Shown here piece after piece: positions 1-64,000 of a DNA stretch of 64,000 bases. Within the stretch, counting starts at the first letter, position 1; the number at the start of each line of letters is the position of its first letter. Made by a program: the position numbers and the translations under genes. The notes under the pieces were generated by a model. That model searched no databases. It worked only from the letters and a program-made list of their open reading frames with translations, and was not told the origin of the DNA. The stretch is taken from IMG/VR virus record IMGVR_UViG_3300020438_000007, positions 1 through 64,000 of that record; one strand, given 5' to 3'.

Positions 1-19
1 GTAATGTAGACGCAACCAT
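1..19 (-). CDS. psbD: Photosystem II D2 protein, 5' end only (runs off the window)
   Basis: ATG at 19 reads MVASTL, the usual cyanophage D2 N-terminus. It lies directly downstream of psbA with AAAGG upstream. Only 6 codons are visible. Confidence 0.6.
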
Positions 20-66
20 TTAATTTTACCTTTAAAAACATCTAAATTATTTGTGTAAGCAAAAGA

Positions 67-89
67 AAAGGGGTCGTGAAGACCCCTTT
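67..89. terminator. Rho-independent terminator after psbA, possibly bidirectional
   Basis: AAAGGGGTC-GTGAA-GACCCCTTT stem-loop with an A-rich tract on the left and a T-run on the right. Confidence 0.8.
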
Positions 90-114
90 GTTTTTTTGCG
101 ATGTGGTTAAGTTA

Positions 115-1203
115 TTAACCGATGGAAGGTGCAGTAAGAGCAACAGGAGTTGACTCAGCAGCAGCGAGATCCAAGGGGAAGTTGTGAGCGTTACGCTCGT
201 GCATGACTTCCATACCCAGACCAGCGCGGTTAAGCACGTCTGCCCATGTTGGAATCACTTTACCACTTGCGTCTACAACCGACTGGTTGAAGTTGAATCC
301 GTTAAGGTTGAATGCCATAGTTGACACACCCATTGCAGTAAACCAGATGCAAACCACTGGGAATGCTGCTAGGAAGAAGTGAAGTGAACGTGAGTTGTTG
401 AAAGATGCGTATTGGAAGATCAAACGACCGAAGTAGCCATGAGCTGCAACGATGTTATATGTTTCTTCTTCTTGTCCGAACTTGTAACCATAGTTCTGAG
501 ACTCTTGCTCAGTTGTTTCTCTGATTAGAGAAGATGTTACGAGTGAACCGTGCATTGCACTGAATAATGAACCACCGAAGACACCAGCCACTCCAAGCAT
601 ATGGAAGGGGTGCATTAGGATATTGTGCTCTGCCTGGAACACGAACATGTAGTTAAAAGTACCTGAGATACCAAGTGGCATTGCATCAGAGAAAGAACCT
701 TGACCGAAAGGATACACTAAGAATACAGCGAATGCTGCAGACACTGGTGCTGAATAAGCAACACAGATCCAAGGACGCATACCTAAACGGTATGAAAGTT
801 CCCACTGACGACCACAGTATGCTGTGATGCCGATTAGGAAATGGAAGACTACAAGTTGGAATGGACCACCGTTATACAACCACTCATCGAGTGATGCTGC
901 TTCCCAGATTGGGTAGAAGTGAAGTCCGATAGCATTTGAACTAGGAACAACTGCACCAGAGATGATGTTGTTACCGTACATTAAAGAACCTGCTACTGGT
1001 TCTCTGATTCCGTCGATGTCTACTGGAGGTGCTGCGATGAAAGCAATGATGAAACATGTTGCTGCTGCCAACAAGCATGGGATCATCAGTACGCCGAACC
1101 AGCCGACATAGATGCGGTTGTCAACTGAGGTTACCCAGCTGCAGAATTCGTCCCATCCTGAGAGGAGACCACCGCGTTGTTTTGAACGTGAAAGAGTTGT
1201 CAT
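115..1203 (-). CDS. psbA: Photosystem II D1 protein
   Basis: Unmistakable D1 sequence ([14 protein letters not shown]...[13 protein letters not shown]). Start placed at MTTLSR (ATG 1203). No intron. Confidence 0.99.
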
Positions 1204-1322
1204 TTGAAAAAGGGTTAGGTAATAGTGCAGGGATACACCGATAAAATATTCCTTCGCCACCCTCAGGCGGAGGTATAAGAGACGTAATTTAATGACCCAT
1301 AGGTCTCGGTTAGCGGGTCAGA
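1204..1322 (-). ncRNA. Structured psbA 5' leader, probably the PhotoRC-II motif
   Basis: TGACCC(1320-1315)/GGGTCA(1298-1293) stem. Loop GAGAC(1307-1303) pairs with GTCTC(1283-1279), giving a pseudoknot. A second hairpin lies at 1251-1273. The position matches the described cyanophage PhotoRC motifs, but the family name is from recall. Confidence 0.65.
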
Positions 1323-1347
1323 AAGATGTTGGAATCAACACCCCTAC

Positions 1348-1384
1348 ATTTATATATGTTAACAGAACTTTACACTTCTGTCAA
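1348..1384 (-). promoter_or_regulatory. psbA promoter: sigma70-like plus an adjacent T4-type late element
   Basis: TTGACA(1384-1379)-17 bp-TAACAT(1361-1356); TATAAAT at 1354-1348. Confidence 0.6.
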
Positions 1385-1515
1385 GTGTCTTCTTGGATTT
1401 CTTTCTTTTTTCTTAACCTTTCCAGAAACTCCTCGTCAGGCGTGAATACTATAGGTCCTTCGGAGATTCTTTCCTCCAACTCATCGAGCAGTGGATCCTT
1501 TTCATTCTGATTCAT
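1381..1515 (-). CDS. Small acidic hypothetical protein (44 aa)
   Basis: MNQNEKDPLLDELEER...; start overlaps the end of the upstream gene. Confidence 0.6.
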   Translation of the reverse strand: MNQNEKDPLLDELEERISEGPIVFTPDEEFLERLRKKKEIQEDT

Positions 1516-2161
1516 GTCGTTCTTTGCTAGTTTTCCAAAAATAATTTTCTTCTGATCCCAGTCCATCCCGATCATGACCGTTCTCTACTTGATAGTAGAC
1601 AGTAGACACCTTGAAGTCGGGGTCTGTTGGTTTCTCAGGAGTCAGACTGTTATCATAAATTCTCATCCTATTGTTAGGGTACAAAGCGAATTGTCCATTG
1701 TCAAGCTCTAAAAGATTAAAACTTTTATGTTCTGGTGGTTGTTCACTCGTAGAATAATCTATTGCGTCTATGTCCTGATGATAGTTGTCAAGAGTACAGA
1801 TGTATGTTCCTGTTTGATTGCCGAAATCTCTAGTCATGATCTCGTAGTGCATTGATCCAATGAACTGTTTCTGCACTGCTACTACACCATAGTCCATACA
1901 GTTCCAGAACTGTAAGTTGTGAAGTGTCAGGTCTGGTGTTGGTAACTCTGGTGATGCTACGAAAGCACTGATGGGTAACTTATCATACATCGCTGCATAC
2001 TCTGGTAGGTATGTCTCAAAGTAAAAGGCACGGCCTGGGATAGACTTTGCAGACACCCAGTATCCCTCTACAAATTCTCCGTGGCCACTCTTATGATCTG
2101 TTAGGTATTCTTTTCGCACCCACACATGATAGGAGGGTAAATTACAAATTAGTGCTGGCAT
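1502..2161 (-). CDS. Conserved cyanophage hypothetical protein
   Basis: Long ORF; start placed at MPALICNLPSY (ATG 2161). Confidence 0.8.
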   Translation of the reverse strand: MPALICNLPSYHVWVRKEYLTDHKSGHGEFVEGYWVSAKSIPGRAFYFETYLPEYAAMYDKLPISAFVASPELPTPDLTLHNLQFWNCMDYGVVAVQKQFIGSMHYEIMTRDFGNQTGTYICTLDNYHQDIDAIDYSTSEQPPEHKSFNLLELDNGQFALYPNNRMRIYDNSLTPEKPTDPDFKVSTVYYQVENGHDRDGLGSEENYFWKTSKERHESE

Positions 2162-2351
2162 TTCTTTCGTATTGTGGTGGTGTGTAGTGATCATTCCAAT
2201 GGCGAATGTTGCCTGCAATGATAAAACAATTAGTTACTACTAGTTGGACAAAGATAAAAGTTCTTATTAAAGCAATCTTATCGGCCTCTTTATCAGACCT
2301 ACCAGACTTGTCTCCAAGTGCTTTTGCCCATACTCTCCAGATTTTTTTCAC
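2142..2351 (-). CDS. Hypothetical membrane protein
   Basis: 69 aa with one hydrophobic stretch; tightly packed with its neighbours. Confidence 0.7.
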   Translation of the reverse strand: MKKIWRVWAKALGDKSGRSDKEADKIALIRTFIFVQLVVTNCFIIAGNIRHWNDHYTPPQYERNASTNL

Positions 2352-2377
2352 TCAAATTATAGTTCTATTATAATGAT

Positions 2378-2710
2378 TTATCCAACTTTCTGCAACCCCT
2401 GTACCACATTCGACTTCACATCTAAAAGTCCTTCTGCACTAAACCAAGGAGCATTCTCCCAGCTGAAACCTTCTCCAAATGTGTTGTCTGCATTGGCAAC
2501 ATACCAATGACATGATGAATCTGGTACATCTACGGCGCATTTAGACCAATCATCAGACCATTGAGGAACTTGTACCCACAATGTCTCTGCGTAAGCTGTT
2601 TGACTTGCACCGAATAACAATACAAATACTGTTATCCAACCAAACAGTCTAGGAATAAACTCTAGTGCCATTGGGCGTTTATATACTTCCATTACATCAT
2701 GGTAGTTCAT
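2378..2710 (-). CDS. Hypothetical membrane-anchored or exported protein
   Basis: Start at MNYHDV (2710) through a TAATG overlap; hydrophobic segment ending AYA|ET. Confidence 0.7.
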   Translation of the reverse strand: MNYHDVMEVYKRPMALEFIPRLFGWITVFVLLFGASQTAYAETLWVQVPQWSDDWSKCAVDVPDSSCHWYVANADNTFGEGFSWENAPWFSAEGLLDVKSNVVQGLQKVG

Positions 2711-2814
2711 TATATTAATCCTACTGATCCTGCTACAGTTCCTACTGCAACAAAGAACGCGAACTCTGCAAGTCCCAACCATGCAGGTGGGATGTTTAAA
2801 AATTGTTTGGTCAT
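2710..2814 (-). CDS. Small membrane protein (34 aa), not in the ORF track
   Basis: MTKQFLNIPPAWLGLAEFAFFVAVGTVAGSVGLI; GAGGAG SD upstream; stop overlaps the next ATG. Confidence 0.7.
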   Translation of the reverse strand: MTKQFLNIPPAWLGLAEFAFFVAVGTVAGSVGLI

Positions 2815-2841
2815 TTAAGCTTGTACTCCTCAGCTATTAGT

Positions 2842-2916
2842 TTATGAAAATACGAACGGTAGTCCGTTGATTGCAGTAAATGCTACTGCACATGCAAATG
2901 TTAATGTGTAAATCAT
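2842..2916 (-). CDS. Hydrophobic micropeptide (24 aa), not in the ORF track
   Basis: MIYTLTFACAVAFTAINGLPFVFS; TAATG overlap with the upstream stop; AAGGA SD. Confidence 0.6.
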   Translation of the reverse strand: MIYTLTFACAVAFTAINGLPFVFS

Positions 2917-3089
2917 TATGTTCCTTGGTATACTGGTGTCATTATCCCACCTTCGGGGTCATCATCGTCATCGTCACCCGATGCTCTTAAAAACAACTCA
3001 AACAATACGAGAACAGTCATGGGATATAAACACCAGACTAATGCTTTCCAATACGGAAATGATTCGGCAATAAACTGATATTCATTCAT
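2916..3089 (-). CDS. Small membrane protein with a poly-Asp tail (57 aa), not in the ORF track
   Basis: MNEYQFIAESFPYWKALVWCLYPMTVLVLFELFLRASGDDDDDDPEGGIMTPVYQGT; AAGGGA SD; late promoter upstream. Confidence 0.7.
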   Translation of the reverse strand: MNEYQFIAESFPYWKALVWCLYPMTVLVLFELFLRASGDDDDDDPEGGIMTPVYQGT

Positions 3090-3132
3090 TTATTATCCCT
3101 TTGTGTTGAATTGTAAATTTATCCTATGTTTT

Positions 3133-3139
3133 TATTTAG
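3133..3139 (-). promoter_or_regulatory. Late promoter CTAAATA
   Basis: Intergenic match to the (A/C)TAAATA motif that recurs upstream of many genes in this window. Confidence 0.55.
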
Positions 3140-3148
3140 TTTTGTAAA

Positions 3149-3179
3149 GTTCTAGGGTAAAAAAATTTGACCCTAGAAC
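3149..3179. terminator. Inverted repeat (terminator or RNA-stabilising hairpin)
   Basis: GTTCTAGGGT...ACCCTAGAAC 10 bp stem overlapping the stop of the 34 aa ORF. Confidence 0.5.
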
Positions 3180-3277
3180 ATACCAACTGCGTTAGTGGTC
3201 GTGCTTACGATCACTGAAATCATAAAGATGTATGGTACAACCTTAAATGGTACTGGTTGTCTCTTTACTGAGTTCAT
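3173..3277 (-). CDS. Small membrane protein (34 aa), not in the ORF track
   Basis: MNSVKRQPVPFKVVPYIFMISVIVSTTTNAVGMF; TAATG overlap with the hli stop. Confidence 0.65.
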   Translation of the reverse strand: MNSVKRQPVPFKVVPYIFMISVIVSTTTNAVGMF

Positions 3278-3399
3278 TACACAAAGCCAGGAATTATTTG
3301 ACCTGTTGTTAGATATGCACCTAACCCTGCGATGATGCCAAGCATGGCAAGTCTGCCATTAAGTTTCTCAGCAACTGATTTTGATTCCTTATCTGTCAT
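3277..3399 (-). CDS. hli: High-light-inducible protein
   Basis: AEKLNGRLAMLG...TGQIIPGF motif; start at MTDKES (3399). Confidence 0.95.
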   Translation of the reverse strand: MTDKESKSVAEKLNGRLAMLGIIAGLGAYLTTGQIIPGFV

Positions 3400-3506
3400 T
3401 AAAAGATGCCTGGAATAATTTGTCCTGTTAAAGCATATGCGCCTACTGCTGCAACGAAACCGAGCATAGCTGCCCAACCGTTAAATCTTTCTGCTTCTGG
3501 TGTCAT
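3399..3506 (-). CDS. hli: High-light-inducible protein (35 aa), not in the ORF track
   Basis: MTPEAERFNGWAAMLGFVAAVGAYALTGQIIPGIF. Confidence 0.95.
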   Translation of the reverse strand: MTPEAERFNGWAAMLGFVAAVGAYALTGQIIPGIF

Positions 3507-3555
3507 GATAGTGTACCTTTTATGTGTTTAAAATGTGTATGATTGGAATCTTCCT

Positions 3556-3747
3556 TTAGAAGATGCCTGGGATGATTTGACCTGTTGTTGTGTATGCAAC
3601 AAGTAATGATACGAAACCGAGCATAGCCCAACGTCCATTCATTTTTTCAGCGTTCTTGCCATACCCTTCATAGGATTCGTCAAGAGTCATCTGAGGTTCG
3701 ATAGAATAGATATTCTGTCTTCCGCCTTGTTCTGTAACAGTTGTCAT
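3556..3747 (-). CDS. hli: High-light-inducible protein
   Basis: AEKMNGRWAMLG...TGQIIPGIF. Confidence 0.95.
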   Translation of the reverse strand: MTTVTEQGGRQNIYSIEPQMTLDESYEGYGKNAEKMNGRWAMLGFVSLLVAYTTTGQIIPGIF

Positions 3748-3771
3748 TGAATTATTAAGAAACGTAACATA

Positions 3772-3800
3772 ATTATATAGTAAAGTTTAAATTTTGTCAA
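3772..3800 (-). promoter_or_regulatory. Consensus sigma70 promoter of the hli operon
   Basis: TTGACA(3800-3795)-17 bp-TATAAT(3777-3772). Confidence 0.85.
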
Positions 3801-3829
3801 GAAACTTAACAATTAAATATTTCCAAGTT

Positions 3830-3997
3830 CTAATATTCGTACTCTTTTAAGACTTCTAGGACGCAGTTTAGAGCCTGCTGTGCTGCTGCTCTCTGTCGAT
3901 CATCCCATTCTGAATACCATGTCTTGTCATACAATCCATTCTTCATCTTTAATAGTCTGGCGGTCATGTCAACCTTTGATAGTCTACCAGTGCTCAT
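3830..3997 (-). CDS. Hypothetical protein (55 aa), not in the ORF track
   Basis: MSTGRLSKVDMTARLLKMKNGLY...; ATGA overlap with the upstream stop. Confidence 0.7.
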   Translation of the reverse strand: MSTGRLSKVDMTARLLKMKNGLYDKTWYSEWDDRQRAAAQQALNCVLEVLKEYEY

Positions 3998-4533
3998 GAT
4001 TGATTTGGTCCTCTAGGGGGTTCTGTAAGGTAAATGTTACCTGATATCGTAGTTCCCTCTCCGCCACTCGTTACAAAGTGTTCTATCCATGAGGGGAAGA
4101 TAATAATATTACCAGCGGGAACGTTGGGAATGAAATCCATAGAGATTGCAGTACCATACATTGCCCACTGATTCATTATTAATTTACGAGAAGGATTCAT
4201 AAAAACAGTTCTGGAATGATCCACAGACTCCACAATAATGAAACTCCATTGAGCCCCTGAGTGGATGTGTGGATCTTGCCAGTCGTGTTTCTCATATTTG
4301 TTACGCCACACCTGACCAATCACAAAATCATCTGGTATGAACTGTTGTACGCACTCTGCAATGAGTCCTTTAACATATTCATATGATTCATCAGTGAACT
4401 TATCATGTCCCAGTGTTGTAGGACAATCACTAAGGAATGTAGGTTGAAAATCCTCAGATACCAAATTGACCTCATCTAGATCGATGGATTCAACAAAAAA
4501 TGGTGCCGAGAATATTGCGTGTGGATTTCTCAT
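3994..4533 (-). CDS. 2OG-Fe(II) oxygenase-like protein
   Basis: W..Y...HxH (PHIH) and FPSWIEH motifs; ISGN near the C-terminus. Confidence 0.75.
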   Translation of the reverse strand: MRNPHAIFSAPFFVESIDLDEVNLVSEDFQPTFLSDCPTTLGHDKFTDESYEYVKGLIAECVQQFIPDDFVIGQVWRNKYEKHDWQDPHIHSGAQWSFIIVESVDHSRTVFMNPSRKLIMNQWAMYGTAISMDFIPNVPAGNIIIFPSWIEHFVTSGGEGTTISGNIYLTEPPRGPNQS

Positions 4534-4550
4534 GTTGTAATTATAACAGA

Positions 4551-4583
4551 AAAAAGACCCACTGCAATCACAGGGGTCTTTTT
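4551..4583. terminator. Rho-independent terminator overlapping the next promoter
   Basis: AAAAAGACCC...GGGTCTTTTT; TATAAT at 4545-4540 just beyond it. Confidence 0.75.
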
Positions 4584-4609
4584 GTTTTTATATACTAACG
4601 TATCTATGT

Positions 4610-4960
4610 TTAGAAAACGTACTTAGCACCGACTTTAACACCGTATCCATTGTCTGCACCATCAGCAGTTTGGAAAGTTACTTCACCATAACCAAGAACT
4701 GTCTCTGACAAATCAACAGATCCACCTGCCTTAGCAAGGAATTCTGTGTCGCCATCAGTACCGTCAGGTGAGTTTACGATAGGACCGCCTTGAACGAACC
4801 AGTTGGAACCTTCGTAACCAAGTGCGAACTCAGTTGTATTTCCAGTGTAGTCCCCACCAGTGAATGAAGAATTGGCTTCTACATTTACATAAGGACCTGC
4901 GAACGCGGCACCAGCGAAAAGGGGTGCAGCAGCTAAAGCTGCGATTACATTTTTGAACAT
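4610..4960 (-). CDS. Small outer-membrane beta-barrel-like protein
   Basis: Signal peptide (..AGAAFA|GP), amphipathic beta strands and a C-terminal KYVF typical of BAM substrates. Confidence 0.75.
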   Translation of the reverse strand: MFKNVIAALAAAPLFAGAAFAGPYVNVEANSSFTGGDYTGNTTEFALGYEGSNWFVQGGPIVNSPDGTDGDTEFLAKAGGSVDLSETVLGYGEVTFQTADGADNGYGVKVGAKYVF

Positions 4961-4979
4961 TTAAAATTTCTCTCTAATT

Positions 4980-5144
4980 TACTTGCTGATTTGTTACCAG
5001 CAGATGATGGAAGTCTCGACATGACTTCGTGTTAGGTTTTGAACTTAACAGACCTAGCGCGAGTAATTGAGGCATTCGGAATACTTGTTCTCCCACAACA
5101 CGTCTGTTATGGAATGGTGACCCTGGCGGAATCGCCAGTTCCAT
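4980..5144 (-). ncRNA. Structured cis-regulatory RNA, probably the manA motif
   Basis: Paired elements ATGGAA/TTCCAT, CTGGCG/CGCCAG, AACAGAC/GTCTGTT, GAAGTC/GACTTC and TGCTG/CAGCA, with a possible CTCG/CGAG pseudoknot. It lies between the promoter and the ORF. The family assignment is from recall. Confidence 0.6.
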
Positions 5145-5145
5145 T

Positions 5146-5179
5146 TATTTAGTATACCACATGATCGATATCGCGTCAA
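5146..5179 (-). promoter_or_regulatory. Sigma70 promoter overlapping a late promoter
   Basis: TTGACG(5179-5174)-17 bp-TATACT(5156-5151); CTAAATA at 5152-5146. Confidence 0.8.
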
Positions 5180-5186
5180 GTGTTAC

Positions 5187-5993
5187 TTATCCCTGACCTT
5201 GATTTCTGGGATCACCACCAGCGATCCTACCTAGATAAGGATCAAAATCGGATAACATATCAATGGTGATATCCCCACCTCTTGTATTCCAGAGTTCTCT
5301 GAGACCATCGTGACTACCCCTATGGAAGACCTCAATGTGTTCCTCATGGATTGAGGAACCTAGTTCGATCTTGTATAGGAAGACAGGACAGGCATAAGCT
5401 GCACCTGAGTTGTAGATCAGGTCATCAGCGACAGGTCTGGGTTTCACGCCATTGTCGAGTTTGTATTTCTCTCCTCTGACATGAAGTTTCAATAGTTTCT
5501 GAGCATGATGTCTAGTTATTACATAACATGCAGTAGAAAAGTCATTAATAAATCTACGATGAACCTGTACATGTAATTCGCCAGGGCAAATTACTGCAAC
5601 TTGGACTGTATCCCAGTCGTATGGCATCCTAGAGATGAATTGTCTCCATGTAAATGTCCAGAACTGTGCGATACTAATATCACAATCATCTTCCATGATG
5701 ATTGCATAGGGTTCATCAGTCTCTTCAACAAAATGTTTGAGTGCTTTGAGGTGTGATGTTACACATCCTATCTCTCCAGCAGTAATACTATCTGGATACT
5801 TACCAGTTAATATATCACTTAGATCATCCCCTGTAGAGGGTCTACCATCGTATGCAGAGATACGAGTATAGTTTTCTATCTCCCATTCCTTAAGTTGATT
5901 TGACATCCACTCCATTCTCTCTGGCTGTTCATCCAGATTAATAATGTAAAGAGGACCGAATCCTTTAAGTTTGTATGCGGCTTTATTTGACAT
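5187..5993 (-). CDS. Glycosyltransferase family 25
   Basis: YIINL...ER, GEIGCVTSH and IMEDD motifs. Confidence 0.85.
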   Translation of the reverse strand: MSNKAAYKLKGFGPLYIINLDEQPERMEWMSNQLKEWEIENYTRISAYDGRPSTGDDLSDILTGKYPDSITAGEIGCVTSHLKALKHFVEETDEPYAIIMEDDCDISIAQFWTFTWRQFISRMPYDWDTVQVAVICPGELHVQVHRRFINDFSTACYVITRHHAQKLLKLHVRGEKYKLDNGVKPRPVADDLIYNSGAAYACPVFLYKIELGSSIHEEHIEVFHRGSHDGLRELWNTRGGDITIDMLSDFDPYLGRIAGGDPRNQGQG

Positions 5994-6492
5994 CGAAAAA
6001 GAATGTTTGTGTGAGTCTACTTGTTTCTAATGTGTTCCCGAAGCCAGGAACTATACTTCTATGATACAACACTTTGCCGCGATACGCAACCAGTCTATTG
6101 TAAATATTTCCTACACCGATATTCATATCACTATCGGGAGACTGATAGATAGCAGTTCCAGAATCAAGAATAGGATTGGGAGTCAGATATAATACTGCTG
6201 CCCACTCTCCTTGATCTTCTCCCTGACTATCAACATGAACCCAAGTTTCTGTTCCTTCTTGGCATGATTGAAAACAAAAACTATCCTGTGTCCAATCCCA
6301 TACTATCTCTCCTCCGAGAGTAGTCTTTAGTTTGGTCTCTACCTCTGTCTGTAGATCACCACCCAAAGCAGTATTTGATCTGACACCTGGCACAGATTTT
6401 TGAATCCTATCATAATCTAAGGATAAGGCATGAAACCTTATCCTGTCTGGGTCATCTAAAAAATTATCTATTACAATTAGATTACGTTCCAT
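5983..6492 (-). CDS. 2OG-Fe(II) oxygenase-like protein
   Basis: IVIDNF, HVD, VLYL, NRLV..., HRS and RLTQTFF motifs. Confidence 0.7.
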   Translation of the reverse strand: MERNLIVIDNFLDDPDRIRFHALSLDYDRIQKSVPGVRSNTALGGDLQTEVETKLKTTLGGEIVWDWTQDSFCFQSCQEGTETWVHVDSQGEDQGEWAAVLYLTPNPILDSGTAIYQSPDSDMNIGVGNIYNRLVAYRGKVLYHRSIVPGFGNTLETSRLTQTFFFDVK

Positions 6493-6560
6493 TGCTCAAC
6501 CTGACAGACCAAAAAATAGCCAGAGATTTTTTTACGGTATTTTTGAAACTAAAAGTGAAA

Positions 6561-7418
6561 TTAGGTAACGATCCAACCATCACAATATAAATCCTTTAGA
6601 TTTTTATCTTTGTAATCTGGCCCGAACCATTGCTTAGGTGCAACAACTTTACCTCTACCATTTTGTAACCATGCACCCCACCATGATAAGGAGGAGTTGG
6701 CGATGATTGCACCAGAGCATAAACTCATGATGCAAATATCAACAAATGGTTCATAAGATCCATCAGGATATTTGTCTGTTGGTTCTGATATGAGGAACCT
6801 ATCATCAGCAAAGAACTCTTGTTCTTTTACCCACTCAGGAGAGTCCGAACATACAACCACAGGTTGATCCTCTGGGAACTCCTTGAGTGCCTTCTCATAG
6901 TATTCTACGGGTTGTGGAGGGTGTTGACCAGAACATTCGGTGTAAGACCATTTGAATCCTCTGGCATCGACTAGGTTGGGATCTCCTCTCCTAACATGCA
7001 GAAACAATGGAGCCTGATCTAATGAATCTACCATCTCCTTACAAGGTCCTAGAATAGAATCATGAAAAGTAAAATCTCTCCTGATATCTTGTTCTATATT
7101 TTTAAAATATTTTTCTGTCTGAAAGAATCCAAATAAACTTACATCATTAGGACACATCCTATGGAGTTCTTCATCAAACTCAAAATGTTTTTCGATTACA
7201 ACAGGAGCATGACCTCTATCAAGAACTGCAAGATTACTTCTTCCCACACTCTCTAATGTAAATGCTCTGTGTAAACTATAATTATCTACTCTCTTGGATT
7301 CAAAAGGTGGAATACCAAACTCGTATCCACGCATCGCAGAGATACCCCTAACGGCAGCATATTGAAACATCTGATTACCTAGTCTGCCTAGGTTTCCCAT
7401 TTGATTAAAGGCCAGCAT
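6561..7418 (-). CDS. Glycosyltransferase family 11 (alpha-1,2-fucosyltransferase-like)
   Basis: GRLGNQMFQY, HVRRGD and IIANSSLSWWGAWL motifs. Confidence 0.92.
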   Translation of the reverse strand: MLAFNQMGNLGRLGNQMFQYAAVRGISAMRGYEFGIPPFESKRVDNYSLHRAFTLESVGRSNLAVLDRGHAPVVIEKHFEFDEELHRMCPNDVSLFGFFQTEKYFKNIEQDIRRDFTFHDSILGPCKEMVDSLDQAPLFLHVRRGDPNLVDARGFKWSYTECSGQHPPQPVEYYEKALKEFPEDQPVVVCSDSPEWVKEQEFFADDRFLISEPTDKYPDGSYEPFVDICIMSLCSGAIIANSSLSWWGAWLQNGRGKVVAPKQWFGPDYKDKNLKDLYCDGWIVT

Positions 7419-8241
7419 TTAGTTCTTCCCCCCTACGTTTGATGTAGTCTAGTTTTGAATAATATTGTGTAACGGACTCTTTATCTTGAGTCCTAATCCA
7501 GTTCCACAATCTATCGTTGTCTTGAAACTTAGGATTGTGGTAGTGTGAATTGAATGTTCTACCGTGTTCAAAGTGGTAGATGTCATCAATAACTCTGCCA
7601 ACTTTAAATCCAAAAAGATTTAGTCTGTAATAAAACTCACAATCTTCTGCACCCCATGAGATAAATTCTTCATTCCATAGTCCAGCAGATACTTCTGCGG
7701 TTTTAGTTATCATCTGACCCCATCCAATAGACGACGGAATCCTAACTTTAGCATCTTTCAGAACTTCAAAGTCAGCATCAGATCCATCATGTGATGATAG
7801 AAAATTATCCAATAGTTGATCAGAATAAGTTACTGCCCACTGATAGATACCACATCCGAAAGGATAGACAGCATCAGATCCTTCCCTCGTGATGGCACGG
7901 TGAGCAAGTTCATGTGAGTTCTTCGGAACAACAACGTCCACATCATGATTATAAATGATGGGAGTGTCAGCGAGAACACATAGGTCATTAAGGATTCTAG
8001 TTTTATGAAAGAACGTCTCGGTACTCTGTTCAAAAACATGTTTGAGTTGTGATGTGTCCTTTACATAATTTTTAATACGAGGTAAAGCACTCTCACTAAA
8101 GTGTGATTGAGTGTCAACTTCTTTAACAATAATCTTTGCTTCGGGGAAACATTTTAAGATATAGGTAACAGAAGTAATAACATTACGAAGTCTATCTTCT
8201 GTCTCAATCCTACATGGAAGTAGGTAGGTGAGGTCTTTCAT
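7405..8241 (-). CDS. GT-A fold glycosyltransferase (GT2/GT7 C-terminal type)
   Basis: DVD motif, WGAED motif and YHFEH. Confidence 0.8.
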   Translation of the reverse strand: MKDLTYLLPCRIETEDRLRNVITSVTYILKCFPEAKIIVKEVDTQSHFSESALPRIKNYVKDTSQLKHVFEQSTETFFHKTRILNDLCVLADTPIIYNHDVDVVVPKNSHELAHRAITREGSDAVYPFGCGIYQWAVTYSDQLLDNFLSSHDGSDADFEVLKDAKVRIPSSIGWGQMITKTAEVSAGLWNEEFISWGAEDCEFYYRLNLFGFKVGRVIDDIYHFEHGRTFNSHYHNPKFQDNDRLWNWIRTQDKESVTQYYSKLDYIKRRGEELNAGL

Positions 8242-9167
8242 TATTCTGGTTCAATATATGATGGATCATTATGTAATTTAACCCAACGTGGAGGAATCAA
8301 ATCGCTCATGTCATACATGTCATACTTAATTCCAAACCAAGGATCGGGGGCAACAACTTGCCAGTGTCTTTGGATAGAGTTTTTACCCATCTTATCTCCA
8401 CCTTTCTGCAACCATGCACCCCACCATGATAATGATGAGTTAGCAATGATACCACCACCGCATAGTGTCATAAGACAGAGATCAATGTATGGTACAGATG
8501 CACCATCTCCAAACTCCTCATACGAGGCATCAGAGAACAGGAATCTATCCCCCTGTAACCATTCTTGTTCCTTACACCAATCAATAGTATCAGAAACAAC
8601 TACAACATTCTTATCTTCTGGAAACTTTGATAGTGCCTGAATGTAATATTCTTTCTTACAAATAGGATGATACTCTTGCACCATTTGATAAGACCATTTC
8701 TCTCCTCTTCTGCCTGTCACATTAGGATTACCTCTGCGAACATGTAGGAAGATATTATTATCTTGTCCACCATTCCCATCAATAAATTCTTGACATGGTT
8801 CTAGATATTCTTTCTTGAATGTAAAGTCATGTCTAATGTCGGCAGAGATACTTTCAAAATAATATTCTGTCTGAAAATTACCAGAGAAGTTAGTGTTGTC
8901 TTCACACTCATTATAGATCTTCTCATTGAAAGCCATGTCTCTATAGACTTCCTGTTTAGCAAAGAATGGTTCTCCCTGATTCTCTGGGAGACAACCACTC
9001 AATTCAAAGGCATCAAACAAACCATAGTTGTCTAACCTATCTGCATTTGGGCCTGGTACTACCCAATTAAACCCACGGTGTGCAGCAACACCTCTTACAA
9101 AAGCATACTGGAACATTTGATTCCCAAGTCTACCTTCGTTACCTAATCCTTGAAATGAAATAGCCAT
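8241..9167 (-). CDS. Glycosyltransferase family 11
   Basis: GRLGNQMFQY, HVRRGN and IIANSSLSWWGAWL motifs. Confidence 0.92.
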   Translation of the reverse strand: MAISFQGLGNEGRLGNQMFQYAFVRGVAAHRGFNWVVPGPNADRLDNYGLFDAFELSGCLPENQGEPFFAKQEVYRDMAFNEKIYNECEDNTNFSGNFQTEYYFESISADIRHDFTFKKEYLEPCQEFIDGNGGQDNNIFLHVRRGNPNVTGRRGEKWSYQMVQEYHPICKKEYYIQALSKFPEDKNVVVVSDTIDWCKEQEWLQGDRFLFSDASYEEFGDGASVPYIDLCLMTLCGGGIIANSSLSWWGAWLQKGGDKMGKNSIQRHWQVVAPDPWFGIKYDMYDMSDLIPPRWVKLHNDPSYIEPE

Positions 9168-10012
9168 TATTTAATCAATTTAATGTAGGGATACTCATCA
9201 GACATTCGACCATCATAATTCTTAAACTCATCATTTGATTCTAAGTCATAATAGAAGAATTGTCTACCATATCTAGGTACAGTTTTCTGCCATCCTAGAA
9301 AATTTATAACACCACTTGGAGTGGAAGTAATTGATTGATCTATAAGATCTTCATTACCATTCCAACTCCAAGGAACACAAGAGTCAACAGTAATGATAGT
9401 TGATTTACTTTTGAAAGCAGTCATTCTGAGGAACCCCTCACTATAACCACTAAAAGCATCATTCCTTTTATCATTTCTATTCCATTTCATACCATTAGTA
9501 GCGTGAAATATAATAGATAAATTTCTATCCACAAGATGTCTCTCACAAAAAGCAATACCCATCTCTTCTGAACTGCCCCACATATCATTACATACCATCC
9601 CAACAACAGGAAGAGAATCTAAGTAAAAATATCTTATGGGATCAGTTTCTAATCTACCCAAGCAGTAGTCTGAGGGAATACAATAAGTCTTATGAGTTAT
9701 TGTATTCAATTTTCCAGACTTATCATAATGTCTGATTTGATTTCTATGAATCAAACCAATGTGTTCTTTTTCTTTGAATAATGTTCCTAAGTGTAGTCCA
9801 ACTCCAGTATTGTGTTGTTCTATTTCTTTAAGAGCATCTTTCAATTCTTCATCTTTATCTTGCCAACCATTACAGTATCCAGATAAAGCACCCTCTGGTG
9901 TTAGGAGGTGATCAACTGCATTTTGTTTAGCCCAATCTAATGATTTTAATATCTCTATCTTATTAGATTGAATATTAGAACCAACAGGAATCTGAGCCCC
10001 TGCAATTCTCAT
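9167..10012 (-). CDS. Carbon-nitrogen hydrolase (nitrilase superfamily)
   Basis: MRIAGAQ start; catalytic triad E (TPEG), K (HKTY) and C (VCND). Confidence 0.8.
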   Translation of the reverse strand: MRIAGAQIPVGSNIQSNKIEILKSLDWAKQNAVDHLLTPEGALSGYCNGWQDKDEELKDALKEIEQHNTGVGLHLGTLFKEKEHIGLIHRNQIRHYDKSGKLNTITHKTYCIPSDYCLGRLETDPIRYFYLDSLPVVGMVCNDMWGSSEEMGIAFCERHLVDRNLSIIFHATNGMKWNRNDKRNDAFSGYSEGFLRMTAFKSKSTIITVDSCVPWSWNGNEDLIDQSITSTPSGVINFLGWQKTVPRYGRQFFYYDLESNDEFKNYDGRMSDEYPYIKLIK

Positions 10013-10013
10013 G

Positions 10014-10868
10014 TTACCAATAGTGTGTCTGCCAACGGGCAGGAACCATCATACTTGTATCTAAGTGTGACATGGCAGAACCATACCACTTCTCTGGATC
10101 AGGGGCGATGACTTTACCCCTATCCCTTTGCAACCATGCACCCCACCAACTGAATGAACTGTTAGCAATGATTGCACCAGAACAAAGACTCATCAAACAT
10201 AGATCAACCTGAGGCAGAAGAGTATTCTGCATCTGTCCTGTGCCATCAATAGTTTGATATTCATATCTCTCAGGATTATCATTGAAGATAAACCTATCGT
10301 TCTCAAAGAATGATTGTTTCTTACACCAATCAATATCATCTGTGAATACAAAGCATGGAGTATCAGGACTCCAAAATTCTAACGCAGTCTCAAAATATGA
10401 TAGCGGGAGGATGGGATGGAATTCTTCTCTTCCGATGTTGTCAGACTGTCTAATGTGAAGAAAAATAGGAGGGCTATCCAAACTATTGATGTAAGCAGTA
10501 CAAGGTTCGAGAACATCTTTCTTAAAAGTGAAATCTTCAAGGATCTGATCTGCAATGTGTACAAAGTAATCTTCTGTCTGTAGATAGGCATCTATATTGA
10601 CACCATCTGTACAATAAAATAATCCTTCATCAAAAGCATGTGTAGATTCTTTTACTGTCATGGCATCATTGAACCCAAGATTCTCAGGTTTTACATGCTT
10701 CATTTCAAAGGTATCAAACAATCCATAATTATCTTTATGATTGCAGTCAGGTGGTGGAATCATCCACTGATACTGATTATAATTTGCGATTCCTCTGAGT
10801 GAGGCATACTGGAACATTTGGTTTCCAAGTCTACCATTACTACCGAGGCGATTATAACTAATCGTCAA
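10014..10868 (-). CDS. Glycosyltransferase family 11
   Basis: GRLGNQMFQY, HIRQSD and IIANSSFSWWGAWL motifs; TTG start. Confidence 0.9.
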   Translation of the reverse strand: MTISYNRLGSNGRLGNQMFQYASLRGIANYNQYQWMIPPPDCNHKDNYGLFDTFEMKHVKPENLGFNDAMTVKESTHAFDEGLFYCTDGVNIDAYLQTEDYFVHIADQILEDFTFKKDVLEPCTAYINSLDSPPIFLHIRQSDNIGREEFHPILPLSYFETALEFWSPDTPCFVFTDDIDWCKKQSFFENDRFIFNDNPERYEYQTIDGTGQMQNTLLPQVDLCLMSLCSGAIIANSSFSWWGAWLQRDRGKVIAPDPEKWYGSAMSHLDTSMMVPARWQTHYW

Positions 10869-12016
10869 AGGTCAATCCTCCATGTCTTCTCATGTATTTC
10901 ATTATAGTTCTTGACGAAGATAAGACTATCGCCATAATCTTCTTCTAGTTCCTCGCTATATTCATCAACAACAGCATCAATCTCTTGAACATATACCGTG
11001 TGACCATCCTTTAAAAGATCTTCTACTAGTCTAAGTCGTGGACTTTCAACTATAAGATCACATCCTATCTTGTAACCAATACTATCAATAAAGAAAGGTA
11101 GTCCGTCTACATTTCTTTCTACACAGTAGTTCTTAATGAACTCTGCATGTGCTTCATTGAAATCATCAGTTACTTGAGGAAGACTATACTTAAGACCAAC
11201 CTTATCAGCATAGTGTCCTAAAGCACGGTTGTCACGGGGCAGACAAGGACCTCCGAAACCTAAACCATAGTTCAAATATTTAGACCCAATCCTACTGTCC
11301 TGTCCGATAGATGATAGAACGTTTTTGATCTCATCACCACACCCAGAATTGTATAGAATCTGACCCATCATGTTAGCATAACTGATCTTATATGTAAGGA
11401 AACAATTAATACCAATCTTAGTAATCTCTGCAGCAGTATTAGACATGGGGTAGAAGTCTACATCTCTATCCATGATTCCACAGTAGATTGATTTGATAAG
11501 TTCAAATCCTTCCTCATCATTGCCACCACACAGAATCATATCTGCATTTCTCATGTCTCTGATAATTGTTCCCTGTGCAACAAACTCAGGACTATAGAAT
11601 ACACTTATACCTCTATCCTCCAATGTTTTGTCTACCTTATCAACAAAGCCTGGATTGGTTGTGCATCCAACAATAAATTTCTTACCCTCTAAATTAGGAG
11701 ATCTAATTAGATCAGACACCACTTCATCAACTAAACTACAATCGTAACTACCATCTTCTAGAGATGGCGTAGGAACAAAGGTAAAGATAACATCAGAAGA
11801 TTTTATAACATCAATATTACTAGTAGTTGCTCTAAGTTTTGTTGATCGAAGTAAAAGATCTTCTACCTCTGGTTCATTACTATAAAGTTCTTTAGCGGTA
11901 AGTTTATTGACATAACTTGGGTTTATGTCAGAAACATATACATCATGACCAGCGGACTCTGCAAGCAGGGCAAAACAAATGCCAAGTCTTCCAGCACCGA
12001 TAACACCGATTTTCAT
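10865..12016 (-). CDS. UDP-glucose/GDP-mannose dehydrogenase family protein
   Basis: GAGRLG Rossmann motif, VPTP, SPEF and GFGGPCLPRD catalytic Cys motif. Confidence 0.92.
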   Translation of the reverse strand: MKIGVIGAGRLGICFALLAESAGHDVYVSDINPSYVNKLTAKELYSNEPEVEDLLLRSTKLRATTSNIDVIKSSDVIFTFVPTPSLEDGSYDCSLVDEVVSDLIRSPNLEGKKFIVGCTTNPGFVDKVDKTLEDRGISVFYSPEFVAQGTIIRDMRNADMILCGGNDEEGFELIKSIYCGIMDRDVDFYPMSNTAAEITKIGINCFLTYKISYANMMGQILYNSGCGDEIKNVLSSIGQDSRIGSKYLNYGLGFGGPCLPRDNRALGHYADKVGLKYSLPQVTDDFNEAHAEFIKNYCVERNVDGLPFFIDSIGYKIGCDLIVESPRLRLVEDLLKDGHTVYVQEIDAVVDEYSEELEEDYGDSLIFVKNYNEIHEKTWRIDL

Positions 12017-12023
12017 TGTGAAA

Positions 12024-12785
12024 TTAAACCTCTAATTTGTACGTTGGGATAGGATCCATTTTATGTTTGTTTTGGGCATTAAATCTGTTCAAGATTTCTA
12101 AGGCAGGACCTGCACCAGTTTCCATTGCCTCTTCTAGTTGTTCGTATGAAGCACCAATCTGGTCTTCATCGTTTCTACCATCCTCCCACAGTCCATCTGT
12201 AGGAGTTGCATTGATGATCTCAGTAATCACTCCGAGTTCTCTTCCGAGCTCTCTGACTTCTGATTTATAAAGGTCCGCAATCGGAGCAATGTCAACCCCA
12301 CCATCACCATACTTAGTATAAAAACCGACTCCATAGTCCTCCACTTTGTTTCCTGTTCCAACCACTATACCACCCACATTGGCAGCGACATGATATAGTG
12401 TCACCATCCGTAGTCTGGATTTAGTATTGGCTTTCGCCATTGGATTACCAGTATACTCCACACCTACCTCACTTGTCAAATCAGACATAAGTTTAGCATA
12501 GGATTCTGATAGATCTGCTTTTAGAATTTTCACATTAGGATACATTGAACTTAACCAATACATGTGTGCATCGGATAGAGTTTCTTGTTCTTTGTTTTGA
12601 TTCAATGGCATACCTACAAGGTAAGTCGGTTTACCTGTTTTTACTGCAAGAGTAGAAGCAACAGCAGAATCAATTCCACCAGACACTCCTACTACAAAAC
12701 TATTAATATTATTTGTGTGTGTATATTTGCACAACCACCCAACCATATCAATGGTGAGTGATTTATAATCTTTGATTCGATTCAT
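12024..12785 (-). CDS. nadE: NH3-dependent NAD+ synthetase
   Basis: SGGIDS PP-loop, NTKSRLRM, GTGNKVE, YTKYGDG, PTDGLW and DEDQIG motifs. Confidence 0.93.
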   Translation of the reverse strand: MNRIKDYKSLTIDMVGWLCKYTHTNNINSFVVGVSGGIDSAVASTLAVKTGKPTYLVGMPLNQNKEQETLSDAHMYWLSSMYPNVKILKADLSESYAKLMSDLTSEVGVEYTGNPMAKANTKSRLRMVTLYHVAANVGGIVVGTGNKVEDYGVGFYTKYGDGGVDIAPIADLYKSEVRELGRELGVITEIINATPTDGLWEDGRNDEDQIGASYEQLEEAMETGAGPALEILNRFNAQNKHKMDPIPTYKLEV

Positions 12786-13594
12786 TTTCTAGTGGCTAGA
12801 ATGACAGTGTTTTCATAATCACGACCTGTATCAAAGGTGTAATCTTTTTTGATCTTCTCAATGAAATCATTATAATAGAATTCATTAAAGTTGACAAGGT
12901 TGTATATCATATAAACATATTTTGAATTAGTAATAACCTTATCGTAATATGCCATCTGTGTAGGAAGATCACACTCGGATAGAGCGTAGTTACTGATGAA
13001 TAAATCTACATCTTTAATCTCTTCGTACTCTGTACATGGAATACATGTTACCTTATCTTTCAGATCTTCAAACTGATCTAGATATTTTCTCTGCAAGGCA
13101 GATACTTCTGGTAAGTCGATCAAAATATATTGATCAAACTCACACACTTTACTCAAGACTCTACAGAGTCCACCATATCCACCACCTACTTCAACAACCT
13201 TACCAACTTCAGCACCATCAAGTAAGAATCCCATCTCAAAAGTATTCTTCATATACCTAAGAGTTGTAGGAGATATTGTACCAGTCATGCCTGGATACGG
13301 ATACAGTTCTGGATTACCAATCTTGTCATTCTCCTTGAATGACTCAAGGTTATCCCATACGGCATCCTCATTCATATCCTTACAGATGTTTAGATATGCC
13401 TGTCCTTGATCCTTGAGTACATGTTCTAGAATAGTTTTGTACTTTGGATTGGATTTGAAGTTTGCAAAGGCATCATCAGATGCAACTGCTTCCTTACATG
13501 CTTCAAGATATTCTACAGCGATTTGATCTTCTGCTTGCCATCCGCTGCGATCATCTTGAACAGCAGTGGCAGATACGTCAATGATTTCACTCAT
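12782..13594 (-). CDS. Putative sugar O-methyltransferase (SAM-dependent)
   Basis: VVEVGGGYGGL, LIDLPE and ISNYALSE motifs; inside the glycan cluster. Confidence 0.8.
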   Translation of the reverse strand: MSEIIDVSATAVQDDRSGWQAEDQIAVEYLEACKEAVASDDAFANFKSNPKYKTILEHVLKDQGQAYLNICKDMNEDAVWDNLESFKENDKIGNPELYPYPGMTGTISPTTLRYMKNTFEMGFLLDGAEVGKVVEVGGGYGGLCRVLSKVCEFDQYILIDLPEVSALQRKYLDQFEDLKDKVTCIPCTEYEEIKDVDLFISNYALSECDLPTQMAYYDKVITNSKYVYMIYNLVNFNEFYYNDFIEKIKKDYTFDTGRDYENTVILATRK

Positions 13595-14568
13595 GTTAAT
13601 TGTGGTTTCTGATTTCTAAGTGGGTCTAGTTGTGCAAAGTAGTTTCCATACATGTAATCCTCTGCGACTCTCATGCACTGAGCAGTCTCAAAGTTTTCTT
13701 GTATTACATCTTTCTTGGATTCATAATACTCTGGTGTGAGTTTATCCCAAGGAATATTCTCCCAAGGTGTTTTCTCATCTAGGAAGATGATACCTTCTGG
13801 ATTGAAGTATTGTGCTACTCCAACAGTTCCATAATAGACTGGAATAGTTCCACACGCAAAACAATCTGTCAACTTCTCCGTAAAGTAAGTTGGATAGTTT
13901 GCATTTTCTACTGCAAAAGAGAACATATAATCTCTCAATGCTCTTGACTTTTCTGTCAGTGGTAACTCTTGGGGTAATCCCCAACCAAATAAATCATCAC
14001 CACCTTGTTTTTTGAAGTAAGATTCTACAACTTTAAGGCGACGTTGATGTCCTAGAGTATATCCTTTGTTAGATGCGACCATTGAGACAAGTTTTGACTT
14101 CTTATAGACTGCCCTATCCATGACCCAAGGAGCAGCATTAGATAAACAATAGAGAAATTTGCCATCTGCGCCACTCTCATTCGTTAGTCTCTGATCAGCA
14201 GTAAAGATCCCATCAACCCGACTAGCAACAAAATCATAATTCTCTTCTATGAATTTATACTGTTCTGGAATAATTTCCCTTGACTCTAACAACCAGATAA
14301 ACTTTGGGTTATCGCTGGTGTCCTCCAAGACTTTTAGTGCCTCCCCATTCACATAGAGATTTACTAGACCAGTTCCGTTACGAATCCATCTAGTGTAAAC
14401 CGACCTATTGTTTGCCGAAGTAGATGGTTCTAATGAATCATTACAATAAAGATTGATAGGAAATTTTGAGTCAGGTCCTAGAACAGGAAAGTCCATTCCT
14501 GTAGGACTCTTCTTGGCTTTATCAACTGCCTCTCTCAGTGCTGCTGCCTCAGCATCATACTTATTCAT
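13591..14568 (-). CDS. Glycosyltransferase family 10 (alpha-1,3-fucosyltransferase-like)
   Basis: YMFSFAVEN...YFTEKLTDCF..GTIPVYYG motif. Confidence 0.85.
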   Translation of the reverse strand: MNKYDAEAAALREAVDKAKKSPTGMDFPVLGPDSKFPINLYCNDSLEPSTSANNRSVYTRWIRNGTGLVNLYVNGEALKVLEDTSDNPKFIWLLESREIIPEQYKFIEENYDFVASRVDGIFTADQRLTNESGADGKFLYCLSNAAPWVMDRAVYKKSKLVSMVASNKGYTLGHQRRLKVVESYFKKQGGDDLFGWGLPQELPLTEKSRALRDYMFSFAVENANYPTYFTEKLTDCFACGTIPVYYGTVGVAQYFNPEGIIFLDEKTPWENIPWDKLTPEYYESKKDVIQENFETAQCMRVAEDYMYGNYFAQLDPLRNQKPQLT

Positions 14569-15478
14569 AGTCTTTCCTCATCTCCTCAAATACTTTTTTC
14601 AAACCTTCTGGAACCGATGTTTTGGGGTTCCAAAACTTCTGGATGAATGGGTCGGGAACGTTCCTAGCATCCTTTTGCACTTCATCCTTCGACTGTGCTG
14701 GAGTAACCGTGATCTCCTTGCCAATACCCGAAAATAATAACTTAATTTCAGACGCAATCTCCAACACAGTTGTATAAACACCAGTAGTAATATGAAGTTC
14801 ATCGTCAGAACAGAGATCGTGGTATGTCTCCATAACAGTCTCCAACGCCTCACAACAGTCCTCCGCATAAAGAAATTCCCTCGCTTCAGTTCCGTCTGTC
14901 ATCATATCTATATCACCAGACTCAAACCCTTTACGGATGAAATCTGTAATGACATGTGCCTTGTTCATGTCTTTCTCAATACCATATACATTCCAGAACT
15001 TGACAATCAATCCACCAAGAGACTTAGTATAAAGTTCACCAACTCTCTTCAATACACCATAAGGAGAGTAAGACATGTTACTCATCTGAGATGATGCAAA
15101 GACAAATGGTTTCTTGTGTTTCTCAAGTAGACCAAAGGCATTTGCCATCAGTCTTGTATTATTATCTATGAACTGAAAAGTATGTTGATACTTTTTAAGA
15201 TAGTGTGATCCTCCTACATCAAAGGCGAGGAAGTACACAAAATCTGCCATATAAATTTTGGCTTCAAGTTCACCATTAGGAATGACTGTCATGTCCTGTT
15301 CACTACCATTAGTGATATCAAACTCAAGGACTTCATTCCCCATACGATTAAGATAATCAGTCAGATATGCTCCAACTTGACCACCCGATCCCAATACTAA
15401 AATCTTACGAGGTTTTAAAGTCTCGTAATACATGTCTTCATAATCCATATTTGAAATAATAACCTCCATCAAATCCAA
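14561..15478 (-). CDS. NAD-dependent nucleotide-sugar epimerase/dehydratase
   Basis: GSGGQVG, YGVLK (YxxxK) and REFLYAED motifs. Confidence 0.88.
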   Translation of the reverse strand: MDLMEVIISNMDYEDMYYETLKPRKILVLGSGGQVGAYLTDYLNRMGNEVLEFDITNGSEQDMTVIPNGELEAKIYMADFVYFLAFDVGGSHYLKKYQHTFQFIDNNTRLMANAFGLLEKHKKPFVFASSQMSNMSYSPYGVLKRVGELYTKSLGGLIVKFWNVYGIEKDMNKAHVITDFIRKGFESGDIDMMTDGTEAREFLYAEDCCEALETVMETYHDLCSDDELHITTGVYTTVLEIASEIKLLFSGIGKEITVTPAQSKDEVQKDARNVPDPFIQKFWNPKTSVPEGLKKVFEEMRKDYE

Positions 15479-16056
15479 TCAACAGAATGCTTCTCATCAA
15501 AATTGACAAGACCTGTACCACTCATGTGGCCAATCTCAGTGACATTAATCTTAGGATATGTAATTCTATTCCAGAAGTCCTCGATCTCAGGCCATTGAGG
15601 TCCAATATCATCTAGGAGAACAATACCTTTCCAACCTTTCTCTTCTAAAAATTCAAACATCTCTTCCTCTGCCGTTCCATCATGAGGATCAACATCAATC
15701 ATTATAATAGAAATATGATCCCAATTCAAGTCATCCGATCTAAAGTCTTGAATCTTAAACTCGACATTATCTTTCTTGATTCCTTCTGATGCACCTTGCT
15801 CAACTAAGTCATAACTAATAACTCTATTTTTGTCATTGTATGATAGTGCAAGGGCAGAACCACCTGTCCTTGTACCAACATCTAAGATAATAGAATCATT
15901 GAATTGTGTAGATAACCAAGAATACAATCGGTATTCACTCTGACCAGCAGAGAGCCAGTCATTTGGGTTGAGTGATTGTTCTGCAAGATGCGAAACATCT
16001 AGACTACTGATTGCATCCTTATCAAGTTGAATTGTTTTCTTAGTTACTTTTCGCAT
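15469..16056 (-). CDS. Class I SAM-dependent methyltransferase
   Basis: LDVGTRTGGS, IDVDPH and LLDD motifs; start at MRKV. Confidence 0.75.
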   Translation of the reverse strand: MRKVTKKTIQLDKDAISSLDVSHLAEQSLNPNDWLSAGQSEYRLYSWLSTQFNDSIILDVGTRTGGSALALSYNDKNRVISYDLVEQGASEGIKKDNVEFKIQDFRSDDLNWDHISIIMIDVDPHDGTAEEEMFEFLEEKGWKGIVLLDDIGPQWPEIEDFWNRITYPKINVTEIGHMSGTGLVNFDEKHSVDWI

Positions 16057-17095
16057 GTTCCAATACCTTTGGTGTAATTTCAACTACGCCATGTTGACGA
16101 GATTTAATTTGTTCAGTGATCCAAGCATAAGTCTTGGAGATACCTTCTTCAAGAGTCTGTGAATAATCCCATCCAAGTTTCTCACGAATGAGATCATTGT
16201 TTGAATTACGTCCACGGACACCCAAAGGTGCATCGAGTTTGTGTGCCTTTCTAACAACCTTACCTGATACCTTAGCAGCAGTTTCTACTAACTGATTGAT
16301 AGTAACCATTTCTTCAGAACCAATGTTAACAGGTCCTGCAAAATCAGAATCAATCAGCCTACGAGTTGCTTCAATACACTCATCAATGAAGAGGAAGGAT
16401 CTCGTCTGCAATCCATCACCCCATACCTCGATCGTTCCTCCCACCTCTGGGAGTAGTGAGACCTTACGACAGATTGCGGCGGGAGCCTTTTCCTTTCCTC
16501 CATCCCATGTTCCTTCTGGTCCAAAAATGTTATGATAACGAGCCACAGAAACGTCAAGGTTGTAGTTGCGAGCATATGCAAAATACAATCTCTCTGAAAA
16601 TAGTTTCTCCCATCCATACTCAGAGTCTGGATTGGCTGGGTAGGCAGAGTTTTCACGACAATCAGGATTGTCTGGATCTAATTGATTATGTTCTGGGTAC
16701 ATACAAGCAGAACTAGAATAGAAGATTTTAGTTTTGTTTACATCTAACAATCTATTCAATGCAACTTGTTCGTTCAATACATTAAGATTGATCGAAGCTG
16801 AGTTGTGCATGATGTCAGCGGAGTGTTCATCTGTAAAGATATATCCAGCACCACCCATATCGGCAGCGAACTGGTAGATCTCATCGAAAGCATCTCCTTC
16901 CACATCTAAGACTCTTGCCACAAGTCCTACTTCTCTAAGATCACCTCGAACAAAATCATCGGCAGCACTCATAGAAAAATCGGGGTACTTAATATCAACG
17001 CCACGAACCCAATACCCTTCTGATCGTAGTCGTTTTACCATGTGACTTCCAATGAAGCCACCTGCACCCAATACTAGTGCTGTCTTCTTATCCAT
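16040..17095 (-). CDS. GDP-mannose 3,5-epimerase-like SDR enzyme
   Basis: GAGGFIGSH, AADMGG, SSACMYPE, YGWEK, KEKAPAA and WGDGLQTRSF motifs resemble the GME subfamily. Confidence 0.8.
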   Translation of the reverse strand: MDKKTALVLGAGGFIGSHMVKRLRSEGYWVRGVDIKYPDFSMSAADDFVRGDLREVGLVARVLDVEGDAFDEIYQFAADMGGAGYIFTDEHSADIMHNSASINLNVLNEQVALNRLLDVNKTKIFYSSSACMYPEHNQLDPDNPDCRENSAYPANPDSEYGWEKLFSERLYFAYARNYNLDVSVARYHNIFGPEGTWDGGKEKAPAAICRKVSLLPEVGGTIEVWGDGLQTRSFLFIDECIEATRRLIDSDFAGPVNIGSEEMVTINQLVETAAKVSGKVVRKAHKLDAPLGVRGRNSNNDLIREKLGWDYSQTLEEGISKTYAWITEQIKSRQHGVVEITPKVLEHAKSN

Positions 17096-17129
17096 AGTTG
17101 TATACAAGTTTGAGAAATAAACTTCATCT

Positions 17130-17136
17130 TATTTAT
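17130..17136 (-). promoter_or_regulatory. Late promoter ATAAATA heading the glycan operon
   Basis: Intergenic match 35 bp upstream of the GME-like start. Confidence 0.65.
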
Positions 17137-17140
17137 TGTA

Positions 17141-17878
17141 TCACGCACTGACCGTTTTCGCAATAACCGTATCCAAAATGTTCACAGTTGGAAACCAACC
17201 GAGCTCCATGAGAGGCATGATATCTGCACATAATGAATCAGGTTCATTAGGTGTGTCTTCCTTGATAGGAAGATGTCCCATACCCATGGCACTGGCCAAT
17301 TCTATTACAGAAGTTTTATGTCCTGTTCCAACATCAATCGTACCTGTAAATGAACTAGGAATCAAAGTCGCAATCGCTCTGACAACATCCAATACATGAA
17401 CCCAATCTCTCTCATGTCTTGTGATATACTTTGCAGTTCCTTGTTTCAACATTTCATATAACATATCATCTCTACTACCTTCCTCTGCCCAGACATTAAA
17501 AAACCTCATACCCACACTATTAGGTGGAGCCATGAGTTCATTTACTTTCTTTGTTATTGCATAAGGATTTTGCCACCAACCGTATGCACCAGCAGAACTT
17601 GCATACAACAAGCGAGTACCATACTTTCTACAATAATCAAATATGGGTTTAGATTTTTCAACGTTGTTCTCCCAGAATTTATCAGGATTATCTACACTAT
17701 CTCTGAGTGCAGCATAGGCAGCAAGATGAACTATGAGATCATAGTCTGCACATCCAACGTCTGCAAAGTCTCCTATGTCATCTGGTCTGTCCAGTCCATC
17801 AACATCAAAGATGTCACTGAGAAAATCAAAGACATGACTGCCAATGAAACCTTTGTGACCTGTTACTAATACTTTCAT
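17141..17878 (-). CDS. NAD-dependent epimerase/dehydratase
   Basis: VTGHKGFIG, HLAA, YAITK and RDWVHVLD motifs. Confidence 0.9.
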   Translation of the reverse strand: MKVLVTGHKGFIGSHVFDFLSDIFDVDGLDRPDDIGDFADVGCADYDLIVHLAAYAALRDSVDNPDKFWENNVEKSKPIFDYCRKYGTRLLYASSAGAYGWWQNPYAITKKVNELMAPPNSVGMRFFNVWAEEGSRDDMLYEMLKQGTAKYITRHERDWVHVLDVVRAIATLIPSSFTGTIDVGTGHKTSVIELASAMGMGHLPIKEDTPNEPDSLCADIMPLMELGWFPTVNILDTVIAKTVSA

Positions 17879-18084
17879 TTTCTTTTCTTTCTATGCCTTG
17901 CAATCCAATTCCGTGCAGTGGCATCATTAAGAGATGTGTGTAGGATCTCTCCTTTATATACTATCACTCTTTTGGATTTACCGCAAGGAACTGCTGCGTA
18001 TCCATCTTTAGTAAAGAAACCCATCTTAGTATCCTTATAAAAATTATAAGTTGATTTGAGTTCCTTCTCTTCTGGAGTCATCAT
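17875..18084 (-). CDS. Hypothetical protein
   Basis: 69 aa ORF with ATGA overlaps. Confidence 0.7.
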   Translation of the reverse strand: MMTPEEKELKSTYNFYKDTKMGFFTKDGYAAVPCGKSKRVIVYKGEILHTSLNDATARNWIARHRKKRK

Positions 18085-18734
18085 TTTTTAACTTCAAATG
18101 TGAGATGATTATTACAATCCCCAAAGAACTTGCCGTCTAGATTGTAATTGAATGAGATACTATATCTGTCCTCATTAGAAAATGATGGAGTCACAGAGTG
18201 ATCTAGATGTGCAGGGAAAAGAAATAGACCACACTCTTCTGGTTGGAATCTTTTCTCAAAACTATTGAGATCATCATATCCAGTCACAGATGGTTCCCAA
18301 TAACTATTGATCCAAGTGGCATTTCTTGTAGTAAACATAATATCACCACTATTCTCAGGAACCTGTAGATAAAACACTCCAGCAAACTGAGTATTGTTGT
18401 GACGATGTTCTGCAATATAATTCCCTTTCTTTTGTAGGTTACCCCAAGAATTAATTCTTTTCAACCCATGTCTATCCAAATCAAGTTGTAAAGACTTAGC
18501 GAACCTATAAATTTCATTATTAATAGTATTCTCTAACTTCATCAACTCTGGACTTAACAATAGATCCGCTTGCAGTTTCGTTGTCTCTCCGTTAGGTCTG
18601 TTGACTATATCCATATCTTGTGCCCATTCACATGTCTTTAGAAAGTCCAACATGTGTTTTAATTCAGATGGTCTAAAATCTAGGACAGTTTGATAAACTG
18701 GAGTTGGAAATAATATATGAATATGTGACATCAC
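18081..18734 (-). CDS. 2OG-Fe(II) oxygenase (TIGR02466-like)
   Basis: LFPTPVY, HRH, GVFYL, FPAHLDHSV and RYSISFN motifs. Confidence 0.85.
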   Translation of the reverse strand: MMSHIHILFPTPVYQTVLDFRPSELKHMLDFLKTCEWAQDMDIVNRPNGETTKLQADLLLSPELMKLENTINNEIYRFAKSLQLDLDRHGLKRINSWGNLQKKGNYIAEHRHNNTQFAGVFYLQVPENSGDIMFTTRNATWINSYWEPSVTGYDDLNSFEKRFQPEECGLFLFPAHLDHSVTPSFSNEDRYSISFNYNLDGKFFGDCNNHLTFEVKK

Positions 18735-19348
18735 TCAGCATTTAAACTTTCATTGTATTGTTGATCCAAGCATCCCGCCGTGTTAACCTGTTGTAATCCT
18801 ATGTTACCTTGATACCAACCAGTAGCGATATACTTATCAGTCATAGGAGGATTACCTCTATGTAAATGAGTGTATCCGCCAGGCCAAATAAGAATAGTTC
18901 CTTTTGTAGGTTTTACTTTTCTCTTCTGGTATAAAAATTCTGTCTCTCCTCCCTCTTCAACGTCATTTAAATACACCATCCATGCCATAGTTCTATTGTT
19001 TAGATTCCAATTCACATTTTCTGCATGGAATAGATGATACCCATTTGTAGGTTCTGTCTTTTGAAGTAAACATAGAGAACTTACATAACTGAAATTGCCT
19101 AGGTAGGTGTATTCATTGATGTAATGAAACAAACAATTATTAACATACTTCATCATCTGGGAACACTCACTAGGAGAGAATCCATCTAAACATATCTGTT
19201 TATCTTTTACATGACTAAAGTTTCTTTTGAAGTCCACAAACTCCGCCTTATCCATATAGTTTACGAGAAAATCACAGAAGCGTGGGTCTACTGCGTTCTG
19301 AAAAATTCCAATAAAATCATGAAATTCATTTACAATTTGGGTTTCCAT
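18731..19348 (-). CDS. 2OG-Fe(II) oxygenase (prolyl-4-hydroxylase-like)
   Basis: HAE, YLNDVEEGGETEF, HRG and KYIATGW motifs. Confidence 0.88.
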   Translation of the reverse strand: METQIVNEFHDFIGIFQNAVDPRFCDFLVNYMDKAEFVDFKRNFSHVKDKQICLDGFSPSECSQMMKYVNNCLFHYINEYTYLGNFSYVSSLCLLQKTEPTNGYHLFHAENVNWNLNNRTMAWMVYLNDVEEGGETEFLYQKRKVKPTKGTILIWPGGYTHLHRGNPPMTDKYIATGWYQGNIGLQQVNTAGCLDQQYNESLNAE

Positions 19349-19352
19349 TATG

Positions 19353-19595
19353 TTACCAAAGATTTAATGGGCAATGTGCCGCTGAAAATTTGACCTTATT
19401 TACTAAGAAACAACCACACTCCTTGCATAAGTGTCGGTCTGGATCAAAACGATTACAGTCTCTACATATATCTATTCGTGCTTTCTTTACCTCTTCTGGA
19501 ACCATTAAGGTTCCGTCAAAGACGAAACCTTTTACAATATCGTAAGCAGTTCTAGAAAGATTTTTGGCTTTCTCTGGTAGAGAGGGATCAGTCAT
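19353..19595 (-). CDS. Cys-rich small protein (putative metal binding)
   Basis: CxxC...CxxCGC...CP..W pattern. Confidence 0.7.
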   Translation of the reverse strand: MTDPSLPEKAKNLSRTAYDIVKGFVFDGTLMVPEEVKKARIDICRDCNRFDPDRHLCKECGCFLVNKVKFSAAHCPLNLW

Positions 19596-19866
19596 TCGTA
19601 ACGGAATCCGTTACATAACAAGGAACCCCTGCTGGGTCTAACCATTTAGCATACTCAAAATCTTCAATAGCAAGAAGCAGTTGATCACCATTATCAAACA
19701 GATAGATATCTGAATACCTCTTAGTATACTCATGTGCTTTTTGCAAACGGAAATCAGGTTTACCATTTAGTTGAATGTAACCCCTTTGCACATAGCGGTA
19801 GGGGAACCTCTCATGGATCACGGTAGTCTTAGTCGTTGCGACAGACTTTGGATCTAAATCATTCAT
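19588..19866 (-). CDS. Conserved cyanophage hypothetical protein
   Basis: 92 aa ORF within an operon. Confidence 0.75.
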   Translation of the reverse strand: MNDLDPKSVATTKTTVIHERFPYRYVQRGYIQLNGKPDFRLQKAHEYTKRYSDIYLFDNGDQLLLAIEDFEYAKWLDPAGVPCYVTDSVTND

Positions 19867-20078
19867 TGGGAAACTCCTAGATCTTCTGCAATCAGACTCA
19901 TTAGCAATGAATACTCCTGTTCTGGATCCTCATCGCTGAACTCATAACCTTCTCCCTTATAGTACCTCAAAACTTTTTTGTAAATCTTTGGATACTTGAA
20001 GTCGAGCGCAAACTCTTGATCTACTGCTCCCTCCAAAGCATCAAGATTTTTCTTGAACTTAGAAATGAAAGTGGACAT
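19863..20078 (-). CDS. Hypothetical protein
   Basis: 71 aa ORF directly behind a sigma70 promoter. Confidence 0.75.
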   Translation of the reverse strand: MSTFISKFKKNLDALEGAVDQEFALDFKYPKIYKKVLRYYKGEGYEFSDEDPEQEYSLLMSLIAEDLGVSQ

Positions 20079-20101
20079 TTTCCGATTGTGTTTACGTTAC
20101 T

Positions 20102-20130
20102 ATTGTAGTCCTGTATTCAGTTTTTGTCAA
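20102..20130 (-). promoter_or_regulatory. Sigma70 promoter
   Basis: TTGACA(20130-20125)-17 bp-TACAAT(20107-20102). Confidence 0.8.
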
Positions 20131-20327
20131 GCACCGTCGTCATGATTCCACATGTGCTCAATATCTTGAGCCTGTCCCGAATCGATAACTGGTTTTAGTA
20201 CATCCTTATGTGGAACAAGTGCTACCTGTCCATCAGGAGTATCTATTACAAAGGTCTCTCCAGCATGGGCTCGATCGACCAATTCTTCAAAGTTTTCTTC
20301 TAAGTATTGGAGAGAAATAATTTGCAT
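20127..20327 (-). CDS. Phd/YefM antitoxin-like protein
   Basis: IISL..LEENFEELVDRA.AGETFVI.....VALV resembles the Phd/YefM N-terminal pattern. Confidence 0.55.
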   Translation of the reverse strand: MQIISLQYLEENFEELVDRAHAGETFVIDTPDGQVALVPHKDVLKPVIDSGQAQDIEHMWNHDDGA

Positions 20328-20965
20328 TAGATTGTCTGAGTTGTAGGCAAGTGATCCATAGATCCTGGCAACTCTAGTCCGCTTGGGGTGGACTCATTTA
20401 ATGATTTAATGCGATCAATTTGATCTCTGTTCTTTAAGCACTCCAACATTTGAGCTGCATGAGTAAGTTCAAATGGATCGTTAGGTAAGTTGTCTCTAGT
20501 TGCAACACCATCTGGTGTCTCTTCCTCAAGGTAAACCATCTGTGTATTGTTCTCAACTAACATGACCCACCGCCATGCTCTCATTCCCATACCTTTATTG
20601 TACATCTTGACTGAACATTGGGTTGCAGCCATTCCACCTTGTTTTGCAAGTCGTAAAATGTATGCTCCGTTTCCATCTGGAAGATACTTAAGGTTCTTAA
20701 TCTTCATATCTTTGAACCACTTATCCATAACAAATGAGTCGTTCATAGACACAACATAGATCTCATCAACAACAGTTTCTTTGATGAAGGTGTCATAAAG
20801 TTTCTCATACTCTTTGACCATTTCTGTACATGGAGGTGTGAAAGCACCACACACAGAGACGAGAAGAACATCCTTACCTTCAAACAATGAGTGTACTGAT
20901 TTCTTTGCTAATTTTTTAGATTTGTTATTCCAAAAGAACAACTCAGCATCAGGCAATAAATTCAT
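20327..20965 (-). CDS. Peroxiredoxin (Prx5-like redoxin)
   Basis: GAFTPPC, SMNDSFVM..W, PDGNG and GMGMRAWR motifs. Confidence 0.85.
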   Translation of the reverse strand: MNLLPDAELFFWNNKSKKLAKKSVHSLFEGKDVLLVSVCGAFTPPCTEMVKEYEKLYDTFIKETVVDEIYVVSMNDSFVMDKWFKDMKIKNLKYLPDGNGAYILRLAKQGGMAATQCSVKMYNKGMGMRAWRWVMLVENNTQMVYLEEETPDGVATRDNLPNDPFELTHAAQMLECLKNRDQIDRIKSLNESTPSGLELPGSMDHLPTTQTI

Positions 20966-21001
20966 TTTTCTAATTTACTTTCATGTATAGTATGTATATG
21001 A

Positions 21002-21214
21002 TTACTCAGGCAGATCCCTGAGTGCCTCAAGTTTAATAAACTGTTCGTTGAGATTATAGTGTAACTTATAATTTACAGTTGTCAAGTAAAACCCAGTAAT
21101 TTCTGATCCGTCACAACTGTATCCATAGCCTGTAAGTTTTTCATTTACTCCGTCAATTTTCAATGACTTACCTTTTTCGAGGTAACTGTGGTACTTCTCG
21201 TCTAGACTGATCAT
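21002..21214 (-). CDS. Hypothetical protein
   Basis: 70 aa ORF with ATGA overlap. Confidence 0.7.
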   Translation of the reverse strand: MISLDEKYHSYLEKGKSLKIDGVNEKLTGYGYSCDGSEITGFYLTTVNYKLHYNLNEQFIKLEALRDLPE

Positions 21215-21465
21215 CGTTCTTCGTAGGTTATTTTTCTAACGCCTCTTCGACGGCGTTCTTCTTGGTATTTTAGATCATCAGATGTCAGAATACCATCATA
21301 TCTGACAGTTTTGTCATATTCTGTAAGGATTACCTGACCTAGATCCTTCGCACCAACGGTTTCGTCTACAACCTTCATTTGATTTTCACATTTACAGACT
21401 TGAATCTTAGTTGTTGCTTTCAATTCTGTATTACATAGTTTGCATCTCGCTTTCAGCATCTTCAT
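21211..21465 (-). CDS. Hypothetical Zn-ribbon-like protein
   Basis: CKLC...CKC pattern. Confidence 0.7.
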   Translation of the reverse strand: MKMLKARCKLCNTELKATTKIQVCKCENQMKVVDETVGAKDLGQVILTEYDKTVRYDGILTSDDLKYQEERRRRGVRKITYEER

Positions 21466-21889
21466 TTACCTTTAAAACTAACTCGAACTCCCTCAATATA
21501 GAAGCTTCTGGATCTTGGTCTCTAATATTACAGTATTCCAACCACCTAAGAGCAGTCTTCTCTGGATCTTTTAATCCCTTTCCATATAAAATAGTGTAAG
21601 GTCGATTCTCTAAACTGTTAAATTTTGCTACCAAGTATTCTGGGTAATTTCCAATCAAGTCACAGAGTTCATCTCTGTCAACATCAACTTTGTACATTTG
21701 AAATTCATTACCATAAACAGAGTGAAATAACCCTGCCCTCACCTCATCATCTGGTCTTCCGTAGGAACACAACATACCAGCTACTCTTAGAGAGTGTGAT
21801 AAGAGATCTCCATCCAAGCCAGTAGAGTCTGTGTGAGGTATTTGATCAACCCCAAGATTGACCATGTAGTTTATGTATTCGTCCATCAT
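21431..21889 (-). CDS. HD-like fold protein
   Basis: LLSHSLRV...AGLFHSVYG. Confidence 0.65.
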   Translation of the reverse strand: MMDEYINYMVNLGVDQIPHTDSTGLDGDLLSHSLRVAGMLCSYGRPDDEVRAGLFHSVYGNEFQMYKVDVDRDELCDLIGNYPEYLVAKFNSLENRPYTILYGKGLKDPEKTALRWLEYCNIRDQDPEASILREFELVLKVNEDAESEMQTM

Positions 21890-22464
21890 CCTGACATATT
21901 AATCGTAAGTGACAATCTAGGTTCGGGACTAGCTACTACCGTGTGCATAGTTCCCTCTGGTATGATAAGAACATCTGATGGACCTACTTCACTCTTCTGT
22001 CCATTGATACTCCATGTGCAAGTGCCATAGAGTGGTTTTACTATGACATGATATTCGTGATTGTGTGGATCAAAACTTGGTCTATTAAAAACAGTTCCAG
22101 TACTTAAGTATAGATTAGCATTAGTTTCTGATCCTTTATATTCAAATAGTTTATCATCAAGAGATCTAAGATCTGCTGTCAGATCCATGACGTTACTCAG
22201 GAGACTAGTGAATCCAAGATCAAATAACCTCTTCCATTTGTCGTAGATTATATAACCTCTAGAGTCAAAAAATCCATTGGATTTTTTCTGACACTGATTG
22301 ATAACTTCGAGAGATGGTTCTGGCCATCTATATTTTATTTGAAGCAGATCAAGAATACCTTCTTCATCTAAATTTATTTCATGTGCGTTTATGATATCGG
22401 CCGCCTCTTGGAGATACGGCATAGCATCAGGGACAGGTGGTCTCCACTGTTGATAACTATTCAA
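21886..22464 (-). CDS. JmjC/cupin-family oxygenase
   Basis: ANLY, FDPHNH, G...W, IPEGTMH and LSLT motifs. Confidence 0.75.
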   Translation of the reverse strand: MNSYQQWRPPVPDAMPYLQEAADIINAHEINLDEEGILDLLQIKYRWPEPSLEVINQCQKKSNGFFDSRGYIIYDKWKRLFDLGFTSLLSNVMDLTADLRSLDDKLFEYKGSETNANLYLSTGTVFNRPSFDPHNHEYHVIVKPLYGTCTWSINGQKSEVGPSDVLIIPEGTMHTVVASPEPRLSLTINMSG

Positions 22465-22624
22465 TCTCTTCCCTCCATTCTTCGTAAAAAGCTATGGCTT
22501 CCTCATAGGCACCCTGTTCGTACAGGTCATGAATCCTGTCAATGATGTAATCTTTTGTAAGTTTTTCCTCTTGATAATCTTGGGTGAATTGAGAGAGGTC
22601 GGATTGGAATGATGGGTCAAGCAT
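22457..22624 (-). CDS. Small acidic protein (55 aa), not in the ORF track
   Basis: MLDPSFQSDLSQFTQDYQEE...WREEIE fills the gap between its neighbours, overlapping each by 8 bp. Confidence 0.7.
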   Translation of the reverse strand: MLDPSFQSDLSQFTQDYQEEKLTKDYIIDRIHDLYEQGAYEEAIAFYEEWREEIE

Positions 22625-23054
22625 CGAAGTAGTCCTTTCGGTAGTAACGTCCTAGCACATTAGAATTATAGTATGCAGGCTCTCCGTTGTCAAGAGCCTC
22701 AGTCAATACGTTATTTAGAAAGAGTTGTCTGGTCTCCTCATAGTTGGTTTTTCCTAGTGTAGTATGAAGGGATATTATCTCTCTGCTAAAGGTGTCCTTA
22801 CCGTACTCCTTAACGTCGGCCTTGAGTTCTGGGGAACTTCCATAATACTTCTTCCAATCGGACTCTGAAGTAACTCTCCTTTTACCACCTTTTGGCTTAC
22901 GTCTCTGCACGAAATACTTTCTACCGATGTACTTTTTACCTGTTGTCTTATTAGTAATGAGGTAGACGAAACCGAAGAAATCGCCAATGTCGTCAGTAGT
23001 AAAAGGTTTACCCTCATATAGCCAGGGGTTTTCGTAAACTCCTCCTTCAACCAT
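22617..23054 (-). CDS. GIY-YIG family nuclease
   Basis: GFVYLITN..GKKYIGRK, YYGSS, a conserved E and YYN. Confidence 0.85.
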   Translation of the reverse strand: MVEGGVYENPWLYEGKPFTTDDIGDFFGFVYLITNKTTGKKYIGRKYFVQRRKPKGGKRRVTSESDWKKYYGSSPELKADVKEYGKDTFSREIISLHTTLGKTNYEETRQLFLNNVLTEALDNGEPAYYNSNVLGRYYRKDYFDA

Positions 23055-23064
23055 ATCATGATTT

Positions 23065-23193
23065 TCATATCTTCACACTATGTATATGAGGTCTCTGATC
23101 CTGTTGTACCCACCACTGCATCGAACAAACATACAATGTTTGGAATAGTATTAGGGATAATATAATTGTTACATTCTGCCATTGAATTGTCAT
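23065..23193 (-). CDS. Small membrane protein (42 aa), not in the ORF track
   Basis: MTIQWQNVTIILSLILFQTLYV...; ATGA overlap. Confidence 0.5.
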   Translation of the reverse strand: MTIQWQNVTIILSLILFQTLYVCSMQWWVQQDQRPHIHSVKI

Positions 23194-23351
23194 GACCAAA
23201 TCCTAGTTAGTTGACGAACATCTGTTACACCATAGAGTGCCTTGACAGTTCGTTCTGCATCCTCTCTTAAATTAGATGGTGAAAAGAATTCTACTTTTGT
23301 TAATCTATTTGAGTCAAGTAGAATCTGCGCTGACCACTTAGTTTCTTTCAT
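23190..23351 (-). CDS. Hypothetical protein (53 aa), not in the ORF track
   Basis: MKETKWSAQILLDSNRL...RIWS; ATGA overlaps at both ends. Confidence 0.65.
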   Translation of the reverse strand: MKETKWSAQILLDSNRLTKVEFFSPSNLREDAERTVKALYGVTDVRQLTRIWS

Positions 23352-24037
23352 GTCAATTTATTCCAAGTGTCTTTCCAATCTGTGACTGTCACAACCATAC
23401 CTAGTTTGTTATCTGTAATGGCATCTGCTAATGGTCTATCATTACCACCTTCTTCCATCCTATCTCCAAAGAATACTAAATCACCGTCAGGAAAGTCTCT
23501 AATGATCTGACCCTTATCACTTCCCTTACTTGAAATGTCAACACCTGTTATACCACCAACAAAGGCATGTAACTCTGGAAACTTTTCATTGAATCTAGTT
23601 GATATTCCTTCTCTCTCTTTCTTAATATCATCCCAATCACTATAAACTAATCTCTCTGTATGATTGGCACCTCTACCAACAATACTAAAGTTGACACAGC
23701 CTGGTCTTTCTTCTATATGGTTTCCTGTTCTTACAGGGAAGTGACTCTCATGTAGTTCTTCTAGAAGATGTTCCTTTGCATCTAATGGCAACGTCCAATC
23801 GTTTCTGAATGTCAGAAGATCTCCCTCATAAACATCATTACCAGCACAATTATACACCCTCTTACAATTACAGTAAAGAAGGTGTGTAATTTGTTCTATA
23901 GTTTTCTCTCTATTACTTCCTGTTACCAGATAAACTTCGTTTGCCAAGGCAAAACTGTTGAAGAATATTAGAAAGTCAGGGTCAATCTTTTGTCTACTGG
24001 GTGTGAGAGTCCCATCGACATCAAAAATATATTTCAT
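23348..24037 (-). CDS. HAD-IIB phosphomannomutase-like enzyme (eukaryote-type PMM)
   Basis: FDVDGTLTPSRQKI, IEER...NFSIVGR, DK and FFGDR..GGND motifs. Confidence 0.85.
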   Translation of the reverse strand: MKYIFDVDGTLTPSRQKIDPDFLIFFNSFALANEVYLVTGSNREKTIEQITHLLYCNCKRVYNCAGNDVYEGDLLTFRNDWTLPLDAKEHLLEELHESHFPVRTGNHIEERPGCVNFSIVGRGANHTERLVYSDWDDIKKEREGISTRFNEKFPELHAFVGGITGVDISSKGSDKGQIIRDFPDGDLVFFGDRMEEGGNDRPLADAITDNKLGMVVTVTDWKDTWNKLT

Positions 24038-24043
24038 TTATCC

Positions 24044-24071
24044 ATTATACACATTATAAAAAGTTTGTCAA
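24044..24071 (-). promoter_or_regulatory. Sigma70 promoter, probably giving a leaderless mRNA
   Basis: TTGACA(24071-24066)-16 bp-TATAAT(24049-24044); the ATG is 7 nt downstream. Confidence 0.65.
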
Positions 24072-26420
24072 CTATTCTCCGCCTCCGTCGCCTCCGCCGT
24101 TCCCGCCACCATTTCCACCGTTACCGTTTCCACCATGTCCATTACCATTACCGTTTCCATTCTTTCCATTGGTATCATCATCTGAATTGTCTGGTTTTAA
24201 CATTCCGCCATAACCAACTCTATATCCTTTAGGGATAGACTTGCATTTCTTATCATCATTACAATAGTATTCACCTTCACCACACTTTTTCTTCTCTTCA
24301 TCTATTTCATTCTTTCTTACATACTCCTTTCCACCAGCCCCTATGTCAGTTACCTTAACTTTGATCTTTGATGGATCTTTAAGTTTAACTTTAACCATTG
24401 GTTTCTTTGCTTCAATTACAGGAGAGTACTCATCCCTTAGATGATCTGGAATGATGTCAGATACATATTTTTTATGTTCTTTTCTCTGTAGAAGTCTCCT
24501 CCCTCTAGCACCAGCATCCATAGCTTTCATAGGCTCTTTCAACACTGCCTGTTTTCTCTTGACTGCCGCCACCATACCACCAAGTTTCTCAGAAATCAAC
24601 TCACCTGTCTCAGGTTCGTAACCACAGTTCCATGCTCTGAGAGATTTATTGATTCTGGAATCAGGATCTCTTGCAGTCTTAGCAGAGGTAAGTTTTGATT
24701 TCATACCTTTCATTCTTGCACAGAATGATGCTCTTCTCTTGTTACCTTTCTTTTTACTGGGTGCTTTAAGATCTGAGCCTGGATTAGCTCTCTCGTAAGA
24801 CTTACGACCCTTCTCATTCAAACCACCCGAAGAGTTCTTACCAGCCTTTCTTGTCCATGCTGCAGCTTCTGTCATAGAAAGATCAGGAGTATGATCTGCT
24901 GCAAGAGTTCTGTAATCTGGTTCACCCTTCTTTACTGTTCCCTTTTTCTTTGCCATGTTGGCAAGATCTTTTGGTTCTTCTTTTGATTTGTTCCTTGTAG
25001 GATCAATAGAACCCTCAGTAAATTTTACAGGACTTGAGACAGTTCCCTTTCCATCAACATATTTTGTGACTCTAGGGTTCTTCTCATCATCATTTCTAAA
25101 ATCCTTATGTGTTTTTTTCCACTTCTGCCTTGTCATCTCAACAGTTTCTTTCAACTTTTTCTTTTTAGACACCATCATATCTTCCAATCTCTTCTTCTTA
25201 GAGACTGCAATAGCAGACTGTTGTGCTGCATTTTGTGCCTCACCCATCATTTTGGGTCCACCTGCTTTCTTCTCTGCCACTTTCTTTTCATTGGGATTCT
25301 CATTGCCTATGGCAAGATTCCTCATCTTCTGCTTCTTCTGTGCATCCTTATGTTCTTTAGGATTAATCTCAAAGCTATCATTGATCTGAGTAGTGGGGTT
25401 TAGAGTTTCTTTCTTCGCCTTTTCCTGTCTCCTCTTCTTTTCTTTTTGAACTCTCTTCAACATAAACTTATTAGATGGCATACTCTGATCCATCTTACTA
25501 AACTTATCGTGAAGTCTATCCAAGTTGATGTCAGTCTGCCTGTGCATCTTAGCATCTTCTAAGATGTCCCTAAAATTTTCTTTAAGACCCTTAGTTTTCT
25601 TACCTCTTCGGTCTGCATGGTCTGCTCTTCTATCTCTTTGGACACCGCCACCAAGTGGTTCAGATCCATAAGGATTACCGTATCTTTCAAGTCTTTTACC
25701 TGATCTTTTATGATCTGGTACTAATTTGTCAACCTTTGCTTCGTTCACTTTCTTCTTAGGTTTATCAGTACTAACATATGTAGGTTTTGCCGCACCTGAC
25801 TTGGACTGTTGGCCTGGATCTGCTGCCTTCTTTCTCCTTGCCGCAGACTGCCTTTCTGACTTAGACATACTTGCACGTTTAGATGATGACACACACTTAG
25901 GAGTACCCTCGCCTGGCTCGTCACTAGCACAGGTTCCACCTGTAACTACATTAACCCAACCACCTTTACCATCTTTAGACTTGGATCCTTTGAACCACTG
26001 ACGTAGATTACCTTCCTTAACCTCTGGTGTCTTAGGAATCATAACAGGTTCAAACATCTTCTTCTTAGCCCAGTCATCTGGAATCATGAGATGTTTTGCT
26101 TTGAACTGCATGTGTAGAAGAGTAGTGTCAATACCATTCCTTGAAGAAATTTTCTTCATCAGGTCGTCAACTTCACCGTAAGATGGGTAGTCTAATTTTT
26201 CTAGACCATCTTCTAGTTCTTTTACAGCGACTGACTCATTCATTTTTTTCTTCTCAGGTAATCCTTTATGTTTAGTAGATGCAAATTTCTTTACATCTTT
26301 TCTCTTCATGCTGGCAGCAGCTCTTTGAACCTCAAGCGTTTTTTCTCCCTTGAGAGTACCTTTTTGAGCCGCTCTAACAATCCCGAAGAATTTTTGTTGT
26401 TTTTTGGAGACTGCTGGCAT
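24072..26420 (-). CDS. Large basic modular protein, putative internal head polyprotein
   Basis: Lys/Arg-rich modules separated by hydrophobic-X-Glu sites; Gly/Asn tail. Confidence 0.8.
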   Translation of the reverse strand: MPAVSKKQQKFFGIVRAAQKGTLKGEKTLEVQRAAASMKRKDVKKFASTKHKGLPEKKKMNESVAVKELEDGLEKLDYPSYGEVDDLMKKISSRNGIDTTLLHMQFKAKHLMIPDDWAKKKMFEPVMIPKTPEVKEGNLRQWFKGSKSKDGKGGWVNVVTGGTCASDEPGEGTPKCVSSSKRASMSKSERQSAARRKKAADPGQQSKSGAAKPTYVSTDKPKKKVNEAKVDKLVPDHKRSGKRLERYGNPYGSEPLGGGVQRDRRADHADRRGKKTKGLKENFRDILEDAKMHRQTDINLDRLHDKFSKMDQSMPSNKFMLKRVQKEKKRRQEKAKKETLNPTTQINDSFEINPKEHKDAQKKQKMRNLAIGNENPNEKKVAEKKAGGPKMMGEAQNAAQQSAIAVSKKKRLEDMMVSKKKKLKETVEMTRQKWKKTHKDFRNDDEKNPRVTKYVDGKGTVSSPVKFTEGSIDPTRNKSKEEPKDLANMAKKKGTVKKGEPDYRTLAADHTPDLSMTEAAAWTRKAGKNSSGGLNEKGRKSYERANPGSDLKAPSKKKGNKRRASFCARMKGMKSKLTSAKTARDPDSRINKSLRAWNCGYEPETGELISEKLGGMVAAVKRKQAVLKEPMKAMDAGARGRRLLQRKEHKKYVSDIIPDHLRDEYSPVIEAKKPMVKVKLKDPSKIKVKVTDIGAGGKEYVRKNEIDEEKKKCGEGEYYCNDDKKCKSIPKGYRVGYGGMLKPDNSDDDTNGKNGNGNGNGHGGNGNGGNGGGNGGGDGGGE
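24075..24170 (-). repeat. Low-complexity Gly/Asn codon repeat
   Basis: Encodes NGKNGNGNGNGHGGNGNGGNGGGNGGGDGGGE. Confidence 0.8.
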
Positions 26421-26421
26421 G

Positions 26422-26787
26422 TCATGTACCTAATCCTTTTCCTGATTTCATGTTTTCTTTACTACCGTATCTAGCTTTTGTTTCTACATACCCCTTTGTA
26501 TTATCACCATAACCCATCTCTTTGGCATCTGACTTAAGTTTTTGGTTTGCATTATGTTGTTTAAGATACTTACCTTCACCATCAGTCTTCGCACCTTTCA
26601 CTTTAGGTTTCTGGTTACTACCACTTCTCATGATAGCACCTTTACCATACTGAGCTGTGATGGATTTCTTTACTGCGTCCATTACAGAATCTTTAGATTT
26701 AGATAATGGTTTCTTAGTTCCACCTACATCATAACCTGTTTCTTTTTTGAGACGAGTCGCCTCTTGAAAATCTTGGAAGTTCTTCAT
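26422..26787 (-). CDS. Basic protein with a capsid-targeting-like N-terminus
   Basis: MKNFQDFQEA, compared with the T4 IP consensus MKTYQEFIAE. Confidence 0.75.
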   Translation of the reverse strand: MKNFQDFQEATRLKKETGYDVGGTKKPLSKSKDSVMDAVKKSITAQYGKGAIMRSGSNQKPKVKGAKTDGEGKYLKQHNANQKLKSDAKEMGYGDNTKGYVETKARYGSKENMKSGKGLGT

Positions 26788-28094
26788 TTCTTTTTACCTA
26801 AGTCTTTAATAGATGACGTACCTTGAACAATCTTTGAACGTCCATAGGGGTTTCTGACATCATCATTGTCAGCAGACTTACGATACCTTTCTGGTTGTCC
26901 TCTACCAGTTGTGTTATTTCTTTTCTTACCATCAAAAGAAGTATATTGATTGGAAGTTTTGTTTTTCCTACCTTTAAAGGCATATTCATCATTTCTTCTA
27001 CCCATCTTGTTTGCAAGACTTTTACTTATGCCCTTGTCTTCATTACCTTCACCAGCACCAGCATTGTAAGCGGCCATTCTGTTCTCATCAAGTGAGTCCA
27101 GTTCATCTCTCCAATTAGAGAAACTACTCATCTGGATTGCTGCTACCTTTTGTTGTAACTTTGTATCCTGTTTGTTGTCTTTCTTGATTATCTTATTAAC
27201 CAATGCTTTTTTGGCCATGTTAGCCGATTTTAATTTCCGTTCTGCTTGTCTTTGTGAAGCTTGATTGACTGGTGACATAGACATTTCATCTAGGTTGTGA
27301 TCAACTTCTTCTTTCTTTGAACTGTTACCATAGTTTGCAGCACCCTTCTTGCGACACTGTACTAATCTACCTGATGCGTATGCAGATGGCCAAACACTTG
27401 CACTTGCTTTTACTTTTTTATAACAAGCGTCTTTCTTACCACTACCACTTCCTTTCTTATCTTCTTCGGTAACTACTTCTTCTTTATTCAGGATCGCCTG
27501 CCTACGTCCTGAAGGATCTTGTATTGCAATGCGACGTTGCATCTGCTTATTGGCTTCTTTCGATTTACCATGATGTGCAGCGACAACTTCTTTAGCATAA
27601 GCTTTATCAGCCTGACGTGACATCTTCTCTTTAGGAAGTGGTTTGTATCCTTCTAAAAGAGCCTCCAGAACCATATCTCTAGAACCCCAAAGATCATTCT
27701 CACTAATAAATGCCTCTACTAATTCTTCATCAGACCATCTGTCTGTGTCATATCCCTCTTCTACAATACCTGTCAACCAAGTATCAAATGTCTCTCTATG
27801 ATTCTCTTTCTCTAGGAGTTTAAGTGTATTCCATTCCGATCTATACTTTCCTTCCTTCTTTAATTTCTTTTGTTGCCAAGAGTCAAGTGCCTGATCTGGA
27901 CGTTTCCCTGATGCCATCTCAGATTTCTTATGAGCTTGAAATGCAGAAGCGGACTTCGCTCTGTCAGCATCCCTCTGTTGGTTCTTTGCAGCTTGATCTT
28001 GAATCTTTTTCTTTACATTGTCCTCATTCTTTTGTAGATTAGGATGTAAAGGCGATTCATAAATTGCAGAATAGGCTTCAGAAAGTTTGTCCAT
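26784..28094 (-). CDS. Modular basic/acidic protein, putative internal head polyprotein
   Basis: Start at MDKLSE; many L-X-E sites; SNWRDEL motif; late promoter upstream. Confidence 0.8.
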   Translation of the reverse strand: MDKLSEAYSAIYESPLHPNLQKNEDNVKKKIQDQAAKNQQRDADRAKSASAFQAHKKSEMASGKRPDQALDSWQQKKLKKEGKYRSEWNTLKLLEKENHRETFDTWLTGIVEEGYDTDRWSDEELVEAFISENDLWGSRDMVLEALLEGYKPLPKEKMSRQADKAYAKEVVAAHHGKSKEANKQMQRRIAIQDPSGRRQAILNKEEVVTEEDKKGSGSGKKDACYKKVKASASVWPSAYASGRLVQCRKKGAANYGNSSKKEEVDHNLDEMSMSPVNQASQRQAERKLKSANMAKKALVNKIIKKDNKQDTKLQQKVAAIQMSSFSNWRDELDSLDENRMAAYNAGAGEGNEDKGISKSLANKMGRRNDEYAFKGRKNKTSNQYTSFDGKKRNNTTGRGQPERYRKSADNDDVRNPYGRSKIVQGTSSIKDLGKKK

Positions 28095-28125
28095 TTTAAA
28101 AGGATACAGTATAGCTATCATAACG

Positions 28126-28146
28126 TATTTATTATATCAATAAATA
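28126..28146. promoter_or_regulatory. Back-to-back divergent late promoters
   Basis: ATAAATA on the minus strand (28132-28126) and on the plus strand (28140-28146), at the strand switch. Confidence 0.8.
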
Positions 28147-28175
28147 GAAGACAGGGACTCTATATTTTTAGCTAA

Positions 28176-30731
28176 ATGGCTCGTCAGGGAATATTTACTG
28201 GATTCACACCGAATGATGGTCTGGGAGATTCCCTTGCCTTAGGCGCATCCAAAGTAAATCAAAACTTTACAGAGATTTATACTACCTTCGGTGACGGTAC
28301 AAATCTCAGTGTTAATGCAGGGAGTGCTGGTACTTGGACGAAGGCAGGGAACACAGGAATTTACACAAGTAAGAACGTTGGCATCGGTACGACTGATCCT
28401 ACTGCTTCTTTATTTGTATCAGGTAATGTTCAATTAACAGGTATTACAACTGGAACATTCGTTGGAGATGGTTCTGGTCTAACAGGTGTGACCGCAGTTG
28501 GTCAAGGTGTTGTTATAAAAGACAGTGGAACACTAGTTGGTGTTGCACAAAGTCTTAACTTAGATAAGAATTTAACTGTCACACAGGTGTTTGGTGGAAA
28601 TGTAACAGTTTCTGCTGCTGATACTGTAGGATTTGCGTTCACTTCTGGATTCTCTACTACATCTGCATACGCAAACGTTTCTGGAGTATCAACCACTGCA
28701 ACAACTGCTGGGTTTGCTGACACTGCAACACTGGCATACACTGCAAACTTCGCCACGATTGCTGGTATCGTAACTTACTCACAGGCATCTGGTATTGCAA
28801 CCAACTCTGGTGTTGCTGAGTATGCAAAGGTAGCTGGTATCGCATCATACGTTGCCAATGCAGGGTTCTCAACCATGGCGGGGTATGCACATACCGCAGG
28901 CATCGCCACAGTCGCACAGAATTTAACAGGAACTCCTTCTATTGTTATCGACAATATCAATTCTGCGATTGGTATTGTGACCATGCCTGGTCAAGGTAGT
29001 AAGATGCGTTTCGACTTTGACGCAACAGGTGATCTACCCCAATCAACCTCTTGGAGAGGTATGTTTGCATGGGCAAACAACACCAAGACTGCATATGTTT
29101 CCAGTGGAACCACAATGGGTGGTTACAATGGTTGGAGACAGATACTTCATCAGGATGACGAAGGCAACTACTTTACAGTAGGTGTCATAACTGCATCCAA
29201 GTTTGCTGGTGATGGATCTGGACTTACAAACTTACCATCAACAGATAGTATTTGGAGAACAAACTCCACTGGTATTCACACTCTCAGCAACGTTGGTCTT
29301 GGAACTACCAACACAGAAGGATATAAACTTAACGTACTAGGTAACTTAAAGTTACAAGGCAGACTGGACGGAACTGCAACAGATAATATACTACCTCACT
29401 TGTGGTCAACCTACGCATCTCTACCATCATCATCCACTTATCATGGTGCATTTGCTCACGTTCATGAGACAGGAAAGGCATACTATGCACACGCTGGTTG
29501 GAATGAACTGGTCAATAAAAATCAAGATCAATCGGTTGGAACTGGAACTGAAAACTATAGAGTTGGTGTTCTAACTGCAATATCATTTACTGGAGATGGA
29601 TCTGGTTTAAGTAATATCAATGTATCATACGCAGCTTCAGCTGGTATTGCAACTCTATCACAAGGACTAGAAGGTAAACCAGACATCTTAGTTGCTAACA
29701 TCAACTGTACTGGTATTACTACTAGTGCAACATTCGTTGGAGATGGTTCTGGACTGACAGGTATCACTGCATCTGGTAGTGGTATTATCATCAGAGAAGG
29801 CGGCACACTCGTAGGAACTATTGGAACTGTAAACTTCGGAACTGGTTTCGATGTTTCCCCTGCATCTGCTGGTGTAGTAACAGTCACCACATCAGGTGGC
29901 GGCGGTGGTGGTATCTCTGGTATTGTATATCAGGAGGAAGGATCTACTGTTGGTACTGCACAAACCGTTAACTTCATTGGTGTTGCATGTACAGTAACAC
30001 ATAGTGGTGGAGTTGCAACTGTCAACTTGGCAGGAGCAGTACCATTCACAGGACCTGCTGCAAGCATAACTGCACTTGACATTACACAGTATGAAGCAGC
30101 ATATGGATGGGGTGATCACTCTGGTGCTGGATATCTGACAGGTATAGGTGGTCAAGGATTAGGTAATCTAAACAACGTTTCTAATGTATCTCCAAGTACA
30201 AGTGATGTATTAACATGGAGTGGATCACAGTGGGCACCAGCCGCACCTACAGGTGGTAGTGGTGGAATAATAATTAAAGAAGAAGGAAGTCAAGTTGCAG
30301 CAGGAATCACCTCACTTAATTTTGTTGGATCTACTGTAAGTGCAACTGCTTCTGGAACAGATGGAACTATCACAATCACTTCTGGTGGTGGTGGAGGTGG
30401 CAGTATTTCCACAACTGGAGTTGGAACATACACTGCATCTGCTGGTGTGGAACAACAGGTAGATTCATGGTCTAAGTTAAGTTACTCTGGTGCAGAGTAC
30501 ACATTTATGATTGGTCTAGGAACATTCAGACAATCACAGAAAGTTCTTGTCATGCACGATGGAACTACGGCGTTCTCACAAGAATATGGCATCATGTTCT
30601 CTCCAGAACAACAGGTATCAATCGCTGCAACTGTAAGTAGTAACAACGTTCTAGTTAAAGTTACTCCTGAGTCAGGGATATCTGGTTTATCAACATACAG
30701 ATTCGTTAAAACTTTTATTGAGAACCTATGA
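28176..30731 (+). CDS. Tail fibre-like virion protein
   Basis: gp9/gp10-like N-terminus (NDGLGDSL..GASKVNQNFTEIY); VGIGTT and FxGDGSGLT repeats; Gly/Thr-rich. Confidence 0.85.
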   Translation: MARQGIFTGFTPNDGLGDSLALGASKVNQNFTEIYTTFGDGTNLSVNAGSAGTWTKAGNTGIYTSKNVGIGTTDPTASLFVSGNVQLTGITTGTFVGDGSGLTGVTAVGQGVVIKDSGTLVGVAQSLNLDKNLTVTQVFGGNVTVSAADTVGFAFTSGFSTTSAYANVSGVSTTATTAGFADTATLAYTANFATIAGIVTYSQASGIATNSGVAEYAKVAGIASYVANAGFSTMAGYAHTAGIATVAQNLTGTPSIVIDNINSAIGIVTMPGQGSKMRFDFDATGDLPQSTSWRGMFAWANNTKTAYVSSGTTMGGYNGWRQILHQDDEGNYFTVGVITASKFAGDGSGLTNLPSTDSIWRTNSTGIHTLSNVGLGTTNTEGYKLNVLGNLKLQGRLDGTATDNILPHLWSTYASLPSSSTYHGAFAHVHETGKAYYAHAGWNELVNKNQDQSVGTGTENYRVGVLTAISFTGDGSGLSNINVSYAASAGIATLSQGLEGKPDILVANINCTGITTSATFVGDGSGLTGITASGSGIIIREGGTLVGTIGTVNFGTGFDVSPASAGVVTVTTSGGGGGGISGIVYQEEGSTVGTAQTVNFIGVACTVTHSGGVATVNLAGAVPFTGPAASITALDITQYEAAYGWGDHSGAGYLTGIGGQGLGNLNNVSNVSPSTSDVLTWSGSQWAPAAPTGGSGGIIIKEEGSQVAAGITSLNFVGSTVSATASGTDGTITITSGGGGGGSISTTGVGTYTASAGVEQQVDSWSKLSYSGAEYTFMIGLGTFRQSQKVLVMHDGTTAFSQEYGIMFSPEQQVSIAATVSSNNVLVKVTPESGISGLSTYRFVKTFIENL

Positions 30732-32944
30732 TTCATACTAGTACGAACACTCTCGATAGGTCAGGCCTGGCTACCAAGCCAGTTGGAACTGATGACAAGA
30801 AGGCATACTCTATTAAATGTTATACCAAAAATGATTGGGTATTCATTCATGAGGAACTAGAGAAAGATGGATCATTGGAAGATAACATTCCTGATCCAAC
30901 AATAGTATGTCCTGACAAGAAGGAACATAGTGATACCAGAGCAACTTACATGTTGACTGATGCGGAAGCAGAGGATTTAAGAAAACATGAGAAGGTACAG
31001 TGGGTCTGTATTGACTATGATGTATATCCAGGCAACTATTCTCCAGATCCAAAAGATATTATCGCTGGTGTACAAAAATTTGGTAGGTTCAATAAGACAG
31101 TATCTAACTACAGAGCATGGAATACTTCGCCAACAGGCACTAGGCCACCAACAACCCAGGCTGGTATTGGTGCAACAGATAAGAACAGAACTGGATATCA
31201 AATACTAAGACATACACAAAAAGAAAACCCTTGGGATGCAACATCCACTGGGCTGACTGGATCTGATCATCTAATAATAGAGACTGAACCAAAGCAATTA
31301 GGTGATGGCACTGGTGTAGATGCAATCGTAGCTGATGATGGTTTCTGGATTGCACACCCAGAATTTGTAACAACTGACGATGATCCTGTAGGTTGGTCAA
31401 CAGGAAACGCATTAACATGGAGTGGTATATCTACAACTCCAGGCACATGTGGTGTTCTAGATGTACTTCTTGATGGTCCATATTATATTGACCCAGCATG
31501 GTTCAATGCAGATCCAGGCAATAGATTGATTCAACGTTGGGACGGAACAACAGTACCAGTAGAGTCTGTTGCAAGAGCATGGTGGTCTGATTCAAGTCAG
31601 AGATCAGTAGGATTCTCTACCATTGGCACTACAAATGGTTTCAGTGCTTCATATAGTAGACAAAGTTGCAACGGAAGTAACACACAGAAACCAACCAACG
31701 GTTCTGATCACGGAACTCAGTGTTCTGGTCAAGTATATGGTAAGAATTATGGATCGGCATATAACTGTAACAAATGGGTATTGAATGGTATCGGTGGTTC
31801 TAATGCTGGAATCAATGGTAGTCAATTTGATATACAGAAACTCTTCCACTTATATAAACCAAACTATGATAGACATTCTGCTATCACTGGTAAAGAAAAT
31901 GATACTAAAAACCCCACACTATCAAGTAATAGTTGGGGTTACAGATCTAGCTCTATACATACCACAGGTTACTATTGGTATAGACCATCAGCAACAGATG
32001 GATCAGAGACTGGCGTATCCTATAGTAGTGGTGCTGAACCAGAATTCATTGATTTACTAGGCGCATATGGTGATAGTAATAGGTGTAAAGGAGAGATGGT
32101 AGAAAGTTCTGTAACTGCTGCTGGTGATGAGTTAGCTGAGGCGGGAGTTATCTTCGTCTGTGCTGCTGGTAATAGTAATCAGACTCAATGTAGTCCTGGC
32201 GATCTTGACTTTGATAATTATTGGGCTACCAGTTCTCAAGGTAACAGTTCTTCCTTAGAATCCGCAACTCATAGTGAATTTGGATTGACATGTTATAACA
32301 CTATCAATAGAAGAGGATGGCCACAGGCACTAGGTAAAACCACATCTGGATTATCTACTGCTGGAACTGAATATGCTGCTATTAATATTGGTGCATTAGA
32401 TGATCAAATTACAAGTAGTGGACTAGGTGGTAACACCACAGACTACAAAGAAAAGAAAGTGAACTATAGTGATATGGGAACAGGTATTGATTGTTATGGT
32501 GCTGCTGATGACACACTCACAGCAGATGGAAGAGCATCATCTCTTACATATGTTCACCCAGAAACATATACTGGTCTCACACTTACCCCATATGATATTG
32601 ATTTTGGTGGTACTAGTTCTGGATGTCCTACATGTGCTGGTTGGTTAACTACCAAACTACAATATAATAGAGATTGGACTTGGAGAGAAATAAAAGATTG
32701 GTTGAAAAACCAGTGTGGTAGTCAATCTCCTGACAGATTTTACTATGGTGATAACATTACATCTTTCACTGCAACAACAGCTGCATGGGAAGATATGTAT
32801 TCCGTTCAGATGTATGGTCAAGGACCTGTTGTCATCTGGGATGCTCCTACTGGTTCACCTACCGAACCCAAAAAACCTGAGATAAAAATCACCAACTCCC
32901 CTAACCTTAAAATCAGTGGTGGAGTTGAGATAAAGTTCTCTTAA
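30728..32944 (+). CDS. Subtilisin-like S8 serine peptidase
   Basis: D (VADDG), H (DHGTQCSG), oxyanion N (AAGN) and S (GGTSSGCP); N-terminal propeptide-like region. Confidence 0.85.
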   Translation: MIHTSTNTLDRSGLATKPVGTDDKKAYSIKCYTKNDWVFIHEELEKDGSLEDNIPDPTIVCPDKKEHSDTRATYMLTDAEAEDLRKHEKVQWVCIDYDVYPGNYSPDPKDIIAGVQKFGRFNKTVSNYRAWNTSPTGTRPPTTQAGIGATDKNRTGYQILRHTQKENPWDATSTGLTGSDHLIIETEPKQLGDGTGVDAIVADDGFWIAHPEFVTTDDDPVGWSTGNALTWSGISTTPGTCGVLDVLLDGPYYIDPAWFNADPGNRLIQRWDGTTVPVESVARAWWSDSSQRSVGFSTIGTTNGFSASYSRQSCNGSNTQKPTNGSDHGTQCSGQVYGKNYGSAYNCNKWVLNGIGGSNAGINGSQFDIQKLFHLYKPNYDRHSAITGKENDTKNPTLSSNSWGYRSSSIHTTGYYWYRPSATDGSETGVSYSSGAEPEFIDLLGAYGDSNRCKGEMVESSVTAAGDELAEAGVIFVCAAGNSNQTQCSPGDLDFDNYWATSSQGNSSSLESATHSEFGLTCYNTINRRGWPQALGKTTSGLSTAGTEYAAINIGALDDQITSSGLGGNTTDYKEKKVNYSDMGTGIDCYGAADDTLTADGRASSLTYVHPETYTGLTLTPYDIDFGGTSSGCPTCAGWLTTKLQYNRDWTWREIKDWLKNQCGSQSPDRFYYGDNITSFTATTAAWEDMYSVQMYGQGPVVIWDAPTGSPTEPKKPEIKITNSPNLKISGGVEIKFS

Positions 32945-32950
32945 TAAATA
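32944..32950 (+). promoter_or_regulatory. Late promoter ATAAATA
   Basis: Intergenic match upstream of 32969. Confidence 0.7.
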
Positions 32951-32968
32951 CTAAAAAGTACTAGCGAA

Positions 32969-33832
32969 ATGGCAGAAAAATCATTTGGTGTAAAGGACCT
33001 GAATATAGTTGGAGCGAGTGGTGATCCAACTATAGAAAGTAATGGCGACCTTAATTTAAAAGCTGGTCAAGTTGCAATCCAAACTAACACCACAATCACA
33101 GGAGTAGTTACTGCAACATCATTCAGTGGTAATGGATCAGGATTAACAGGAGTTACTGCTTCTGGAACTGGTATCATCATCAAAGATGGTGGATCAACAG
33201 TTGGAACTGCTGGAACCATAGACTTTGGAGCAAACTTAAGTGTGTCCGCACTATCAGGTGCAGCTGTGACTGTGACTGCGAGTGCTGGCGGAATCACTAT
33301 TGAAGATGAAGGCAGTGCATTATCCACAGCTGCAACCACACTAGACTTTGTTGGAGGTGGAGTGGTTGCATCTGGTACTGGAGCAGAAAAAACAATTACT
33401 ATTGCTGGTGCATCTGTCCCTGCAAACTTAACTGCAACAACCTTAGATGTAGTTGGAATCGTAACTGCTGGTAGTTTTGTTACCGATCTAATTACTGGAA
33501 ACGGAAGTGATCGTGGATTCTGTACTAGATATTATGTAACTGCAAACGGTGCTTCAGACTATAGATTTGCAGGGCCTGGAATACTTAATACTGTAGGTGA
33601 TCCTACTCTATATCTACATAGAGGATTCACATACTTGTTTGAGAACTCAACTGGTAGTTCACACCCATTCCGTATTCAATTTACAGGAACAACTACAGGT
33701 GTGGGAACATATGTCAGTGGAAGTCAGAATGGAGCACAGATATTTACAATACCTCACGATGCTCCACTCAGTTATGAATATCAATGTACTGCACATGCCA
33801 GTATGAAAGGAACATTTATTATCCCTAATTAG
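32969..33832 (+). CDS. Short fibre-like protein with a C-terminal cupredoxin-like domain
   Basis: FSGNGSGLT and IEDEG..LDFVG fibre repeats; HPF...YQCTAHASM. Confidence 0.75.
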   Translation: MAEKSFGVKDLNIVGASGDPTIESNGDLNLKAGQVAIQTNTTITGVVTATSFSGNGSGLTGVTASGTGIIIKDGGSTVGTAGTIDFGANLSVSALSGAAVTVTASAGGITIEDEGSALSTAATTLDFVGGGVVASGTGAEKTITIAGASVPANLTATTLDVVGIVTAGSFVTDLITGNGSDRGFCTRYYVTANGASDYRFAGPGILNTVGDPTLYLHRGFTYLFENSTGSSHPFRIQFTGTTTGVGTYVSGSQNGAQIFTIPHDAPLSYEYQCTAHASMKGTFIIPN

Positions 33833-33833
33833 T

Positions 33834-34436
33834 ATGTCACCATTAGCATTTGGAATTGGAAAGTCAAGGGGAGCTCAATTTGATGCTCCAGTATTCTACT
33901 CAAATTTATTACAGTTTTACTGGCACTGGACTGACGGTAAGGACTTTGATCTCAGATGTGAGTTCATTCGTCCTACTCAATTAGCTGGTCTAGTAGTAGG
34001 AACTGACAAACTATCTCAGATTGTAGATAGTGGTGGTTCAGTTACATACATGAAATGGGGTGGAGATAACACCCAAGACACAGAAGGATATGAAGGTGTA
34101 TACATTGACATAAATGCAATCAAAACTGTGCCAGGCGGACTTGCAAACAATGTTATAGAACTAGATTTCAGAGGTATGTGGTATGCAGAAGTTGGCACAA
34201 ACCCAGTAGTAGTAAGAGGTTCTGCATATCAAGGCGGAACAATGTCATTAGAAAGAGACACACCTAACGTGCCTGGATTTGGTTTTGTTAACGTAGGTTA
34301 CGCTCAATCCTTTACAAATTACAAAGAAAGTATACCCAAAGTTGTTACAAGTGTTGACCGAGAAGGAACTGGTCAACGATTAGGCCGCGCCATCATTGAC
34401 TTAAACACATTTGAGATAACTTTTCTAGATTACTAG
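33834..34436 (+). CDS. Hypothetical protein (probably structural)
   Basis: 200 aa, beta-rich, coupled to the fibre gene. Confidence 0.75.
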   Translation: MSPLAFGIGKSRGAQFDAPVFYSNLLQFYWHWTDGKDFDLRCEFIRPTQLAGLVVGTDKLSQIVDSGGSVTYMKWGGDNTQDTEGYEGVYIDINAIKTVPGGLANNVIELDFRGMWYAEVGTNPVVVRGSAYQGGTMSLERDTPNVPGFGFVNVGYAQSFTNYKESIPKVVTSVDREGTGQRLGRAIIDLNTFEITFLDY

Positions 34437-34471
34437 TATCAAATTGTATCAAATTATATAATTTCTCTGCG

Positions 34472-34479
34472 TATAAATA
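34472..34479 (+). promoter_or_regulatory. T4-consensus late promoter TATAAATA
   Basis: Exact match upstream of 34506. Confidence 0.75.
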
Positions 34480-34505
34480 CAGGCAGACTAAGAGTGGGAA
34501 ATCAC

Positions 34506-35018
34506 ATGAAAAGATTTTTACCTTTAATTATGCTTTTGATGGCGGCTCCCATGGCAGCGAGGGCCGATTTAACACACCGTTTGACTACGAGTACACAACT
34601 TACCGTAGACAGCGCAGCAACTCAGGCCACAAGGATTGGGTCAACCTATAGTGTACAAGGTACAAACATTACCGCAGGCACAATGGGTGGACTAACAAAG
34701 TCTTCTGGGGATAGTATTTCAACAGCGGCTGCTAGTCAAACTCAAGGTGCATACACAGTTACAACTGCTGGCTCTGCCTTCAGCTTAAGTGAATCATTCA
34801 CTTTAGGCGATGCAGTAAATCCAATCGGAACTGGTGTTGACGTATCTTCGGGTGTTGTCGTTGACATGCCTGCCTATGGTAGTGTAATCACTCAAAGTGG
34901 CGGCGTGGCAGGGAGTCTTGCTGGTACAATTACTTCAGCGGGCGTTATGACACTAACAGCTGGCGGGGCAGGCACATCTGCTACTGGGCAATTTGTTTCA
35001 GAAATCTCGATAGATTGA
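34506..35018 (+). CDS. Exported Thr/Ser/Gly-rich protein
   Basis: Signal peptide MKRFLPLIMLLMAAPMAARA|D. Confidence 0.8.
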   Translation: MKRFLPLIMLLMAAPMAARADLTHRLTTSTQLTVDSAATQATRIGSTYSVQGTNITAGTMGGLTKSSGDSISTAAASQTQGAYTVTTAGSAFSLSESFTLGDAVNPIGTGVDVSSGVVVDMPAYGSVITQSGGVAGSLAGTITSAGVMTLTAGGAGTSATGQFVSEISID

Positions 35019-35027
35019 ACATGAGTA

Positions 35028-35522
35028 ATGAAGAAACTTCTAACGACATTTGTGACAGTTGCGGTTGCCATTGTCCTTGCGAATGTGAGGACTGCGAAGG
35101 CTGTGCCTGTGGTGCCTAATTTCCAACAGGGCAGCATGACATCTCGGACCGAAACGACTTCGACAGTGACCGAGACTATAAATTCAATTGATATGAGGAC
35201 AGGATGGGAGTATTCGGTAACGGGCACAGGGGTTTCCAACAATGGAGAATCACTCAACCCACCAGTGAGTACATCAACAGTGAATGTAACACCAAGCAGT
35301 TCAGCGGGTTCAACAGGGGGAGCATTAGTAACAGGACAAGTAACAAGTTCCTTCGACTCCTTAGACTTCTCCAACCCAAACAGTTTTACAATAACAAATC
35401 CAGGCGGAAGCTTTCAATTCACACAGAGCTACCAAGGGCCTGGCATGACCAACCAGACAATAATACAGAGAGTGACCGCCATAGAAAGCGTGACCGACAC
35501 AACTTCAACGTTTACACAATAG
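35028..35522 (+). CDS. Exported Thr/Ser-rich protein
   Basis: Signal peptide ending TAKA|VPVVPNF. Confidence 0.8.
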   Translation: MKKLLTTFVTVAVAIVLANVRTAKAVPVVPNFQQGSMTSRTETTSTVTETINSIDMRTGWEYSVTGTGVSNNGESLNPPVSTSTVNVTPSSSAGSTGGALVTGQVTSSFDSLDFSNPNSFTITNPGGSFQFTQSYQGPGMTNQTIIQRVTAIESVTDTTSTFTQ

Positions 35523-36358
35523 GTACATTAGTACTATCAATTATCTCTCCAACGGCGGCATTAGCAGAGAATGTTGGAGGGGTATCAGCGACAGCAAATC
35601 CAATAGCGAACAGCTCGGGCAGTGTTACAAATCAAGCTATACAGGTGCTACAAGGACCGTATATAACTAATACTTACGGTGGTGGCGTGCAATGTCAAGG
35701 TGCTACTGTCAACTTCACACCCTACTTACAATTTGCGGACAGTAGAAAAGATCCTTGGAGAGATTTCTACATGGAGCCACAATATAATACTACTGACTTT
35801 ACTGGTCGTACTTCACAACAAACTGTCACAGTAAAAAACTATCCTTGGGAGTCATGGTATGACACAAGGACTAAAGCAGATGGAACTAGATGGTTCCCCG
35901 ATGGTGAAGACATGGATATAGTTGTAGATGTAGATGGTCCCAATGGCATACCAGACAATCCAGGCCAAGTACTCTGGGAGAAACCTGTTCGTACTAATAT
36001 GGTAGCAAACCAGTCATTCAATCTTGGTTTATCTGCTACTCTTTCTATACCACTCAACAGAGGTTTGCAAAAGAAATGTAGTGAAGCAGCACAGGCACAA
36101 AATGATATGCAAAAACAATTACTTGCCAATAAGCGCCTCGACTTTGAACTAGCAAGACTCAAGAATTGTGGTGAATTGAAAAAAACTGGCATATTTTTCC
36201 ACCCCAAATCACCATACCATTCTGTATGTGCTGACGTGGTAGTTACAAATCCTGGCGGTCAACTACTTCCGCACACACATGACATGCCTAAACCAAATTG
36301 GAAAGAAGAAAAACCAAATGGCAGTGCATCTGATCTAGAAACATTTCAAATACCCTAA
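35204..36358 (+). CDS. Exported or membrane protein; start codon uncertain
   Basis: Signal-like segment IGTLVLSIISPTAALA|E near 35520. The only in-frame ATG upstream of it is at 35204, inside the previous gene. Confidence 0.7.
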   Translation: MGVFGNGHRGFQQWRITQPTSEYINSECNTKQFSGFNRGSISNRTSNKFLRLLRLLQPKQFYNNKSRRKLSIHTELPRAWHDQPDNNTESDRHRKRDRHNFNVYTIGTLVLSIISPTAALAENVGGVSATANPIANSSGSVTNQAIQVLQGPYITNTYGGGVQCQGATVNFTPYLQFADSRKDPWRDFYMEPQYNTTDFTGRTSQQTVTVKNYPWESWYDTRTKADGTRWFPDGEDMDIVVDVDGPNGIPDNPGQVLWEKPVRTNMVANQSFNLGLSATLSIPLNRGLQKKCSEAAQAQNDMQKQLLANKRLDFELARLKNCGELKKTGIFFHPKSPYHSVCADVVVTNPGGQLLPHTHDMPKPNWKEEKPNGSASDLETFQIP

Positions 36359-36909
36359 TGTTTAGACCACCCTATTGGTCTCATGATAACATTAAGATTC
36401 CAGATAGTATAATAAACACATTAAAATTAAGATTGTCCAACGTAGAATTGATTGACAATCATAAAAGTTCTTACTGGATGAATCGAGAGTATGCAGAGAA
36501 GAGACCAGATGAATTTCTAAATGAAAGATACGATATTATCGTAGAAGATATCGTAAAGAATGTAGGCGTCTTCAATGAATCAACATACGCATATACATAC
36601 TGGACACAACTATATGATCATGGTAATAACATAGGACCACATAATCATGTAGATAAAAAATGTCCGGCTGATATATCTTGGGTTCACTTCCTAGATGTGC
36701 CAGATCAAAAGTGTTTTCGTTTTACTGACACTCAAGGAAATACATTAGTTCCTGACAATCAAAGTAATGGTGATATAATTTGTTTTCCCTCGTGGTTATG
36801 GCATGAAACCATACCAACTGATGAACAAAGATTGATTGTCTCTGGTAATATAAGCTTAAACTTTGATGATGTTGATATGTCTAAGTATAAATCAATACCT
36901 ACTTACTAG
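36358..36909 (+). CDS. 2OG-Fe(II) oxygenase-like protein
   Basis: PHNH, SWVHFL, FPSWLWHE and RLIVSGN motifs. Confidence 0.8.
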   Translation: MFRPPYWSHDNIKIPDSIINTLKLRLSNVELIDNHKSSYWMNREYAEKRPDEFLNERYDIIVEDIVKNVGVFNESTYAYTYWTQLYDHGNNIGPHNHVDKKCPADISWVHFLDVPDQKCFRFTDTQGNTLVPDNQSNGDIICFPSWLWHETIPTDEQRLIVSGNISLNFDDVDMSKYKSIPTY

Positions 36910-37774
36910 ACTTCTTTAAGTCCTTTAACATATTCTTTTTGTTACCGAACCTTAGTTCTGGTAATCCTTTTTCTTTTCTATACTTATTAGTTTTTATCTC
37001 GTTTGCGGAAAGTTTCCTCTCTTTCTTACCTAATGCTTTCTGAACTCTCTTGATAACCTGTTTGACTAAGGGTTTGATAACTCTTAGTAAGAGAGGCGTT
37101 GCAGCTGCAGCAGCAGTAGCCACTATAGCAATTGATGCAGTAGTAGTTGCCTGATTGGCAGAAGGCAAAAATTTCTCTACAACTGTAGTAGATTCATACA
37201 ATGTCTCACAAATTTTTTGCTTAGGATTATTTGGATCAGTTATTAACTGGTGTCCAGTCACCCTCTCGTCTCCCGACGAAGTTACATCACCCACTCTAAG
37301 TTCATTAGGACCAGGGCACTCAGGATCTTTATATCCTCCTGTAGTATCTGGTCGTTCAGTATTGGAATCTGGTGGTGAAGGTGGATCACCTGTATCCACA
37401 CCACCTGTAACTTCTTCTGGTTCTCCGTATACTGTAGTCCACGTCAGTTCATTAGCTTGATAATCAGGTGGTTCGTAGTATGGCATACCGCCATCACATA
37501 ATACCACGTTACCTTTAGGGTCATCATTGACCAAATTTTTATTTCTAGATGGATCTCTCTTAGCGTTCTCTTTGTTTACCTTGACACACCCTGGCATGTC
37601 TACAATAGGCACTCCTATGTTCACAGTCACAGGTGGCGTGAAAGGAACTGACTGTGGAGTATTTCTCATCCAAGGTCTATTGATATTTGCAATATCAAGT
37701 GTACCTGTGTCTATGTTCTGGATGAGTCTTAATCCAGTACCATTTACATAGATCTGTGGAATATCATTTGGCAT
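36899..37774 (-). CDS. Hypothetical membrane protein
   Basis: Pro/Cys-containing domain, Ala-rich TM segment and a basic tail. Confidence 0.8.
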   Translation of the reverse strand: MPNDIPQIYVNGTGLRLIQNIDTGTLDIANINRPWMRNTPQSVPFTPPVTVNIGVPIVDMPGCVKVNKENAKRDPSRNKNLVNDDPKGNVVLCDGGMPYYEPPDYQANELTWTTVYGEPEEVTGGVDTGDPPSPPDSNTERPDTTGGYKDPECPGPNELRVGDVTSSGDERVTGHQLITDPNNPKQKICETLYESTTVVEKFLPSANQATTTASIAIVATAAAAATPLLLRVIKPLVKQVIKRVQKALGKKERKLSANEIKTNKYRKEKGLPELRFGNKKNMLKDLKKSSK

Positions 37775-38006
37775 TAGGGATCACCATCTTCAATCCCCTA
37801 ACTTGGCCAGATTGACTAGGCCATGCTTCTTTTAAAGCAGAACGAACTTCTTCTCTAACTACTTCTCTAATTTGTTGTAGTTGCACTTCCTGTCTTTTTT
37901 CAGGACCACCCAGTTGTTGATCAATAAGTTGACCTCCACCCATCACTGCACCAGTTCCTACAACTGCTACTGCGGTTCCATAGGTAGCTATTTTTTGTAT
38001 ATCCAT
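37764..38006 (-). CDS. Hypothetical membrane-anchored protein
   Basis: N-terminal hydrophobic segment followed by a charged helix. Confidence 0.7.
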   Translation of the reverse strand: MDIQKIATYGTAVAVVGTGAVMGGGQLIDQQLGGPEKRQEVQLQQIREVVREEVRSALKEAWPSQSGQVRGLKMVIPNAK

Positions 38007-38251
38007 CAGTGATCGGGGGTATCATCATCTTTAGGTAAACCTAAGTCACCTAATTTATCTAGGAAAGCTGCACGTTGTTCCCATGTTTGTCCACTAGTAG
38101 AACCTTTACATGGGTTAATACACTGCTCAAAGTCATGAACGTTACAAACTAACCCTGCAAGATCATGAGGACATCCTTCTTTACCTGTTGACCAATACAG
38201 TTGGTCATCTATCCACTTAGCTTCACATTTTGGACATGTTTTAATATTCAT
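38006..38251 (-). CDS. Cys-containing hypothetical protein
   Basis: CPKC...DLAGLVCN...CINPC. Confidence 0.75.
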   Translation of the reverse strand: MNIKTCPKCEAKWIDDQLYWSTGKEGCPHDLAGLVCNVHDFEQCINPCKGSTSGQTWEQRAAFLDKLGDLGLPKDDDTPDH

Positions 38252-38454
38252 AATGAGTCACTATCACAATTAATGTACTGTCTTTCGAGAATTAGTTTAT
38301 AGAAATTATTTTTCAAATCTCTCAAACGTTCTTGTTCATCTGGATCAATATTGTTTCCTGGCCATTTTTCTAAATGGAAGCACAATGATTGGTAGATTTG
38401 TTTTACGGAACTATATTCTAACTCGAAAGCAAACCAAAGTTCTTCGTCCATCAA
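38248..38454 (-). CDS. Hypothetical protein
   Basis: 68 aa ORF; CTAAATA late motif at 38490-38484 upstream. Confidence 0.7.
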   Translation of the reverse strand: MMDEELWFAFELEYSSVKQIYQSLCFHLEKWPGNNIDPDEQERLRDLKNNFYKLILERQYINCDSDSL

Positions 38455-38498
38455 GGTCCTCCCCTTGCGTGACTATAAAGAACTATTTAGTGTTGATA

Positions 38499-38750
38499 CT
38501 AGAAGGGACTCGTAGGCACGTCAGGTAACGTTGACGGTGCAGTTGCATCCATGCCTGGAGTAGTAAGTCCTCCTAATGCTCCGCCACCAAGAGCACCACC
38601 AAGAGATCCAGTGACTGCCTCCATTACTTGACCTTTGACGTTATCTACGATTGCGTCCTTATTTACATATAGATACCCAGCAGCACCCACGACGGTGAGG
38701 GATACAATACCACTAGCAAGAGCGATTCCATTTACGATTTTTTGAAACAT
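38499..38750 (-). CDS. Hypothetical membrane protein
   Basis: N-terminal TM segment and a Gly/Pro tail. Confidence 0.75.
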   Translation of the reverse strand: MFQKIVNGIALASGIVSLTVVGAAGYLYVNKDAIVDNVKGQVMEAVTGSLGGALGGGALGGLTTPGMDATAPSTLPDVPTSPF

Positions 38751-38752
38751 AA

Positions 38753-39217
38753 TTACATCTCATATTTTTTAGGATCAGTTTCGGTAGTTATTTTTAAAGG
38801 TGCTTGTTCAATACGAATAGTTTGTGCTGGTGCAGTTTGTGATGCTGCAGCAATCAGTTTTTCCATATCTGCCTTTGTTATTCCACTGCCACTACCAGAA
38901 GCAGTACCGTTACCATTCATCTTCATAGTACCGTCACCTTTCTTAGATGCGGTCTGAATGCCAAAGCTCGCCAAAACGCCTGTAAAGACCGAAGCTATAA
39001 AAGTTGGATCAATTTTCTGTTGAGGAATGCCTGGAATGGCAACATAATTTAATGTCAATATCCCGCCGGACCAAACCAACACACCAAGGCGAACAAATGT
39101 ACTAATGATAGCACCTCGATCATCCTCATCGGGTAGGATTTTGTCTTTTAATTTTCCGAGAGGGCCTTTTGGTTTCTCTTCTTCTTTCTTAGGCGGAGTT
39201 TTAATAGATTCTGACAT
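38753..39217 (-). CDS. Hypothetical two-TM membrane protein
   Basis: VRLGVLVWSGGILTLNY and IDPTFIASVFTGVLASFG segments. Confidence 0.8.
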   Translation of the reverse strand: MSESIKTPPKKEEEKPKGPLGKLKDKILPDEDDRGAIISTFVRLGVLVWSGGILTLNYVAIPGIPQQKIDPTFIASVFTGVLASFGIQTASKKGDGTMKMNGNGTASGSGSGITKADMEKLIAAASQTAPAQTIRIEQAPLKITTETDPKKYEM

Positions 39218-39250
39218 GGTAAAATATTATAACCTTAGTATATATAAGAT

Positions 39251-39496
39251 CTATCTAGGAAACAATATTCCTTTTGCTGGTCTATCATCGTCAGTATATT
39301 GACGAGTATCTCCAGTCATTCCTAGAAGTGGATAATTATAATTACCATAATTAGTATTTCCACTACCAGTCCTAGTACCAACAGTGGTAGTGTAACTAGA
39401 CTTTGTAGTGAGTTTTAAAAAGTAGTTGACTCCGCTTGTATTTTCATTGTAATCTACAGGAGGAGTTTGTAACTTTGAAATTGTAAAGTTATTCAT
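39251..39496 (-). CDS. Hypothetical protein
   Basis: 81 aa, coupled to the upstream structural gene. Confidence 0.65.
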   Translation of the reverse strand: MNNFTISKLQTPPVDYNENTSGVNYFLKLTTKSSYTTTVGTRTGSGNTNYGNYNYPLLGMTGDTRQYTDDDRPAKGILFPR

Positions 39497-40974
39497 CAGA
39501 CCTTCCTAGCAACGAATAATAATCCACGAGTTGTTGTACTTTGATTGTAACATCCTTGTATCACAGTCCAAACCTCAGTGCCACTTATAGTAATAGTATC
39601 TCCCTGTTGTATGTTTATTGAAGGAGCATTATATACAAAGTCTATTAGTGCAAAGTCTTCGGGCATATTATATGGTGAAGGAACCATCATGGCGTTTAGA
39701 GGTATTCCTTTTATGACTGCATTGAAATCGGCGGCAGGATCTACACTAGTGGTTACACCAAATCCAGTGTTACCGTTAGTGTCATAAGTAGCATCTCTAT
39801 TGTAGATTTTTGGATGGTAAGCATAAGCATAATTGCTAGGACTACCGATCGCAAGGTTAGATGTATAAATTGTCTGAAGACCATCGTTGTCTCTATCATA
39901 TGGTGCCTCTGCTGCCCTCCTCTGATAATTTGGATGATCAGAAGAACCATAAGGAGTTGTTTTAAACGTTAATTGAACGTGTAGACTCTCACTAGTGTAT
40001 GGTTCTATCTCCGTGTTTCCCGCTAGACATACATGATCAAGATCCCATATAGGTGTAGTAAAATTATGAGGAATCCATGTATAAAAAGTATTGTCTCTCA
40101 ACTTAGTTGATGATAGTGTAGGTTGTCTATATGAAAACACAACAAAATTAGGATCAATTCCTGATCTAAAAACATTCAAATCTAATTGAAAATTATTAGA
40201 AGAAGCGACTGTATGTGTTCCATCTGTACCTTGGAAATATTGAGATTTAGGACCATTATATCGACCTCCATAACCCTCATCAAGACCCCATCTTGTATCT
40301 AGGTATCTATCACCAGCAAATCTTGGGACATAATTGGAAGAACCATTGCCACCATGATCATCCCCATCACCAGTGGGATTTACATCTAATGGGTGGAAGA
40401 AAGGTCCAGCCTGATGTTCTATAGTAGTTGTGCTGGGTGCTTGGAATGCTCGGTAGGTTACTCCATACTTTTTATTATCTTGTATCTTATGTCTTAATAC
40501 TCCATAAGGATAAGTAACGTTTGCATCTACATTCTTGGTATAAAAAGCATTAGTAGTGGTTCCATATGACACACTATTATCAACAAACACGGTACAACCC
40601 CAACCAACTCCAGAGTTTGGCATAGACGCTTCGCCTGGTGCGAATGTTAAGTATTCTCCATTGGTATATCCAATTCCAGGCTTGTTAACATATACCAAAT
40701 TAGGATCACCATAGTATCTTCGCATATAGAAAGAAGCACCAGTACCTACACCAGTGGTTGAAATCTGTTCTGCATCATAATAATATGAGTAAAATGCGGT
40801 ATTGGTAGGGTCGTCGTCTTGATACATACCATAATCAACTAGACCAGTGACGATACCAGTATGATCGCACTTATCATGCCATCCCAACCATGTGAAGGCA
40901 CTCTCTATTTGAGTGATCATTTGTTGCTTGGTATAACCAGAGTTGATCGTAAACGTATTAGTACTAATTGCCAT
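39496..40974 (-). CDS. Putative virion structural protein
   Basis: Tyr/Thr/Gly-rich; follows the fibre gene; TTGVGTGASF...PGIGYTNG motif. Confidence 0.7.
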   Translation of the reverse strand: MAISTNTFTINSGYTKQQMITQIESAFTWLGWHDKCDHTGIVTGLVDYGMYQDDDPTNTAFYSYYYDAEQISTTGVGTGASFYMRRYYGDPNLVYVNKPGIGYTNGEYLTFAPGEASMPNSGVGWGCTVFVDNSVSYGTTTNAFYTKNVDANVTYPYGVLRHKIQDNKKYGVTYRAFQAPSTTTIEHQAGPFFHPLDVNPTGDGDDHGGNGSSNYVPRFAGDRYLDTRWGLDEGYGGRYNGPKSQYFQGTDGTHTVASSNNFQLDLNVFRSGIDPNFVVFSYRQPTLSSTKLRDNTFYTWIPHNFTTPIWDLDHVCLAGNTEIEPYTSESLHVQLTFKTTPYGSSDHPNYQRRAAEAPYDRDNDGLQTIYTSNLAIGSPSNYAYAYHPKIYNRDATYDTNGNTGFGVTTSVDPAADFNAVIKGIPLNAMMVPSPYNMPEDFALIDFVYNAPSINIQQGDTITISGTEVWTVIQGCYNQSTTTRGLLFVARKV

Positions 40975-40978
40975 TGTT

Positions 40979-43900
40979 TTAAGCTTCTAGTTGTAGGATA
41001 GTAAGATAGCCTGTAATAGACTGGGTATGAGTAGAAAGGTTTTTGATTGATACATAAATGGTTGTCCCGACAGGACTGTCCATGTTACCACCTATAGTGA
41101 ATGGAGAGAATGTTCCACTGGTTTCTACACCAACAGATCTAAACTCACCAACAATTCCAGATCCTGGCGAAGGGTCTTCCCCTTCACTACGAGTGAGGTC
41201 CGCAGCTCTAGATGCACTATCAGTATATATGCGAATCCACGCATCAGTGGACACTCCCACCTTCATCAAAGCATAAGATTTGAATCCAGTTATGTCAGTG
41301 TTACCAATACCATATCTTGCAATGGCAGTAGTAGTCCCAACAACAGTTGATCTTGATTGTAATGATCCACCTGATGCGGTAACTGAAGCAATTCCAGCAG
41401 CAGAGTAAGTAACATCAAGTCCATCACCAAAGTTTACAGTTCTTGCAGAACCAATGTTGACATCATTATCTTCAACAACAATACCAGATCCAGTGGCATT
41501 GACGTTCAATAGATTAGAACCATCAATCGCTGGTAGAATACCAGTGATATTACCAGCAGGGACATCAGTAAGTCCAGAAGCAGAACCTTTAAATGATGTG
41601 GAGGATGTTACACCAGTAACATTCAACCCATATGGAGATGCAGTAACAGCCGAACCAACTGCAAGTTGATTGGCGATAGTTGCATTGTGTCCAACCTCAA
41701 GACTTCTATAAACTTTTACAAGTCTGTCTGGAGTTGACCCTGCACTATAGATTCTTAATGCTTCTTTCTGAACAGCAGGGATGCCTGGATCAGTGGTCTT
41801 GAATATAAAACTTCCATCCTCGCCAGAAGAATCTGTTCCAGAACTTATCTGGAATATCATCTGATTCTGTAAGGAATCATCTAGTTTTATCCAACCATAA
41901 GTACCCAACAATAAGGTTTGATTATTTAAACGTAAATTACCAATCAGTTGAGTCTGACCCTGCACTGTGAGAGGGAATGTTGGATTAGTTGTGCCTATAC
42001 CTATGTTGCTAAGGGTATGAATACCAGCATTTGTACTTACAAATTGTTGTTCACTACCAGTAATAGTAGCAACTCCAGCACCAAATGTTACTCCGAGATT
42101 GTCTGCAAAATCAACAGTCGCAGCAGTACCAACCACACTACCACTGTTTCTAATTTCAACACCAGTACCAGATGCAACCACACCAGTAAGTTGTGATCCA
42201 TCCAATGAAGGCAAAGCACCTGTCAACTGTGAAGCATTTAATGATCCATAGAATCCTGTCGCAGATACAATACCAGAAACAGTCAGTGCCTCTGTGATAA
42301 CAGTGGTTTTTATACCAACATCACCACTTGCATTGATAGTCTGACGAATGTTTCCTTGTCCATCAGATAATACAACAAAGTTAGAGGTAGTTCTGATGTC
42401 AAGATCAGCACTATTACCTCGATACGAACCTAGTAATACGTTAAAAGATCCAGTTGTTAAGTCTCGGCCTGCGTCATTACCTAGTGCAAGGTTGAAAGAT
42501 CCAGAAGTAGTACCATAAAGAGATAAGTTACCGACAGCAACGTTGTATCCACTACCACCACTCAATGATCTTAATGATTGATCACCAACACCAATATTAT
42601 TATTAGAACCACTACCTATAATTGAGTTACCAACCTTGAGGTTGACTCCACTAGGAGTTTGAATCCTTCCAGACACAACTGTAGTAACACCTGTGTTGTT
42701 AAATCCATCAACATCAAGAGTGCCTTTGATATTTGCATTACCATTAGCGGTGAATACCTTGGCTGGATCTGGGCATGTCATACCCACACCAACTCTTGCA
42801 GTGGTTCCAATACCTATCTGGCCAGGCAATCCATCGTTATTCCATATCGAACCAGTAGCAGTACTACTAATCGTTACGATACCACAAGTAGGACTAGTAT
42901 TGATTAGAACATTATTACCTTCAACAATAGAAGTAACAATACCTGTTAGTTTATTACCTGATCCATAATACTCACCAATTACTGTCACTCCAAGAGCCAC
43001 AGTCTCCAAACGCTTCGTTCCATTTTGGAATAGCTCTACCGCTCCGCCTGGTTTAAAGTTTGCTAACTGGTTGGAGTTGGCATCAGTAATTTTTATGTCC
43101 GAATCTGATACTAATTTGAACGCAGTTCCATCATATGTTATATGTGCATCATCAGCATCTCCAAAGTTTGCCTTAAGTAAATCTGGTATCTTTAATCCAC
43201 CATTAGATGCCTTAGTAATCGTCACATTACCGTAGACTTCAAGAGCTTGATTCGCTATAGTGGTTCCTATACCAACATTAGATGATGTAACAATACCACT
43301 GACATTCTTTGTCCAATATCCAGTTCCAAAACCAGCGACACCACCAGCGAAGTCAATCGCAACGTTAGTTATACCTGTAATTTTACCCTGATTATTGACT
43401 ACAATCTGTGGAACTATTGTGGTATTACCATACGTTCCATCACTCGCACCAGTTAAATTAATTAATGCTCCACCATTACCATAAAATTCTGCAGCAGTAA
43501 TGATACCAGTAGTGTTTACACTAGAATCACCCTGTAATGTTACAGCAGCATCTGCAAGAGTGGCCTTTGGAGCAGTAACCTGTGCAGAGTATGATAGTAC
43601 AGACCAGTTAGAACCACCTACGGCAACTACCCAGTCACCAGAATATACACTAGAGATGCCTGGGTTGGAATAGGTTGCAATACCAACATCAATACCACCC
43701 TTAGAGACAATAAAATAGTCACCTGTAGTAATACCAGATGACGCAAGTGTCTGTCCTATGCCAGTGTATGCTCTTCCCTGTCCAACAACTGTCAGTGCGG
43801 TGACAACACCAGCAACTGCATCAAAGAATCCAACGATGTTTAAGTTGGTTCCAAGAGCATTGATCTGTGATTGAAGAACCGCAGCACCTACATTGGTTGC

Positions 43901-44278
43901 AATACCAGTAAGTTGAGATCCATCTCCATGATAAGTTGTTGCAGTAACAATACCACCAGCAACAAATCCAGACGCACCAACTACGTCTGTAGTAAACCCA
44001 ACGTCATTAGTAAACGATGATAGTACAGATGGTGTGTTTGTAAAATTATTATAGTCTAGGTAATATGATGGTGTTTGTCCATTGAGATTCAGAGAGTTAG
44101 TCGAAATCCCAGCAGTGAGAGCAAAACCAGTAGTATTAGAGGCGTTTAAAGTTAGACCGTCACCAATCGAATTATAAATCTCATTGAAGTTTGCGTTAAC
44201 TTTGATGGCACCCTGTCTCAGGGTATCACCTGTGCCGTCATTACTACTTTGCCCAGCATTTATTAACTGTTTCGACAT
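40979..44278 (-). CDS. Long tail fibre-like protein
   Basis: N-terminal NDGTGDTLRQGAIKVNANFNEIY; VGIGTT, GDGSQLT and NxAxG repeats. Confidence 0.88.
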   Translation of the reverse strand: MSKQLINAGQSSNDGTGDTLRQGAIKVNANFNEIYNSIGDGLTLNASNTTGFALTAGISTNSLNLNGQTPSYYLDYNNFTNTPSVLSSFTNDVGFTTDVVGASGFVAGGIVTATTYHGDGSQLTGIATNVGAAVLQSQINALGTNLNIVGFFDAVAGVVTALTVVGQGRAYTGIGQTLASSGITTGDYFIVSKGGIDVGIATYSNPGISSVYSGDWVVAVGGSNWSVLSYSAQVTAPKATLADAAVTLQGDSSVNTTGIITAAEFYGNGGALINLTGASDGTYGNTTIVPQIVVNNQGKITGITNVAIDFAGGVAGFGTGYWTKNVSGIVTSSNVGIGTTIANQALEVYGNVTITKASNGGLKIPDLLKANFGDADDAHITYDGTAFKLVSDSDIKITDANSNQLANFKPGGAVELFQNGTKRLETVALGVTVIGEYYGSGNKLTGIVTSIVEGNNVLINTSPTCGIVTISSTATGSIWNNDGLPGQIGIGTTARVGVGMTCPDPAKVFTANGNANIKGTLDVDGFNNTGVTTVVSGRIQTPSGVNLKVGNSIIGSGSNNNIGVGDQSLRSLSGGSGYNVAVGNLSLYGTTSGSFNLALGNDAGRDLTTGSFNVLLGSYRGNSADLDIRTTSNFVVLSDGQGNIRQTINASGDVGIKTTVITEALTVSGIVSATGFYGSLNASQLTGALPSLDGSQLTGVVASGTGVEIRNSGSVVGTAATVDFADNLGVTFGAGVATITGSEQQFVSTNAGIHTLSNIGIGTTNPTFPLTVQGQTQLIGNLRLNNQTLLLGTYGWIKLDDSLQNQMIFQISSGTDSSGEDGSFIFKTTDPGIPAVQKEALRIYSAGSTPDRLVKVYRSLEVGHNATIANQLAVGSAVTASPYGLNVTGVTSSTSFKGSASGLTDVPAGNITGILPAIDGSNLLNVNATGSGIVVEDNDVNIGSARTVNFGDGLDVTYSAAGIASVTASGGSLQSRSTVVGTTTAIARYGIGNTDITGFKSYALMKVGVSTDAWIRIYTDSASRAADLTRSEGEDPSPGSGIVGEFRSVGVETSGTFSPFTIGGNMDSPVGTTIYVSIKNLSTHTQSITGYLTILQLEA

Positions 44279-44309
44279 TATCGTCTTCTGATAGGGCTAC
44301 ACTATAGTA

Positions 44310-44316
44310 TATTTAG
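44310..44316 (-). promoter_or_regulatory. Late promoter CTAAATA
   Basis: Intergenic, upstream of the fibre gene. Confidence 0.65.
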
Positions 44317-44317
44317 A

Positions 44318-45481
44318 CTACAGTTTAAATCCACTAAATTGGTTCTTCTTGATATCTTGTTTGATACCACCAACAACGTAGGATTCAACCTCTGTTTCCT
44401 GTGGTGCAACCTGTAATCCTTTAGATGAGATCCAGTGTTGTGTCCAAGGCAATGGATTGTTCTTCAATGGTTGATCATAGATTGGATCAAACCCAAGAGC
44501 TTTCATTCTCTTGTTAGCAATCCACTCAACATATTGATTGAGTAGTTTATCATTCAAACCAATCATAGAACCATCTTTGAACAGATACTCTGCCCATTCT
44601 TTCTCTTCTTCAACGGCATTTTTGAACATGCTTATTACATTATCTTTTTCCTCTTCTGCGATTTGTTGCATTTCTGGATCATCGCCATCGGCCCACTTCT
44701 TGAGAATCTGTTGTGTGAGAACTAAGTGTTGGTTTTCATCCCTACTGATGAGGGATATAATTTTTGCCGATCCTTCCATAAGCTTAAGCTCTCCAAATGC
44801 AAACGAGCACGCAAAGGAGACATAGAACCTAATTCCTTCCAGAATATTGACGTTTGCAACCGCTCTGTAGAGTTTTCTCTTGAGTTCATGTATTGTCCAT
44901 TGTGATGAAGGTGAATCTTTCCAGTCTTTATCCCACATATGTCCCTGCCCATACTGTTGGGCTTCATTAATAAAGTCATCATATGCTGCTGTTACAGAGT
45001 TTGCTCTCTTTAAAATCTTTTCATCATTTAGAATCGTGTCAAAGACTTCGCCTGGATCTGGATACACGTTCTTGATAATATATGTATAGGATCTAGAATG
45101 TATCGTCTCCATAAATTGCCACACATTCATAGCACCTTCCAACTCAGGAAGAGCACAGTATGGAGAGAATGCCATGCCAGGACCACGACCTTGTACAGAG
45201 TCCAAGAGGATCTGATACTTGAGGTTTGACGTGAAGATGTGCTTCTGTTCTGGTCTTAGTGATTGGAAGTCGGCTCTATCTTTCTGTAGAGATACCTCCT
45301 CTGGTCTCCAGAAATACCCTAGCATTTGAGTTGTTAATTTATCAAACACTGGATACTTATATTCATCATATCTTTGGACTCCAAGTGGAGCACCAAAGAA
45401 CATTGGTTGAGTCTTTGTGTCTACTTGCTGTTTATTAAAAACAGTCATTCTCTCTACTTTTTTAGATGGTGCAGCTGTCAC
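44318..45481 (-). CDS. nrdB: Ribonucleotide reductase class Ia beta subunit
   Basis: FWRPEEV, ETIHSRSY, EGIRFYVSF, RDENQH and VAPQETEVESY motifs. Confidence 0.98.
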   Translation of the reverse strand: MTAAPSKKVERMTVFNKQQVDTKTQPMFFGAPLGVQRYDEYKYPVFDKLTTQMLGYFWRPEEVSLQKDRADFQSLRPEQKHIFTSNLKYQILLDSVQGRGPGMAFSPYCALPELEGAMNVWQFMETIHSRSYTYIIKNVYPDPGEVFDTILNDEKILKRANSVTAAYDDFINEAQQYGQGHMWDKDWKDSPSSQWTIHELKRKLYRAVANVNILEGIRFYVSFACSFAFGELKLMEGSAKIISLISRDENQHLVLTQQILKKWADGDDPEMQQIAEEEKDNVISMFKNAVEEEKEWAEYLFKDGSMIGLNDKLLNQYVEWIANKRMKALGFDPIYDQPLKNNPLPWTQHWISSKGLQVAPQETEVESYVVGGIKQDIKKNQFSGFKL

Positions 45482-47759
45482 ACTCTTGCTCCTCGGATAG
45501 TTCTGTGAATAGTTTTTCTAATTGTGGTTTCGCATCGTCAAGGTCTACATCATCACTCTTCATATCATAAGTATTCTGATAGTATGAGGTCTTCCAACCA
45601 TATTTGTATGTGGCGAGAAGATCCTGTGCCATAACAGAAATAGGCACTTCATTATCTGGATACTGGGTTGGATTATAACTCCAGTTCCCACTGATGGCCT
45701 GATCAAAGAACTTCTGCATTACTGCAACTACCTTGATGTACCCATCATTACCTTCCATATCCCATAGTAGGGTATAGTTATTTTTCAAATGTCCATAAGA
45801 CGGAACAACTTGCTTAAGAGGTCCTTTCTTTGATTTTTTAATGGACAAGTAGTCTCTAGGAGGCTCGATTCCATTTGTTGCGTTTGACACAACGGAACTG
45901 CTCTCTGAAGGCATCTGTGCGGACAGAGTGCTGTGCCTGAGTCCGTGTTCTTTGATAGATTCCCTAAGACTACCCCAATCATGATTCAATCCTACCTGTG
46001 TAATCTCATCTACATCTCTTTTGTATGTATCAATCGGTAGGATTCCATCTGCATATTTTGTGGATCCAAAGTCAGGACATCTACCTTTTTCTTTTGCTAG
46101 TTGATTAGATGATCTCAACAGATAGTATTGGAATGATTCGGTAAGTTTATGTACCGTATCCCAAGCACCTTGTGAGTCGTACTTGTGTCCATTCTTAGCA
46201 AGATAATGTGCAAGACCAATGAAACCTATTCCAAGGGATCTACGACCCAGTGTGGCAAGTTCTGCCGCTTTCACAGGATAGTCTTGATAGTCAATCAACT
46301 CTTCTAGAGATCTCACAGAGAGGTCACAAAGGTCTTCCAACTCTTCTAATCTAGTGATCTTACCTACATTGATGGCAGATAGGATACAGAGTGCAATCTC
46401 ACCGTCTATGGCATCAATATGTTGAAGAGGTTCTGTGGGTAGAGTGATCTCTTGGCAGAGATTACTCATACTTATCTTATCCTTGAAGGAAGAGTGTTCA
46501 TTACAGTGATCAATATTCATGATATAGATACGACCTGTCTCTGCTCTCTCCTTAAGGAGAGACATTATTAGTTTTTGAGCTCCGATTGTGGTCTTGGGGA
46601 TTGATTCATCCAGTTCGTAACGGCAATATAACTCATCAAAGTCAGGGGTCCCAAAACTCTCAAACAAGTCAGGACAACTATGGGGAGAAAAAAGCGTGAT
46701 TTCTTTATCTTCGATAAACCTTTCATAGAAAAGTTTTGAGATTTGGATTGAGTAGTCGAGTTTTCTGACACGGTTATCTTCTGTTCCTTTGTTGTTCTTG
46801 AGAACTAAAATGTCCTCTATTTCTTGGTGCCAAATGGGGAAGTGTACCGTCGCGCTTCCACCTCTGATGCCATTTTGAGTGCAACATCTGACAGTGCTCT
46901 CAAACTTTTTAAGAAACGGTACGACACCCGTGTGTTGAACCTCTCCGCCCCTGATCTTACTGTTGATCCCACGGATGCGGCCTGCGTTGATACCGATACC
47001 AGCCCTCTGAGCGACATAGCGACCGATGGCCATATCACTACTAAAAATACTATCCAAGGTGTCGTCAACATCAACCAGAACGCAAGACGCAAACTGCCGA
47101 ATGGGTGTTCGTACACCTCCCATGATGGGGGTTGGGATGTTGATTTTGTGTCGGGAAATGGCATTGTAGTAACGTGTAACGTAATCGAGTCTTGACTCTG
47201 GTGGATACTCTGCAAAGATAGTCATTGCAATGAGCAAGTACATGAACTGTGGTGTCTCGTATAGAGACCCAGTGCTTCTATCCTGTACAAGATACTTGTC
47301 AACAACTTGTCTTAGACCAGCATAGGTGAACAAATAGTCACGGTCGTGGTCAATAATTTTATCTAAAGATTCAATTTCTGATTTAGAATACTTAGTAAGT
47401 ATATCACTATCATATATACCCTTCCCAATTCCTCGATTGATCTGATCAATCAGTGTTGGCAGTTCATGAATTCTACCGTATAAGTTCTTACGGAGACCAA
47501 AGAGAAGAAGTCTAGCAGCAACATATTGATAGTTTGGAAATTCCAAATCAATCAGATCACTTGCCGACTTGACGAGGATGCCTTGGATTTCGGAGGTGTT
47601 AATTCCATCATAGAATTGGATTCCAGATTGGATTTCGACTTGACTTGCAGATACCCCTGCAAGACCTTCACAAGCTTGTTCAACCATCTTGTGCATCTTT
47701 TCTAAGTCAAGAGGCTCAATGTGTCCAGCTCTCTTTACTACTTTAATCCCATTGCTCAT
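45462..47759 (-). CDS. nrdA: Ribonucleotide reductase class Ia alpha subunit
   Basis: ATP cone, QFASCVL, SNLCQEI, KTSYY and C-terminal CDSC; no intein or intron. Confidence 0.98.
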   Translation of the reverse strand: MSNGIKVVKRAGHIEPLDLEKMHKMVEQACEGLAGVSASQVEIQSGIQFYDGINTSEIQGILVKSASDLIDLEFPNYQYVAARLLLFGLRKNLYGRIHELPTLIDQINRGIGKGIYDSDILTKYSKSEIESLDKIIDHDRDYLFTYAGLRQVVDKYLVQDRSTGSLYETPQFMYLLIAMTIFAEYPPESRLDYVTRYYNAISRHKINIPTPIMGGVRTPIRQFASCVLVDVDDTLDSIFSSDMAIGRYVAQRAGIGINAGRIRGINSKIRGGEVQHTGVVPFLKKFESTVRCCTQNGIRGGSATVHFPIWHQEIEDILVLKNNKGTEDNRVRKLDYSIQISKLFYERFIEDKEITLFSPHSCPDLFESFGTPDFDELYCRYELDESIPKTTIGAQKLIMSLLKERAETGRIYIMNIDHCNEHSSFKDKISMSNLCQEITLPTEPLQHIDAIDGEIALCILSAINVGKITRLEELEDLCDLSVRSLEELIDYQDYPVKAAELATLGRRSLGIGFIGLAHYLAKNGHKYDSQGAWDTVHKLTESFQYYLLRSSNQLAKEKGRCPDFGSTKYADGILPIDTYKRDVDEITQVGLNHDWGSLRESIKEHGLRHSTLSAQMPSESSSVVSNATNGIEPPRDYLSIKKSKKGPLKQVVPSYGHLKNNYTLLWDMEGNDGYIKVVAVMQKFFDQAISGNWSYNPTQYPDNEVPISVMAQDLLATYKYGWKTSYYQNTYDMKSDDVDLDDAKPQLEKLFTELSEEQECDSCTI

Positions 47760-48757
47760 ACTCGTTTCCAGGCTTGTAATTTTAATTTGGCTTCTAAACC
47801 TTGGTAGATATTTGATTCTACCACTCTTTGCACACTTTGTCCACTGAGATACATATCATTTATGTCCTTTTCAAGAATATTCTTAGGGAAGATTACGACT
47901 CTATCACCCTTATCGATAGTGGTGGCAAGTCTTTCGACTATTTGTCTGTTCCTTGGTTCATTGTCATATACCCATACAGGATTAGTGATTCCCCATTTGG
48001 AAACATCACCATCCGCTCCACACATTGCGATTGAATTAGGAATGAATGTGGAGTCAAATGGTCCTTCTGTAACGTAAACAGTTTTTCCAGTATTGATATC
48101 ATCAAGACCATAAATCTTCGGAGCATCGTCCTCCAACATGATCGTAATATATTTGATCTTGGATCTAGAGAGCAAAGATCTCCCTTGGTATCCTACAAGT
48201 GTACCTTTGTACCTAAGCGGAATGATGATTCTCGGTTCATCATTGTTGACATCATCAAACGTGTGCTTTTGTGCATTAGTCCACTCCTTAAAGTTTTTAC
48301 AGTAGTACAAATTTTCTAGTATTTTACCAGTAATTTCTCTACTCTGTTCTAGGTATGTTCGAGCGGGGTGTGATGTATTTAGACTGGCGATATTTTCTAG
48401 ATCTATCTTAAATTTGTCTTTAATAAATACAGGTTTTGGTATGTCAAATTTAGGTACAGGAGTGTTAGATCCCAGTCCCACAGTACCTTTCTTGTACCTC
48501 TCCATGATATACTGCTTGTGTAAAACAGTATCTTGATCCCGAAGAAAATTAGTAAGTGTCTTAGAAACGCCACAGTTATGACACTTAAAATTATAATCAT
48601 TTTTTATAGGATATAGGAATCCCCTTGCTTTATTCTTATGCTTACTAGAATCCCCACAGTAAGGGCATCTGAAATTATATAATCCTCTACTCTTCTTTGA
48701 AAACTTTTGTAGTCTAGCTGATACTAAACTTATGTATTTGCTGTCTACTAGGTTCAA
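47756..48757 (-). CDS. DNA primase (T4 gp61-like)
   Basis: CPYCGDS...CHNC Zn finger; TOPRIM EGPFD and DNE motifs. Confidence 0.95.
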   Translation of the reverse strand: MNLVDSKYISLVSARLQKFSKKSRGLYNFRCPYCGDSSKHKNKARGFLYPIKNDYNFKCHNCGVSKTLTNFLRDQDTVLHKQYIMERYKKGTVGLGSNTPVPKFDIPKPVFIKDKFKIDLENIASLNTSHPARTYLEQSREITGKILENLYYCKNFKEWTNAQKHTFDDVNNDEPRIIIPLRYKGTLVGYQGRSLLSRSKIKYITIMLEDDAPKIYGLDDINTGKTVYVTEGPFDSTFIPNSIAMCGADGDVSKWGITNPVWVYDNEPRNRQIVERLATTIDKGDRVVIFPKNILEKDINDMYLSGQSVQRVVESNIYQGLEAKLKLQAWKRV

Positions 48758-49142
48758 TGTTGACTACTCTTTCGACTCCTAGTATAACAGATGATTGATT
48801 ATTCTGCAACCCCTGTAGGAGTTTCTGACCCATAGGACTGACGAAAACAGATATGACACCAATACCACCAGCGATTGTCCACATCTTCTTCTCCATCATC
48901 CTCAGGCGTTCCTCTACCTTTCTTATATCTCTCTCACATCCCTTCTTAATTTCTGTTGTTGACTTATCTAAGTCCTTGTGTAATGATTCTACCTTCTCGA
49001 ATAGAACTGCATCTATCCTGTCTTGCTTATCAAGCTTCTCATTATGGACAGCAAGAAGTTGCCCCATCTTTACAGAGTTCTCCTGTAATGAGTCTACAAC
49101 TCTTTCGAGTCTTTCTATTATAGCAGTGTTAATGTCAGACAT
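48714..49142 (-). CDS. Coiled-coil protein with a C-terminal TM segment
   Basis: Start at MSDINT; heptad pattern followed by WTIAGGIGVISVFV. Confidence 0.8.
   Translation of the reverse strand: MSDINTAIIERLERVVDSLQENSVKMGQLLAVHNEKLDKQDRIDAVLFEKVESLHKDLDKSTTEIKKGCERDIRKVEERLRMMEKKMWTIAGGIGVISVFVSPMGQKLLQGLQNNQSSVILGVERVVNIEPSRQQIHKFSIS
48781..48809 (-). promoter_or_regulatory. Internal sigma70-like promoter for primase-nrdAB
   Basis: TTGCAG(48809-48804)-17 bp-TATACT(48786-48781) with a TGn extension; lies inside the upstream CDS. Confidence 0.55.
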
Positions 49143-49209
49143 TATTGATTCTTCGGAAGTGCCTTCCACAAACTAGGTGTTTATACTTCGTAAATATTTA
49201 TGAATTTTA

Positions 49210-49365
49210 TTATCTCTTTTTATTTGCTGCTTCTTTCCACCTTCTCAATATTGTTCCCTTAAAAGGTAGATCATATCCAGCAACAGGACCTTTGGAATCT
49301 GCAGCAGAAGTGAAACCACCTGTACCAGCAGTCATCATCTCATTAAATTCCTTAAAAGTCTTCAT
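49210..49365 (-). CDS. Small protein (51 aa) with a T4 IPI-like N-terminus, not in the ORF track
   Basis: MKTFKEFNEMMTAGTGGFTSAADSKGPVAGYDLPFKGTILRRWKEAANKKR; AAGGA SD; ATGA overlap. Confidence 0.75.
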   Translation of the reverse strand: MKTFKEFNEMMTAGTGGFTSAADSKGPVAGYDLPFKGTILRRWKEAANKKR

Positions 49366-49736
49366 AATTCCTTGAGACACTGTAAACAAGTATCATCCAT
49401 AGGCACTTCATGTAGTGCCGATTTGGGATACTCAGGAAATCTACCTAAGTATACAACAAAAGTTTTAACAACAGGCCAGAGATCCTTATCTATCTTAAAA
49501 AATAGAAGAGGTGTCGCTGCTTCACCAAAAACATTGTAGAGGATTATGAAATGGTTAATAAGTAAATGGGCTTTCAAAACGCCAGTAGTTTTATAGCGTT
49601 TCAAAAGCCTCTTTACCCATTTGAATCTTTTCAGATCTTCTTCAAAATCTTCCTTGGTGACTGCGTGAGGGTTTTCGTAATTCTTAATTGCAAAAATTAC
49701 ATAATTATTTTCATTCAGTTCAGAAAACTTCATCAA
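49362..49736 (-). CDS. Conserved T4-like phage hypothetical protein
   Basis: FAIKNYENP...DLKRFKWVKRLL...INHFIILYNVFG. Confidence 0.85.
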   Translation of the reverse strand: MMKFSELNENNYVIFAIKNYENPHAVTKEDFEEDLKRFKWVKRLLKRYKTTGVLKAHLLINHFIILYNVFGEAATPLLFFKIDKDLWPVVKTFVVYLGRFPEYPKSALHEVPMDDTCLQCLKEL

Positions 49737-49764
49737 TCATTTAATTCTATATTATGTAGGTCGT

Positions 49765-50355
49765 TTATGCAACGACTGTAATCGATCCAGCAGCAGTTCC
49801 GATTGAAGCAATGTTAGTAATTGTGGAGTTGGTAGCTTTACCAGCATCCTTAATTGTTCCACTGTTCAATGCAAGTGCGTTTGCACCAATGACTAAAACG
49901 TCATCTTCGTTAGTTGCAGCGTTAGCAGCACCAAGAGTGATTCTGAATACTAATTCGTTAGTACCTGTTCCACTAGTATATGCTGCAGCGTGTGGTCCAC
50001 GACCTGATCCAGTACCTTGGTTTCCGTTAGTAATGGCAAGTGTAGGTGTTCCACCTGTTGTAACAACATCTACTGCTTCGTTAAATCTAACTCGTACATC
50101 AATGTTACCACCATCTGACTTGTCAAATGCGGTTGTGATGAATTCGATTTGTGTAATGTCTGCAGCACCGATACTTGTAGCGAGTTCACCAATAGCAACC
50201 AGAATCTCTGGATCTGCATTAGCGTTGTCGTTACCAGTTAAGGCACCATTTTCTAACACCCAACCAGACTTTGTAGCAAAACATTGCTTCTTCTGTTCGT
50301 CGGTCAGAAACTTAGGCTTTGACTCGTCCGAGTCGGTTGCTCCCCAAAGAGGCAT
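49765..50355 (-). CDS. Putative structural protein with an Ig-like beta domain
   Basis: MPLWG start; VRFNEAVDV...YTSGTGTNELVF; late motif at 50397-50391. Confidence 0.75.
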   Translation of the reverse strand: MPLWGATDSDESKPKFLTDEQKKQCFATKSGWVLENGALTGNDNANADPEILVAIGELATSIGAADITQIEFITTAFDKSDGGNIDVRVRFNEAVDVVTTGGTPTLAITNGNQGTGSGRGPHAAAYTSGTGTNELVFRITLGAANAATNEDDVLVIGANALALNSGTIKDAGKATNSTITNIASIGTAAGSITVVA

Positions 50356-50400
50356 GGGCTTTTCTCCAATTTAAGACTTCTTTCTAGATTTATTTATGGT

Positions 50401-50595
50401 TTAGCGGCTTTGAATCGAAGCTTTAACCGTCTCAAGTAACTTGTCATCCATGTCTGTCTTAGTCATTTTGACTGCTTTAGACAGAATAACGAGGCACAAG
50501 TCAATTAATTTCTCACCAAGTTCCGCATCATCGGGAATCTTAGCGACGGCATCTGATACAATTTTAGATGCAAAGGGTAGTAAAAAAGATAGCAT
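50401..50595 (-). CDS. Hypothetical amphipathic protein
   Basis: 64 aa; TKTDMDDKLL motif. Confidence 0.75.
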   Translation of the reverse strand: MLSFLLPFASKIVSDAVAKIPDDAELGEKLIDLCLVILSKAVKMTKTDMDDKLLETVKASIQSR

Positions 50596-50631
50596 AATCT
50601 TATAGCAAGTTACACTATATATACGAGCACT

Positions 50632-51735
50632 TTATAAAAAACTATCAAACATTTTCTCTCTGAATTGTAGGTTCCAATCTAGTATGTAATTCCAATTACA
50701 TTTAGTAGGATCGATACCCTCATAAAGTTCTTTCGCACCCTTACTAGCCATCTGCCAGAAAGGAGTATCAAAGTTAGAACCATTTAGATAGTGTAAGTTG
50801 ATGAACTTAATTACTTCATCCATGATACTTTGGTACATATTATTGTCGTACTTATTATCTAAGATCAGATCTATAATCATTCCATTTATTAGACCATAAC
50901 AACCAAGAGATGTTGCTTGTATGGGTTCTAGAAACAAGGCACGGTTACCATTGACAAATATATTACCATCTTCATTGACTAGACTCTTAGCATAGTAGTT
51001 CTTAAAGGAGAACTCTCTGCAATCTCTACTGTGGGACTCAATCTGATACTCTTGTAGGATATCTATGAGACTTGATTGTGCTTCTAGTTGTGATGTAATA
51101 TTAGAATTATACAAGTAACCCCAACCACTTCTATCTCTTAAAGGTATACCAAACATCCACCCATGTTCATGAGCAATATGGTAGGTATACTCCCAATCTC
51201 CAGGCGTGTATGACTTTACTACGATACCAGAGTCTAAGTAAACTTTATCTGTGATAATATAATCAGAGTAATCCTCTGGATATCCTCTACAATCAACTAC
51301 AAAATCATATACTTCACCATCAATAGATACCTTTTTACCTAAAGACTTTATTTCTTTTACTGTCCTAAGTTTTTCTGAGAAGTTCTGATACATCTTATTG
51401 AGCCTAGGTAAGATAAACCTAGGCAATTTTGTAGTATCAAACTGTATTCCATATGATCCAGAAGCAAAAGGAATGAAATGATCGCCATTCCAATTCTTAA
51501 ATTGAACTCCAAACTTTATAGTAGAACCTAGTTCATCTGCATCAAAATGATGAACATAGTCCACACCACAACTCAAGGCATGTGGAAATGAAACCAGAGA
51601 AGACTCACCAACTTCTATAGGATTGATGGTTCTACTATGGATTAGATCTACCTTAAAAAACTTTGGCAGTGACTCTAAGAGGGAAACAATACAATATAGT
51701 CCCGCTGTACCAGCACCGACTACGGCTACTTTCAT
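50632..51735 (-). CDS. Flavin-dependent halogenase-like protein (tryptophan halogenase family, short form)
   Basis: GAGTAG, VGES, TIKFGV.F, DCRG, GWMFGIPL and FLEPIQATS motifs. Confidence 0.85.
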   Translation of the reverse strand: MKVAVVGAGTAGLYCIVSLLESLPKFFKVDLIHSRTINPIEVGESSLVSFPHALSCGVDYVHHFDADELGSTIKFGVQFKNWNGDHFIPFASGSYGIQFDTTKLPRFILPRLNKMYQNFSEKLRTVKEIKSLGKKVSIDGEVYDFVVDCRGYPEDYSDYIITDKVYLDSGIVVKSYTPGDWEYTYHIAHEHGWMFGIPLRDRSGWGYLYNSNITSQLEAQSSLIDILQEYQIESHSRDCREFSFKNYYAKSLVNEDGNIFVNGNRALFLEPIQATSLGCYGLINGMIIDLILDNKYDNNMYQSIMDEVIKFINLHYLNGSNFDTPFWQMASKGAKELYEGIDPTKCNWNYILDWNLQFREKMFDSFL

Positions 51736-51948
51736 TTAGTCTTTCCAACCACCTGCTTTTAACCAGTTATTGTAGTGTGGATTATCCCAGTTATCACTAA
51801 TCTCATAAGATGGAATGACAACCTCTTGGATATATCTACGATTCTCTTCCACAAGTCTTACCTTGTGATCTATCTGAGCACCCCACCAAACTGCTGCACC
51901 TACTTGTGCTGCTAAGAATGTGAGTAATGGTATTGGTAAATTTTTCAT
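51736..51948 (-). CDS. Hypothetical membrane-anchored protein
   Basis: 70 aa with an N-terminal hydrophobic segment. Confidence 0.7.
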   Translation of the reverse strand: MKNLPIPLLTFLAAQVGAAVWWGAQIDHKVRLVEENRRYIQEVVIPSYEISDNWDNPHYNNWLKAGGWKD

Positions 51949-51949
51949 T

Positions 51950-52414
51950 TTAACCCTCGTTTAGTGTACCTCTAGATCTACGGAGAACTCGTAGTTCCTC
52001 AAAGTCTTTTTGTTTTTTACCACCATCATATGGCCAAGCATAACCCTCACCAATCATTTCTTCGTTGATTGACACAGGCTCGTCCCCAATGTAAAGCCAA
52101 CCAAGAAGACGCCCATATTTGCCAACCCCACCGACAAGTTCAGTACGGATAAGAAGATCATCGTCACCAGCCACCGCCTTCTGGAGTTTCTCTTTGAGCC
52201 AATTCGTCGCATCAATTCCAAGAGCTTTCTCCTCTAAGTCTCTAGTTCTTTTCTCAGGTGTGTCAATACCAGCAACTCGAACTCTCTCTTTCTTCGTCAG
52301 ATCAAATCCAAGATCAATAGTAACATCGATAGTATCTCCGTCAACTACCTTGTTAATTTTCGTCACTCGGAAGTTGTAACAACTCTTTCGTGACGGTGGG
52401 GTCATTGCTCCCAT
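51950..52414 (-). CDS. Thermonuclease (SNase) family nuclease
   Basis: VVDGDTID, RVRVAGIDTPE and GKYGRLLG motifs. Confidence 0.9.
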   Translation of the reverse strand: MGAMTPPSRKSCYNFRVTKINKVVDGDTIDVTIDLGFDLTKKERVRVAGIDTPEKRTRDLEEKALGIDATNWLKEKLQKAVAGDDDLLIRTELVGGVGKYGRLLGWLYIGDEPVSINEEMIGEGYAWPYDGGKKQKDFEELRVLRRSRGTLNEG

Positions 52415-52604
52415 AGTAAAACTCCATTAATGCTTTATTTATGGAGTCTTCTGGGGAAGTTCTCCATCGTTTCCGCCTTTCATTTCTTGCTTCTTCAAAC
52501 GCTTCATAAAGTTGGTCGTATATATCATCCCCCATCATCGGACTTGCCATGACTGGCATGGCTGTCATGAGAGTGAGTAACATCATTCGGAAAAAAATGG
52601 TCAT
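52353..52604 (-). CDS. Hypothetical protein
   Basis: 83 aa ORF; start uncertain; overlaps both neighbours. Confidence 0.55.
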   Translation of the reverse strand: MTIFFRMMLLTLMTAMPVMASPMMGDDIYDQLYEAFEEARNERRKRWRTSPEDSINKALMEFYYGSNDPTVTKELLQLPSDEN

Positions 52605-52683
52605 ATCTTATAATATAGTATATTAGAATAGAAATTGCAACCAGCAGTATAAAAATCATCCATACAATACTCCAGACTATCAT
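52525..52683 (-). CDS. Small membrane protein (52 aa), not in the ORF track
   Basis: MIVWSIVWMIFILLVAISILIYYIIRYDHFFPNDVTHSHDSHASHGKSDDGG; ATGA overlap. Confidence 0.5.
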   Translation of the reverse strand: MIVWSIVWMIFILLVAISILIYYIIRYDHFFPNDVTHSHDSHASHGKSDDGG

Positions 52684-52910
52684 AATGTTCTCTCTTTTGA
52701 CTTAATGAGATCAATCCTTGCTCTTAAATTTACTTCAGAATCTCTTTGAAGATGTCCATAAAACATATTCATATGAGTTTCAACCGTCTTCCATCCATGA
52801 TATTTTTTATGAGATCTTACCTTCATATAGTAGTCATGGAGTAGAAGTTTGGCATCATGTACCGTCATCCACTCATGTATTAGAGTTAAGTTGATGGCAT
52901 CCTGTTCCAT
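52680..52910 (-). CDS. Hypothetical protein
   Basis: 76 aa ORF within an operon. Confidence 0.7.
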   Translation of the reverse strand: MEQDAINLTLIHEWMTVHDAKLLLHDYYMKVRSHKKYHGWKTVETHMNMFYGHLQRDSEVNLRARIDLIKSKERTL

Positions 52911-52911
52911 T

Positions 52912-53226
52912 TTACAAAGTCCTTTCTAATCTGGTTGTTGCTTGGTCGGGAAAGTCTCTAGGTCTACTGTCGGTTGCGTTGTCGGTCTTGGGAGAACCTT
53001 CGTTCGCCTTCATAGTATGTTGATAGTTTGGTCTTGGGTATCTGATACGAAAGGGATCAGGCATCCAGTATGTTACTTGCCATTCTTGTTCTGGACATAA
53101 CTCAAGATGTTTCTCTACAGTATGGGAGAAACTACCAAGTTGAATGTAACCATCGTGACTGACACATCTGCCATCGCCAGTGTCAACCAAGAACATCATT
53201 TTACTACTCAATCTCTTTGTCTCCAA
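52912..53226 (-). CDS. Hypothetical protein
   Basis: 104 aa ORF within an operon. Confidence 0.75.
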   Translation of the reverse strand: METKRLSSKMMFLVDTGDGRCVSHDGYIQLGSFSHTVEKHLELCPEQEWQVTYWMPDPFRIRYPRPNYQHTMKANEGSPKTDNATDSRPRDFPDQATTRLERTL

Positions 53227-53507
53227 TCGTCAGATCTTTCTTGATGAAACCAGTCTACCACTTCATCTGGATTAAAGAAACCCCTACGGTGATTGTTTGA
53301 ATCGGGGTCTCCTAAATTCAAACCGTTAAGAAAAGAATCGTCTGGATTCGTATTCATACGTCTTGCTGTACTCAGCATACCTCTTGCGGACGTATTTGCT
53401 TTTGCTAATTTCTGTGCCCATATCATATCATCTATACTTACTTCTGTGCCTGCTGCGATAGATTTACATATGCCTTCTAGGCGAAGGCGATAAGCGGTGG
53501 ATAGCAT
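53208..53507 (-). CDS. Conserved cyanophage hypothetical protein
   Basis: MLSTAYRLRLEGIC...DDWRQRD; TATAAAT upstream. Confidence 0.8.
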   Translation of the reverse strand: MLSTAYRLRLEGICKSIAAGTEVSIDDMIWAQKLAKANTSARGMLSTARRMNTNPDDSFLNGLNLGDPDSNNHRRGFFNPDEVVDWFHQERSDDWRQRD

Positions 53508-53541
53508 TTGTTAATGTGTAGTATTACTATAATTTATAATA

Positions 53542-54045
53542 CTACATTACCATAGACATTGCATGTTGCAATTCTTTAGCATGTTGTAATTCGTCTTCTG
53601 CAATCTCTTGTATCTTTGTATCTTCTGGATGAACACTTAAATATTTTGTGTAGGTTTCAAATGCGTGCTTTTCTATCTTCATGTTTATGTCGTAAGCGTC
53701 CACAGGATCAATGAGATAATACCCAACCATGATCCAATAATAAACCAGAACAAGATGCTTGGCACAGAAACGGTCGATCCAATATTTATTTCCTTCCCTG
53801 CGTTCCATCTCTTCCAAGTGTTCTGTTTCATTGAGAGCCTGATAGAAGTGTTCTTTCATCAAGTATATATGATCCTTTCCTCTAAGTCCAAGGGATTCTC
53901 TAAAGTGTAACACACTGATAAATGCAAAGTAGGGTGCTCTCGCAATGACTTCCAATACCCAGAACCTTTGGAAAGGTCTGTTATGGTAAAGGAAGTCAAG
54001 TATTCCTATGGTTACACTTAATATTATAGTGTTAAATTGTTTCAT
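53542..54045 (-). CDS. ptox: Plastoquinol terminal oxidase
   Basis: RFWVLEVIARAPYF, NETEHL, IEKHA..TY and DELQH diiron motifs. Confidence 0.95.
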   Translation of the reverse strand: MKQFNTIILSVTIGILDFLYHNRPFQRFWVLEVIARAPYFAFISVLHFRESLGLRGKDHIYLMKEHFYQALNETEHLEEMERREGNKYWIDRFCAKHLVLVYYWIMVGYYLIDPVDAYDINMKIEKHAFETYTKYLSVHPEDTKIQEIAEDELQHAKELQHAMSMVM

Positions 54046-54134
54046 TGTGCGTAGGCAATTTGCGGTAAGTATATCATTGCGAATGTAATTGCTGTAAATA
54101 TTATAATAGTAGATGCTATTGGGAAATGTTTCAT
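54042..54134 (-). CDS. Hydrophobic micropeptide (30 aa), not in the ORF track
   Basis: MKHFPIASTIIIFTAITFAMIYLPQIAYAQ; ATGA overlaps at both ends. Confidence 0.65.
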   Translation of the reverse strand: MKHFPIASTIIIFTAITFAMIYLPQIAYAQ

Positions 54135-54295
54135 ACGTCTTCTTTCAGAATTTCATACAAAGAAAAAGGATGTTCCTGTAGATAGGGAACATCCTTCTTC
54201 GCTTGTTCTTGTGCTTGAAATGAGGTTTCTGCGTATTCGCAGATATGATGCTCAAAATTCTCTTTGTCGTGCCAACCAAGGGTGTAGTGGGACAT
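54131..54295 (-). CDS. Small hypothetical protein (54 aa), not in the ORF track
   Basis: MSHYTLGWHDKENFEHHICEYAE...DVPYLQEHP; GGAG SD. Confidence 0.75.
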   Translation of the reverse strand: MSHYTLGWHDKENFEHHICEYAETSFQAQEQAKKDVPYLQEHPFSLYEILKEDV

Positions 54296-54320
54296 GATAG
54301 TTTCAACTCCAGTACGCTAT

Positions 54321-54328
54321 TATTTATA
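54321..54328 (-). promoter_or_regulatory. Late promoter TATAAATA for the ptox operon
   Basis: Exact T4 late consensus in an intergenic position. Confidence 0.7.
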
Positions 54329-54373
54329 ATAACATACTAGGTATAAACCACTAGTTATGTGTGGACTTACTGA

Positions 54374-54646
54374 CTATCCGATTGTGTATCCAGCTGCTGC
54401 ACCCAAGACTTCAGCATTGGCCGCAAAGATTGCTTCGGTTGATTTTTTCTCTACAAACTCAACAGTATTGGCCGGCATTGTGAACGTTCCTGTTGTGGTT
54501 GATCCACCAACAGAATCAATAACACTTACCAATCTTGCAGTGCTACCATTGTTAACAAGACGCACTACCGTCGCACTTCCGAATGTAGAAGCATTAGCAG
54601 CATCTGTGCCACATGCGGCTTGAGTTCCTTTTATGTTAGTTAACAT
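54374..54646 (-). CDS. Small putative structural protein
   Basis: 90 aa, Ala/Thr-rich and beta-type. Confidence 0.75.
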   Translation of the reverse strand: MLTNIKGTQAACGTDAANASTFGSATVVRLVNNGSTARLVSVIDSVGGSTTTGTFTMPANTVEFVEKKSTEAIFAANAEVLGAAAGYTIG

Positions 54647-54652
54647 GATTCC

Positions 54653-56200
54653 TTAATAACCTCTCTTATATTTAGCGGATTCATCCTCTGGGTTGATGAT
54701 GATTGTATTTTTACCACTCATGGGTTTAATCTCTTTGTTCTTATCTGGATACTTTTTATCAGTTTCCCAGATAAATTCTTCACGCCAGTCAGAGTATGAC
54801 TCATTTCTTTGTTCAGAGACTCCCATTTTTTTCAGTGCTGCTGCTTTTGCTTTATCCTTCTGCATCTGAGCATAGGTTCTCATGTTTTTCTTGCCCGCAG
54901 CCTTTGCCTCCTGTTCCGCTTTGATGAAATTAGTTGCCTCTTTGACTTCTTTTGCCTTTTCATCTCTCAATCCTTGAATGATTTTATCTGCTGCGTTTCT
55001 TGTCTGCTCTTTACTACTTGCTTTAGTTGCTGGTCTACCCCTCTTACCACTAGTAGATCCTTTTGGTCTACCAGCTTTCTTCGGAACTGATGTTGCCTTA
55101 ACAGTGATTGCCTTATCTCCACTCTCATCATCTTTCTTTCCCTGTGCTTTCATGGCGGCCATGAGTCTATTAGCGCCTGCGTCAGACTTCTTGTTCTTCT
55201 CATTCTGATTGATAGCAGCTTTGACTGCACCCTTCACTATAGGAGAATTGGTCTTCCCACCTTCTCCACCTGTTGTAGTAAGTTTTCCGCCTGGTGATCT
55301 TACAATGTTTCCAATTTTCTGTCCAGAGTCTTTCTCTACTTGGTTCTTAGCAGAGGTGTCTTTCGATGCTGTTTTAATCTGTTTTTCAACTGTTTTATTA
55401 TCAGGCGATTTTGTGAACTTCCTCATCGACGAAGAGTCTTTACTCTGTGTGGGAGTCTTGGATGTATCATTAGTAGTTTGTTTCCTTACCTTTCTAGATT
55501 CTCTATACTTATCCTCTGCTGTTTTTCTTGCAGCTGCTCTTCTTTCCTGGCCTGGTCTATACTTTTCAGCATCACCTGTGATAGTTTTACCACCAGAAGT
55601 TTTTACTTCTTGGGGTTTGTCCATACCAATAAACTTTTTGCCAACACCCTTAAGTGCTGTACCAAGTACACCCCTAGTTCCAGTACCACCAGTAGTAACT
55701 TTATCTGAATCAGAACCTGTAACTTTACTTCTTGGTAATCCTTTTGTGTCTTGTGCTTTCTTTTTATCTTTATAAGCAGAGATGCCACCACCAATAGTAG
55801 ATTGAGCTCTACCAGCCAGGGCTCTCATATTAGTTCCAAGTCCAGTTCCTCTGGTTGCATCTTCTTTATCTGGTCTGTATTTTGCAAATCCTGATACAGC
55901 TCCGCCTACTGCGGAAAGTTGTCTTTGTCCTCTATCAGACGATGCGTACTTACTTGCTCTATCTTTATTCCTATCTAACGTCGCCTGTATCCCTCTTTTC
56001 TTAGTTCCATCGTTTAATCTTCCAGCCCTTGTAGGAATACTAGGAGCCTGAGCACCTTTAGTTACAGGAGATCTAGCTCCTGTAGTGGTGGACTTAACAG
56101 AAGCTGTAGTTTTAGTTTTATCAAAACGTTTTGAGACATCCACTCCAACAATCTCAGTTATTGGAGACTGTTCATATTCAAATTGTTCAAAGCTTTTCAT
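54653..56200 (-). CDS. Large basic low-complexity protein with a capsid-targeting-like N-terminus
   Basis: MKSFEQFEYE..ITE; Lys/Gly/Ala-rich body; ESYSDWREEF motif. Confidence 0.8.
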   Translation of the reverse strand: MKSFEQFEYEQSPITEIVGVDVSKRFDKTKTTASVKSTTTGARSPVTKGAQAPSIPTRAGRLNDGTKKRGIQATLDRNKDRASKYASSDRGQRQLSAVGGAVSGFAKYRPDKEDATRGTGLGTNMRALAGRAQSTIGGGISAYKDKKKAQDTKGLPRSKVTGSDSDKVTTGGTGTRGVLGTALKGVGKKFIGMDKPQEVKTSGGKTITGDAEKYRPGQERRAAARKTAEDKYRESRKVRKQTTNDTSKTPTQSKDSSSMRKFTKSPDNKTVEKQIKTASKDTSAKNQVEKDSGQKIGNIVRSPGGKLTTTGGEGGKTNSPIVKGAVKAAINQNEKNKKSDAGANRLMAAMKAQGKKDDESGDKAITVKATSVPKKAGRPKGSTSGKRGRPATKASSKEQTRNAADKIIQGLRDEKAKEVKEATNFIKAEQEAKAAGKKNMRTYAQMQKDKAKAAALKKMGVSEQRNESYSDWREEFIWETDKKYPDKNKEIKPMSGKNTIIINPEDESAKYKRGY

Positions 56201-56207
56201 GTGTATC

Positions 56208-57059
56208 CTACTTCTGGATGGACTTGTGTGCTTTAAGAATAGAACTTGCGTGTTTCTCTACAGTCTCTTCTGACATAGTTTCTTCCACTTCCTCTTCTTG
56301 TTTAGAGAACGAAACTGGACTCTTGACATTGAAACTCTCGTTCTTAGGACGGCAATCATTCACCATCTTGTTTCCTTTCTTCTTCATTCCGACTTTCTTA
56401 TGAGTATCCCAACAGGCAACTTCATCTACGTTCTCTACTTCTTCCTTCTTCATTGCCTTTCCGATTGCGTCACGACGATTCTTAAGGTATGAATCAGACT
56501 TATCTACATCACCATCATTATCAACATCAGCATCTTCCTTTCCGACTGGATCTAATTTCTTTTTCTTTTTCTTTCCTTCCTCTAAAGGAGTTACTTGATA
56601 CCTTGTACCAGACATCTCTCCAAGAGTAGTAAGGTTTGCTGCAACCTGATCCCAGAGTCTATTGGCCAAGTTCTCATCTGGATTACCTAATGGTTTTGGA
56701 GTAACAACATCAGTAATCTCATGAGTTAAATTACCATCCATATCATGCAATTCAACAGATTCACTGTTGTTAAGTTGACCCTTTCCTCTAAGTTTATCAG
56801 CAGTATCTTTAACTTTTCCGACACCATCAGCAACAGCACCAACCTTACCAGCAATGTTTGCAGCCTTAGAAAGTCCACCCATTACTTTAGCACCCTTAAT
56901 GGCACCCATGGCGGCCTTTGCTGCCAGTAAAGAACCAGTAACTACAGCCTCATCAGTCTGTTCCTTATCATCATGCTCGATGACTTTACCATCAGTATCT
57001 TTCTGATGATGTTCATACATTGATTTATAAGCATTAACCAGTTTTGAATCGTCAGTCAT
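56208..57059 (-). CDS. Modular protein with a DxDxDG loop, putative internal head protein
   Basis: DADVDNDGDVDKSD; CW...KKKGNKMVNDC module; multiple hydrophobic-X-E sites; late motif at 57102-57096. Confidence 0.8.
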   Translation of the reverse strand: MTDDSKLVNAYKSMYEHHQKDTDGKVIEHDDKEQTDEAVVTGSLLAAKAAMGAIKGAKVMGGLSKAANIAGKVGAVADGVGKVKDTADKLRGKGQLNNSESVELHDMDGNLTHEITDVVTPKPLGNPDENLANRLWDQVAANLTTLGEMSGTRYQVTPLEEGKKKKKKLDPVGKEDADVDNDGDVDKSDSYLKNRRDAIGKAMKKEEVENVDEVACWDTHKKVGMKKKGNKMVNDCRPKNESFNVKSPVSFSKQEEEVEETMSEETVEKHASSILKAHKSIQK

Positions 57060-57098
57060 GATAGTAAAAAAATTAGATAGGCCTTGATCTATCCTTAT

Positions 57099-58466
57099 TT
57101 ATCCCTTTCCAACTTTGTAAGGTATAGATGTATCATTATATTTTACTCCAGGTCCACTAGGAGGATCATTAGGATTCTTTACTTTCTTGCCATCATGGTA
57201 AGAACCACTGGTAATTGGTTTAATAATAGGATCATTATTCCATTTCTTATCACCTTGGCCTGGTGTCATTCTCTGCATGTATTGTCTATACTCATCTGTC
57301 CCTACATCATATGCCTCTGTCAAGTCTTTTAACCATGCTTTGTACATAGTAGACTCTGGAGTTTGTACGATAACATGATTCGCACCTCTTCTAGTAATTC
57401 TACCTCTCACTCCAGTGTTTACATTCTCTACTAATGATCCTACTTTATAACATTGCTCGTTGAGATATGCAATTCTCAATCCAAATGGATCTAACTTAGG
57501 TGCATACTGCCATGTCTCAGAAGCTAATGATCCTCTAAGTTGATCATCAGTGGCTCCCATAGATTTTTGAATGAGGTTGAAGAGATTTTTTTTCTCCATA
57601 TTACCTAAGTTGGGAATACCTTTTGCAAATCCTTTGAAGTCATCCTTTGCTACTGCATCTCTCATCTTAGATGCAGACATACCCTCTACACCATCTGAGT
57701 CTGGATCTCTTGCACCAGCAGATATGACTTGAAGATCCTCAAAATCATATAAGTCACCATTATATTTCTGTGCAAGACTTTGGAATTCGGAGAGTCTATC
57801 TTGTCCTACAACTATTGTTATTGCTTTGTATCCTAGATTGAAGGCACCTGTAAGAACATCAAATATAGTTCTTGCATTAGGATCATCTTTGATATCCTCT
57901 TCATAATCTGGGAACATCTTCCTCATATATTCTATTTTCGCACCAGGCTGTAGAGGATTCTTCTTAGAATCTACACTACGACTTGGATATACCTTCAAGT
58001 CAAATCCTAGTCTGTTTGCTTCTGATTTTGCTTTTTGTAATAACTTTTCGTGTCCTACTGTTGGTGGATTGAATCTACCAAATACAACTACTGCACCCTC
58101 GCTAGCAGGATTTCCCATCACCTCTGCTGTCTGTTTATCCGATTCGCCAGGCTCAGGTGATTTGGTTGCGGTAGAAGAAGGATCTTCCTTTGGTTTTGGT
58201 TTTGGAGAAGATGCAACTGGAGCAGGTGCTTTCTTCTGGACAGTGGGTTTCTCAGGTGTGGCAACTTTAGTAGATTTTGGATCGTCGGTGGCGGCCGCAC
58301 CCCCTCCTCCTGTGTATTGAAGTTTACCGCTTACAGTTTTTGCAACGAATTTACCCTTAGCATCATACCAGCCTCCATGACCGTCGCCCTTTAGTCCCTT
58401 GAGTTTAGCCTCAGTGGATGCAGCAGTCTTTACAGCTTCTGTTAAAAATTGACCGAAGGATTTCAC
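57099..58466 (-). CDS. Cytidylyltransferase-like HxGH nucleotidyltransferase with a capsid-targeting-like N-terminus
   Basis: GTG start MKSFGQFLTEA; FGRFNPPTVGHEKL, VVGQDR and MSASKMR motifs; late motif at 58498-58492. Confidence 0.88.
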   Translation of the reverse strand: MKSFGQFLTEAVKTAASTEAKLKGLKGDGHGGWYDAKGKFVAKTVSGKLQYTGGGGAAATDDPKSTKVATPEKPTVQKKAPAPVASSPKPKPKEDPSSTATKSPEPGESDKQTAEVMGNPASEGAVVVFGRFNPPTVGHEKLLQKAKSEANRLGFDLKVYPSRSVDSKKNPLQPGAKIEYMRKMFPDYEEDIKDDPNARTIFDVLTGAFNLGYKAITIVVGQDRLSEFQSLAQKYNGDLYDFEDLQVISAGARDPDSDGVEGMSASKMRDAVAKDDFKGFAKGIPNLGNMEKKNLFNLIQKSMGATDDQLRGSLASETWQYAPKLDPFGLRIAYLNEQCYKVGSLVENVNTGVRGRITRRGANHVIVQTPESTMYKAWLKDLTEAYDVGTDEYRQYMQRMTPGQGDKKWNNDPIIKPITSGSYHDGKKVKNPNDPPSGPGVKYNDTSIPYKVGKG

Positions 58467-58502
58467 AAATATCAATAGACGAGTACAGTTTTATTTATCC
58501 TA

Positions 58503-59762
58503 TTAAGATATCTTATTAAACTTAACAGCAAGATTTTGGAATTGACCCATCTTGTGCATTGCACCTACTTTATTAGTTCTAGTTGTGAAAGCCATTGACA
58601 TGACTGAACCATCACTCAATACAATATTAAAATCTTGCTTACCACTACCCGCTTGAGCCCTCACACTTGTTACAGCCGTCAAGGCAGCAGACAATTTTTC
58701 ATTAGTATTATCTAAACTCGCATCAGTTTCTGTGGCCTTTACCGTTATTGCTGGAGTTCTGAATCCTGAGTATGCAATCTTTTGAGTAATATATTTTTTT
58801 GCCATAACAAAATTACTATTGAAAAGATTGATCAACTCCTGTCTCACAATATTCAAATTAGAATCATATAATCTATTATACTCAGCCTCATTCTGTTGTT
58901 CAAATTCAAAAGTCTTTAGTGCCAGTCTTGATGTTCCCCAGAAGGCTTTATCAGATGCTTCGATACCTTCTATGGATTCATAGTTTGGCCATAGTTTATC
59001 TTTGATTGCATTGTAAGAACTCTGTTCACCAAAGAAATCAAATATTGGTTTCACATATGTGTTCAACTTAGGTTCAGCAGATTTTGCAGTTCCAGCCTTT
59101 AGACTGATACCTAACATACCACCATTTCTATACTGGATAAAGATATCGCCAGGATGACTTCCATCTACACCACTTGGTTTTGCTCTGTATCCCCAGTAAC
59201 ATTGTGCAATAGGATGTTTTGCATTATGAGATCTCAACCACTTTGTTATATTCTTTGCGTTCGTTACTTTTGTTTGGAATGATCCGTTCTCTGCCTGATC
59301 TATAAATTTCTTTCCAGCAACTGCATCCTGTGATGTTAGATAGTATGCAGCATTAGGATTATTAGCCTTTCTAATTGCTTGATAAAAATCTCTAACTGAT
59401 AGGTTAGGATTGATACCGTTCATAAAAGCAATACATGGAAACAGTTCTGTCATGGAAGAGTTCAACGTTGTCATTGACATACCACCCTTTCTGGGTTTGT
59501 ATATAAACATTAAAATAGTTCCGTCACCCATCCTTACACAGGATACAGGAACGGAACTAACAGATTTCTGTTCGTTATAAACTCTGCCTAGTCTTGATAG
59601 AAGTCCTTCTACGTCTGCTTTAGTTTTATCTCTGTCATCAGACTTAACGAGATAAGTAACTGACCTAGAAGTTGCACCTTTTACTTCTACATCTCTATCA
59701 GGAATATTAATCTCCTGTAAGATCTGATTAAGTTCTAATACTTCCTCAGCAGTTCTAGCCAT
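58503..59762 (-). CDS. Hypothetical protein, possibly a PD-(D/E)xK nuclease
   Basis: TE...PGDIF...GISLK pattern; late motif at 59782-59776. Confidence 0.6.
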   Translation of the reverse strand: MARTAEEVLELNQILQEINIPDRDVEVKGATSRSVTYLVKSDDRDKTKADVEGLLSRLGRVYNEQKSVSSVPVSCVRMGDGTILMFIYKPRKGGMSMTTLNSSMTELFPCIAFMNGINPNLSVRDFYQAIRKANNPNAAYYLTSQDAVAGKKFIDQAENGSFQTKVTNAKNITKWLRSHNAKHPIAQCYWGYRAKPSGVDGSHPGDIFIQYRNGGMLGISLKAGTAKSAEPKLNTYVKPIFDFFGEQSSYNAIKDKLWPNYESIEGIEASDKAFWGTSRLALKTFEFEQQNEAEYNRLYDSNLNIVRQELINLFNSNFVMAKKYITQKIAYSGFRTPAITVKATETDASLDNTNEKLSAALTAVTSVRAQAGSGKQDFNIVLSDGSVMSMAFTTRTNKVGAMHKMGQFQNLAVKFNKIS

Positions 59763-59778
59763 GACTTTTTGATACTAT

Positions 59779-60183
59779 TTAGAGGTCTCCCTCCTGTCTG
59801 TTCTCGGAATAATGCACATCAAAACTACCGCCTGGATATCTTTTCTCTAGTTTCTTGACGTTTGTTTCAATTACCTCGTCAAATGATACGTCCAGTGCCA
59901 TACATGCTTGTGCTACATACCACATTACATCTCCCAATTCGGTAATAAGATGATGTTTGTTTGCACCATTCCAAGGCTTTCCTTGGAAAACCATCTTCTT
60001 TACAATCTCAGTAAACTCACCCGCTTCAGCAGATACACCTACCGCAGCAGTCAAAAGTCTTTCAATGTTCGCACCCTGTCCATCCAACTCAACCATACGG
60101 TCAGCGAGATTAACAAAATCTTTGGAAGCGTCAGAGGTTACGGCATCTACAAATGTCTCGTACCTTTTAAAATCAATAGTCAT
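59779..60183 (-). CDS. mazG: MazG-like NTP pyrophosphohydrolase
   Basis: AEAGEFTEIVKK, ELGDVMWY and NVKKLEKRYP motifs. Confidence 0.95.
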   Translation of the reverse strand: MTIDFKRYETFVDAVTSDASKDFVNLADRMVELDGQGANIERLLTAAVGVSAEAGEFTEIVKKMVFQGKPWNGANKHHLITELGDVMWYVAQACMALDVSFDEVIETNVKKLEKRYPGGSFDVHYSENRQEGDL

Positions 60184-61565
60184 TAGAATTTCAACGTTGC
60201 GAACTTGTTTTTGATCTTTTTAGATTCATCATTATTATACTCCTCATCCTGTCCACTGTCAACTATGCCATCCTGAGCACTCTGGTCACAATCAAATAGT
60301 TTCATCTTTGAACGATCAATACCAATAACAAATCTCTTATTCATATTGATATCGTTGTATCTATTCTTCAACTGTTTGATCATAATTTGATTTACTTCCT
60401 CTAATTCCTCCGTAGAAATAAGAGCAAACATAAGGTCGGCAGTAGCGGGAAGACCGAATGACTCAGAGGTATCTGTAATATCAACGTCACTGTTACTATA
60501 CCCACTACGAGTGGTTTGAGTTGCGGATACAATAGGAAGGTTCGCTTCAACTGCGAGACCCCTAAGTTCCTCTGCGATTGCTTTGATGTAGGAGTATGAG
60601 TTGACATTAGAACCAGCTCTATAACGTGATGATGCACATATGTTTAAGTAATCAATAAAGATAATATCAGGTTTGAAAGACTTTTTAAGTGCAAGTTCAT
60701 TCAACAAACCTTTGAAATGTCCTGAGTGTGCAGCGGCAGTGGGATACTCTTTGATGATAAGATTACCTTGAGTCTTTTCTGACAATTTAGTAACCTTAGT
60801 TTCAAACATCTGACGAGGAATCTCTGTCAACTGTTGTATAGGTATGTTTAAAAGATTAGCATCAATTCTTTCAGCAATCTTTTCCTCAGCCATCTCAAGC
60901 GTGATGTATAATACGTTCTTGCCTTGGAGTAACATACTGCTTGCGACATGACACATAAACAAAGACTTACCAACACCAGTGCCAGCGAGAGCAATATTGA
61001 GTGTTTTATTTGGAAGGCCACCCTTTGTAATCTTGTTGAGAAATTCGAGGTCAAACTCGATTCTATCTTCCTTCTTGTGATATGAGTCAAATCTCTCCTC
61101 ATAATCCTCTAAGTAATCGTGTCCAACATGGTTATCAAATCCAACAGCAAGTGCATCTGATAGGATAGCAGGGATAGCATCGACACCTTTCTTGATATCA
61201 TGTCCGTCTGCAATAGAGATACTCTCGACCAGTGCAAGATAGATTGCTCTTTCCTTACACCATTTCTCTGTAGTATCTATCAACCAATCATCTACAGCAT
61301 CTTCTTTACTTGTCTGACTTAGACAATCTAAAATTTCTTTGTAGGTATCATCATTGATATCCTTTCTCTTCTCACATTCAATGGAGAGAATCTCTACAGT
61401 AGGGCACTTGTCATAGTCTACAATAAATCTTGCACACTCTTCAAATATAATCTTATCTGTCGTCTTGTCAAAGTAATCGGGTTTTAGGAAAGGCAATACC
61501 TTCCTTGTATAATCCTCATTGAATATGAGATTCTTGATGATCGTATTTTCAATAGTTTCAATCAT
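60183..61565 (-). CDS. Replicative DNA helicase (T4 gp41-like)
   Basis: AGTGVGKS, TLEMAEE, IDYL, SATQ and KNRY motifs. Confidence 0.97.
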   Translation of the reverse strand: MIETIENTIIKNLIFNEDYTRKVLPFLKPDYFDKTTDKIIFEECARFIVDYDKCPTVEILSIECEKRKDINDDTYKEILDCLSQTSKEDAVDDWLIDTTEKWCKERAIYLALVESISIADGHDIKKGVDAIPAILSDALAVGFDNHVGHDYLEDYEERFDSYHKKEDRIEFDLEFLNKITKGGLPNKTLNIALAGTGVGKSLFMCHVASSMLLQGKNVLYITLEMAEEKIAERIDANLLNIPIQQLTEIPRQMFETKVTKLSEKTQGNLIIKEYPTAAAHSGHFKGLLNELALKKSFKPDIIFIDYLNICASSRYRAGSNVNSYSYIKAIAEELRGLAVEANLPIVSATQTTRSGYSNSDVDITDTSESFGLPATADLMFALISTEELEEVNQIMIKQLKNRYNDINMNKRFVIGIDRSKMKLFDCDQSAQDGIVDSGQDEEYNNDESKKIKNKFATLKF

Positions 61566-62104
61566 TGATAATGAAGATATGTACTCATAATGTACTTTGG
61601 TGATCCGTCTTTAACAGGATATCCTCTGTGTGGATATTGCCATGTGGGAGGGAATACTAACACTCTACCAGTTTTAGGTTGAACTGTCAATTCATTATAT
61701 GGAAAGTCGGTCTCTCCGCCTACAAAATCATCATTAAGATAAAAGAGAAAAGCAAGGTATCTCTTTGCACTCATGTGATCTTGAACATCAGTATGCAATC
61801 CAAACTGGTCACTGCCTGGATCATACTTTTTAATTCTAAATTCTTCAAAGAAAAATCTGTCAGGGAACCACTCCACATATTCTGGCAGATCTTTCTTATA
61901 TCGTTTTATTACATCTACAGTTTTGTAACACAACAACTGTACAAACTTATCAAACTTGCCAGCCGTGTTTAAATTAACTTGAGTAAAATCAGGTACTCCA
62001 CCATTTTCTACTCTCTGCTTTTTCTCACAGTTTTCATATGTTTCTATGATAGATTTGCATAATGATTCATCAAAAACCTCATAGGTCTTGATGAATTTAT
62101 CCAT
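61562..62104 (-). CDS. 2OG-Fe(II) oxygenase (prolyl-4-hydroxylase-like)
   Basis: HTD, YLND..GGET.F, HRG and KYI motifs; start at MDKFIK. Confidence 0.88.
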   Translation of the reverse strand: MDKFIKTYEVFDESLCKSIIETYENCEKKQRVENGGVPDFTQVNLNTAGKFDKFVQLLCYKTVDVIKRYKKDLPEYVEWFPDRFFFEEFRIKKYDPGSDQFGLHTDVQDHMSAKRYLAFLFYLNDDFVGGETDFPYNELTVQPKTGRVLVFPPTWQYPHRGYPVKDGSPKYIMSTYLHYQ

Positions 62105-63098
62105 AGCTAAAGGTATCCCCTGCAACCTTCTCCAACTTTGCCATAACTTCGTCAGTAAAATATTCTTCGGGGGAAGCCAGAATTTGTTTGGCATAGATCT
62201 TCTTACCATTCATCTCATAACGACCAGCAACATTCTTCCACAGACCACCAAGTTCTCCTAGTTCTAGAAGACCATAGTATCTGTCAAGACCTCTCTCATC
62301 ATAGTAAAGTCTGATAGCGACTTCCTTATTTTCTTTACTCAGACGCGACTTGTGCGTCTTAGCTTTAATAAGATTTCCAACGACTTCCGTTCCTTCCTTT
62401 TCTTTAGCCTTTCTAAGATAAATGATTGTGCTCGCTGCATACTTGAGACCGCTGCCTCCGCCCATCTCTTTGGTGGGAACGTATGATCCGATGACATCAT
62501 AGGTATGATTAGTAACTATTAGTGGAATCTTTGCCTGACCAAGTTTAAGAGTTAACATTCTAAATGCACCCTTGACAAGTTGAGATTTGGTCATGTCTCT
62601 GACTTGTTTATCATCTAGTGCGTCACGAATCTCTTTCTCTGTGGATAACATACCAAGAGAATCCAATACAAACATACAAGGTTTGCGATTGTCCTCATCT
62701 GTCTTAAGGTATATATCTACGGCTTTAAGTGCCTTCTGTCTAAACTCTTCGATTGTTACCACATTGACAACAACGAGCCTTTCGAGATCAACTCCTCTAG
62801 ACTCAAGGAGTCCCCTATTGACAGCAGCTTCAGTATCAAAATAGAGACAATACCCATCAGGGTTAGTGTCAAGGAAATTTTTAACGACAGCGAGGCTGAA
62901 GAAAGTTTTTCCAGTGCTAGACTCCCCAGCAATAGCAGTAATCTTATTCCGAGATACACCACCAAATATACTACCTGATACGAGTCCGTTAAAAATGTAC
63001 GAACCTGTGTCAATAAATTCTTCAGTCGATTCTGCCTCGGAGGCAAGGTGGGTGTACTCATCTCCTATCTCTTTGACTATTTCTTTTAAAAAATCCAT
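62097..63098 (-). CDS. uvsX: RecA-like recombinase
   Basis: AGESSTGKT, FDTE, LDSLG, TNHTY and MGGGSG motifs. Confidence 0.97.
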   Translation of the reverse strand: MDFLKEIVKEIGDEYTHLASEAESTEEFIDTGSYIFNGLVSGSIFGGVSRNKITAIAGESSTGKTFFSLAVVKNFLDTNPDGYCLYFDTEAAVNRGLLESRGVDLERLVVVNVVTIEEFRQKALKAVDIYLKTDEDNRKPCMFVLDSLGMLSTEKEIRDALDDKQVRDMTKSQLVKGAFRMLTLKLGQAKIPLIVTNHTYDVIGSYVPTKEMGGGSGLKYAASTIIYLRKAKEKEGTEVVGNLIKAKTHKSRLSKENKEVAIRLYYDERGLDRYYGLLELGELGGLWKNVAGRYEMNGKKIYAKQILASPEEYFTDEVMAKLEKVAGDTFSYG

Positions 63099-63113
63099 AA
63101 TGATTCACTTCTA

Positions 63114-63773
63114 TTATAATTCTACCACAGACCACAATAAATTACCAGCAATTGATATTCTTGGTTCATTTGTGTTATAAAATGGATACACTTGATGATG
63201 TAATGTCGATGGAAATAACATCAGGGTGCCTTCCATTTCTGGACTCATGAAGATAGGATACTCAATGGTATTCCCTAGAATATCATTGTAGGTAAACTGA
63301 AAATCAGATGCAGCTTTAGAATGGAATGGTAGGTTGTGTTGATCCTCATGGTGTGTGGGGATCTTCATCCAGATCACAAATGATGTAATCCCTGAGTGGG
63401 CGTGTTCTGGATTGAACTCAGTTTGATATTGGTAGTTTACCCACCAATTCATTCTAAGTTCTGTTGTATATTTTAGATCTAAACTTGGGTCAAGATCTAT
63501 AGGAGGAAAGTAATGCTTTGGGTCTTCATCTATCAACTGTTGTGTTAGAGGACCTACAACTTCATCTTTGAATTTGTTAGCGTCGTCTTTCAATCCTAGA
63601 CTGCCAGTTATATTTCCAGCAAGTCTGTAACTGTAATCGTTACTATTATTGACATTATCTTTCTCCGCCTGTTTAACCACAGACCAAAGATAAGTCATCC
63701 ACTTATCATTAAGTTTAGTCTTATACAATGGCATATTGGGTAATTTAAACCCTTCCCATGCTATGTCACTCAT
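63114..63773 (-). CDS. 2OG-Fe(II) oxygenase-like protein
   Basis: WVNYQ..EFNPEHAH, FPSTLHHQVYP and RISIAGN motifs. Confidence 0.8.
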   Translation of the reverse strand: MSDIAWEGFKLPNMPLYKTKLNDKWMTYLWSVVKQAEKDNVNNSNDYSYRLAGNITGSLGLKDDANKFKDEVVGPLTQQLIDEDPKHYFPPIDLDPSLDLKYTTELRMNWWVNYQYQTEFNPEHAHSGITSFVIWMKIPTHHEDQHNLPFHSKAASDFQFTYNDILGNTIEYPIFMSPEMEGTLMLFPSTLHHQVYPFYNTNEPRISIAGNLLWSVVEL

Positions 63774-63912
63774 CTCTCTTTGGATAATAAACTTCTACAT
63801 AAGATTCACACTTAGGACATGAAAGATTAGTTACGAAACTATACTCCTCAGCAAAGGGACAATCAGTATCCCCTCCCCATATGAGTTCAGTGTTGCAGTG
63901 CCAACAATTCAT
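63766..63912 (-). CDS. Small Zn-ribbon protein (48 aa), not in the ORF track
   Basis: MNCWHCNTELIWGGD...NLSCPKCESYVEVY. Confidence 0.75.
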   Translation of the reverse strand: MNCWHCNTELIWGGDTDCPFAEEYSFVTNLSCPKCESYVEVYYPKRDE

Positions 63913-63992
63913 TTCTTAAAAACTCCAAGTTTTGCTAGTAGATATACTGACAATATTGTCCAGAATACAACTTCTAATCCTATATTATTCAT
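63909..63992 (-). CDS. Membrane micropeptide (27 aa), not in the ORF track
   Basis: MNNIGLEVVFWTILSVYLLAKLGVFKK; ATGA overlap. Confidence 0.6.
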   Translation of the reverse strand: MNNIGLEVVFWTILSVYLLAKLGVFKK

Positions 63993-64000
63993 AGACCTAC

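What the first reader, a model, noticed from the sequence alone, without database searches (positions are those of the whole stretch)
631..61820. Window-wide rule: CCWGG and CCGG survive almost only next to a 5' G or 3' C, suggesting restriction avoidance shielded by an overlapping GC modification
Seen: a hand scan found about 60 CCWGG sites. All but two (aCCAGGg near 37311, tCCAGGt near 57148) have a G immediately 5' or a C immediately 3', so they read GCCWGG on one strand; examples are 633, 6044, 20364, 31028, 31514, 36251 and 55546/55551. At this base composition roughly two thirds of sites should lack such a flank. CCGG is nearly absent: I found three sites (near 36664, 39066 and 54472), and all three also have the GC flank. 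Pro-Gly codon pairs cannot avoid CCNGG, and after Pro this AT-rich genome often uses the otherwise disfavoured Gly codon GGC. Inference: the host restricts CCWGG/CCNGG and CCGG, and only sites whose outer C sits in a GC context are protected, for example by a phage GpC/GCC-type methyltransferase encoded elsewhere. Alternatives are an unusual longer recognition site (HCCNGGD) or context-dependent methyl-C decay. The counts are manual and may miss sites.
Basis: partly seen in the sequence, partly recalled or inferred. Interest (0 to 1): 0.82.

Follow-up and report, generated by a model that had tools for sequence, protein, structure and literature searches.

The report
Flank-conditional restriction-site avoidance in a cyanophage
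This marine cyanophage removes many restriction-enzyme sites from its DNA and keeps the unavoidable ones only where a G precedes their first C, which suggests an unidentified cytosine modification although no DNA methyltransferase gene is recognisable.

Summary
The window is a T4-like cyanomyovirus about 85% identical to Synechococcus phage S-SSM7. It holds 60 CCWGG sites, and 58 have a 5' G or a 3' C. An amino-acid-preserving codon shuffle expects 50.5±5.1 unflanked sites. It holds 3 CCGG sites (about 55 expected), all flanked. Fifty of the 60 CCWGG sites are Pro-Gly codon pairs. CCS-GGN would create CCGG, so the phage uses the rare GGC whenever the preceding codon does not end in G (31/33, against 5/17 when it does). 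Both window exceptions, and all 10 in the whole S-SSM7 genome, overlap GGWCC. The same flank exemption holds for CTGCAG, CTCGAG, CCATGG, CCTAGG, CCTGAA and GCGC, but only where the C lies in G-C-Y. It is absent from other cyanomyoviruses. Several unrelated enzymes are unlikely to share one flank preference. The best reading is therefore restriction avoidance with overlapping cytosine modification at GCY and GGWCC. A general GpC mark is excluded. S-SSM7 has no recognisable DNA methyltransferase, so the source of the mark is unknown. No modification was observed directly.

The parts
633..61819 (.). The 60 CCWGG sites of the window. 58 read GCCWGG on one strand. 50 are CCW-GGN Pro-Gly codon pairs.
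37308..37315 (.). GGACCAGG: an unflanked CCWGG (37311) that overlaps GGWCC.
   Evidence: All 10 unflanked sites of S-SSM7 overlap GGWCC in the same way.
57148..57155 (.). CCAGGTCC: an unflanked CCWGG that overlaps GGWCC. The homologous S-SSM7 site has a 5' G instead.
45177..45184 (.). CCAGGACC: a CCWGG with both a 5' G and a GGWCC overlap. The S-SSM7 homologue keeps only the GGWCC overlap.
36664..36667 (.). CCGG survivor with a 3' C.
39066..39069 (.). CCGG survivor with a 5' G.
54472..54475 (.). CCGG survivor with a 5' G and a 3' C.
735..50165 (.). The 10 CTGCAG sites (735, 1139, 11428, 24860, 37105, 38845, 43489, 49299, 49983, 50160). All have a 5' G or a 3' C.
   Evidence: The null expects 12.1±3.1 unflanked; 0 were observed.
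7387..56911 (.). Four CCATGG sites (17284, 28873, 34549, 56906) and four CCTAGG sites (7387, 19098, 51403, 51418). All have a GC flank.
6043..33581 (.). Five CCWGG sites (6044, 9052, 23700, 28986, 33575) where the protective flank changed sides between the window (G..H) and S-SSM7 (H..C).
58503..59762 (-). A 419-aa conserved cyanomyovirus protein whose C-terminal half has a restriction-endonuclease-like fold. It is the candidate for the self-avoidance rival, not part of the main explanation.

Best explanation
The phage lineage is under DNA-level purifying selection from several restriction activities in its natural hosts. These include one acting on CCWGG and one on CCGG. It has no recognisable DNA methyltransferase, so it deletes sites by synonymous change. 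Pro-Gly codon pairs cannot escape. CCC/CCG-GGN makes CCGG and CCA/CCT-GGN makes CCWGG. The phage keeps CCW-GGN and makes it harmless by ensuring that a G precedes the site or a C follows it, using the rare Gly codon GGC when needed. A flank on one strand is enough. The exemption most likely arises because the first C of a site, when it sits in 5'-G-C-Y-3', carries a modification in virion DNA that blocks cleavage. A second mark at GGWCC does the same for CC-initial sites that overlap it. Shown: the statistics, the codon logic, the flank swaps, the clade restriction, the extension to other sites, and the lack of a recognisable phage methyltransferase. Inferred: that the agents are restriction endonucleases, that the exemption is a base modification, which C is modified, and whether host or phage makes the mark.
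For: Window null: unflanked CCWGG 2 against 50.5±5.1, flanked 58 against 24.8. S-SSM7 whole genome: unflanked sites not overlapping GGWCC 0 against 181.8±9.7. Unflanked GGWCC-overlapping sites 10 against 16.5. Flanked 196 against 72. Codon test: after Pro, GGC is used in 31/33 (window) and 117/126 (S-SSM7) cases when the previous codon ends in a non-G. It is used in only 5/17 and 10/66 when it ends in G, close to the 10% baseline. Every non-GGC case after a non-G overlaps GGWCC. Flanked sites in the xCC-WGG reading frame are at the null level, 8 against 11. Flank swaps: five full swaps between the window and S-SSM7, and no shared site lost all protection. Extension to other sites: S-SSM7 CTGCAG 27 flanked and 0 unflanked (null 38.8 and 45.8); CTCGAG 5 and 0 (6.6 and 13.7); CCATGG 18 and 3 (11.9 and 24.2); CCTAGG 10 and 3 (3.6 and 10.5). 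All six unflanked survivors overlap GGWCC. The window has CTGCAG 10 and 0, CCATGG 4 and 0, CCTAGG 4 and 0. Controls CATATG, CTTAAG and CCAAGG/CCTTGG sit at the null. CCTGAA: H-flanked 15 against 142, G-flanked 18 against 21. GCGC survives only as RGCGCY, 33 against 36, compared with 0 against 21 with no Y. Hexamers holding GCY are tolerated and those holding only GCA or GCG are absent. Clade specificity: further S-SSM7-like contigs give CCWGG 181:1 and CTGCAG 16:0. One megabase of other cyanomyoviruses gives 222:945 and 116:178. CCGG survivors in rule-bearing lineages are all flanked, about 20 unique sites, against 115/362 elsewhere. m4C at RGCY, GGWCC and CCWGG/CCNGG is reported in marine Myoviridae-like genomes (PMC8919816).
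Against: No modified base has been observed. Only assembled contigs of public runs were available. S-SSM7 and the window have no C5 or N4/N6 methyltransferase motif, no homologue of the Syn9 DNA methyltransferase, and no Pfam DNA methyltransferase among about 35 proteins screened. The source of the mark is therefore unknown. Several sites whose C lies in GCY are still avoided: AGCT (about 0.4 of null), AGCC (0.48) and GGSCC (0 against 47 in S-SSM7). GCCGG is absent from S-SSM7, 0 against 54.6 expected flanked. Flanked CCWGG in the xxC-CWG-Gxx reading frame is low, 3 against 16. These need enzymes insensitive to the mark, or relics of earlier avoidance. GCY and GGWCC cannot be merged into one motif, so two marks are needed. 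Outside CCWGG, the unbiased scan found about as many cores for G as the protective flank as for A, C or T. The extension rests mainly on the C-initial palindromes.
Confidence: 0.6

Rival explanations
1. Intrinsic enzyme specificity. The host CCWGG enzyme, a homodimer cutting before the first C like EcoRII or PspGI, reads the flanking base pair and rejects G. Its real site would be HCCWGGD, and no modification is involved.
For: All combinations of non-G half-sites are removed, and one G half-site is enough. That is how a homodimer with a degenerate outer position would behave. From my own knowledge: enzymes of the CCGG/CCNGG structural family usually read the base pair next to the scissile bond. 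The same genome avoids WCCTGC but not CCCTGC or GCCTGC, so degenerate flank specificities do occur.
Against: The same exemption holds for CTGCAG, CTCGAG, CCATGG, CCTAGG, CCTGAA and, in some lineages, CCGG. It would require at least six unrelated enzymes with the same 'not G' flank rule. It does not explain why GGWCC overlap rescues CCWGG, CCATGG and CCTAGG alike.
Confidence: 0.12
2. Self-avoidance. The phage encodes its own sequence-specific nuclease, for example to degrade GC-rich host DNA. Its genome has been purged of that nuclease's targets.
For: Window ORF 58503-59762 (-) is a conserved cyanomyovirus protein with a restriction-endonuclease-like C-terminal fold and a PGD...SLK motif on adjacent strands. 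The S-SSM7-like version is only about 50% identical to the versions in phages that avoid GGCC but not CCWGG.
Against: One nuclease cannot account for about 20 different missing palindromes or for the shared G-flank exemption. No PDB match was significant. Nuclease activity is unproven. The gene family occurs in phages without the rule.
Confidence: 0.06
3. Context-dependent mutational decay. CCWGG is methylated and deaminates, or a deaminase prefers H-C contexts, so unflanked sites disappear through mutation bias alone.
For: CTWGG plus CCWAG is slightly above the null, 227 against 197.
Against: Decay cannot raise the number of flanked Pro-Gly sites fourfold, 183 against 43.5. It cannot make the Gly codon depend on the last base of the previous codon. 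Control sites starting with C (CATATG, CTTAAG, CCAAGG/CCTTGG) show no flank effect.
Confidence: 0.02
4. Translational or codon-pair selection on Pro-Gly rather than a DNA-level effect.
For: 83% of the window sites and 94% of S-SSM7 coding sites are Pro-Gly codon pairs.
Against: The rule is symmetric on the two DNA strands. It depends on the third base of the upstream codon. It holds in genes on both strands and removes sites in the other two reading frames. It has GGWCC exceptions, applies to non-Pro-Gly sites such as CTGCAG, and is absent from related phages with the same proteins.
Confidence: 0.02

Closest known systems
Restriction-site (palindrome) avoidance in phage genomes
   Same: There is strong depletion of short palindromes relative to an amino-acid-preserving null, achieved by synonymous codon choice and specific to a lineage. 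23 of 64 hexamer palindromes are absent from the window.
   Different: Avoidance depends on the flanking base. I found no earlier description of this conditional rule in cyanophages.
Blocking of restriction enzymes by overlapping methylation, such as Dcm or Dam overlap effects on AvaII, Sau96I or StuI
   Same: A site is exempt when its outer base also belongs to another modified motif, and modification of one strand is enough. GGWCCWGG is the mirror image of the well-known Dcm block of AvaII (my own knowledge).
   Different: Here the overlap is inferred from what evolution has kept in the sequence, not measured. The inferred motif G-C-Y has no known enzyme in this phage.
m4C methylation at RGCY, GGWCC and CCWGG/CCNGG in marine Myoviridae-like genomes (Hiraoka et al. 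2022, PMC8919816)
   Same: The same ecological setting and nearly the same motifs. GGWCC matches exactly, and RGCY is a subset of the inferred NGCY.
   Different: Those genomes carry on average 2.2 methyltransferase genes, whereas S-SSM7 has none recognisable. The base at -2 of the protective flank is unconstrained and mostly Y, so the motif is not RGCY. RGCY words are themselves still avoided here.
GpC methyltransferase M.CviPI of chlorella viruses
   Different: A general GpC mark would also protect CTGCAG (internal GCA), ATGCAT, GTGCAC, TGCGCA, GCGC and AGCT. All of these are avoided. No C5-methyltransferase motifs were found.
Mom adenine hypermodification of phage Mu (PMC13219725)
   Same: A Mom-family gene (PF25680, E 2.5e-32) lies in S-SSM7, and in contigs identical to the window about 1.5 kb before its start. 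It is an anti-restriction modification specific to this lineage among cyanomyoviruses.
   Different: Mom modifies adenine in S-A-S. The protective contexts (G before C; GCCGG) need no adenine. An S-A-S rule would protect every CCWGG and every S-W-CCWGG, which is not observed. Other Mom-bearing phages lack the flank rule.

Membership tests
Restriction-site avoidance | Depletion relative to a null that preserves protein sequence and codon usage | tested here: met
   Unflanked CCWGG z -9.5 in the window. 0 against 182 in S-SSM7. CCGG 3 against about 55.
Restriction-site avoidance | Achieved by synonymous choices at the DNA level | tested here: met
   The Gly codon after Pro depends on the last base of the preceding codon. 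There are flank swaps between relatives.
Restriction-site avoidance | A host enzyme with the matching specificity | not testable with these tools
   80 cyanobacterial loci showed no matching depletion, but marine Synechococcus was poorly sampled. Syn5, grown on the same laboratory host WH8109, avoids none of these sites.
Protection by an overlapping modification | The same overlapping context exempts several unrelated recognition sites | tested here: met
   CCWGG, CTGCAG, CTCGAG, CCATGG, CCTAGG, CCTGAA, and CCGG in some lineages. GGWCC overlap rescues three different sites.
Protection by an overlapping modification | A modified base is present at the motif | not testable with these tools
   Only assembled contigs of public runs were available, and no long raw reads were listed.
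Protection by an overlapping modification | A modifying enzyme is encoded by the phage | tested here: not met
   No C5 or N4/N6 motif, no Syn9 methyltransferase homologue, and no Pfam DNA methyltransferase in the screened proteins of S-SSM7 or the window. A host or non-canonical source remains possible.
GpC (M.CviPI-type) methylation | Every GpC cytosine is protected | tested here: not met
   GCA and GCG contexts do not protect. CTGCAG needs an external G although it holds an internal GC. ATGCAT, GTGCAC and TGCGCA are absent.
RGCY (CviJI-type) methylation | A purine two bases before the modified C | tested here: not met
   Base -2 of G-flanked half-sites in S-SSM7: T 87, C 55, A 43, G 22.
Mom-type adenine modification as the shield | An adenine in S-A-S at the position that decides protection | tested here: not met
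   The deciding base pair is G:C, and GCCGG holds no adenine. Exceptions are strictly GGW, not S-W. The gene itself is present.
Extended-specificity CCWGG endonuclease (HCCWGGD) | The flank dependence is confined to CCWGG | tested here: not met
   The same flank dependence appears at five or more other sites.

The most novel reading that the evidence does not exclude
S-SSM7-like cyanophages may carry sequence-specific cytosine (or G:C-step) modifications at G-C-Y and GGWCC made by an enzyme that is not a recognisable SAM-dependent DNA methyltransferase. Candidates are a retargeted Mom-family transferase or one of the many lineage-specific unknown proteins. If so, the phage's own codon usage is an evolutionary footprint that reveals the motif of a new DNA-modification system.
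Probability: 0.2. Interest if true: 0.9.

Novelty: new variant of a known kind. Interest (0 to 1): 0.72.

Why it matters
Restriction avoidance and overlap protection are both known. Here the pattern of surviving sites works as a genetic footprint of a modification motif. From sequence alone it predicts that virion DNA of a cultured phage, S-SSM7, is marked at G-C-Y and GGWCC although no methyltransferase gene is recognisable. If that is correct, either marine picocyanobacteria imprint their phages with conserved orphan modifications, or the phage has a non-canonical modifying enzyme. Both options can be tested directly on an existing isolate. The work also shows how two overlapping avoided sites, CCGG and CCWGG, force a genome-wide change in codon-pair usage at every Pro-Gly. 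The same flank-conditional analysis could infer epigenetic motifs for uncultured viruses from assemblies alone.

Tried and rejected
- General GpC methylation was rejected. GCA and GCG contexts do not protect, and AGCT, GCGC and ATGCAT remain avoided.
- RGCY methylation was rejected because base -2 is unconstrained.
- Mom as the shield was rejected. No adenine sits at the deciding position, an S-A-S rule predicts the wrong exceptions, and Mom-bearing contigs L193, L195, L201-L230 lack the rule.
- The window's 'putative methyltransferase' (12782-13594) resembles sugar O-methyltransferases in a sugar-modification gene cluster.
- S-SSM7's PF05175 protein is shared with phages that lack the rule, judging by the annotation's cluster numbers.
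- Host genomes gave nothing. 80 loci around cyanobacterial psbA showed no depletion of unflanked CCWGG, and the sample was mostly Prochlorococcus and freshwater or filamentous taxa.
- The laboratory host gave no clue, because podovirus Syn5 from WH8109 avoids none of the sites.
- Public reads: all listed holders are assembled contigs and no nanopore run was listed, so modification-linked miscalls could not be examined and read laying was not used.
- Literature searches for GCCWGG, for CCWGG with cyanophage or Synechococcus, and for restriction avoidance in cyanophages found no earlier description. The supplements of PMC8919816 are not held.
- Phosphorothioation at GpC and a CCD-type nickase were considered from my own knowledge and set aside. 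The cleavage positions differ among the enzymes concerned, and CCWWGG is not avoided.
- The PDB Foldseek search for the 419-aa protein gave no significant match.


Full report
**Identity.** Window 30000-36000 matches Synechococcus phage S-SSM7 and cyanophage S-SSM6a at 85% identity over 95% of its length. These are T4-like cyanomyoviruses of the genus Lipsvirus, isolated on WH8109. The window corresponds to roughly 153-216 kb of S-SSM7 in reverse orientation. It runs from psbA (115-1260, minus strand) through a sugar-modification cluster, baseplate genes, nrdAB, gp61, gp41 and uvsX. Its first 42 bases occur exactly in four IMG/VR contigs, one of 230,739 bp. G+C is 39.5%.

**The observation.** The window holds 60 CCWGG sites, and 58 have a 5' G or a 3' C. 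It holds 3 CCGG sites, all flanked, and no CCSGG. I called 86 genes heuristically from long ORFs, covering about 96% of the window. I then permuted synonymous codons within each gene 1000 times. Unflanked CCWGG is 2 against 50.5±5.1. Flanked is 58 against 24.8±4.0. CCGG is 3 against about 55.

**Why the sites exist at all.** Fifty of the 60 window sites, and 192 of 204 coding sites in S-SSM7, are CCW-GGN Pro-Gly codon pairs.
- No Pro-Gly pair uses CCC or CCG, because that would create CCGG.
- GGC is 10% of all Gly codons but 72% after Pro.
- When the codon before Pro ends in A, C or T, Gly is GGC in 31 of 33 cases (window) and 117 of 126 (S-SSM7).
- When that codon ends in G, GGC falls to 5 of 17 and 10 of 66, near the baseline.

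In S-SSM7, by reading frame:
- Pro-Gly frame: flanked 183 against 43.5, unflanked 9 against 126.6.
- xCC-WGG frame: flanked 8 against 11, unflanked 0 against 17.
- xxC-CWG-Gxx frame: flanked 3 against 16, unflanked 1 against 55.

So CCWGG is removed wherever synonymous change allows. Where it cannot be removed, it is given a GC flank.

**The exceptions.** The whole S-SSM7 genome (232,878 bp) has no CCGG. Expectation is about 186 from the shuffles and about 340 from composition. It has 206 CCWGG sites, of which 10 are unflanked. All 10 overlap GGWCC, and so do both window exceptions. Under the null, 181.8±9.7 unflanked sites should not overlap GGWCC; none does. About 16.5 should overlap it; 10 do. 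Among GGWCC-overlapping sites, about half lack a GC flank. Among all other sites, none lacks one.

**Ongoing selection.** Of 47 window sites that align to S-SSM7, 40 are shared. At five of these (6044, 9052, 23700, 28986, 33575) the protective flank has moved from the 5' G to the 3' C. Others gained or lost a second flank. No shared site lost all protection except where GGWCC overlaps.

**Distribution among phages.**
- I fetched 80 contigs through NrdA. Only the closest relatives (L007-L009), and possibly two short contigs, follow the rule. About 70 other cyanomyovirus contigs, and Syn9, have many unflanked sites.
- I fetched 67 contigs through the Mom-like protein. All S-SSM7-like ones follow the rule.
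- So do two phage lineages, L196/L197 and L232-L236. In the fetched loci they share only the Mom-like gene (plus one weak match in L197) with S-SSM7.
- Many low-G+C contigs avoid CCWGG entirely and encode Pro-Gly through CCGG. Others do not avoid it at all.
- In lineages with the rule, CCGG survivors are all flanked: window 3/3, L184 7/7, and about 10 unique sites in L232-L236. Elsewhere the ratio is 115 of 362.
- L190 carries a 2-kb stretch with six unflanked sites and two CCGG, which looks like a recent acquisition.

**The decisive extension.** The flank exemption is not special to CCWGG.

| Site | S-SSM7 flanked / unflanked | Null flanked / unflanked |
|---|---|---|
| CTGCAG | 27 / 0 | 38.8 / 45.8 |
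| CTCGAG | 5 / 0 | 6.6 / 13.7 |
| CCATGG | 18 / 3 | 11.9 / 24.2 |
| CCTAGG | 10 / 3 | 3.6 / 10.5 |

- All six unflanked CCATGG and CCTAGG survivors overlap GGWCC.
- The window has CTGCAG 10 / 0, CCATGG 4 / 0 and CCTAGG 4 / 0.
- Controls CATATG, CTTAAG and CCAAGG/CCTTGG sit at the null.
- The asymmetric word CCTGAA is 15 against 142 when H-flanked and 18 against 21 when G-flanked.
- GCGC survives only as RGCGCY, where its last C lies in G-C-Y.
- Hexamers whose GC step is GCA or GCG are absent whatever their flank: ATGCAT, GTGCAC, TGCGCA, CACGTG, and CAATTG in S-SSM7. GCTAGC, AGCGCT, GGCGCC, AGGCCT and TGGCCA are tolerated.
- Further S-SSM7-like contigs (189 kb) give CCWGG 181:1, CTGCAG 16:0 and CCTAGG 7:0. 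One megabase of other cyanomyoviruses gives 222:945, 116:178 and 6:42.

**Interpretation.** Several unrelated recognition sequences share the same exemption, so the cause is unlikely to be the flank preference of each enzyme. It more likely lies in the phage DNA. The simplest reading is a modification of the C in 5'-G-C-Y-3', plus a second mark at GGWCC. Each blocks enzymes whose site begins with that C, and hemi-modification is sufficient. m4C at RGCY, GGWCC and CCWGG/CCNGG is reported for marine Myoviridae-like genomes (PMC8919816).

**What does not fit.**
- AGCT (about 0.4 of null), AGCC (0.48) and GGSCC (0 against 47) are still avoided in S-SSM7, although their C lies in GCY.
- GCCGG is absent from S-SSM7.
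- The phage has no recognisable DNA methyltransferase.
- No modified base was observed.
- The Mom-family gene next to the window modifies adenine in S-A-S in phage Mu (PMC13219725). It cannot explain a G:C-determined rule, and other Mom-bearing phages lack the rule.

**Rivals.** I give 0.12 to a degenerate HCCWGGD enzyme and 0.06 to self-avoidance of a phage nuclease. The nuclease candidate is the 419-aa protein at 58503-59762, whose fold resembles restriction endonucleases. Mutational decay and translational selection each get about 0.02, because the codon-level results contradict them.

**Verdict.** The finding is a new variant of known phenomena, with a concrete and testable prediction for a cultured phage.

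Noticed in passing
window 58503-59762 (-): A 419-aa protein of unknown function, conserved in T4-like cyanophages between mazG and a cytidylyltransferase-like gene. The AF2 model has pLDDT 81.5. The C-terminal half matches an AFDB 'Restriction endonuclease' cluster (E 2e-10) and an Atlas cluster partly annotated RE_HaeIII (TM 0.87). An invariant PGD...SLK lies on adjacent strands, as in PD-(D/E)XK nucleases. No PDB or Pfam match.
   Followed up: partly
L005:16772-17395 (S-SSM7); L170:3212-3832, about 1.5 kb before window position 1: A Mom-family DNA modification gene (PF25680, E 2.5e-32) lies just outside the window, in contigs identical to it. It is unusual among cyanomyoviruses. Its target in this phage is unknown.
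   Followed up: partly
whole window: 23 of the 64 palindromic hexamers are absent, among them TTCGAA, ATGCAT, GGTACC, GTCGAC, GTGCAC, TACGTA, GACGTC and TGCGCA. AGCT, AGCC and TCGA are at about 0.4 of expectation. GATC is enriched (322 against 282).
   Followed up: partly
S-SSM7 whole genome (L001-L005): GGCC is tolerated when flanked by H...D (97 against about 125), but GGGCC/GGCCC is absent (0 against 47), while GGWCC is tolerated. This fits a GGNCC-type enzyme with only the GGWCC subset protected. The window keeps 7 GGSCC.
   Followed up: partly
S-SSM7 whole genome; window counts: WCCTGC is strongly depleted (ACCTGC 16/125, TCCTGC 22/109), while CCCTGC is enriched (102/40) and GCCTGC is normal. 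GAATGC is also depleted. These look like asymmetric (type IIS, IIG or III-like) targets.
   Followed up: no
L190:1298-3242: An S-SSM7-like contig holds a 2-kb stretch with six unflanked CCWGG and two CCGG, while the rest of the contig obeys the rule. It is probably a recently acquired segment not yet purged (PHROG families of unknown function).
   Followed up: partly
window 115-1260 (-): The phage psbA product is closest (86-89%) to psbA of high-light Prochlorococcus genomes rather than marine Synechococcus, although the cultured relative was isolated on Synechococcus WH8109.
   Followed up: no
L003:47240-48382 (S-SSM7, outside the window): A 380-aa S-SSM7 protein matches the Druantia DruA family (PF14236, E 1.4e-11), which is unexpected in a phage.
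   Followed up: no
L008, L009, L016, L056, L196, L197, L232-L236: Sister and unrelated lineages lack GGWCC almost completely (0-3 against 4-19 expected), while S-SSM7 and the window tolerate it. The GGWCC protection therefore seems to be a recent trait of the S-SSM7/window sublineage.
   Followed up: no

What the first reader, a model, noticed from the sequence alone, without database searches (positions are those of the whole stretch)
4551..5179. Self-contained unit: dual promoter, ~170 nt structured RNA, outer-membrane protein, terminator
Seen: a promoter at 5146-5179, a leader with five stems and a possible pseudoknot, a signal-peptide beta-barrel-type gene ending in Phe, and a terminator. 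The unit sits at the downstream end of the glycan cluster. Knowledge: the manA motif is an orphan riboswitch candidate found in cyanophages, usually near sugar or nucleotide metabolism genes; this assignment is from recall. Inference: a metabolite-sensing RNA controls a phage-encoded host-surface protein used for uptake or superinfection exclusion.
Basis: partly seen in the sequence, partly recalled or inferred. Interest (0 to 1): 0.62.

Follow-up and report, generated by a model that had tools for sequence, protein, structure and literature searches.

The report
Conserved cyanophage leader RNA before outer-membrane gene

Summary
The unit exists as described, on the minus strand: promoter (5179-5151), about 185 nt of leader (about 5144-4961), a 116-aa gene (4960-4610) and an intrinsic terminator (4583-4551). 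The protein belongs to Pfam PF24653 Phage_OMP (also called DUF680, PhCOG173, T4-GC 241): a signal peptide plus six strands, predicted to pair into a 12-stranded barrel. The leader matches no Rfam 15 family, even at E<=10, so it is not manA, wcaG or glnA. It is nonetheless a real conserved RNA structure. Five helices are 93% paired in 12 relatives from at least four named genera, against 30-42% when the partners are slid. The core two-hairpin module just before the start codon is 97% paired in 47 distinct sequences and carries many compensatory changes. A covariance model of that module hits once per phage locus, always just upstream of this gene, once in the 230,739-bp genome, and in none of 151 host-family genomes. 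The leader is modular: hairpins are gained or lost, and some lineages have an internal promoter. I read it as a phage-specific cis-acting 5' UTR that acts on mRNA stability and translation start, probably through a bound factor. A riboswitch is not excluded but is less likely. It is a new member of a known kind and moderately interesting.

The parts
5151..5179 (-). Sigma-70-type promoter: -35 TTGACG (5179-5174), 17-nt spacer, extended -10 TG-n-TATACT (5159-5151). A late-promoter-like CTAAATAA (5152-5145) overlaps it.
   Evidence: 10 of 12 matches, TG present. Both boxes are invariant in alignment A1 with S-SSM7, P-RSM1, P-RSM4 and MbCM1, where the -10 box overlaps a canonical TATAAATA. RNA contigs end at 5142 and 5151 (suggestive only).
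5113..5145 (-). P0: hairpin at the 5' end of the transcript (outer AAUGG/CCAUU, inner CUGGCG/CGCCAG). Present only in the window / S-SSM7 lineage.
   Evidence: Read from alignments A1 and A2. S-SSM7 and L008 keep both stems through changes on both sides. With only four sequences, support is weak. Inferred role: protection of the 5' end.
5093..5112 (-). P1: 8-bp hairpin with the conserved loop GACG.
   Evidence: helix 1: all 8 pairs show changes on both sides, and the inner 5 pairs are well kept. The loop GACG is invariant in A4.
5058..5074 (-). P2, the 'mid hairpin': an 11-nt loop CUCAAUUACUC closed by GC/GC and a U-G pair.
   Evidence: helix 2: one CG-to-GC swap, in P-RSM4. In the wider family an outer helix flanking the same loop covaries, with 6 pair types and 57-73% pairing in register against 16-54% when shifted. 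The 15-nt motif lies 60-150 nt upstream of the gene in 114 of 150 occurrences in the fetched loci. The same hairpin precedes cyanophage porin genes.
5033..5056 (-). P3: UAGGU/ACCUA stem with a loop that varies in sequence and length.
   Evidence: helix 3: 95% paired, but the stem never varies, so covariation gives no evidence either way. The variable loop is consistent with a hairpin.
5010..5028 (-). P4, 'hairpin A': 6-bp stem with loop AUGUCGA. GUCGA is conserved in most of the family.
   Evidence: helix 1: all 6 pairs have changes on both sides and 95.4% of cells are paired. helix 4: 100% paired.
4982..5006 (-). Invariant CAU (5006-5004) followed by P5, 'hairpin B' (5003-4982): 7 pairs with a bulged A at 4983. 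This is the most conserved element of the family.
   Evidence: CAUC and G are invariant in 45 sequences. helix 2: 99.1% paired, with swaps UA/CG, CG/UA and GC/AU/UA. A DNA pattern for this hairpin lies 15-26 nt before the start codon of a Phage_OMP homologue in 112 of 120 IMG/VR hits.
4958..5049 (-). Extent of the covariance-model hit (model R1: hairpins A and B plus the ribosome-binding region).
   Evidence: 79.5 bits, E 1e-15. It is the only hit in the window and in the whole 230,739-bp phage genome.
4961..4981 (-). A/U-rich spacer with a weak purine run GAGAG (4974-4970) before the start codon.
   Evidence: Read from the sequence. Most relatives have ACGAGGUA here, while the P-RSM1 type has no Shine-Dalgarno sequence at all.
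4610..4960 (-). Gene for a 116-aa Phage_OMP protein (DUF680 / PhCOG173 / T4-GC 241): signal peptide about residues 1-21, six beta strands, C-terminal Phe.
   Evidence: Pfam PF24653, E 5.3e-42, 143 bits against a cut-off of 27. AlphaFold2 pLDDT 82.5 with six strands. Homodimer score 0.80 against a best control of 0.00.
4551..4583 (-). Intrinsic terminator: A-tract, GC-rich stem with a bulge, then a U-tract.
   Evidence: -20.7 kcal/mol, z = -4.2. One RNA contig ends at 4570.

Best explanation
The 5' UTR of this gene belongs to a previously uncatalogued, phage-specific family of structured leader RNAs found in T4-like cyanomyoviruses upstream of the Phage_OMP (DUF680) gene.

Shown: the leader is a row of hairpins that covary. 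Its constant core is hairpin A, then an invariant CAUC, then hairpin B with a bulged A. Hairpin B ends 15-26 nt before the start codon. The upstream modules (P0, P1, the mid hairpin with its 11-nt loop, P3) differ between lineages. The element occurs once per genome, only in front of this gene. The mid hairpin alone also precedes phage porin genes. Neither element was found in the host-family genomes searched.

Inferred mechanism: the leader acts in cis on the mRNA. First, whichever promoter is used, the transcript begins in or just before a hairpin. By analogy with the E. coli ompA 5' UTR, this would shield the 5' end from RNase E-type decay. Second, the CAUC/hairpin-B element sits at the 5' edge of the ribosome footprint. 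Its invariant unpaired bases and bulged A look like a recognition site for a trans-acting factor (a phage or host protein, or possibly an RNA). That factor would set or gate translation initiation of a protein that must be made in controlled amounts, because it is exported to the outer membrane.

Transcription comes from a host-type promoter overlapped, in relatives, by a late promoter. This fits the 'Middle' class assigned to the S-TIM4 orthologue.
For: Structure: five helices on 12 sequences give 93.1% of cells paired, against 30-42% with slid partners. Fourteen pairs have double changes, and 0 of 500 shuffles reach the observed covariation score. The core module on 47 distinct sequences gives 97.4% paired and 158 double-change cells against 41 in shuffles. 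RNAalifold finds the same two hairpins independently on a MAFFT alignment.

Specificity: model R1 gives exactly one hit in each of 58 of the 76 sources searched (57 loci and the window), always just upstream of the gene. It gives one hit in the whole phage genome and none in 151 host-family genomes. The hairpin-B pattern lies 15-26 nt from the ATG in 112 of 120 hits.

Conservation: the 3' half of the leader is 79-88% identical to P-RSM1, P-RSM4/S-TIM4 and MbCM1. Matches to other genera over the whole unit, mostly over its coding part, are 67-77%.

Not coding: the 56-aa ORF in the leader is broken by frame shifts in relatives.

Hairpins at the 5' end: 13 of 47 leaders carry a -10 box 6-12 nt before hairpin A by the scan. 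By eye, adding -10 variants the scan missed, the figure is about 19 of 47. P0 starts at the predicted transcription start in the window.

Expression: RNA-library contigs cover the leader and gene. The orthologue is classed 'Middle' (PMC6224464 supplement).
Against: No experiment bears on function. No binding factor is identified. No alternative pairing that would hide the ribosome-binding site was found, so 'regulated' as opposed to 'constitutive' is an inference from conserved loop and bulge nucleotides alone.

The alignment made with the covariance model leans towards the modelled structure. P3 is invariant and P0 rests on four sequences. The metatranscriptome evidence consists of contigs, which cannot show transcript ends or exclude DNA. 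The extreme conservation of unpaired stretches in the window-type leader would also suit an aptamer.
Confidence: 0.5

Rival explanations
1. The leader, at least the extended window-type form (P1 to P5, nearly invariant across four genera), is a new riboswitch. Its aptamer would sense a metabolite and control translation of the outer-membrane protein.
For: Long invariant unpaired stretches lie between covarying helices. The leader is more conserved than the coding sequence. Other orphan riboswitch candidates (manA, wcaG) occur in cyanophages (PMC2864571). Weak alternative pairings exist among invariant segments, for example UAGGU with AUCUG.
Against: No Rfam class matches. The helices are serial hairpins with no enclosing helix, junction or supported pseudoknot. 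Whole modules are missing or replaced in sister lineages while the gene stays the same, and about 40% of leaders have a promoter inside the element. No expression platform that sequesters the ribosome-binding site or forms a terminator was found.
Confidence: 0.15
2. The leader is a passive stability and insulator element with no regulator. The hairpins would only protect the mRNA from RNase E and keep the A/U-rich ribosome-binding site unpaired, giving constitutively high expression.
For: A hairpin sits at each predicted transcript 5' end. The distance from hairpin B to the ATG is constant. The stems covary freely in sequence. The ompA 5' UTR is a precedent (established knowledge).
Against: Passive hairpins do not need invariant loop, bulge and flanking nucleotides. 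Here CAUC, the bulged A, GUCGA and the 11-nt loop are conserved across genera while the stems vary.
Confidence: 0.2
3. The conserved motifs act at the DNA level, as operator sites for a transcription factor near the promoters, rather than as RNA.
For: In several lineages the 15-nt mid motif lies 11-12 bp upstream of the -35 box of an internal sigma-70 promoter, or over the -35 region of an extended -10 promoter. Pho boxes upstream of DUF680 have been reported in some phages (PMC9146016).
Against: The stems flanking the mid motif, and hairpins A and B, covary in the manner of RNA helices, including G-U pairs. Hairpins A and B lie downstream of every predicted start site. By eye, the window leader holds no CTTA-N7-CTTA and no GTA-N8-TAC. 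The motif is not enriched in host genomes: 19 hits, all inside coding sequence and by my rough count fewer than the reversed-pattern control.
Confidence: 0.05
4. The leader is a manA, wcaG or glnA-type known motif, or it encodes the small protein annotated over it in some relatives (P-RSM4 gene 230, S-TIM4 ORF223).
For: A 56-aa ORF lies at 4974-5144, and small ORFs are annotated there in P-RSM4 and S-TIM4.
Against: No Rfam match at E<=10. The ORF frame is interrupted in most relatives by 1- and 2-nt indels in the P3 loop.
Confidence: 0.02

Closest known systems
manA (RF01745), wcaG (RF01761) and PhotoRC-II (RF01717): orphan cis-regulatory RNA motifs of T4-like cyanophages (Weinberg et al. 2010, PMC2864571)
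   Same: They are conserved structured elements in the 5' UTRs of cyanomyovirus accessory genes, were found by comparative analysis, and have unknown function. A true PhotoRC-II sits in this same window before psbA.
   Different: There is no sequence or structure match to any of them. This element has a different gene association (Phage_OMP and porin genes) and a different architecture (serial hairpins, the CAUC/hairpin-B core).
E. coli ompA 5' UTR (a 5'-terminal stem-loop that stabilises mRNA against RNase E; established knowledge)
   Same: It is a long structured leader of an outer-membrane-protein mRNA, with a hairpin at the very 5' end and a second hairpin next to the ribosome-binding site.
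   Different: There is no homology. The role here is inferred, not measured. The cyanophage element has invariant loop and bulge bases that ompA-type stabilisers do not need.
Translational operators of T4-like phages (gene 32 pseudoknot, gene 43 hairpin operator, RegA sites; candidate structured RNAs upstream of gp20 and gp32 in PMC10690425)
   Same: These are hairpins immediately 5' of the ribosome-binding site in a T4-like phage mRNA. A hairpin with a bulged base is a typical protein recognition site.
   Different: No binding protein is known here. The protein product is exported, so it is unlikely to autoregulate. No sequence similarity was tested or seen.
Pfam PF24653 Phage_OMP = DUF680 = PhCOG173 = T4-GC 241 (the protein)
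   Same: Full-length match at E 5e-42. The six-strand half barrel and predicted 12-strand dimer agree with bioRxiv 10.64898/2026.10.24.761521.
   Different: None. It is an ordinary member of the family.
The 8,495 unnamed candidate structured RNAs predicted from IMG/VR (PMC10690425)
   Same: That study used the same data source and the same kind of element, so this motif may be one of the DNAVirus_N entries.
   Different: This could not be checked, because the supplementary files are not held. Nothing about this motif or this gene appears in the main text.

Membership tests
manA RNA motif (RF01745) | Match to the Rfam covariance model at or above its gathering score | tested here: not met
   No match in 4400-5400, even at E<=10, and none in the whole window at gathering thresholds.
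wcaG (RF01761) and glnA (RF01739) RNA motifs | Match to the Rfam covariance model | tested here: not met
   no match in the window or in 12 related loci.
Riboswitch (generic) | Direct, specific ligand binding by the RNA | not testable with these tools
   Needs in-line probing, calorimetry or a similar assay.
Riboswitch (generic) | A conserved aptamer core (junction or pseudoknot) coupled to an expression platform with mutually exclusive pairings | tested here: inconclusive
   Only serial hairpins were found. The alternative pairings involve invariant bases and show no covariation. Modules are gained and lost between lineages.
Conserved structured RNA (new leader family) | Base pairs maintained by compensatory changes beyond controls | tested here: met
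Conserved structured RNA (new leader family) | Consistent genomic association and orientation | tested here: met
   always upstream of the Phage_OMP gene, on the same strand, once per genome.
Pfam PF24653 Phage_OMP | HMM score above the curated cut-off over the full length | tested here: met
   143.4 bits against a cut-off of 27; residues 1-116 on profile positions 1-122.
Outer-membrane beta-barrel protein | Signal peptide, amphipathic beta strands and a C-terminal aromatic residue | tested here: met
   An N-terminal hydrophobic segment ending AFA, six strands in a model with pLDDT 82.5, and a terminal Phe that is invariant in 70 homologues. No dedicated signal-peptide predictor was run.
Outer-membrane beta-barrel protein | A closed barrel located in the outer membrane | not testable with these tools
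   The dimer model closes a 12-strand barrel: score 0.80 against a best control of 0.00. That mark was reached by 21 of 30 proteins solved as pairs of one chain and by 0 of 23 solved as single chains. Foldseek gives only weak hits to outer-membrane barrels, best E 0.09. Localisation needs cell fractionation.
Sigma-70-type promoter | -35 and -10 hexamers at 16-18 bp spacing, conserved in relatives | tested here: met
T4-type late promoter | TATAAATA about 6-8 nt upstream of the start site | tested here: inconclusive
   The motif is canonical in P-RSM1, P-RSM4 and MbCM1. In the window it is CTAAATAA, 6 of 8 by my count. No 5' end data are available.
Intrinsic terminator | GC-rich hairpin followed by a U-tract directly after the stop codon | tested here: met

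The most novel reading that the evidence does not exclude
Cyanomyoviruses run a dedicated post-transcriptional control circuit for the outer-membrane proteins they make in the host. A shared hairpin with the 11-nt loop CNCAAYUAYUY marks the leaders of two unrelated gene families, the Phage_OMP half barrels and the porins. The invariant CAUC/bulged-A hairpin before the Phage_OMP start codon would be the docking site of a still unknown factor or ligand. In the window-type leader, the nearly invariant 130-nt P1-P5 domain could be a new aptamer class.
Probability: 0.2. Interest if true: 0.75.

Novelty: new member of a known kind. Interest (0 to 1): 0.55.

Why it matters
The gene is one of the most widespread cyanophage-specific accessory genes. 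It is present in both T4-like and T7-like cyanophages, and its function is still unknown. Its loss is strongly selected on one host (PMC6224464). A leader RNA that is better conserved than the protein-coding sequence suggests that the amount or timing of this protein is tightly controlled during infection. It also gives experimenters a compact handle of about 45 nt (hairpin A, CAUC, hairpin B) for reporter assays and pull-downs. The shared hairpin before phage porin genes hints that phage-made envelope proteins are regulated together. For RNA biology, the leader would add a well-supported family to the few orphan cyanophage motifs known since 2010.

Tried and rejected
1. Rfam 15 on the window (gathering thresholds), on 4400-5400 (E<=10) and on 12 related loci (E<=1). 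Only PhotoRC-II before psbA, tRNAs and one sub-threshold YrlA match were found, with nothing in the leader.

2. Small-ORF reading of the leader. The frame is not conserved.

3. Pseudoknot search by pairing and covariation over all column pairs of A4. Only the modelled helices covary. The extra complementarities (UAGGU/AUCUG, GCCU/AGGU, CUCG/CGAG) involve invariant bases.

4. Kissing between the P1 loop (GAC) and the hairpin-A loop (GUC). By eye on the sequences, many lineages keep GUCGA while their P1 loop has no GAC.

5. Pairing of the mid-hairpin loop (UACUCG) with the ribosome-binding site (CGAGGUA). The complement is attractive in one subfamily. However, the same ribosome-binding site is kept in leaders without the mid hairpin, and loop variants of the L061 type are not compensated.

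6. Host origin. There was no R1 hit in 151 host-family genomes. The mid motif in 401 genomes gave 19 hits, all inside coding sequence and by my rough count fewer than the reversed-pattern control. Host porin genes fetched from genome contigs carry a GUGUGAGGA box at the start codon instead. From my own knowledge this resembles the Yfr1 target site, and it is unrelated to this leader.

7. Pho box and NtcA box in the window leader. None seen by eye.

8. An upstream ORF starting at the AUG in the hairpin-A loop. That AUG is replaced by ACG, AAG, UAG or UUG in relatives.

9. Leader mutations in the S-TIM4 evolution experiment. All mutations lie in the coding sequence.

10. Checking the 2023 IMG/VR catalogue of candidate RNAs. 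The supplements are not held.

The large protein searches were not used, because Pfam settled the identity of the protein.

Full report
**What the window is.** The window is the first 64 kb of a 230,739-bp, 99%-complete virus record. It is a T4-like cyanomyovirus. The region is 82% identical to Synechococcus phage S-SSM7 (Kyanoviridae, Lipsvirus) with the same gene order. A PhotoRC-II RNA precedes psbA at 1238-1331. Everything in the finding lies on the minus strand.

**The observation.** The promoter is TTGACG (5179-5174), 17 nt, then TG-n-TATACT (5159-5151). In an alignment with S-SSM7, P-RSM1, P-RSM4 and MbCM1 both boxes are invariant. In the last three, the -10 box is fused to a canonical T4-late TATAAATA. 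The window has CTAAATAA there, so the late half of the 'dual promoter' is degenerate in this copy.

The S-TIM4 orthologue is classed 'Middle' by homology to Syn9 (PMC6224464 supplement). From my own knowledge of Doron et al. 2016, which is not in the library, 'Middle' is the class driven by both promoter types.

The leader runs from about 5144 to 4961. The gene (4960-4610, 116 aa) is a full-length member of Pfam PF24653 Phage_OMP (E 5e-42). The terminator is at 4583-4551. Upstream lie glycosyltransferase genes (GT25, DUF6445, GT11). Downstream lie a 2OG-Fe(II) oxygenase gene and hli genes.

Contigs from three RNA libraries, at 100% identity, cover 4972-5142, 4826-5151 and 4570-5381. This is consistent with a start near 5144 and an end in the terminator, but contigs cannot prove ends.

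**The leader is not manA.** Rfam 15 finds nothing in 4400-5400 at E<=10. It finds nothing in 12 related loci at E<=1 apart from tRNAs and one sub-threshold YrlA match.

**The leader is a real conserved structure.** The 3' half of the leader is 79-88% identical to P-RSM1, P-RSM4/S-TIM4 and MbCM1. Matches to other genera over the whole unit, mostly over its coding part, are 67-77%. The intergenic gap of about 260-310 nt is kept even though the upstream neighbours differ.

On 12 window-type sequences I placed five helices (P1-P5). Of the pair cells, 93.1% are paired, against 30-42% with slid partners. Fourteen pairs have changes on both sides, and 0 of 500 shuffles reach the observed covariation score. 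P1, P4 and P5 covary, P2 has one CG-to-GC swap, and P3 never varies. A sixth hairpin (P0, 5145-5113) is specific to the window / S-SSM7 lineage and rests on four sequences. The 56-aa ORF in the leader is not conserved.

**The family.**
- I fetched 80 IMG/VR loci with the protein as query, which is unbiased with respect to the RNA.
- From 45 of these upstream regions RNAalifold recovered two hairpins just before the start codon.
- A covariance model of this module (R1) hits once in each of 58 of the 76 sources searched (57 loci and the window), always ending at the start codon.
- In the resulting alignment, 97.4% of cells are paired and 158 cells carry double changes, against 41 in shuffles. 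This alignment is fitted to the model, which biases it towards the structure.
- The consensus is: hairpin A (variable stem, loop usually nnGUCGA), 2-4 pyrimidine-rich bases, an invariant CAUC, hairpin B (7 pairs, a bulged A, a G-U pair at the top), an A-rich spacer, usually ACGAGGUA, and then AUG.
- A plain DNA pattern for hairpin B found at least 120 IMG/VR stretches. In 112 of them a Phage_OMP homologue starts 15-26 nt downstream.
- R1 hits once in the whole phage genome and in none of 151 genomes of the host family.

**Modularity.** Of 222 distinct upstream regions, 190 have hairpin B, about 85 have the mid hairpin motif and 29 have none of the scanned modules. The sampled leader-less copies lie in T7-like cyanopodovirus contigs, between the scaffold gene and psbA. 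The leader is therefore a trait of the myoviruses.

In 13 of 47 leaders by the scan, and about 19 of 47 by eye once -10 variants the scan missed are added, a -10 box lies 6-12 nt before hairpin A. A short transcript would then begin at that hairpin. A late-type promoter further upstream would give a long leader that includes the mid hairpin. Every predicted transcript begins in or next to a hairpin.

**The mid hairpin.** The 15-nt motif around the 11-nt loop lies 60-150 nt upstream of the gene in 114 of 150 occurrences in the fetched loci. Most of the rest are chance hits in GC-rich phages. An outer helix flanking the loop covaries. The same hairpin precedes porin genes of cyanophages (L234, L243, L289, and S-SRM01 with loop CGCAACUAUUU). 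It is not enriched in 401 host-family genomes.

**The protein.** AlphaFold2 (70-sequence alignment, pLDDT 82.5) gives a low-confidence N-terminal helix (residues 1-21) and six strands. Foldseek finds only weak matches, mostly outer-membrane barrels (best E 0.09).

Two copies of residues 22-116 are predicted to pair first strand to last strand, in both directions. The score is 0.80 against a best control of 0.00. The runs agree in at least 98% of their contacts and the partner's pLDDT is at least 92. The mark was reached by 21 of 30 proteins solved as pairs of one chain and by 0 of 23 proteins solved as single chains. This supports the dimer but does not show it, and it agrees with a recent preprint.

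Published work calls the gene DUF680 or PhCOG173 and proposes a phosphate-stress role. It reports the protein in a virion proteome, and it shows that the gene is knocked out when S-TIM4 is passaged on WH8102. All of those mutations lie in the coding sequence.

**Mechanism.** Shown: a phage-specific, gene-specific, covarying leader with an invariant core at a fixed distance from the start codon. Inferred: it acts in cis on mRNA stability (through the 5'-terminal hairpins) and on translation initiation (through the CAUC/hairpin-B element at the 5' edge of the ribosome footprint), probably through a bound factor. Stems vary while loop, bulge and flank bases do not, which is the pattern expected of a recognition site.

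A riboswitch remains possible, especially for the nearly invariant window-type domain. The serial, modular architecture and the lack of any supported switch pairing make it the less likely reading. DNA-level operators, a small protein and known Rfam motifs are unlikely or excluded.

**Novelty.** The protein is an ordinary member of a known family. The RNA is not in Rfam 15, and I found no description of it in the searched literature. It may be one of the thousands of unnamed candidates of PMC10690425, which I could not check. I rate it a new member of a known kind: an orphan cis-regulatory leader RNA of cyanophages.

Noticed in passing
window 115-1331 (-): psbA (D1) is preceded by a PhotoRC-II RNA (RF01717, 72.1 bits against a gathering score of 39) at 1238-1331. 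This is a textbook instance of a known orphan cyanophage motif.
   Followed up: partly
window 3277-3800 (-): Two high-light-inducible (hli-type) genes (3556-3747 and 3277-3477) lie behind a perfect TTGACA-17-TATAAT promoter at 3800-3772.
   Followed up: no
L234 11661-11760; L243; L289; L318 (S-SRM01) 1420-1535: Cyanophage porin genes carry the same mid hairpin as the Phage_OMP leader. Downstream of it is a conserved 10-codon upstream ORF (MSFSTK...) that ends in an ATGA overlap with the porin start codon, or runs in frame into it. The S-SRM01 promoter has the same early-plus-late layout.
   Followed up: partly
L013, L028, L033, L067, L074 (gene at about 1501): Phage_OMP genes without any leader lie in T7-like cyanopodovirus contigs, between the capsid assembly (scaffold) gene and psbA.
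   Followed up: partly
L009 2065-2421; L016 1883-2236; L018 1650-2006; L052 2070-2426; L056 935-1291; L113 2123-2476: Many myovirus contigs carry a second Phage_OMP paralogue, about 26-32% identical, in tandem directly downstream of the first. In the two examined (L009, L171) it has its own, different upstream region. The window shows no second match to the leader model and no tandem copy directly downstream (the next gene is a 2OG-Fe(II) oxygenase), but I ran no protein search of the window for a second copy.
   Followed up: no
L303, L304, L306, L312, L314 (about 1170-1200): Porin genes of freshwater and brackish picocyanobacteria carry a conserved GUGUGAGGA box right at the start codon. From my own knowledge this resembles the target site of the sRNA Yfr1. 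It is absent from the phage porin and Phage_OMP leaders.
   Followed up: no
L010 765-1343; L052 274-1352; L026 and L036 upstream regions: In several genera the leader and gene follow directly after the phage tRNA gene cluster.
   Followed up: no
window 5123-5138 (+): The inner stem of P0, read on the plus strand, scores as a terminator-like site. No plus-strand gene ends there, so this looks like a by-product of the minus-strand hairpin.
   Followed up: no

Follow-up and report, generated by a model that had tools for sequence, protein, structure and literature searches.

A cyanomyovirus gene cluster probably making an L-galactose-containing, methylated glycan, with a GDP-mannose 3,5-epimerase homologue and fucosyltransferase-family enzymes

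In this work we ask which nucleotide sugar feeds the fucosyltransferase-family enzymes of a viral glycan gene cluster, when the cluster is expressed, and whether its product ends up on the host envelope or on the virion. The window, i.e. the whole analysed stretch of 64,000 nucleotides, belongs to the 230,739-bp (230.7 kb), 99% complete genome of a T4-like cyanomyovirus. Its 15-gene cassette, judged from sequence, probably makes an L-galactose-containing, methylated glycan. We give about even chances to the fuller reading that the cluster is an S-SSM7-type "hyperplastic region" module, feeding the product of a GDP-mannose 3,5-epimerase (GME) to a host-envelope glycan. This type of module has already been deposited or published for S-SSM7, Sf-FS3, S-SCSM2R and S-SCSM1.

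All gene classes listed by the first-pass annotation (GT10, GT11, GT25 and GT-A enzymes, methyltransferases, a dehydrogenase, SDRs and a PMM-like gene) were recovered in place by profile matches, all on the minus strand. The list was incomplete, as it lacked the NadE-type synthetase, the nitrilase-superfamily amidohydrolase and the 2OG oxygenase, and the pathway drawn from it gave no place to the dehydrogenase/NadE pair or the amidohydrolase. The features are as follows.

23348..24037, minus strand: PMM-like HAD-IIB protein (PF03332 8.2e-16; DVDGT motif)
17141..17878, minus strand: short extended SDR, 245 aa (Pfam Epimerase 1.7e-22; GxxGxxG and YxxxK)
17130..17163, minus strand: predicted composite promoter, TTGCGA-17 nt-TACAAT with which the late motif (AC)AATAAATA overlaps, in the 45-nt spacer ahead of the GME gene
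16040..17095, minus strand: GME homologue (PDB 2c59), 351 aa with the ATG at 17095 as start
15469..16056, minus strand: small SAM-dependent methyltransferase-like protein, 195 aa (weak FtsJ match 6.5e-3; motif I ILDVGTRTGG)
14561..15469, minus strand: extended SDR, about 302 aa (Pfam Epimerase 1.4e-19; GSGGQVG and YxxxK)
13591..14568, minus strand: GT10-like protein, alpha-1,3-fucosyltransferase family (PF00852 3.2e-8, over cutoff)
12782..13594, minus strand: NanM-type sugar O-methyltransferase (TIGR04371 9.1e-21, 74.6 bits, cutoff 44)
12024..12785, minus strand: NadE-type PP-loop amidoligase, NH3-dependent NAD synthetase family (PF02540 6.6e-46)
10865..12016, minus strand: nucleotide-sugar 6-dehydrogenase, UDP-Glc/GDP-Man dehydrogenase family (TIGR03026 210 bits, cutoff 189.8)
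10014..10868, minus strand: GT11 paralogue c, TTG start (PF01531 1.1e-15; degenerate motif I, HIRQSD)
9167..10012, minus strand: nitrilase-superfamily (CN-hydrolase) amidohydrolase (59% identity to the Sf-FS3 "CN hydrolase")
8241..9167, minus strand: GT11 paralogue b (PF01531 2e-15; motif I HVRRGN)
7405..8241, minus strand: GT-A fold glycosyltransferase, Glyco_transf_7C, galactosyltransferase C-terminal-domain-like (PF02709 2.8e-5, 24.1 bits, cutoff 23)
6561..7418, minus strand: GT11 paralogue a (PF01531 5.9e-18; canonical motif I HVRRGD)
5983..6492, minus strand: DUF6445 2OG-Fe(II) oxygenase-like protein (PF20043 7.1e-9; HVD motif), overlapping the GT25 start
5187..5993, minus strand: GT25 glycosyltransferase (PF01755 1.3e-16), closing the unit

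From 17095 down to 5187, fourteen genes overlap or are separated by at most 7 nt, with a 68-nt gap as the single exception; genes neighbouring the cluster are outer-membrane-protein-like (Phage_OMP), and the PMM-like gene lies 5.5 kb upstream of it, outside the operon-like unit. The C-terminal half of the SDR at 14561-15469 resembles UDP-glucuronate decarboxylase/4-epimerases (PDB 2b69 UXS, 6e-12, residues 157-305). Candidate DxD motifs were seen in the GT-A enzyme, whose Sf-FS3 homologue is annotated alike. The 195-aa methyltransferase-like protein is kept in S-SSM7, Sf-FS3 and metagenomic contigs, and the DUF6445 oxygenase is present in the window, S-SSM7 and Sf-FS3 only.

The product of the gene at 16040 had been called GME-like, and this holds: it matches Arabidopsis GME (2c59) at E 4.6e-83, the next-best SDR family reaching only 1e-20. 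Like the GMEs of plants (A. thaliana, 2c59) and of Methylacidiphilum fumariolicum (PMC6678494), to which it is about 45% identical, it is an extended SDR. Residues aligned to C145, Y174, K178, K217 and R306 are kept: the acid-base (Cys/Lys) and redox (Tyr/Lys) pairs as well as the Arg that stabilises the thiolate all align (roles taken from PMC6678494). Unlike those enzymes it is viral, stands outside an ascorbate pathway context and is known here from sequence. Alignment strongly confirms its membership of the true GME family; homology alone fixes no product ratio and would still be compatible with a modified substrate.

The earlier remark that the window holds no GMD can be extended to the whole genome, as no gmd and no fcl-grade SDR was found in all 230,739 bp (99% complete). 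The route from Man-6-P to GDP-L-Gal suggested by the first-pass annotation is weakened, since ManC and phosphomannose isomerase are not encoded genome-wide and the PMM-like protein carries a family-level HAD-IIB call, its NCBIfam match falling below cutoff. The phage would thus need host GDP-mannose, and marine Synechococcus and Prochlorococcus encode a bifunctional PMI/GDP-mannose pyrophosphorylase (PMC9602691). In each of the six cyanophage lineages examined, GME occurs together with a GT11 gene, the two being immediate neighbours in phage Bellamy, and a Kapaibacterium MAG has both in a polysaccharide locus that also encodes a Wzx flippase; by such gene linkage, the flow from GME through GDP-L-galactose to the fucosyltransferase-family enzymes is well supported.

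As for timing, an ATAAATA late motif had been said to head the run. It occupies 17130-17136 (minus strand), 35 nt ahead of the GME start codon (ATG at 17095), and heads all but one of the 15 genes; the exception, the gene for the 245-aa SDR, lies upstream of it and of the whole composite promoter. The motif is not more frequent than by chance in the window (13 observed, 17.3 expected). Across the genome, 53% of the ATAAATA copies and 45% of those of CTAAATA are in sense orientation with a gene start 8-70 nt downstream, as against 2-21% for unrelated A/T-rich heptamers used as controls, and genes with the motif in front of them include those for tail tube, scaffold, portal, sheath and fibres; the published late-motif consensus is NATAAATA (PMC2984593). 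A late promoter at 17130-17136 is credible on this placement, but the late-only timing could not be retained, as the motif is overlapped by a sigma-70-type -35/17/-10 element conserved in six lineages. The composite architecture is shared with S-SSM7, Sf-FS3 and two metagenomic phage contigs; in P-TIM68 the sigma-70-like part alone is intact and Bellamy has neither motif. Behind this one composite promoter, the 14 genes should be transcribed by two systems, the sigma-70 RNA polymerase of the host and the late (gp55-type) machinery of the phage, and are probably expressed early as well as late rather than exclusively late. Cluster fragments were found in 4 RNA libraries from 2 studies, where contigs prove neither transcription nor timing.

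From these features we infer the substrates, donor-to-transferase assignments, acceptor and timing of the following scheme. GDP-D-mannose made by the host would be turned by the phage GME into GDP-L-galactose and/or GDP-L-gulose, and the L-sugar residues would be transferred by the three GT11 paralogues and the GT10-like protein, families using GDP-beta-L-sugars. The 6-dehydrogenase would supply a hexuronic acid for possible further conversion by the UXS/epimerase-like SDR, while GT25 and the GT-A enzyme may add hexoses from host UDP-sugars. The product would then be O-methylated by the NanM-type and the second methyltransferase, in agreement with the methylation already proposed in the first-pass annotation, and NadE, as an NAD/NMN synthetase, would back the NAD-dependent dehydrogenase and SDR chemistry. 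The acceptor that we find most likely is a host lipid-linked envelope glycan (LOS/LPS-type), which would alter the surface of the infected cell.

The donor might be a different one. GT10 and GT11 are fucosyltransferase families by definition, and the GDP-fucose-binding motif is intact in the GT10-like protein (FSFAVENANYPTYFTEK), matching H. pylori FucT 2nzw at 4.9e-7 across the GDP-fucose-binding region, and in one of the three GT11 enzymes (paralogue a). S-SCSM1 moreover has GME beside gmd and fcl together with fucosyltransferases (PMC9602691), so that GME and fucose synthesis coexist in this virus group. Host-made GDP-L-fucose could then be the chief donor of GT10/GT11, giving a fucosylated, Lewis-like glycan, with GME serving a minor or different sugar, e.g. 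L-gulose. We consider this unlikely, given the genome without gmd and Fcl-grade SDR, the first place of GME in the unit, and its co-occurrence with GT11 in the six lineages and the bacterial MAG locus. Motif I is altered in GT11 paralogues b and c, whose donors may thus differ. Lewis-antigen LPS synthesis in H. pylori likewise employs soluble GT10 (FutA/B, 2nzw) and GT11 (FutC) enzymes with GDP-beta-L-sugar donors, decorating a lipid-linked glycan at the cytoplasmic face, and its GT10 nucleotide-binding region aligns with that of the phage; its donor is GDP-L-fucose made via gmd/fcl, whereas the phage encodes GME only. A second departure concerns the NadE-type protein (TIGR00552 165 bits, cutoff 63.65; top PDB match 3fiu, 1.3e-39). 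In each of the eight phage lineages examined, the NadE gene of a glycan cluster directly adjoins that of a sugar dehydrogenase or lies one gene away from it; here the dehydrogenase (catalytic-Cys motif GFGGPCLPRD) is roughly equidistant from UGDH (PDB 3vtf, 1e-35) and AlgD (1mfz, 2e-24). Cyanophage and pelagiphage NadEs group with different bacterial NadE lineages, with starred branches between, so the pairing arose at least twice. The superfamily chemistry is carboxylate adenylation followed by ammonia attack, and the nitrilase-family fold (AF2 model with pLDDT 91; matched by Foldseek to amidases, to Nit2 and to glutaminase domains of NadE, E about 1e-14) resembles the glutaminase domains of Gln-dependent NadE. 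All this would suit an ATP-dependent amidoligase turning dehydrogenase-made hexuronate into hexuronamide, with ammonia supplied by the nitrilase-family protein where present, which nonetheless strikes us as quite improbable. The phage NadE retains 54 of the 59 columns at least 90% conserved across 50 bacterial NadEs, with conservative changes only, and its nearest bacterial relatives are genes in housekeeping contexts. The nitrilase-family protein (PF00795 match in 19 of 30 homologues; E40/K108/C141 invariant) is encoded by an accessory insertion common to the window and Sf-FS3 only, absent from most clusters, including S-SSM7 and the metagenomic contigs, and the family occurs at other sites in other cyanophages. 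A literature search found nothing joining uronamide with NAD synthetase. By its conserved columns, the NadE-type enzyme is most probably still an NAD/NMN synthetase.

Regarding the acceptor, no transmembrane segments were found in the cluster proteins, and genome-wide we found no flippase, polymerase, ligase-like membrane protein or priming transferase, nor any polytopic membrane protein besides D1 and one 1175-aa ORF. Soluble enzymes and the lack of export, polymerase or ligase function point to cytoplasmic assembly on a pre-existing acceptor. This, together with the late-type motif borne out on structural genes, would suit late cytoplasmic glycosylation of virion proteins (Ser/Thr-rich fibres or other structural ones), cf. 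mycobacteriophages and chloroviruses. The fibre-like ORFs at 28176-35018 and 40979-44278 contain 20-28% Ser+Thr (genome median 12%) and have late motifs; moreover the only solved relatives of GT25 are structures of human procollagen galactosyltransferase 1 (3e-5), a protein (collagen hydroxylysine) galactosyltransferase, and the 2OG oxygenase gene overlaps that of GT25. We regard the virion as a possible but rather unlikely destination. The conserved sigma-70-like promoter and its state in P-TIM68 and Bellamy speak against it, phages lacking glycosylation commonly have Ser/Thr-rich fibres, and LOS/LPS is the usual target of bacterial enzymes from GT10, GT11 and GT25. Our literature search found no report of glycosylated cyanophage virions. 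The soluble GT families present here need no phage-encoded export to reach host lipid-linked acceptors. The late motif and the Ser/Thr-rich fibre genes close by would suit glycosylation of the virion just as well. Judging by enzyme families, neighbours and published opinion, remodelling of the host envelope is no less probable, the glycan genes of sister phages having been read as host cell-wall modification (PMC12801897, PMC9602691, PMC2984593).

In chloroviruses, virions are glycosylated by virus-encoded enzymes, and Freeman et al. 2023 (ref. 61 of PMC12801897) reportedly describe virion glycosylation systems of mycobacteriophages. Both employ soluble viral glycosyltransferases, some with methyltransferase activity, and make cytoplasmic glycans without host export machinery; glycosylated capsid or tail proteins have been demonstrated there, while our literature search gave no such case for a cyanophage.

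The closest counterparts are found in S-SSM7/S-SSM6a (SSSM7_252-265) and Sf-FS3 (SfFS3_217-230), with the same gene set and order and, in S-SSM7 and Sf-FS3, the same composite promoter; protein identities to the window are 90-96% and 59-86% for S-SSM7 and Sf-FS3, respectively. S-SSM7 shows 88% nucleotide identity over 92% of the glycan region, and S-SSM7, Sf-FS3 and the TARA/ENA contigs keep the order of the core module, with 68-96% identity at the amino-acid level. The S-SSM7 cluster differs by lacking the nitrilase-family gene; Sf-FS3 has that gene, lacks the 245-aa SDR and carries a terminator-like hairpin before the promoter. GME is not named in their deposited labels, which are generic ("nucleotide-sugar epimerase", "UDP-glucose 4-epimerase"). 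For S-SCSM1, GDP-mannose 3,5-epimerase beside fucosyltransferases has been published with GDP-L-Gal/L-Gul as the stated product, and the added gmd and fcl next to it set that phage apart from ours. ORF240-248 of S-SCSM2R (GT10, GT11, UDP-Glc dehydrogenase, epimerases, NAD+ synthase) represent the same module type. The papers on these two phages assign NadE to NAD+ counter-defence, see the glycosyltransferases as modifiers of host cell wall or DNA, and are silent on promoter architecture and on the pairing of NadE with the dehydrogenase. In P-TIM68, the homologue of the 245-aa SDR directly adjoins the GT25 gene.

A large share of marine Synechococcus and Prochlorococcus is killed by T4-like cyanophages, whose glycan modules lie in hypervariable regions, and these regions are thought to tune host range. 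L-galactose and L-gulose have rarely been reported from bacterial envelopes. For the cluster at 5187-17878 the present work brings out a GDP-mannose 3,5-epimerase (GME) without gmd or fcl in a complete genome, a composite promoter (sigma-70-type element overlapping a late motif) conserved among relatives, a nitrilase gene recognised as an accessory insertion, and a convergent NadE-dehydrogenase pairing. GME without a fucose pathway predicts L-galactose or L-gulose in infected cells or virions, which turns the vague, long-standing label 'LPS genes' into a testable pathway. Further experimental handles are the overlap of early and late promoters, which is conserved, and the recurrence of the NadE-dehydrogenase pair. 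The gene set itself is already deposited, for S-SSM7 (2010) and Sf-FS3, and has in part been described for sister phages, with the module type listed in a table for S-SCSM2R (PMC12801897) and a cyanophage GME discussed, together with its L-Gal/L-Gul product, for S-SCSM1, whose homologue was already annotated and published as GME (PMC9602691).

The window covers the first 64 kb of a record of 230,739 bp (estimated 99% complete). The region 5187-17878 shares 88% nucleotide identity, across 92% of its length, with Synechococcus phages S-SSM7 and S-SSM6a (Kyanoviridae, Lipsvirus); identity to Sf-FS3 is 74%. The presence of psbA, of hli-type neighbours, of many 2OG-Fe(II) oxygenases and of T4-type structural genes confirms the source as a T4-like cyanomyovirus. 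It is a new genome of the S-SSM7 group. All 15 ORFs within 5187-17878 lie on the minus strand. Gene classes were assigned by Pfam, NCBIfam and PDB searches, which recovered every class listed in the first-pass annotation, made by a model from the sequence alone, and added the DUF6445 oxygenase and the NadE-type synthetase that it had missed.

Genes of the cluster (coordinates, strand, class)
5187-5993, minus, GT25
5983-6492, minus, DUF6445 2OG oxygenase
6561-7418, minus, GT11a (PF01531)
7405-8241, minus, GT-A enzyme
8241-9167, minus, GT11b (PF01531)
9167-10012, minus, nitrilase-superfamily amidohydrolase
10014-10868, minus, GT11c (PF01531)
10865-12016, minus, nucleotide-sugar 6-dehydrogenase (TIGR03026)
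12024-12785, minus, NadE-type synthetase (TIGR00552)
12782-13594, minus, NanM-type sugar O-methyltransferase
13591-14568, minus, GT10-like enzyme (PF00852)
14561-15469, minus, extended SDR
15469-16056, minus, small second SAM methyltransferase
16040-17095, minus, extended SDR, GME
17141-17878, minus, extended SDR

The PMM-like gene proposed nearby (23348-24037) encodes a HAD-IIB protein with a Pfam PMM match and a DVDGT nucleophile motif. At 24072-26420 (minus strand) there is a 782-aa ORF that combines DUF6321 and DUF3008 domains with a C-terminal tail rich in Gly and Asn, and the AT skew across the stretch holding it is strongly negative (-0.28).

The GME-like enzyme noticed at 16040 proved to be far nearer to characterised GMEs than to other extended SDRs. 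Its product is 351 aa long counted from the ATG at 17095, the same length as that of the S-SSM7 gene, and in the PDB search it matched Arabidopsis GME 2c59 with 282 bits (4.6e-83, ~45% identity), other SDR structures reaching at most 77 bits and the second-best SDR family 1e-20. In the HMMER alignment five of five positions are kept, namely the Cys145/Lys217 acid-base pair, Tyr174/Lys178 and Arg306 (roles from PMC6678494; the +2 offset in PDB chain numbering is our reading). Membership of the GME family (EC 5.1.3.18) is strongly confirmed by these comparisons, and the predicted reaction is GDP-D-Man to GDP-L-Gal/GDP-L-Gul. Homologues with 64-94% identity occur in 37 phage records, all of them cyanophages or marine single-cell viral contigs.

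Across the whole genome the GDP_Man_Dehyd model matched the three cluster SDRs and a fourth SDR near 105 kb, none else, and the gmd equivalog model gave zero matches, which extends to the genome the absence of GMD reported earlier for the window. The whole-genome search likewise found no NTP-transferase (ManC) and no phosphomannose isomerase, so the phage would depend on host GDP-mannose; marine picocyanobacteria encode a bifunctional PMI/pyrophosphorylase (PMC9602691). Outside the window, at ~104,300-110,500 of the genome (G000; loci L004 and L072), lies a second sugar-nucleotide cluster with a DUF6445 oxygenase, a 277-aa SDR, two further 2OG oxygenases, an RfaE/HldE-like sugar kinase (277 aa) and an adenylyltransferase (131 aa) of heptose-activation type, and a 495-aa ORF resembling a flavin-dependent halogenase/monooxygenase.

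The three GT11 paralogues score 65.6, 57.3 and 58.1 bits against a PF01531 gathering cutoff of 23.9 and are 43-47% identical pairwise. Motif I (HxRRGD, GDP-fucose binding) reads HVRRGD in 6561-7418, HVRRGN in 8241-9167 and HIRQSD in 10014-10868. The GT10-like protein (PF00852, 33.9 bits; cutoff 23.9) carries the nucleotide-sugar motif of FxxxFEN...YxTEK type as FSFAVENANYPTYFTEK, aligned to H. pylori FucT residues 223-311, with an N-terminal acceptor domain not recognisable as GT10. GT10 and GT11a keep the GDP-L-sugar motifs intact; the remaining two GT11 enzymes have altered ones. The dehydrogenase passes TIGR03026 (210 bits; cutoff 189.8) and has the catalytic-Cys motif GFGGPCLPRD; because it reaches no equivalog model and Pfam detects no C-terminal nucleotide-binding domain, it is assigned at the level of the UGDH/GMD family.

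The order GME-methyltransferase-SDR-GT10-NanM methyltransferase-NadE-dehydrogenase-GT11-GT11-GT-A-GT11-GT25 is kept in S-SSM7, Sf-FS3 and the TARA and ENA contigs at 68-96% identity; the 2OG oxygenase occurs in the window, S-SSM7 and Sf-FS3 alone. In P-TIM68 the module is reduced to GME, NadE, dehydrogenase, a single GT11 and GT-A, and the counterpart of the 245-aa SDR (17141-17878) stands directly beside GT25, so the ~11-kb module of the window lies between two genes that are adjacent in P-TIM68. In Bellamy two sub-modules are ~20 kb apart, one with GME followed directly by a GT11-like gene, the other reading carbamoyltransferase - x - NadE - methyltransferase - dehydrogenase - GT25. A Candidatus Kapaibacterium MAG (L058, JAPLFL010000120.1 43355-56011) joins GME (60% identity to the phage enzyme), NadE, GT11, DUF268 and, further on, Wzx in one bacterial polysaccharide locus, the DUF268 gene being methyltransferase-like and Wzx a flippase. 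Of the support available for the idea that GT11 enzymes use the GME product, the repeated linkage of the two is the strongest, and the separable sub-modules suggest that the dehydrogenase may act on another nucleotide sugar. The Bellamy-type arrangement from carbamoyltransferase to GT25 also appears in PCAW01000016.1 (L018), labelled as a Methanobacteriota archaeon MAG, with 63-64% identity to proteins of the window; most likely, binning placed a cyanophage contig in an archaeal MAG.

The NadE-type protein scores 165 bits with TIGR00552 (cutoff 63.65) and has the SGGxDS PP-loop as VSGGIDS. Its gene adjoins the sugar dehydrogenase, or is one gene away from it, in eight phage lineages, including a 642-kb uncultured phage and pelagiphage HTVC008M, which lacks GME yet has the pair. 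In a maximum-likelihood tree seven cyanophage NadEs form one clade (98/93) beside marine Chloroflexota NadEs, a sister relationship that is weakly supported (93/67), and the pelagiphage NadE groups with gammaproteobacterial ones (100/99). Starred branches separate the two phage groups, so the pairing arose at least twice. Such convergence could mean that NadE acts as a hexuronate amidoligase paired with the dehydrogenase. We hold this to be improbable: phage NadEs keep 54 of the 59 columns that are at least 90% conserved among 50 bacterial NadEs, with conservative changes only and no sign of altered specificity, and their bacterial sisters are housekeeping genes with neighbours such as zapD, coaE, bamD, cox and folP. 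For these reasons an ordinary NAD/NMN synthetase supporting NAD-dependent sugar chemistry is the more likely prediction, and the annotation in PMC12801897 agrees with it. Cluster genes are missing from 52 of the 54 bacterial NadE-relative loci, the exceptions being L018 and L058; the L058 NadE (395 aa, C-terminal extension of ~170 aa) is the only strong NadE in the 4.6-Mb MAG and therefore may be housekeeping.

Between GT11b and GT11c, at 9167-10012, a 281-aa protein 59% identical to the Sf-FS3 'CN hydrolase' is a nitrilase-superfamily amidohydrolase, the third gene that the first-pass annotation had missed. It gives no direct Pfam match, PF00795 included; 19 of its 30 homologues match that model and the Glu-Lys-Cys triad (E40/K108/C141) is invariant in all 30. 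Its AF2 model (pLDDT 91), of the alpha-beta-beta-alpha fold, gives Foldseek probability 1.0 to amidases, Nit2 and carbamoylases, and E ~1e-14 against amidases, Nit2 and NadE glutaminase domains. The gene is an accessory insertion that the window shares with Sf-FS3 alone; other cyanophages carry members of the family flanked by 2OG-oxygenase and gp59/gp32 genes, a long way from any NadE. A split glutamine-dependent NadE was rejected as a general feature, the nitrilase gene being missing in S-SSM7, the TARA and ENA contigs, P-TIM68 and Bellamy. Two other genes touch on NAD annotation. A 339-aa ORF at 57099-58118 (minus strand) has a weakly nucleotidyltransferase/NMN-adenylyltransferase-like N-terminus (TIGR01526, 19 bits) and, if truly an NMNAT, could work jointly with NadE in NAD synthesis. 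At 22617-23054 (minus strand) there is a SegE-type GIY-YIG homing endonuclease (PF19835, 3e-56); 438-nt genes at matching positions (S-SSM7 SSSM7_239, P-TIM68 gp170, Bellamy gene 182) bear the annotation 'NAD synthetase', apparently an error passed from record to record; their homology is judged by position and length alone.

At the head of the cluster AATAAATA stands at 17137-17130 (minus strand), in the one sizeable gap there, 35 nt ahead of the GME start. The ATAAATA heptamer is not above chance by count in the window; genome-wide, 23 of the 43 copies of ATAAATA and 14 of the 31 of CTAAATA stand in sense orientation 8-70 nt ahead of a gene start, the share for control heptamers that are A/T-rich and unrelated being 2-21%. 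Genes so marked include those for tail tube, scaffold, portal, sheath, sheath stabiliser and fibre/baseplate proteins, and the motif agrees with the published T4-type late consensus NATAAATA (PMC2984593). A motif of this type, at the distance seen for structural genes, thus stands ahead of GME, and the site is kept in S-SSM7, in Sf-FS3 and in two divergent phage contigs from metagenomes, also where the upstream gene is a different one. In the same alignments a conserved sigma-70-type element shares the site, its -10 box overlapping the late motif.

Promoter elements ahead of the GME gene
Window: -35 TTGCGA, spacer 17 nt, -10 TACAAT, then AAATA
S-SSM7: -35 TTGCAC, spacer 17 nt, -10 TACAAT, then AAATA
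Sf-FS3: -35 TTGCAG, spacer 17 nt, -10 TATAAT, then AAATA
TARA contig (L010): -35 TAGACA, spacer 17 nt, -10 TATACT, then AAATA
ENA contig (L011): -35 TTGACA, spacer 17 nt, -10 TATACT, then AAATA
P-TIM68: -35 TTTACA, spacer 17 nt, -10 TATAAT, late motif not intact

Ahead of the Bellamy GME there is neither element. Generic sigma-70 and terminator scans performed at chance level over the whole region, and weight is given only to the conserved site upstream of GME. The late timing proposed earlier is consequently half the picture: the late motif is credible at this site, but a conserved sigma-70-like promoter overlaps it. Overlapping early and late promoters have been proposed for 'middle-like' genes of RB49 and S-PM2 (PMC2984593). 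The 14 genes behind the promoter overlap or are spaced by at most 7 nt, save one 68-nt gap. Four RNA libraries, which come from two studies, contain near-identical pieces of the cluster and of the genes upstream, one contig (17067-17420) bridging the promoter; being assembled Logan contigs without starts, strand or timing, these matches show neither transcription nor its timing. Right after the GT25 stop, a good sigma-70-like site TTGACG-17-TATACT with extended TG (5151-5179, minus strand) stands ahead of a small ORF and of the gene for a cyanophage outer-membrane-protein-like beta-barrel (4610-4960, minus strand; PF24653, 5e-42), which suggests a separate transcription unit. Sf-FS3 (L002, ~16300-16345) has a hairpin and a T-run behind it immediately upstream of the composite promoter; they mark a clean unit boundary, missing in the window.

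As to donor, acceptor and timing, we infer a route in which the phage GME would turn host GDP-mannose into GDP-L-Gal and/or GDP-L-Gul, the GT10-like and GT11 enzymes would transfer L-Gal/L-Gul residues, the dehydrogenase would supply a hexuronic acid, GT25 and the GT-A enzyme would add further hexoses, and the two methyltransferases would modify the product. The whole-genome search gave no Bac_transf priming transferase and no protein with at least two TM-like segments except D1 and one 1175-aa ORF, and the cluster proteins have no TM segments. By these searches the phage brings no flippase, polymerase or ligase, unlike a self-contained Wzx/Wzy- or ABC-type O-antigen/capsule locus. With all enzymes soluble and export genes absent, assembly would have to take place in the cytoplasm, on an acceptor already present.

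In bacteria, the glycan that GT10, GT11 and GT25 enzymes usually decorate is LOS/LPS, at the inner face of the membrane; genes near the cluster encode outer-membrane-protein-like barrels, and expression is predicted by the promoter to begin early in infection. A host envelope glycolipid is for these reasons the favoured acceptor. Virion proteins, the acceptor preferred in the first-pass annotation, are a live alternative, to which Ser/Thr-rich late fibre genes at 28-35 kb and 41-44 kb lend support. The fibre/baseplate ORFs at 28176-35018 (plus strand) and 40979-44278 (minus strand) are headed by late motifs and contain 20-28% Ser+Thr, the genome median being 12%; 28176-30731 matches tail-fibre and baseplate-wedge-connector PHROGs and the N-terminus of 40979-44278 is gp9/10-like. 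Our literature search found no report of a glycan on cyanophage structural proteins. A bolder version, in which the module puts an O-methylated L-galactose/L-gulose glycan on the phage's own Ser/Thr-rich fibre or baseplate proteins and the twice-assembled NadE-dehydrogenase pair could be a new hexuronate amidoligase module, seems to us unlikely; if true, S-SSM7-group cyanophages would be the first marine phages with a virus-built virion glycan.

Glycosylation of collagen-like hydroxylysine by the 2OG oxygenase together with GT25 was set aside, only two other ORFs having short G-X-Y runs and the oxygenase being absent from most relatives, and it is kept as a speculative lead. The sole solved relative of GT25 is human procollagen (hydroxylysine) galactosyltransferase, and the oxygenase gene overlaps the start of the GT25 gene; the short collagen-like runs, with Lys at the Y position, lie elsewhere in the genome, in the ORFs at 182185-183777 and 206005-207702.
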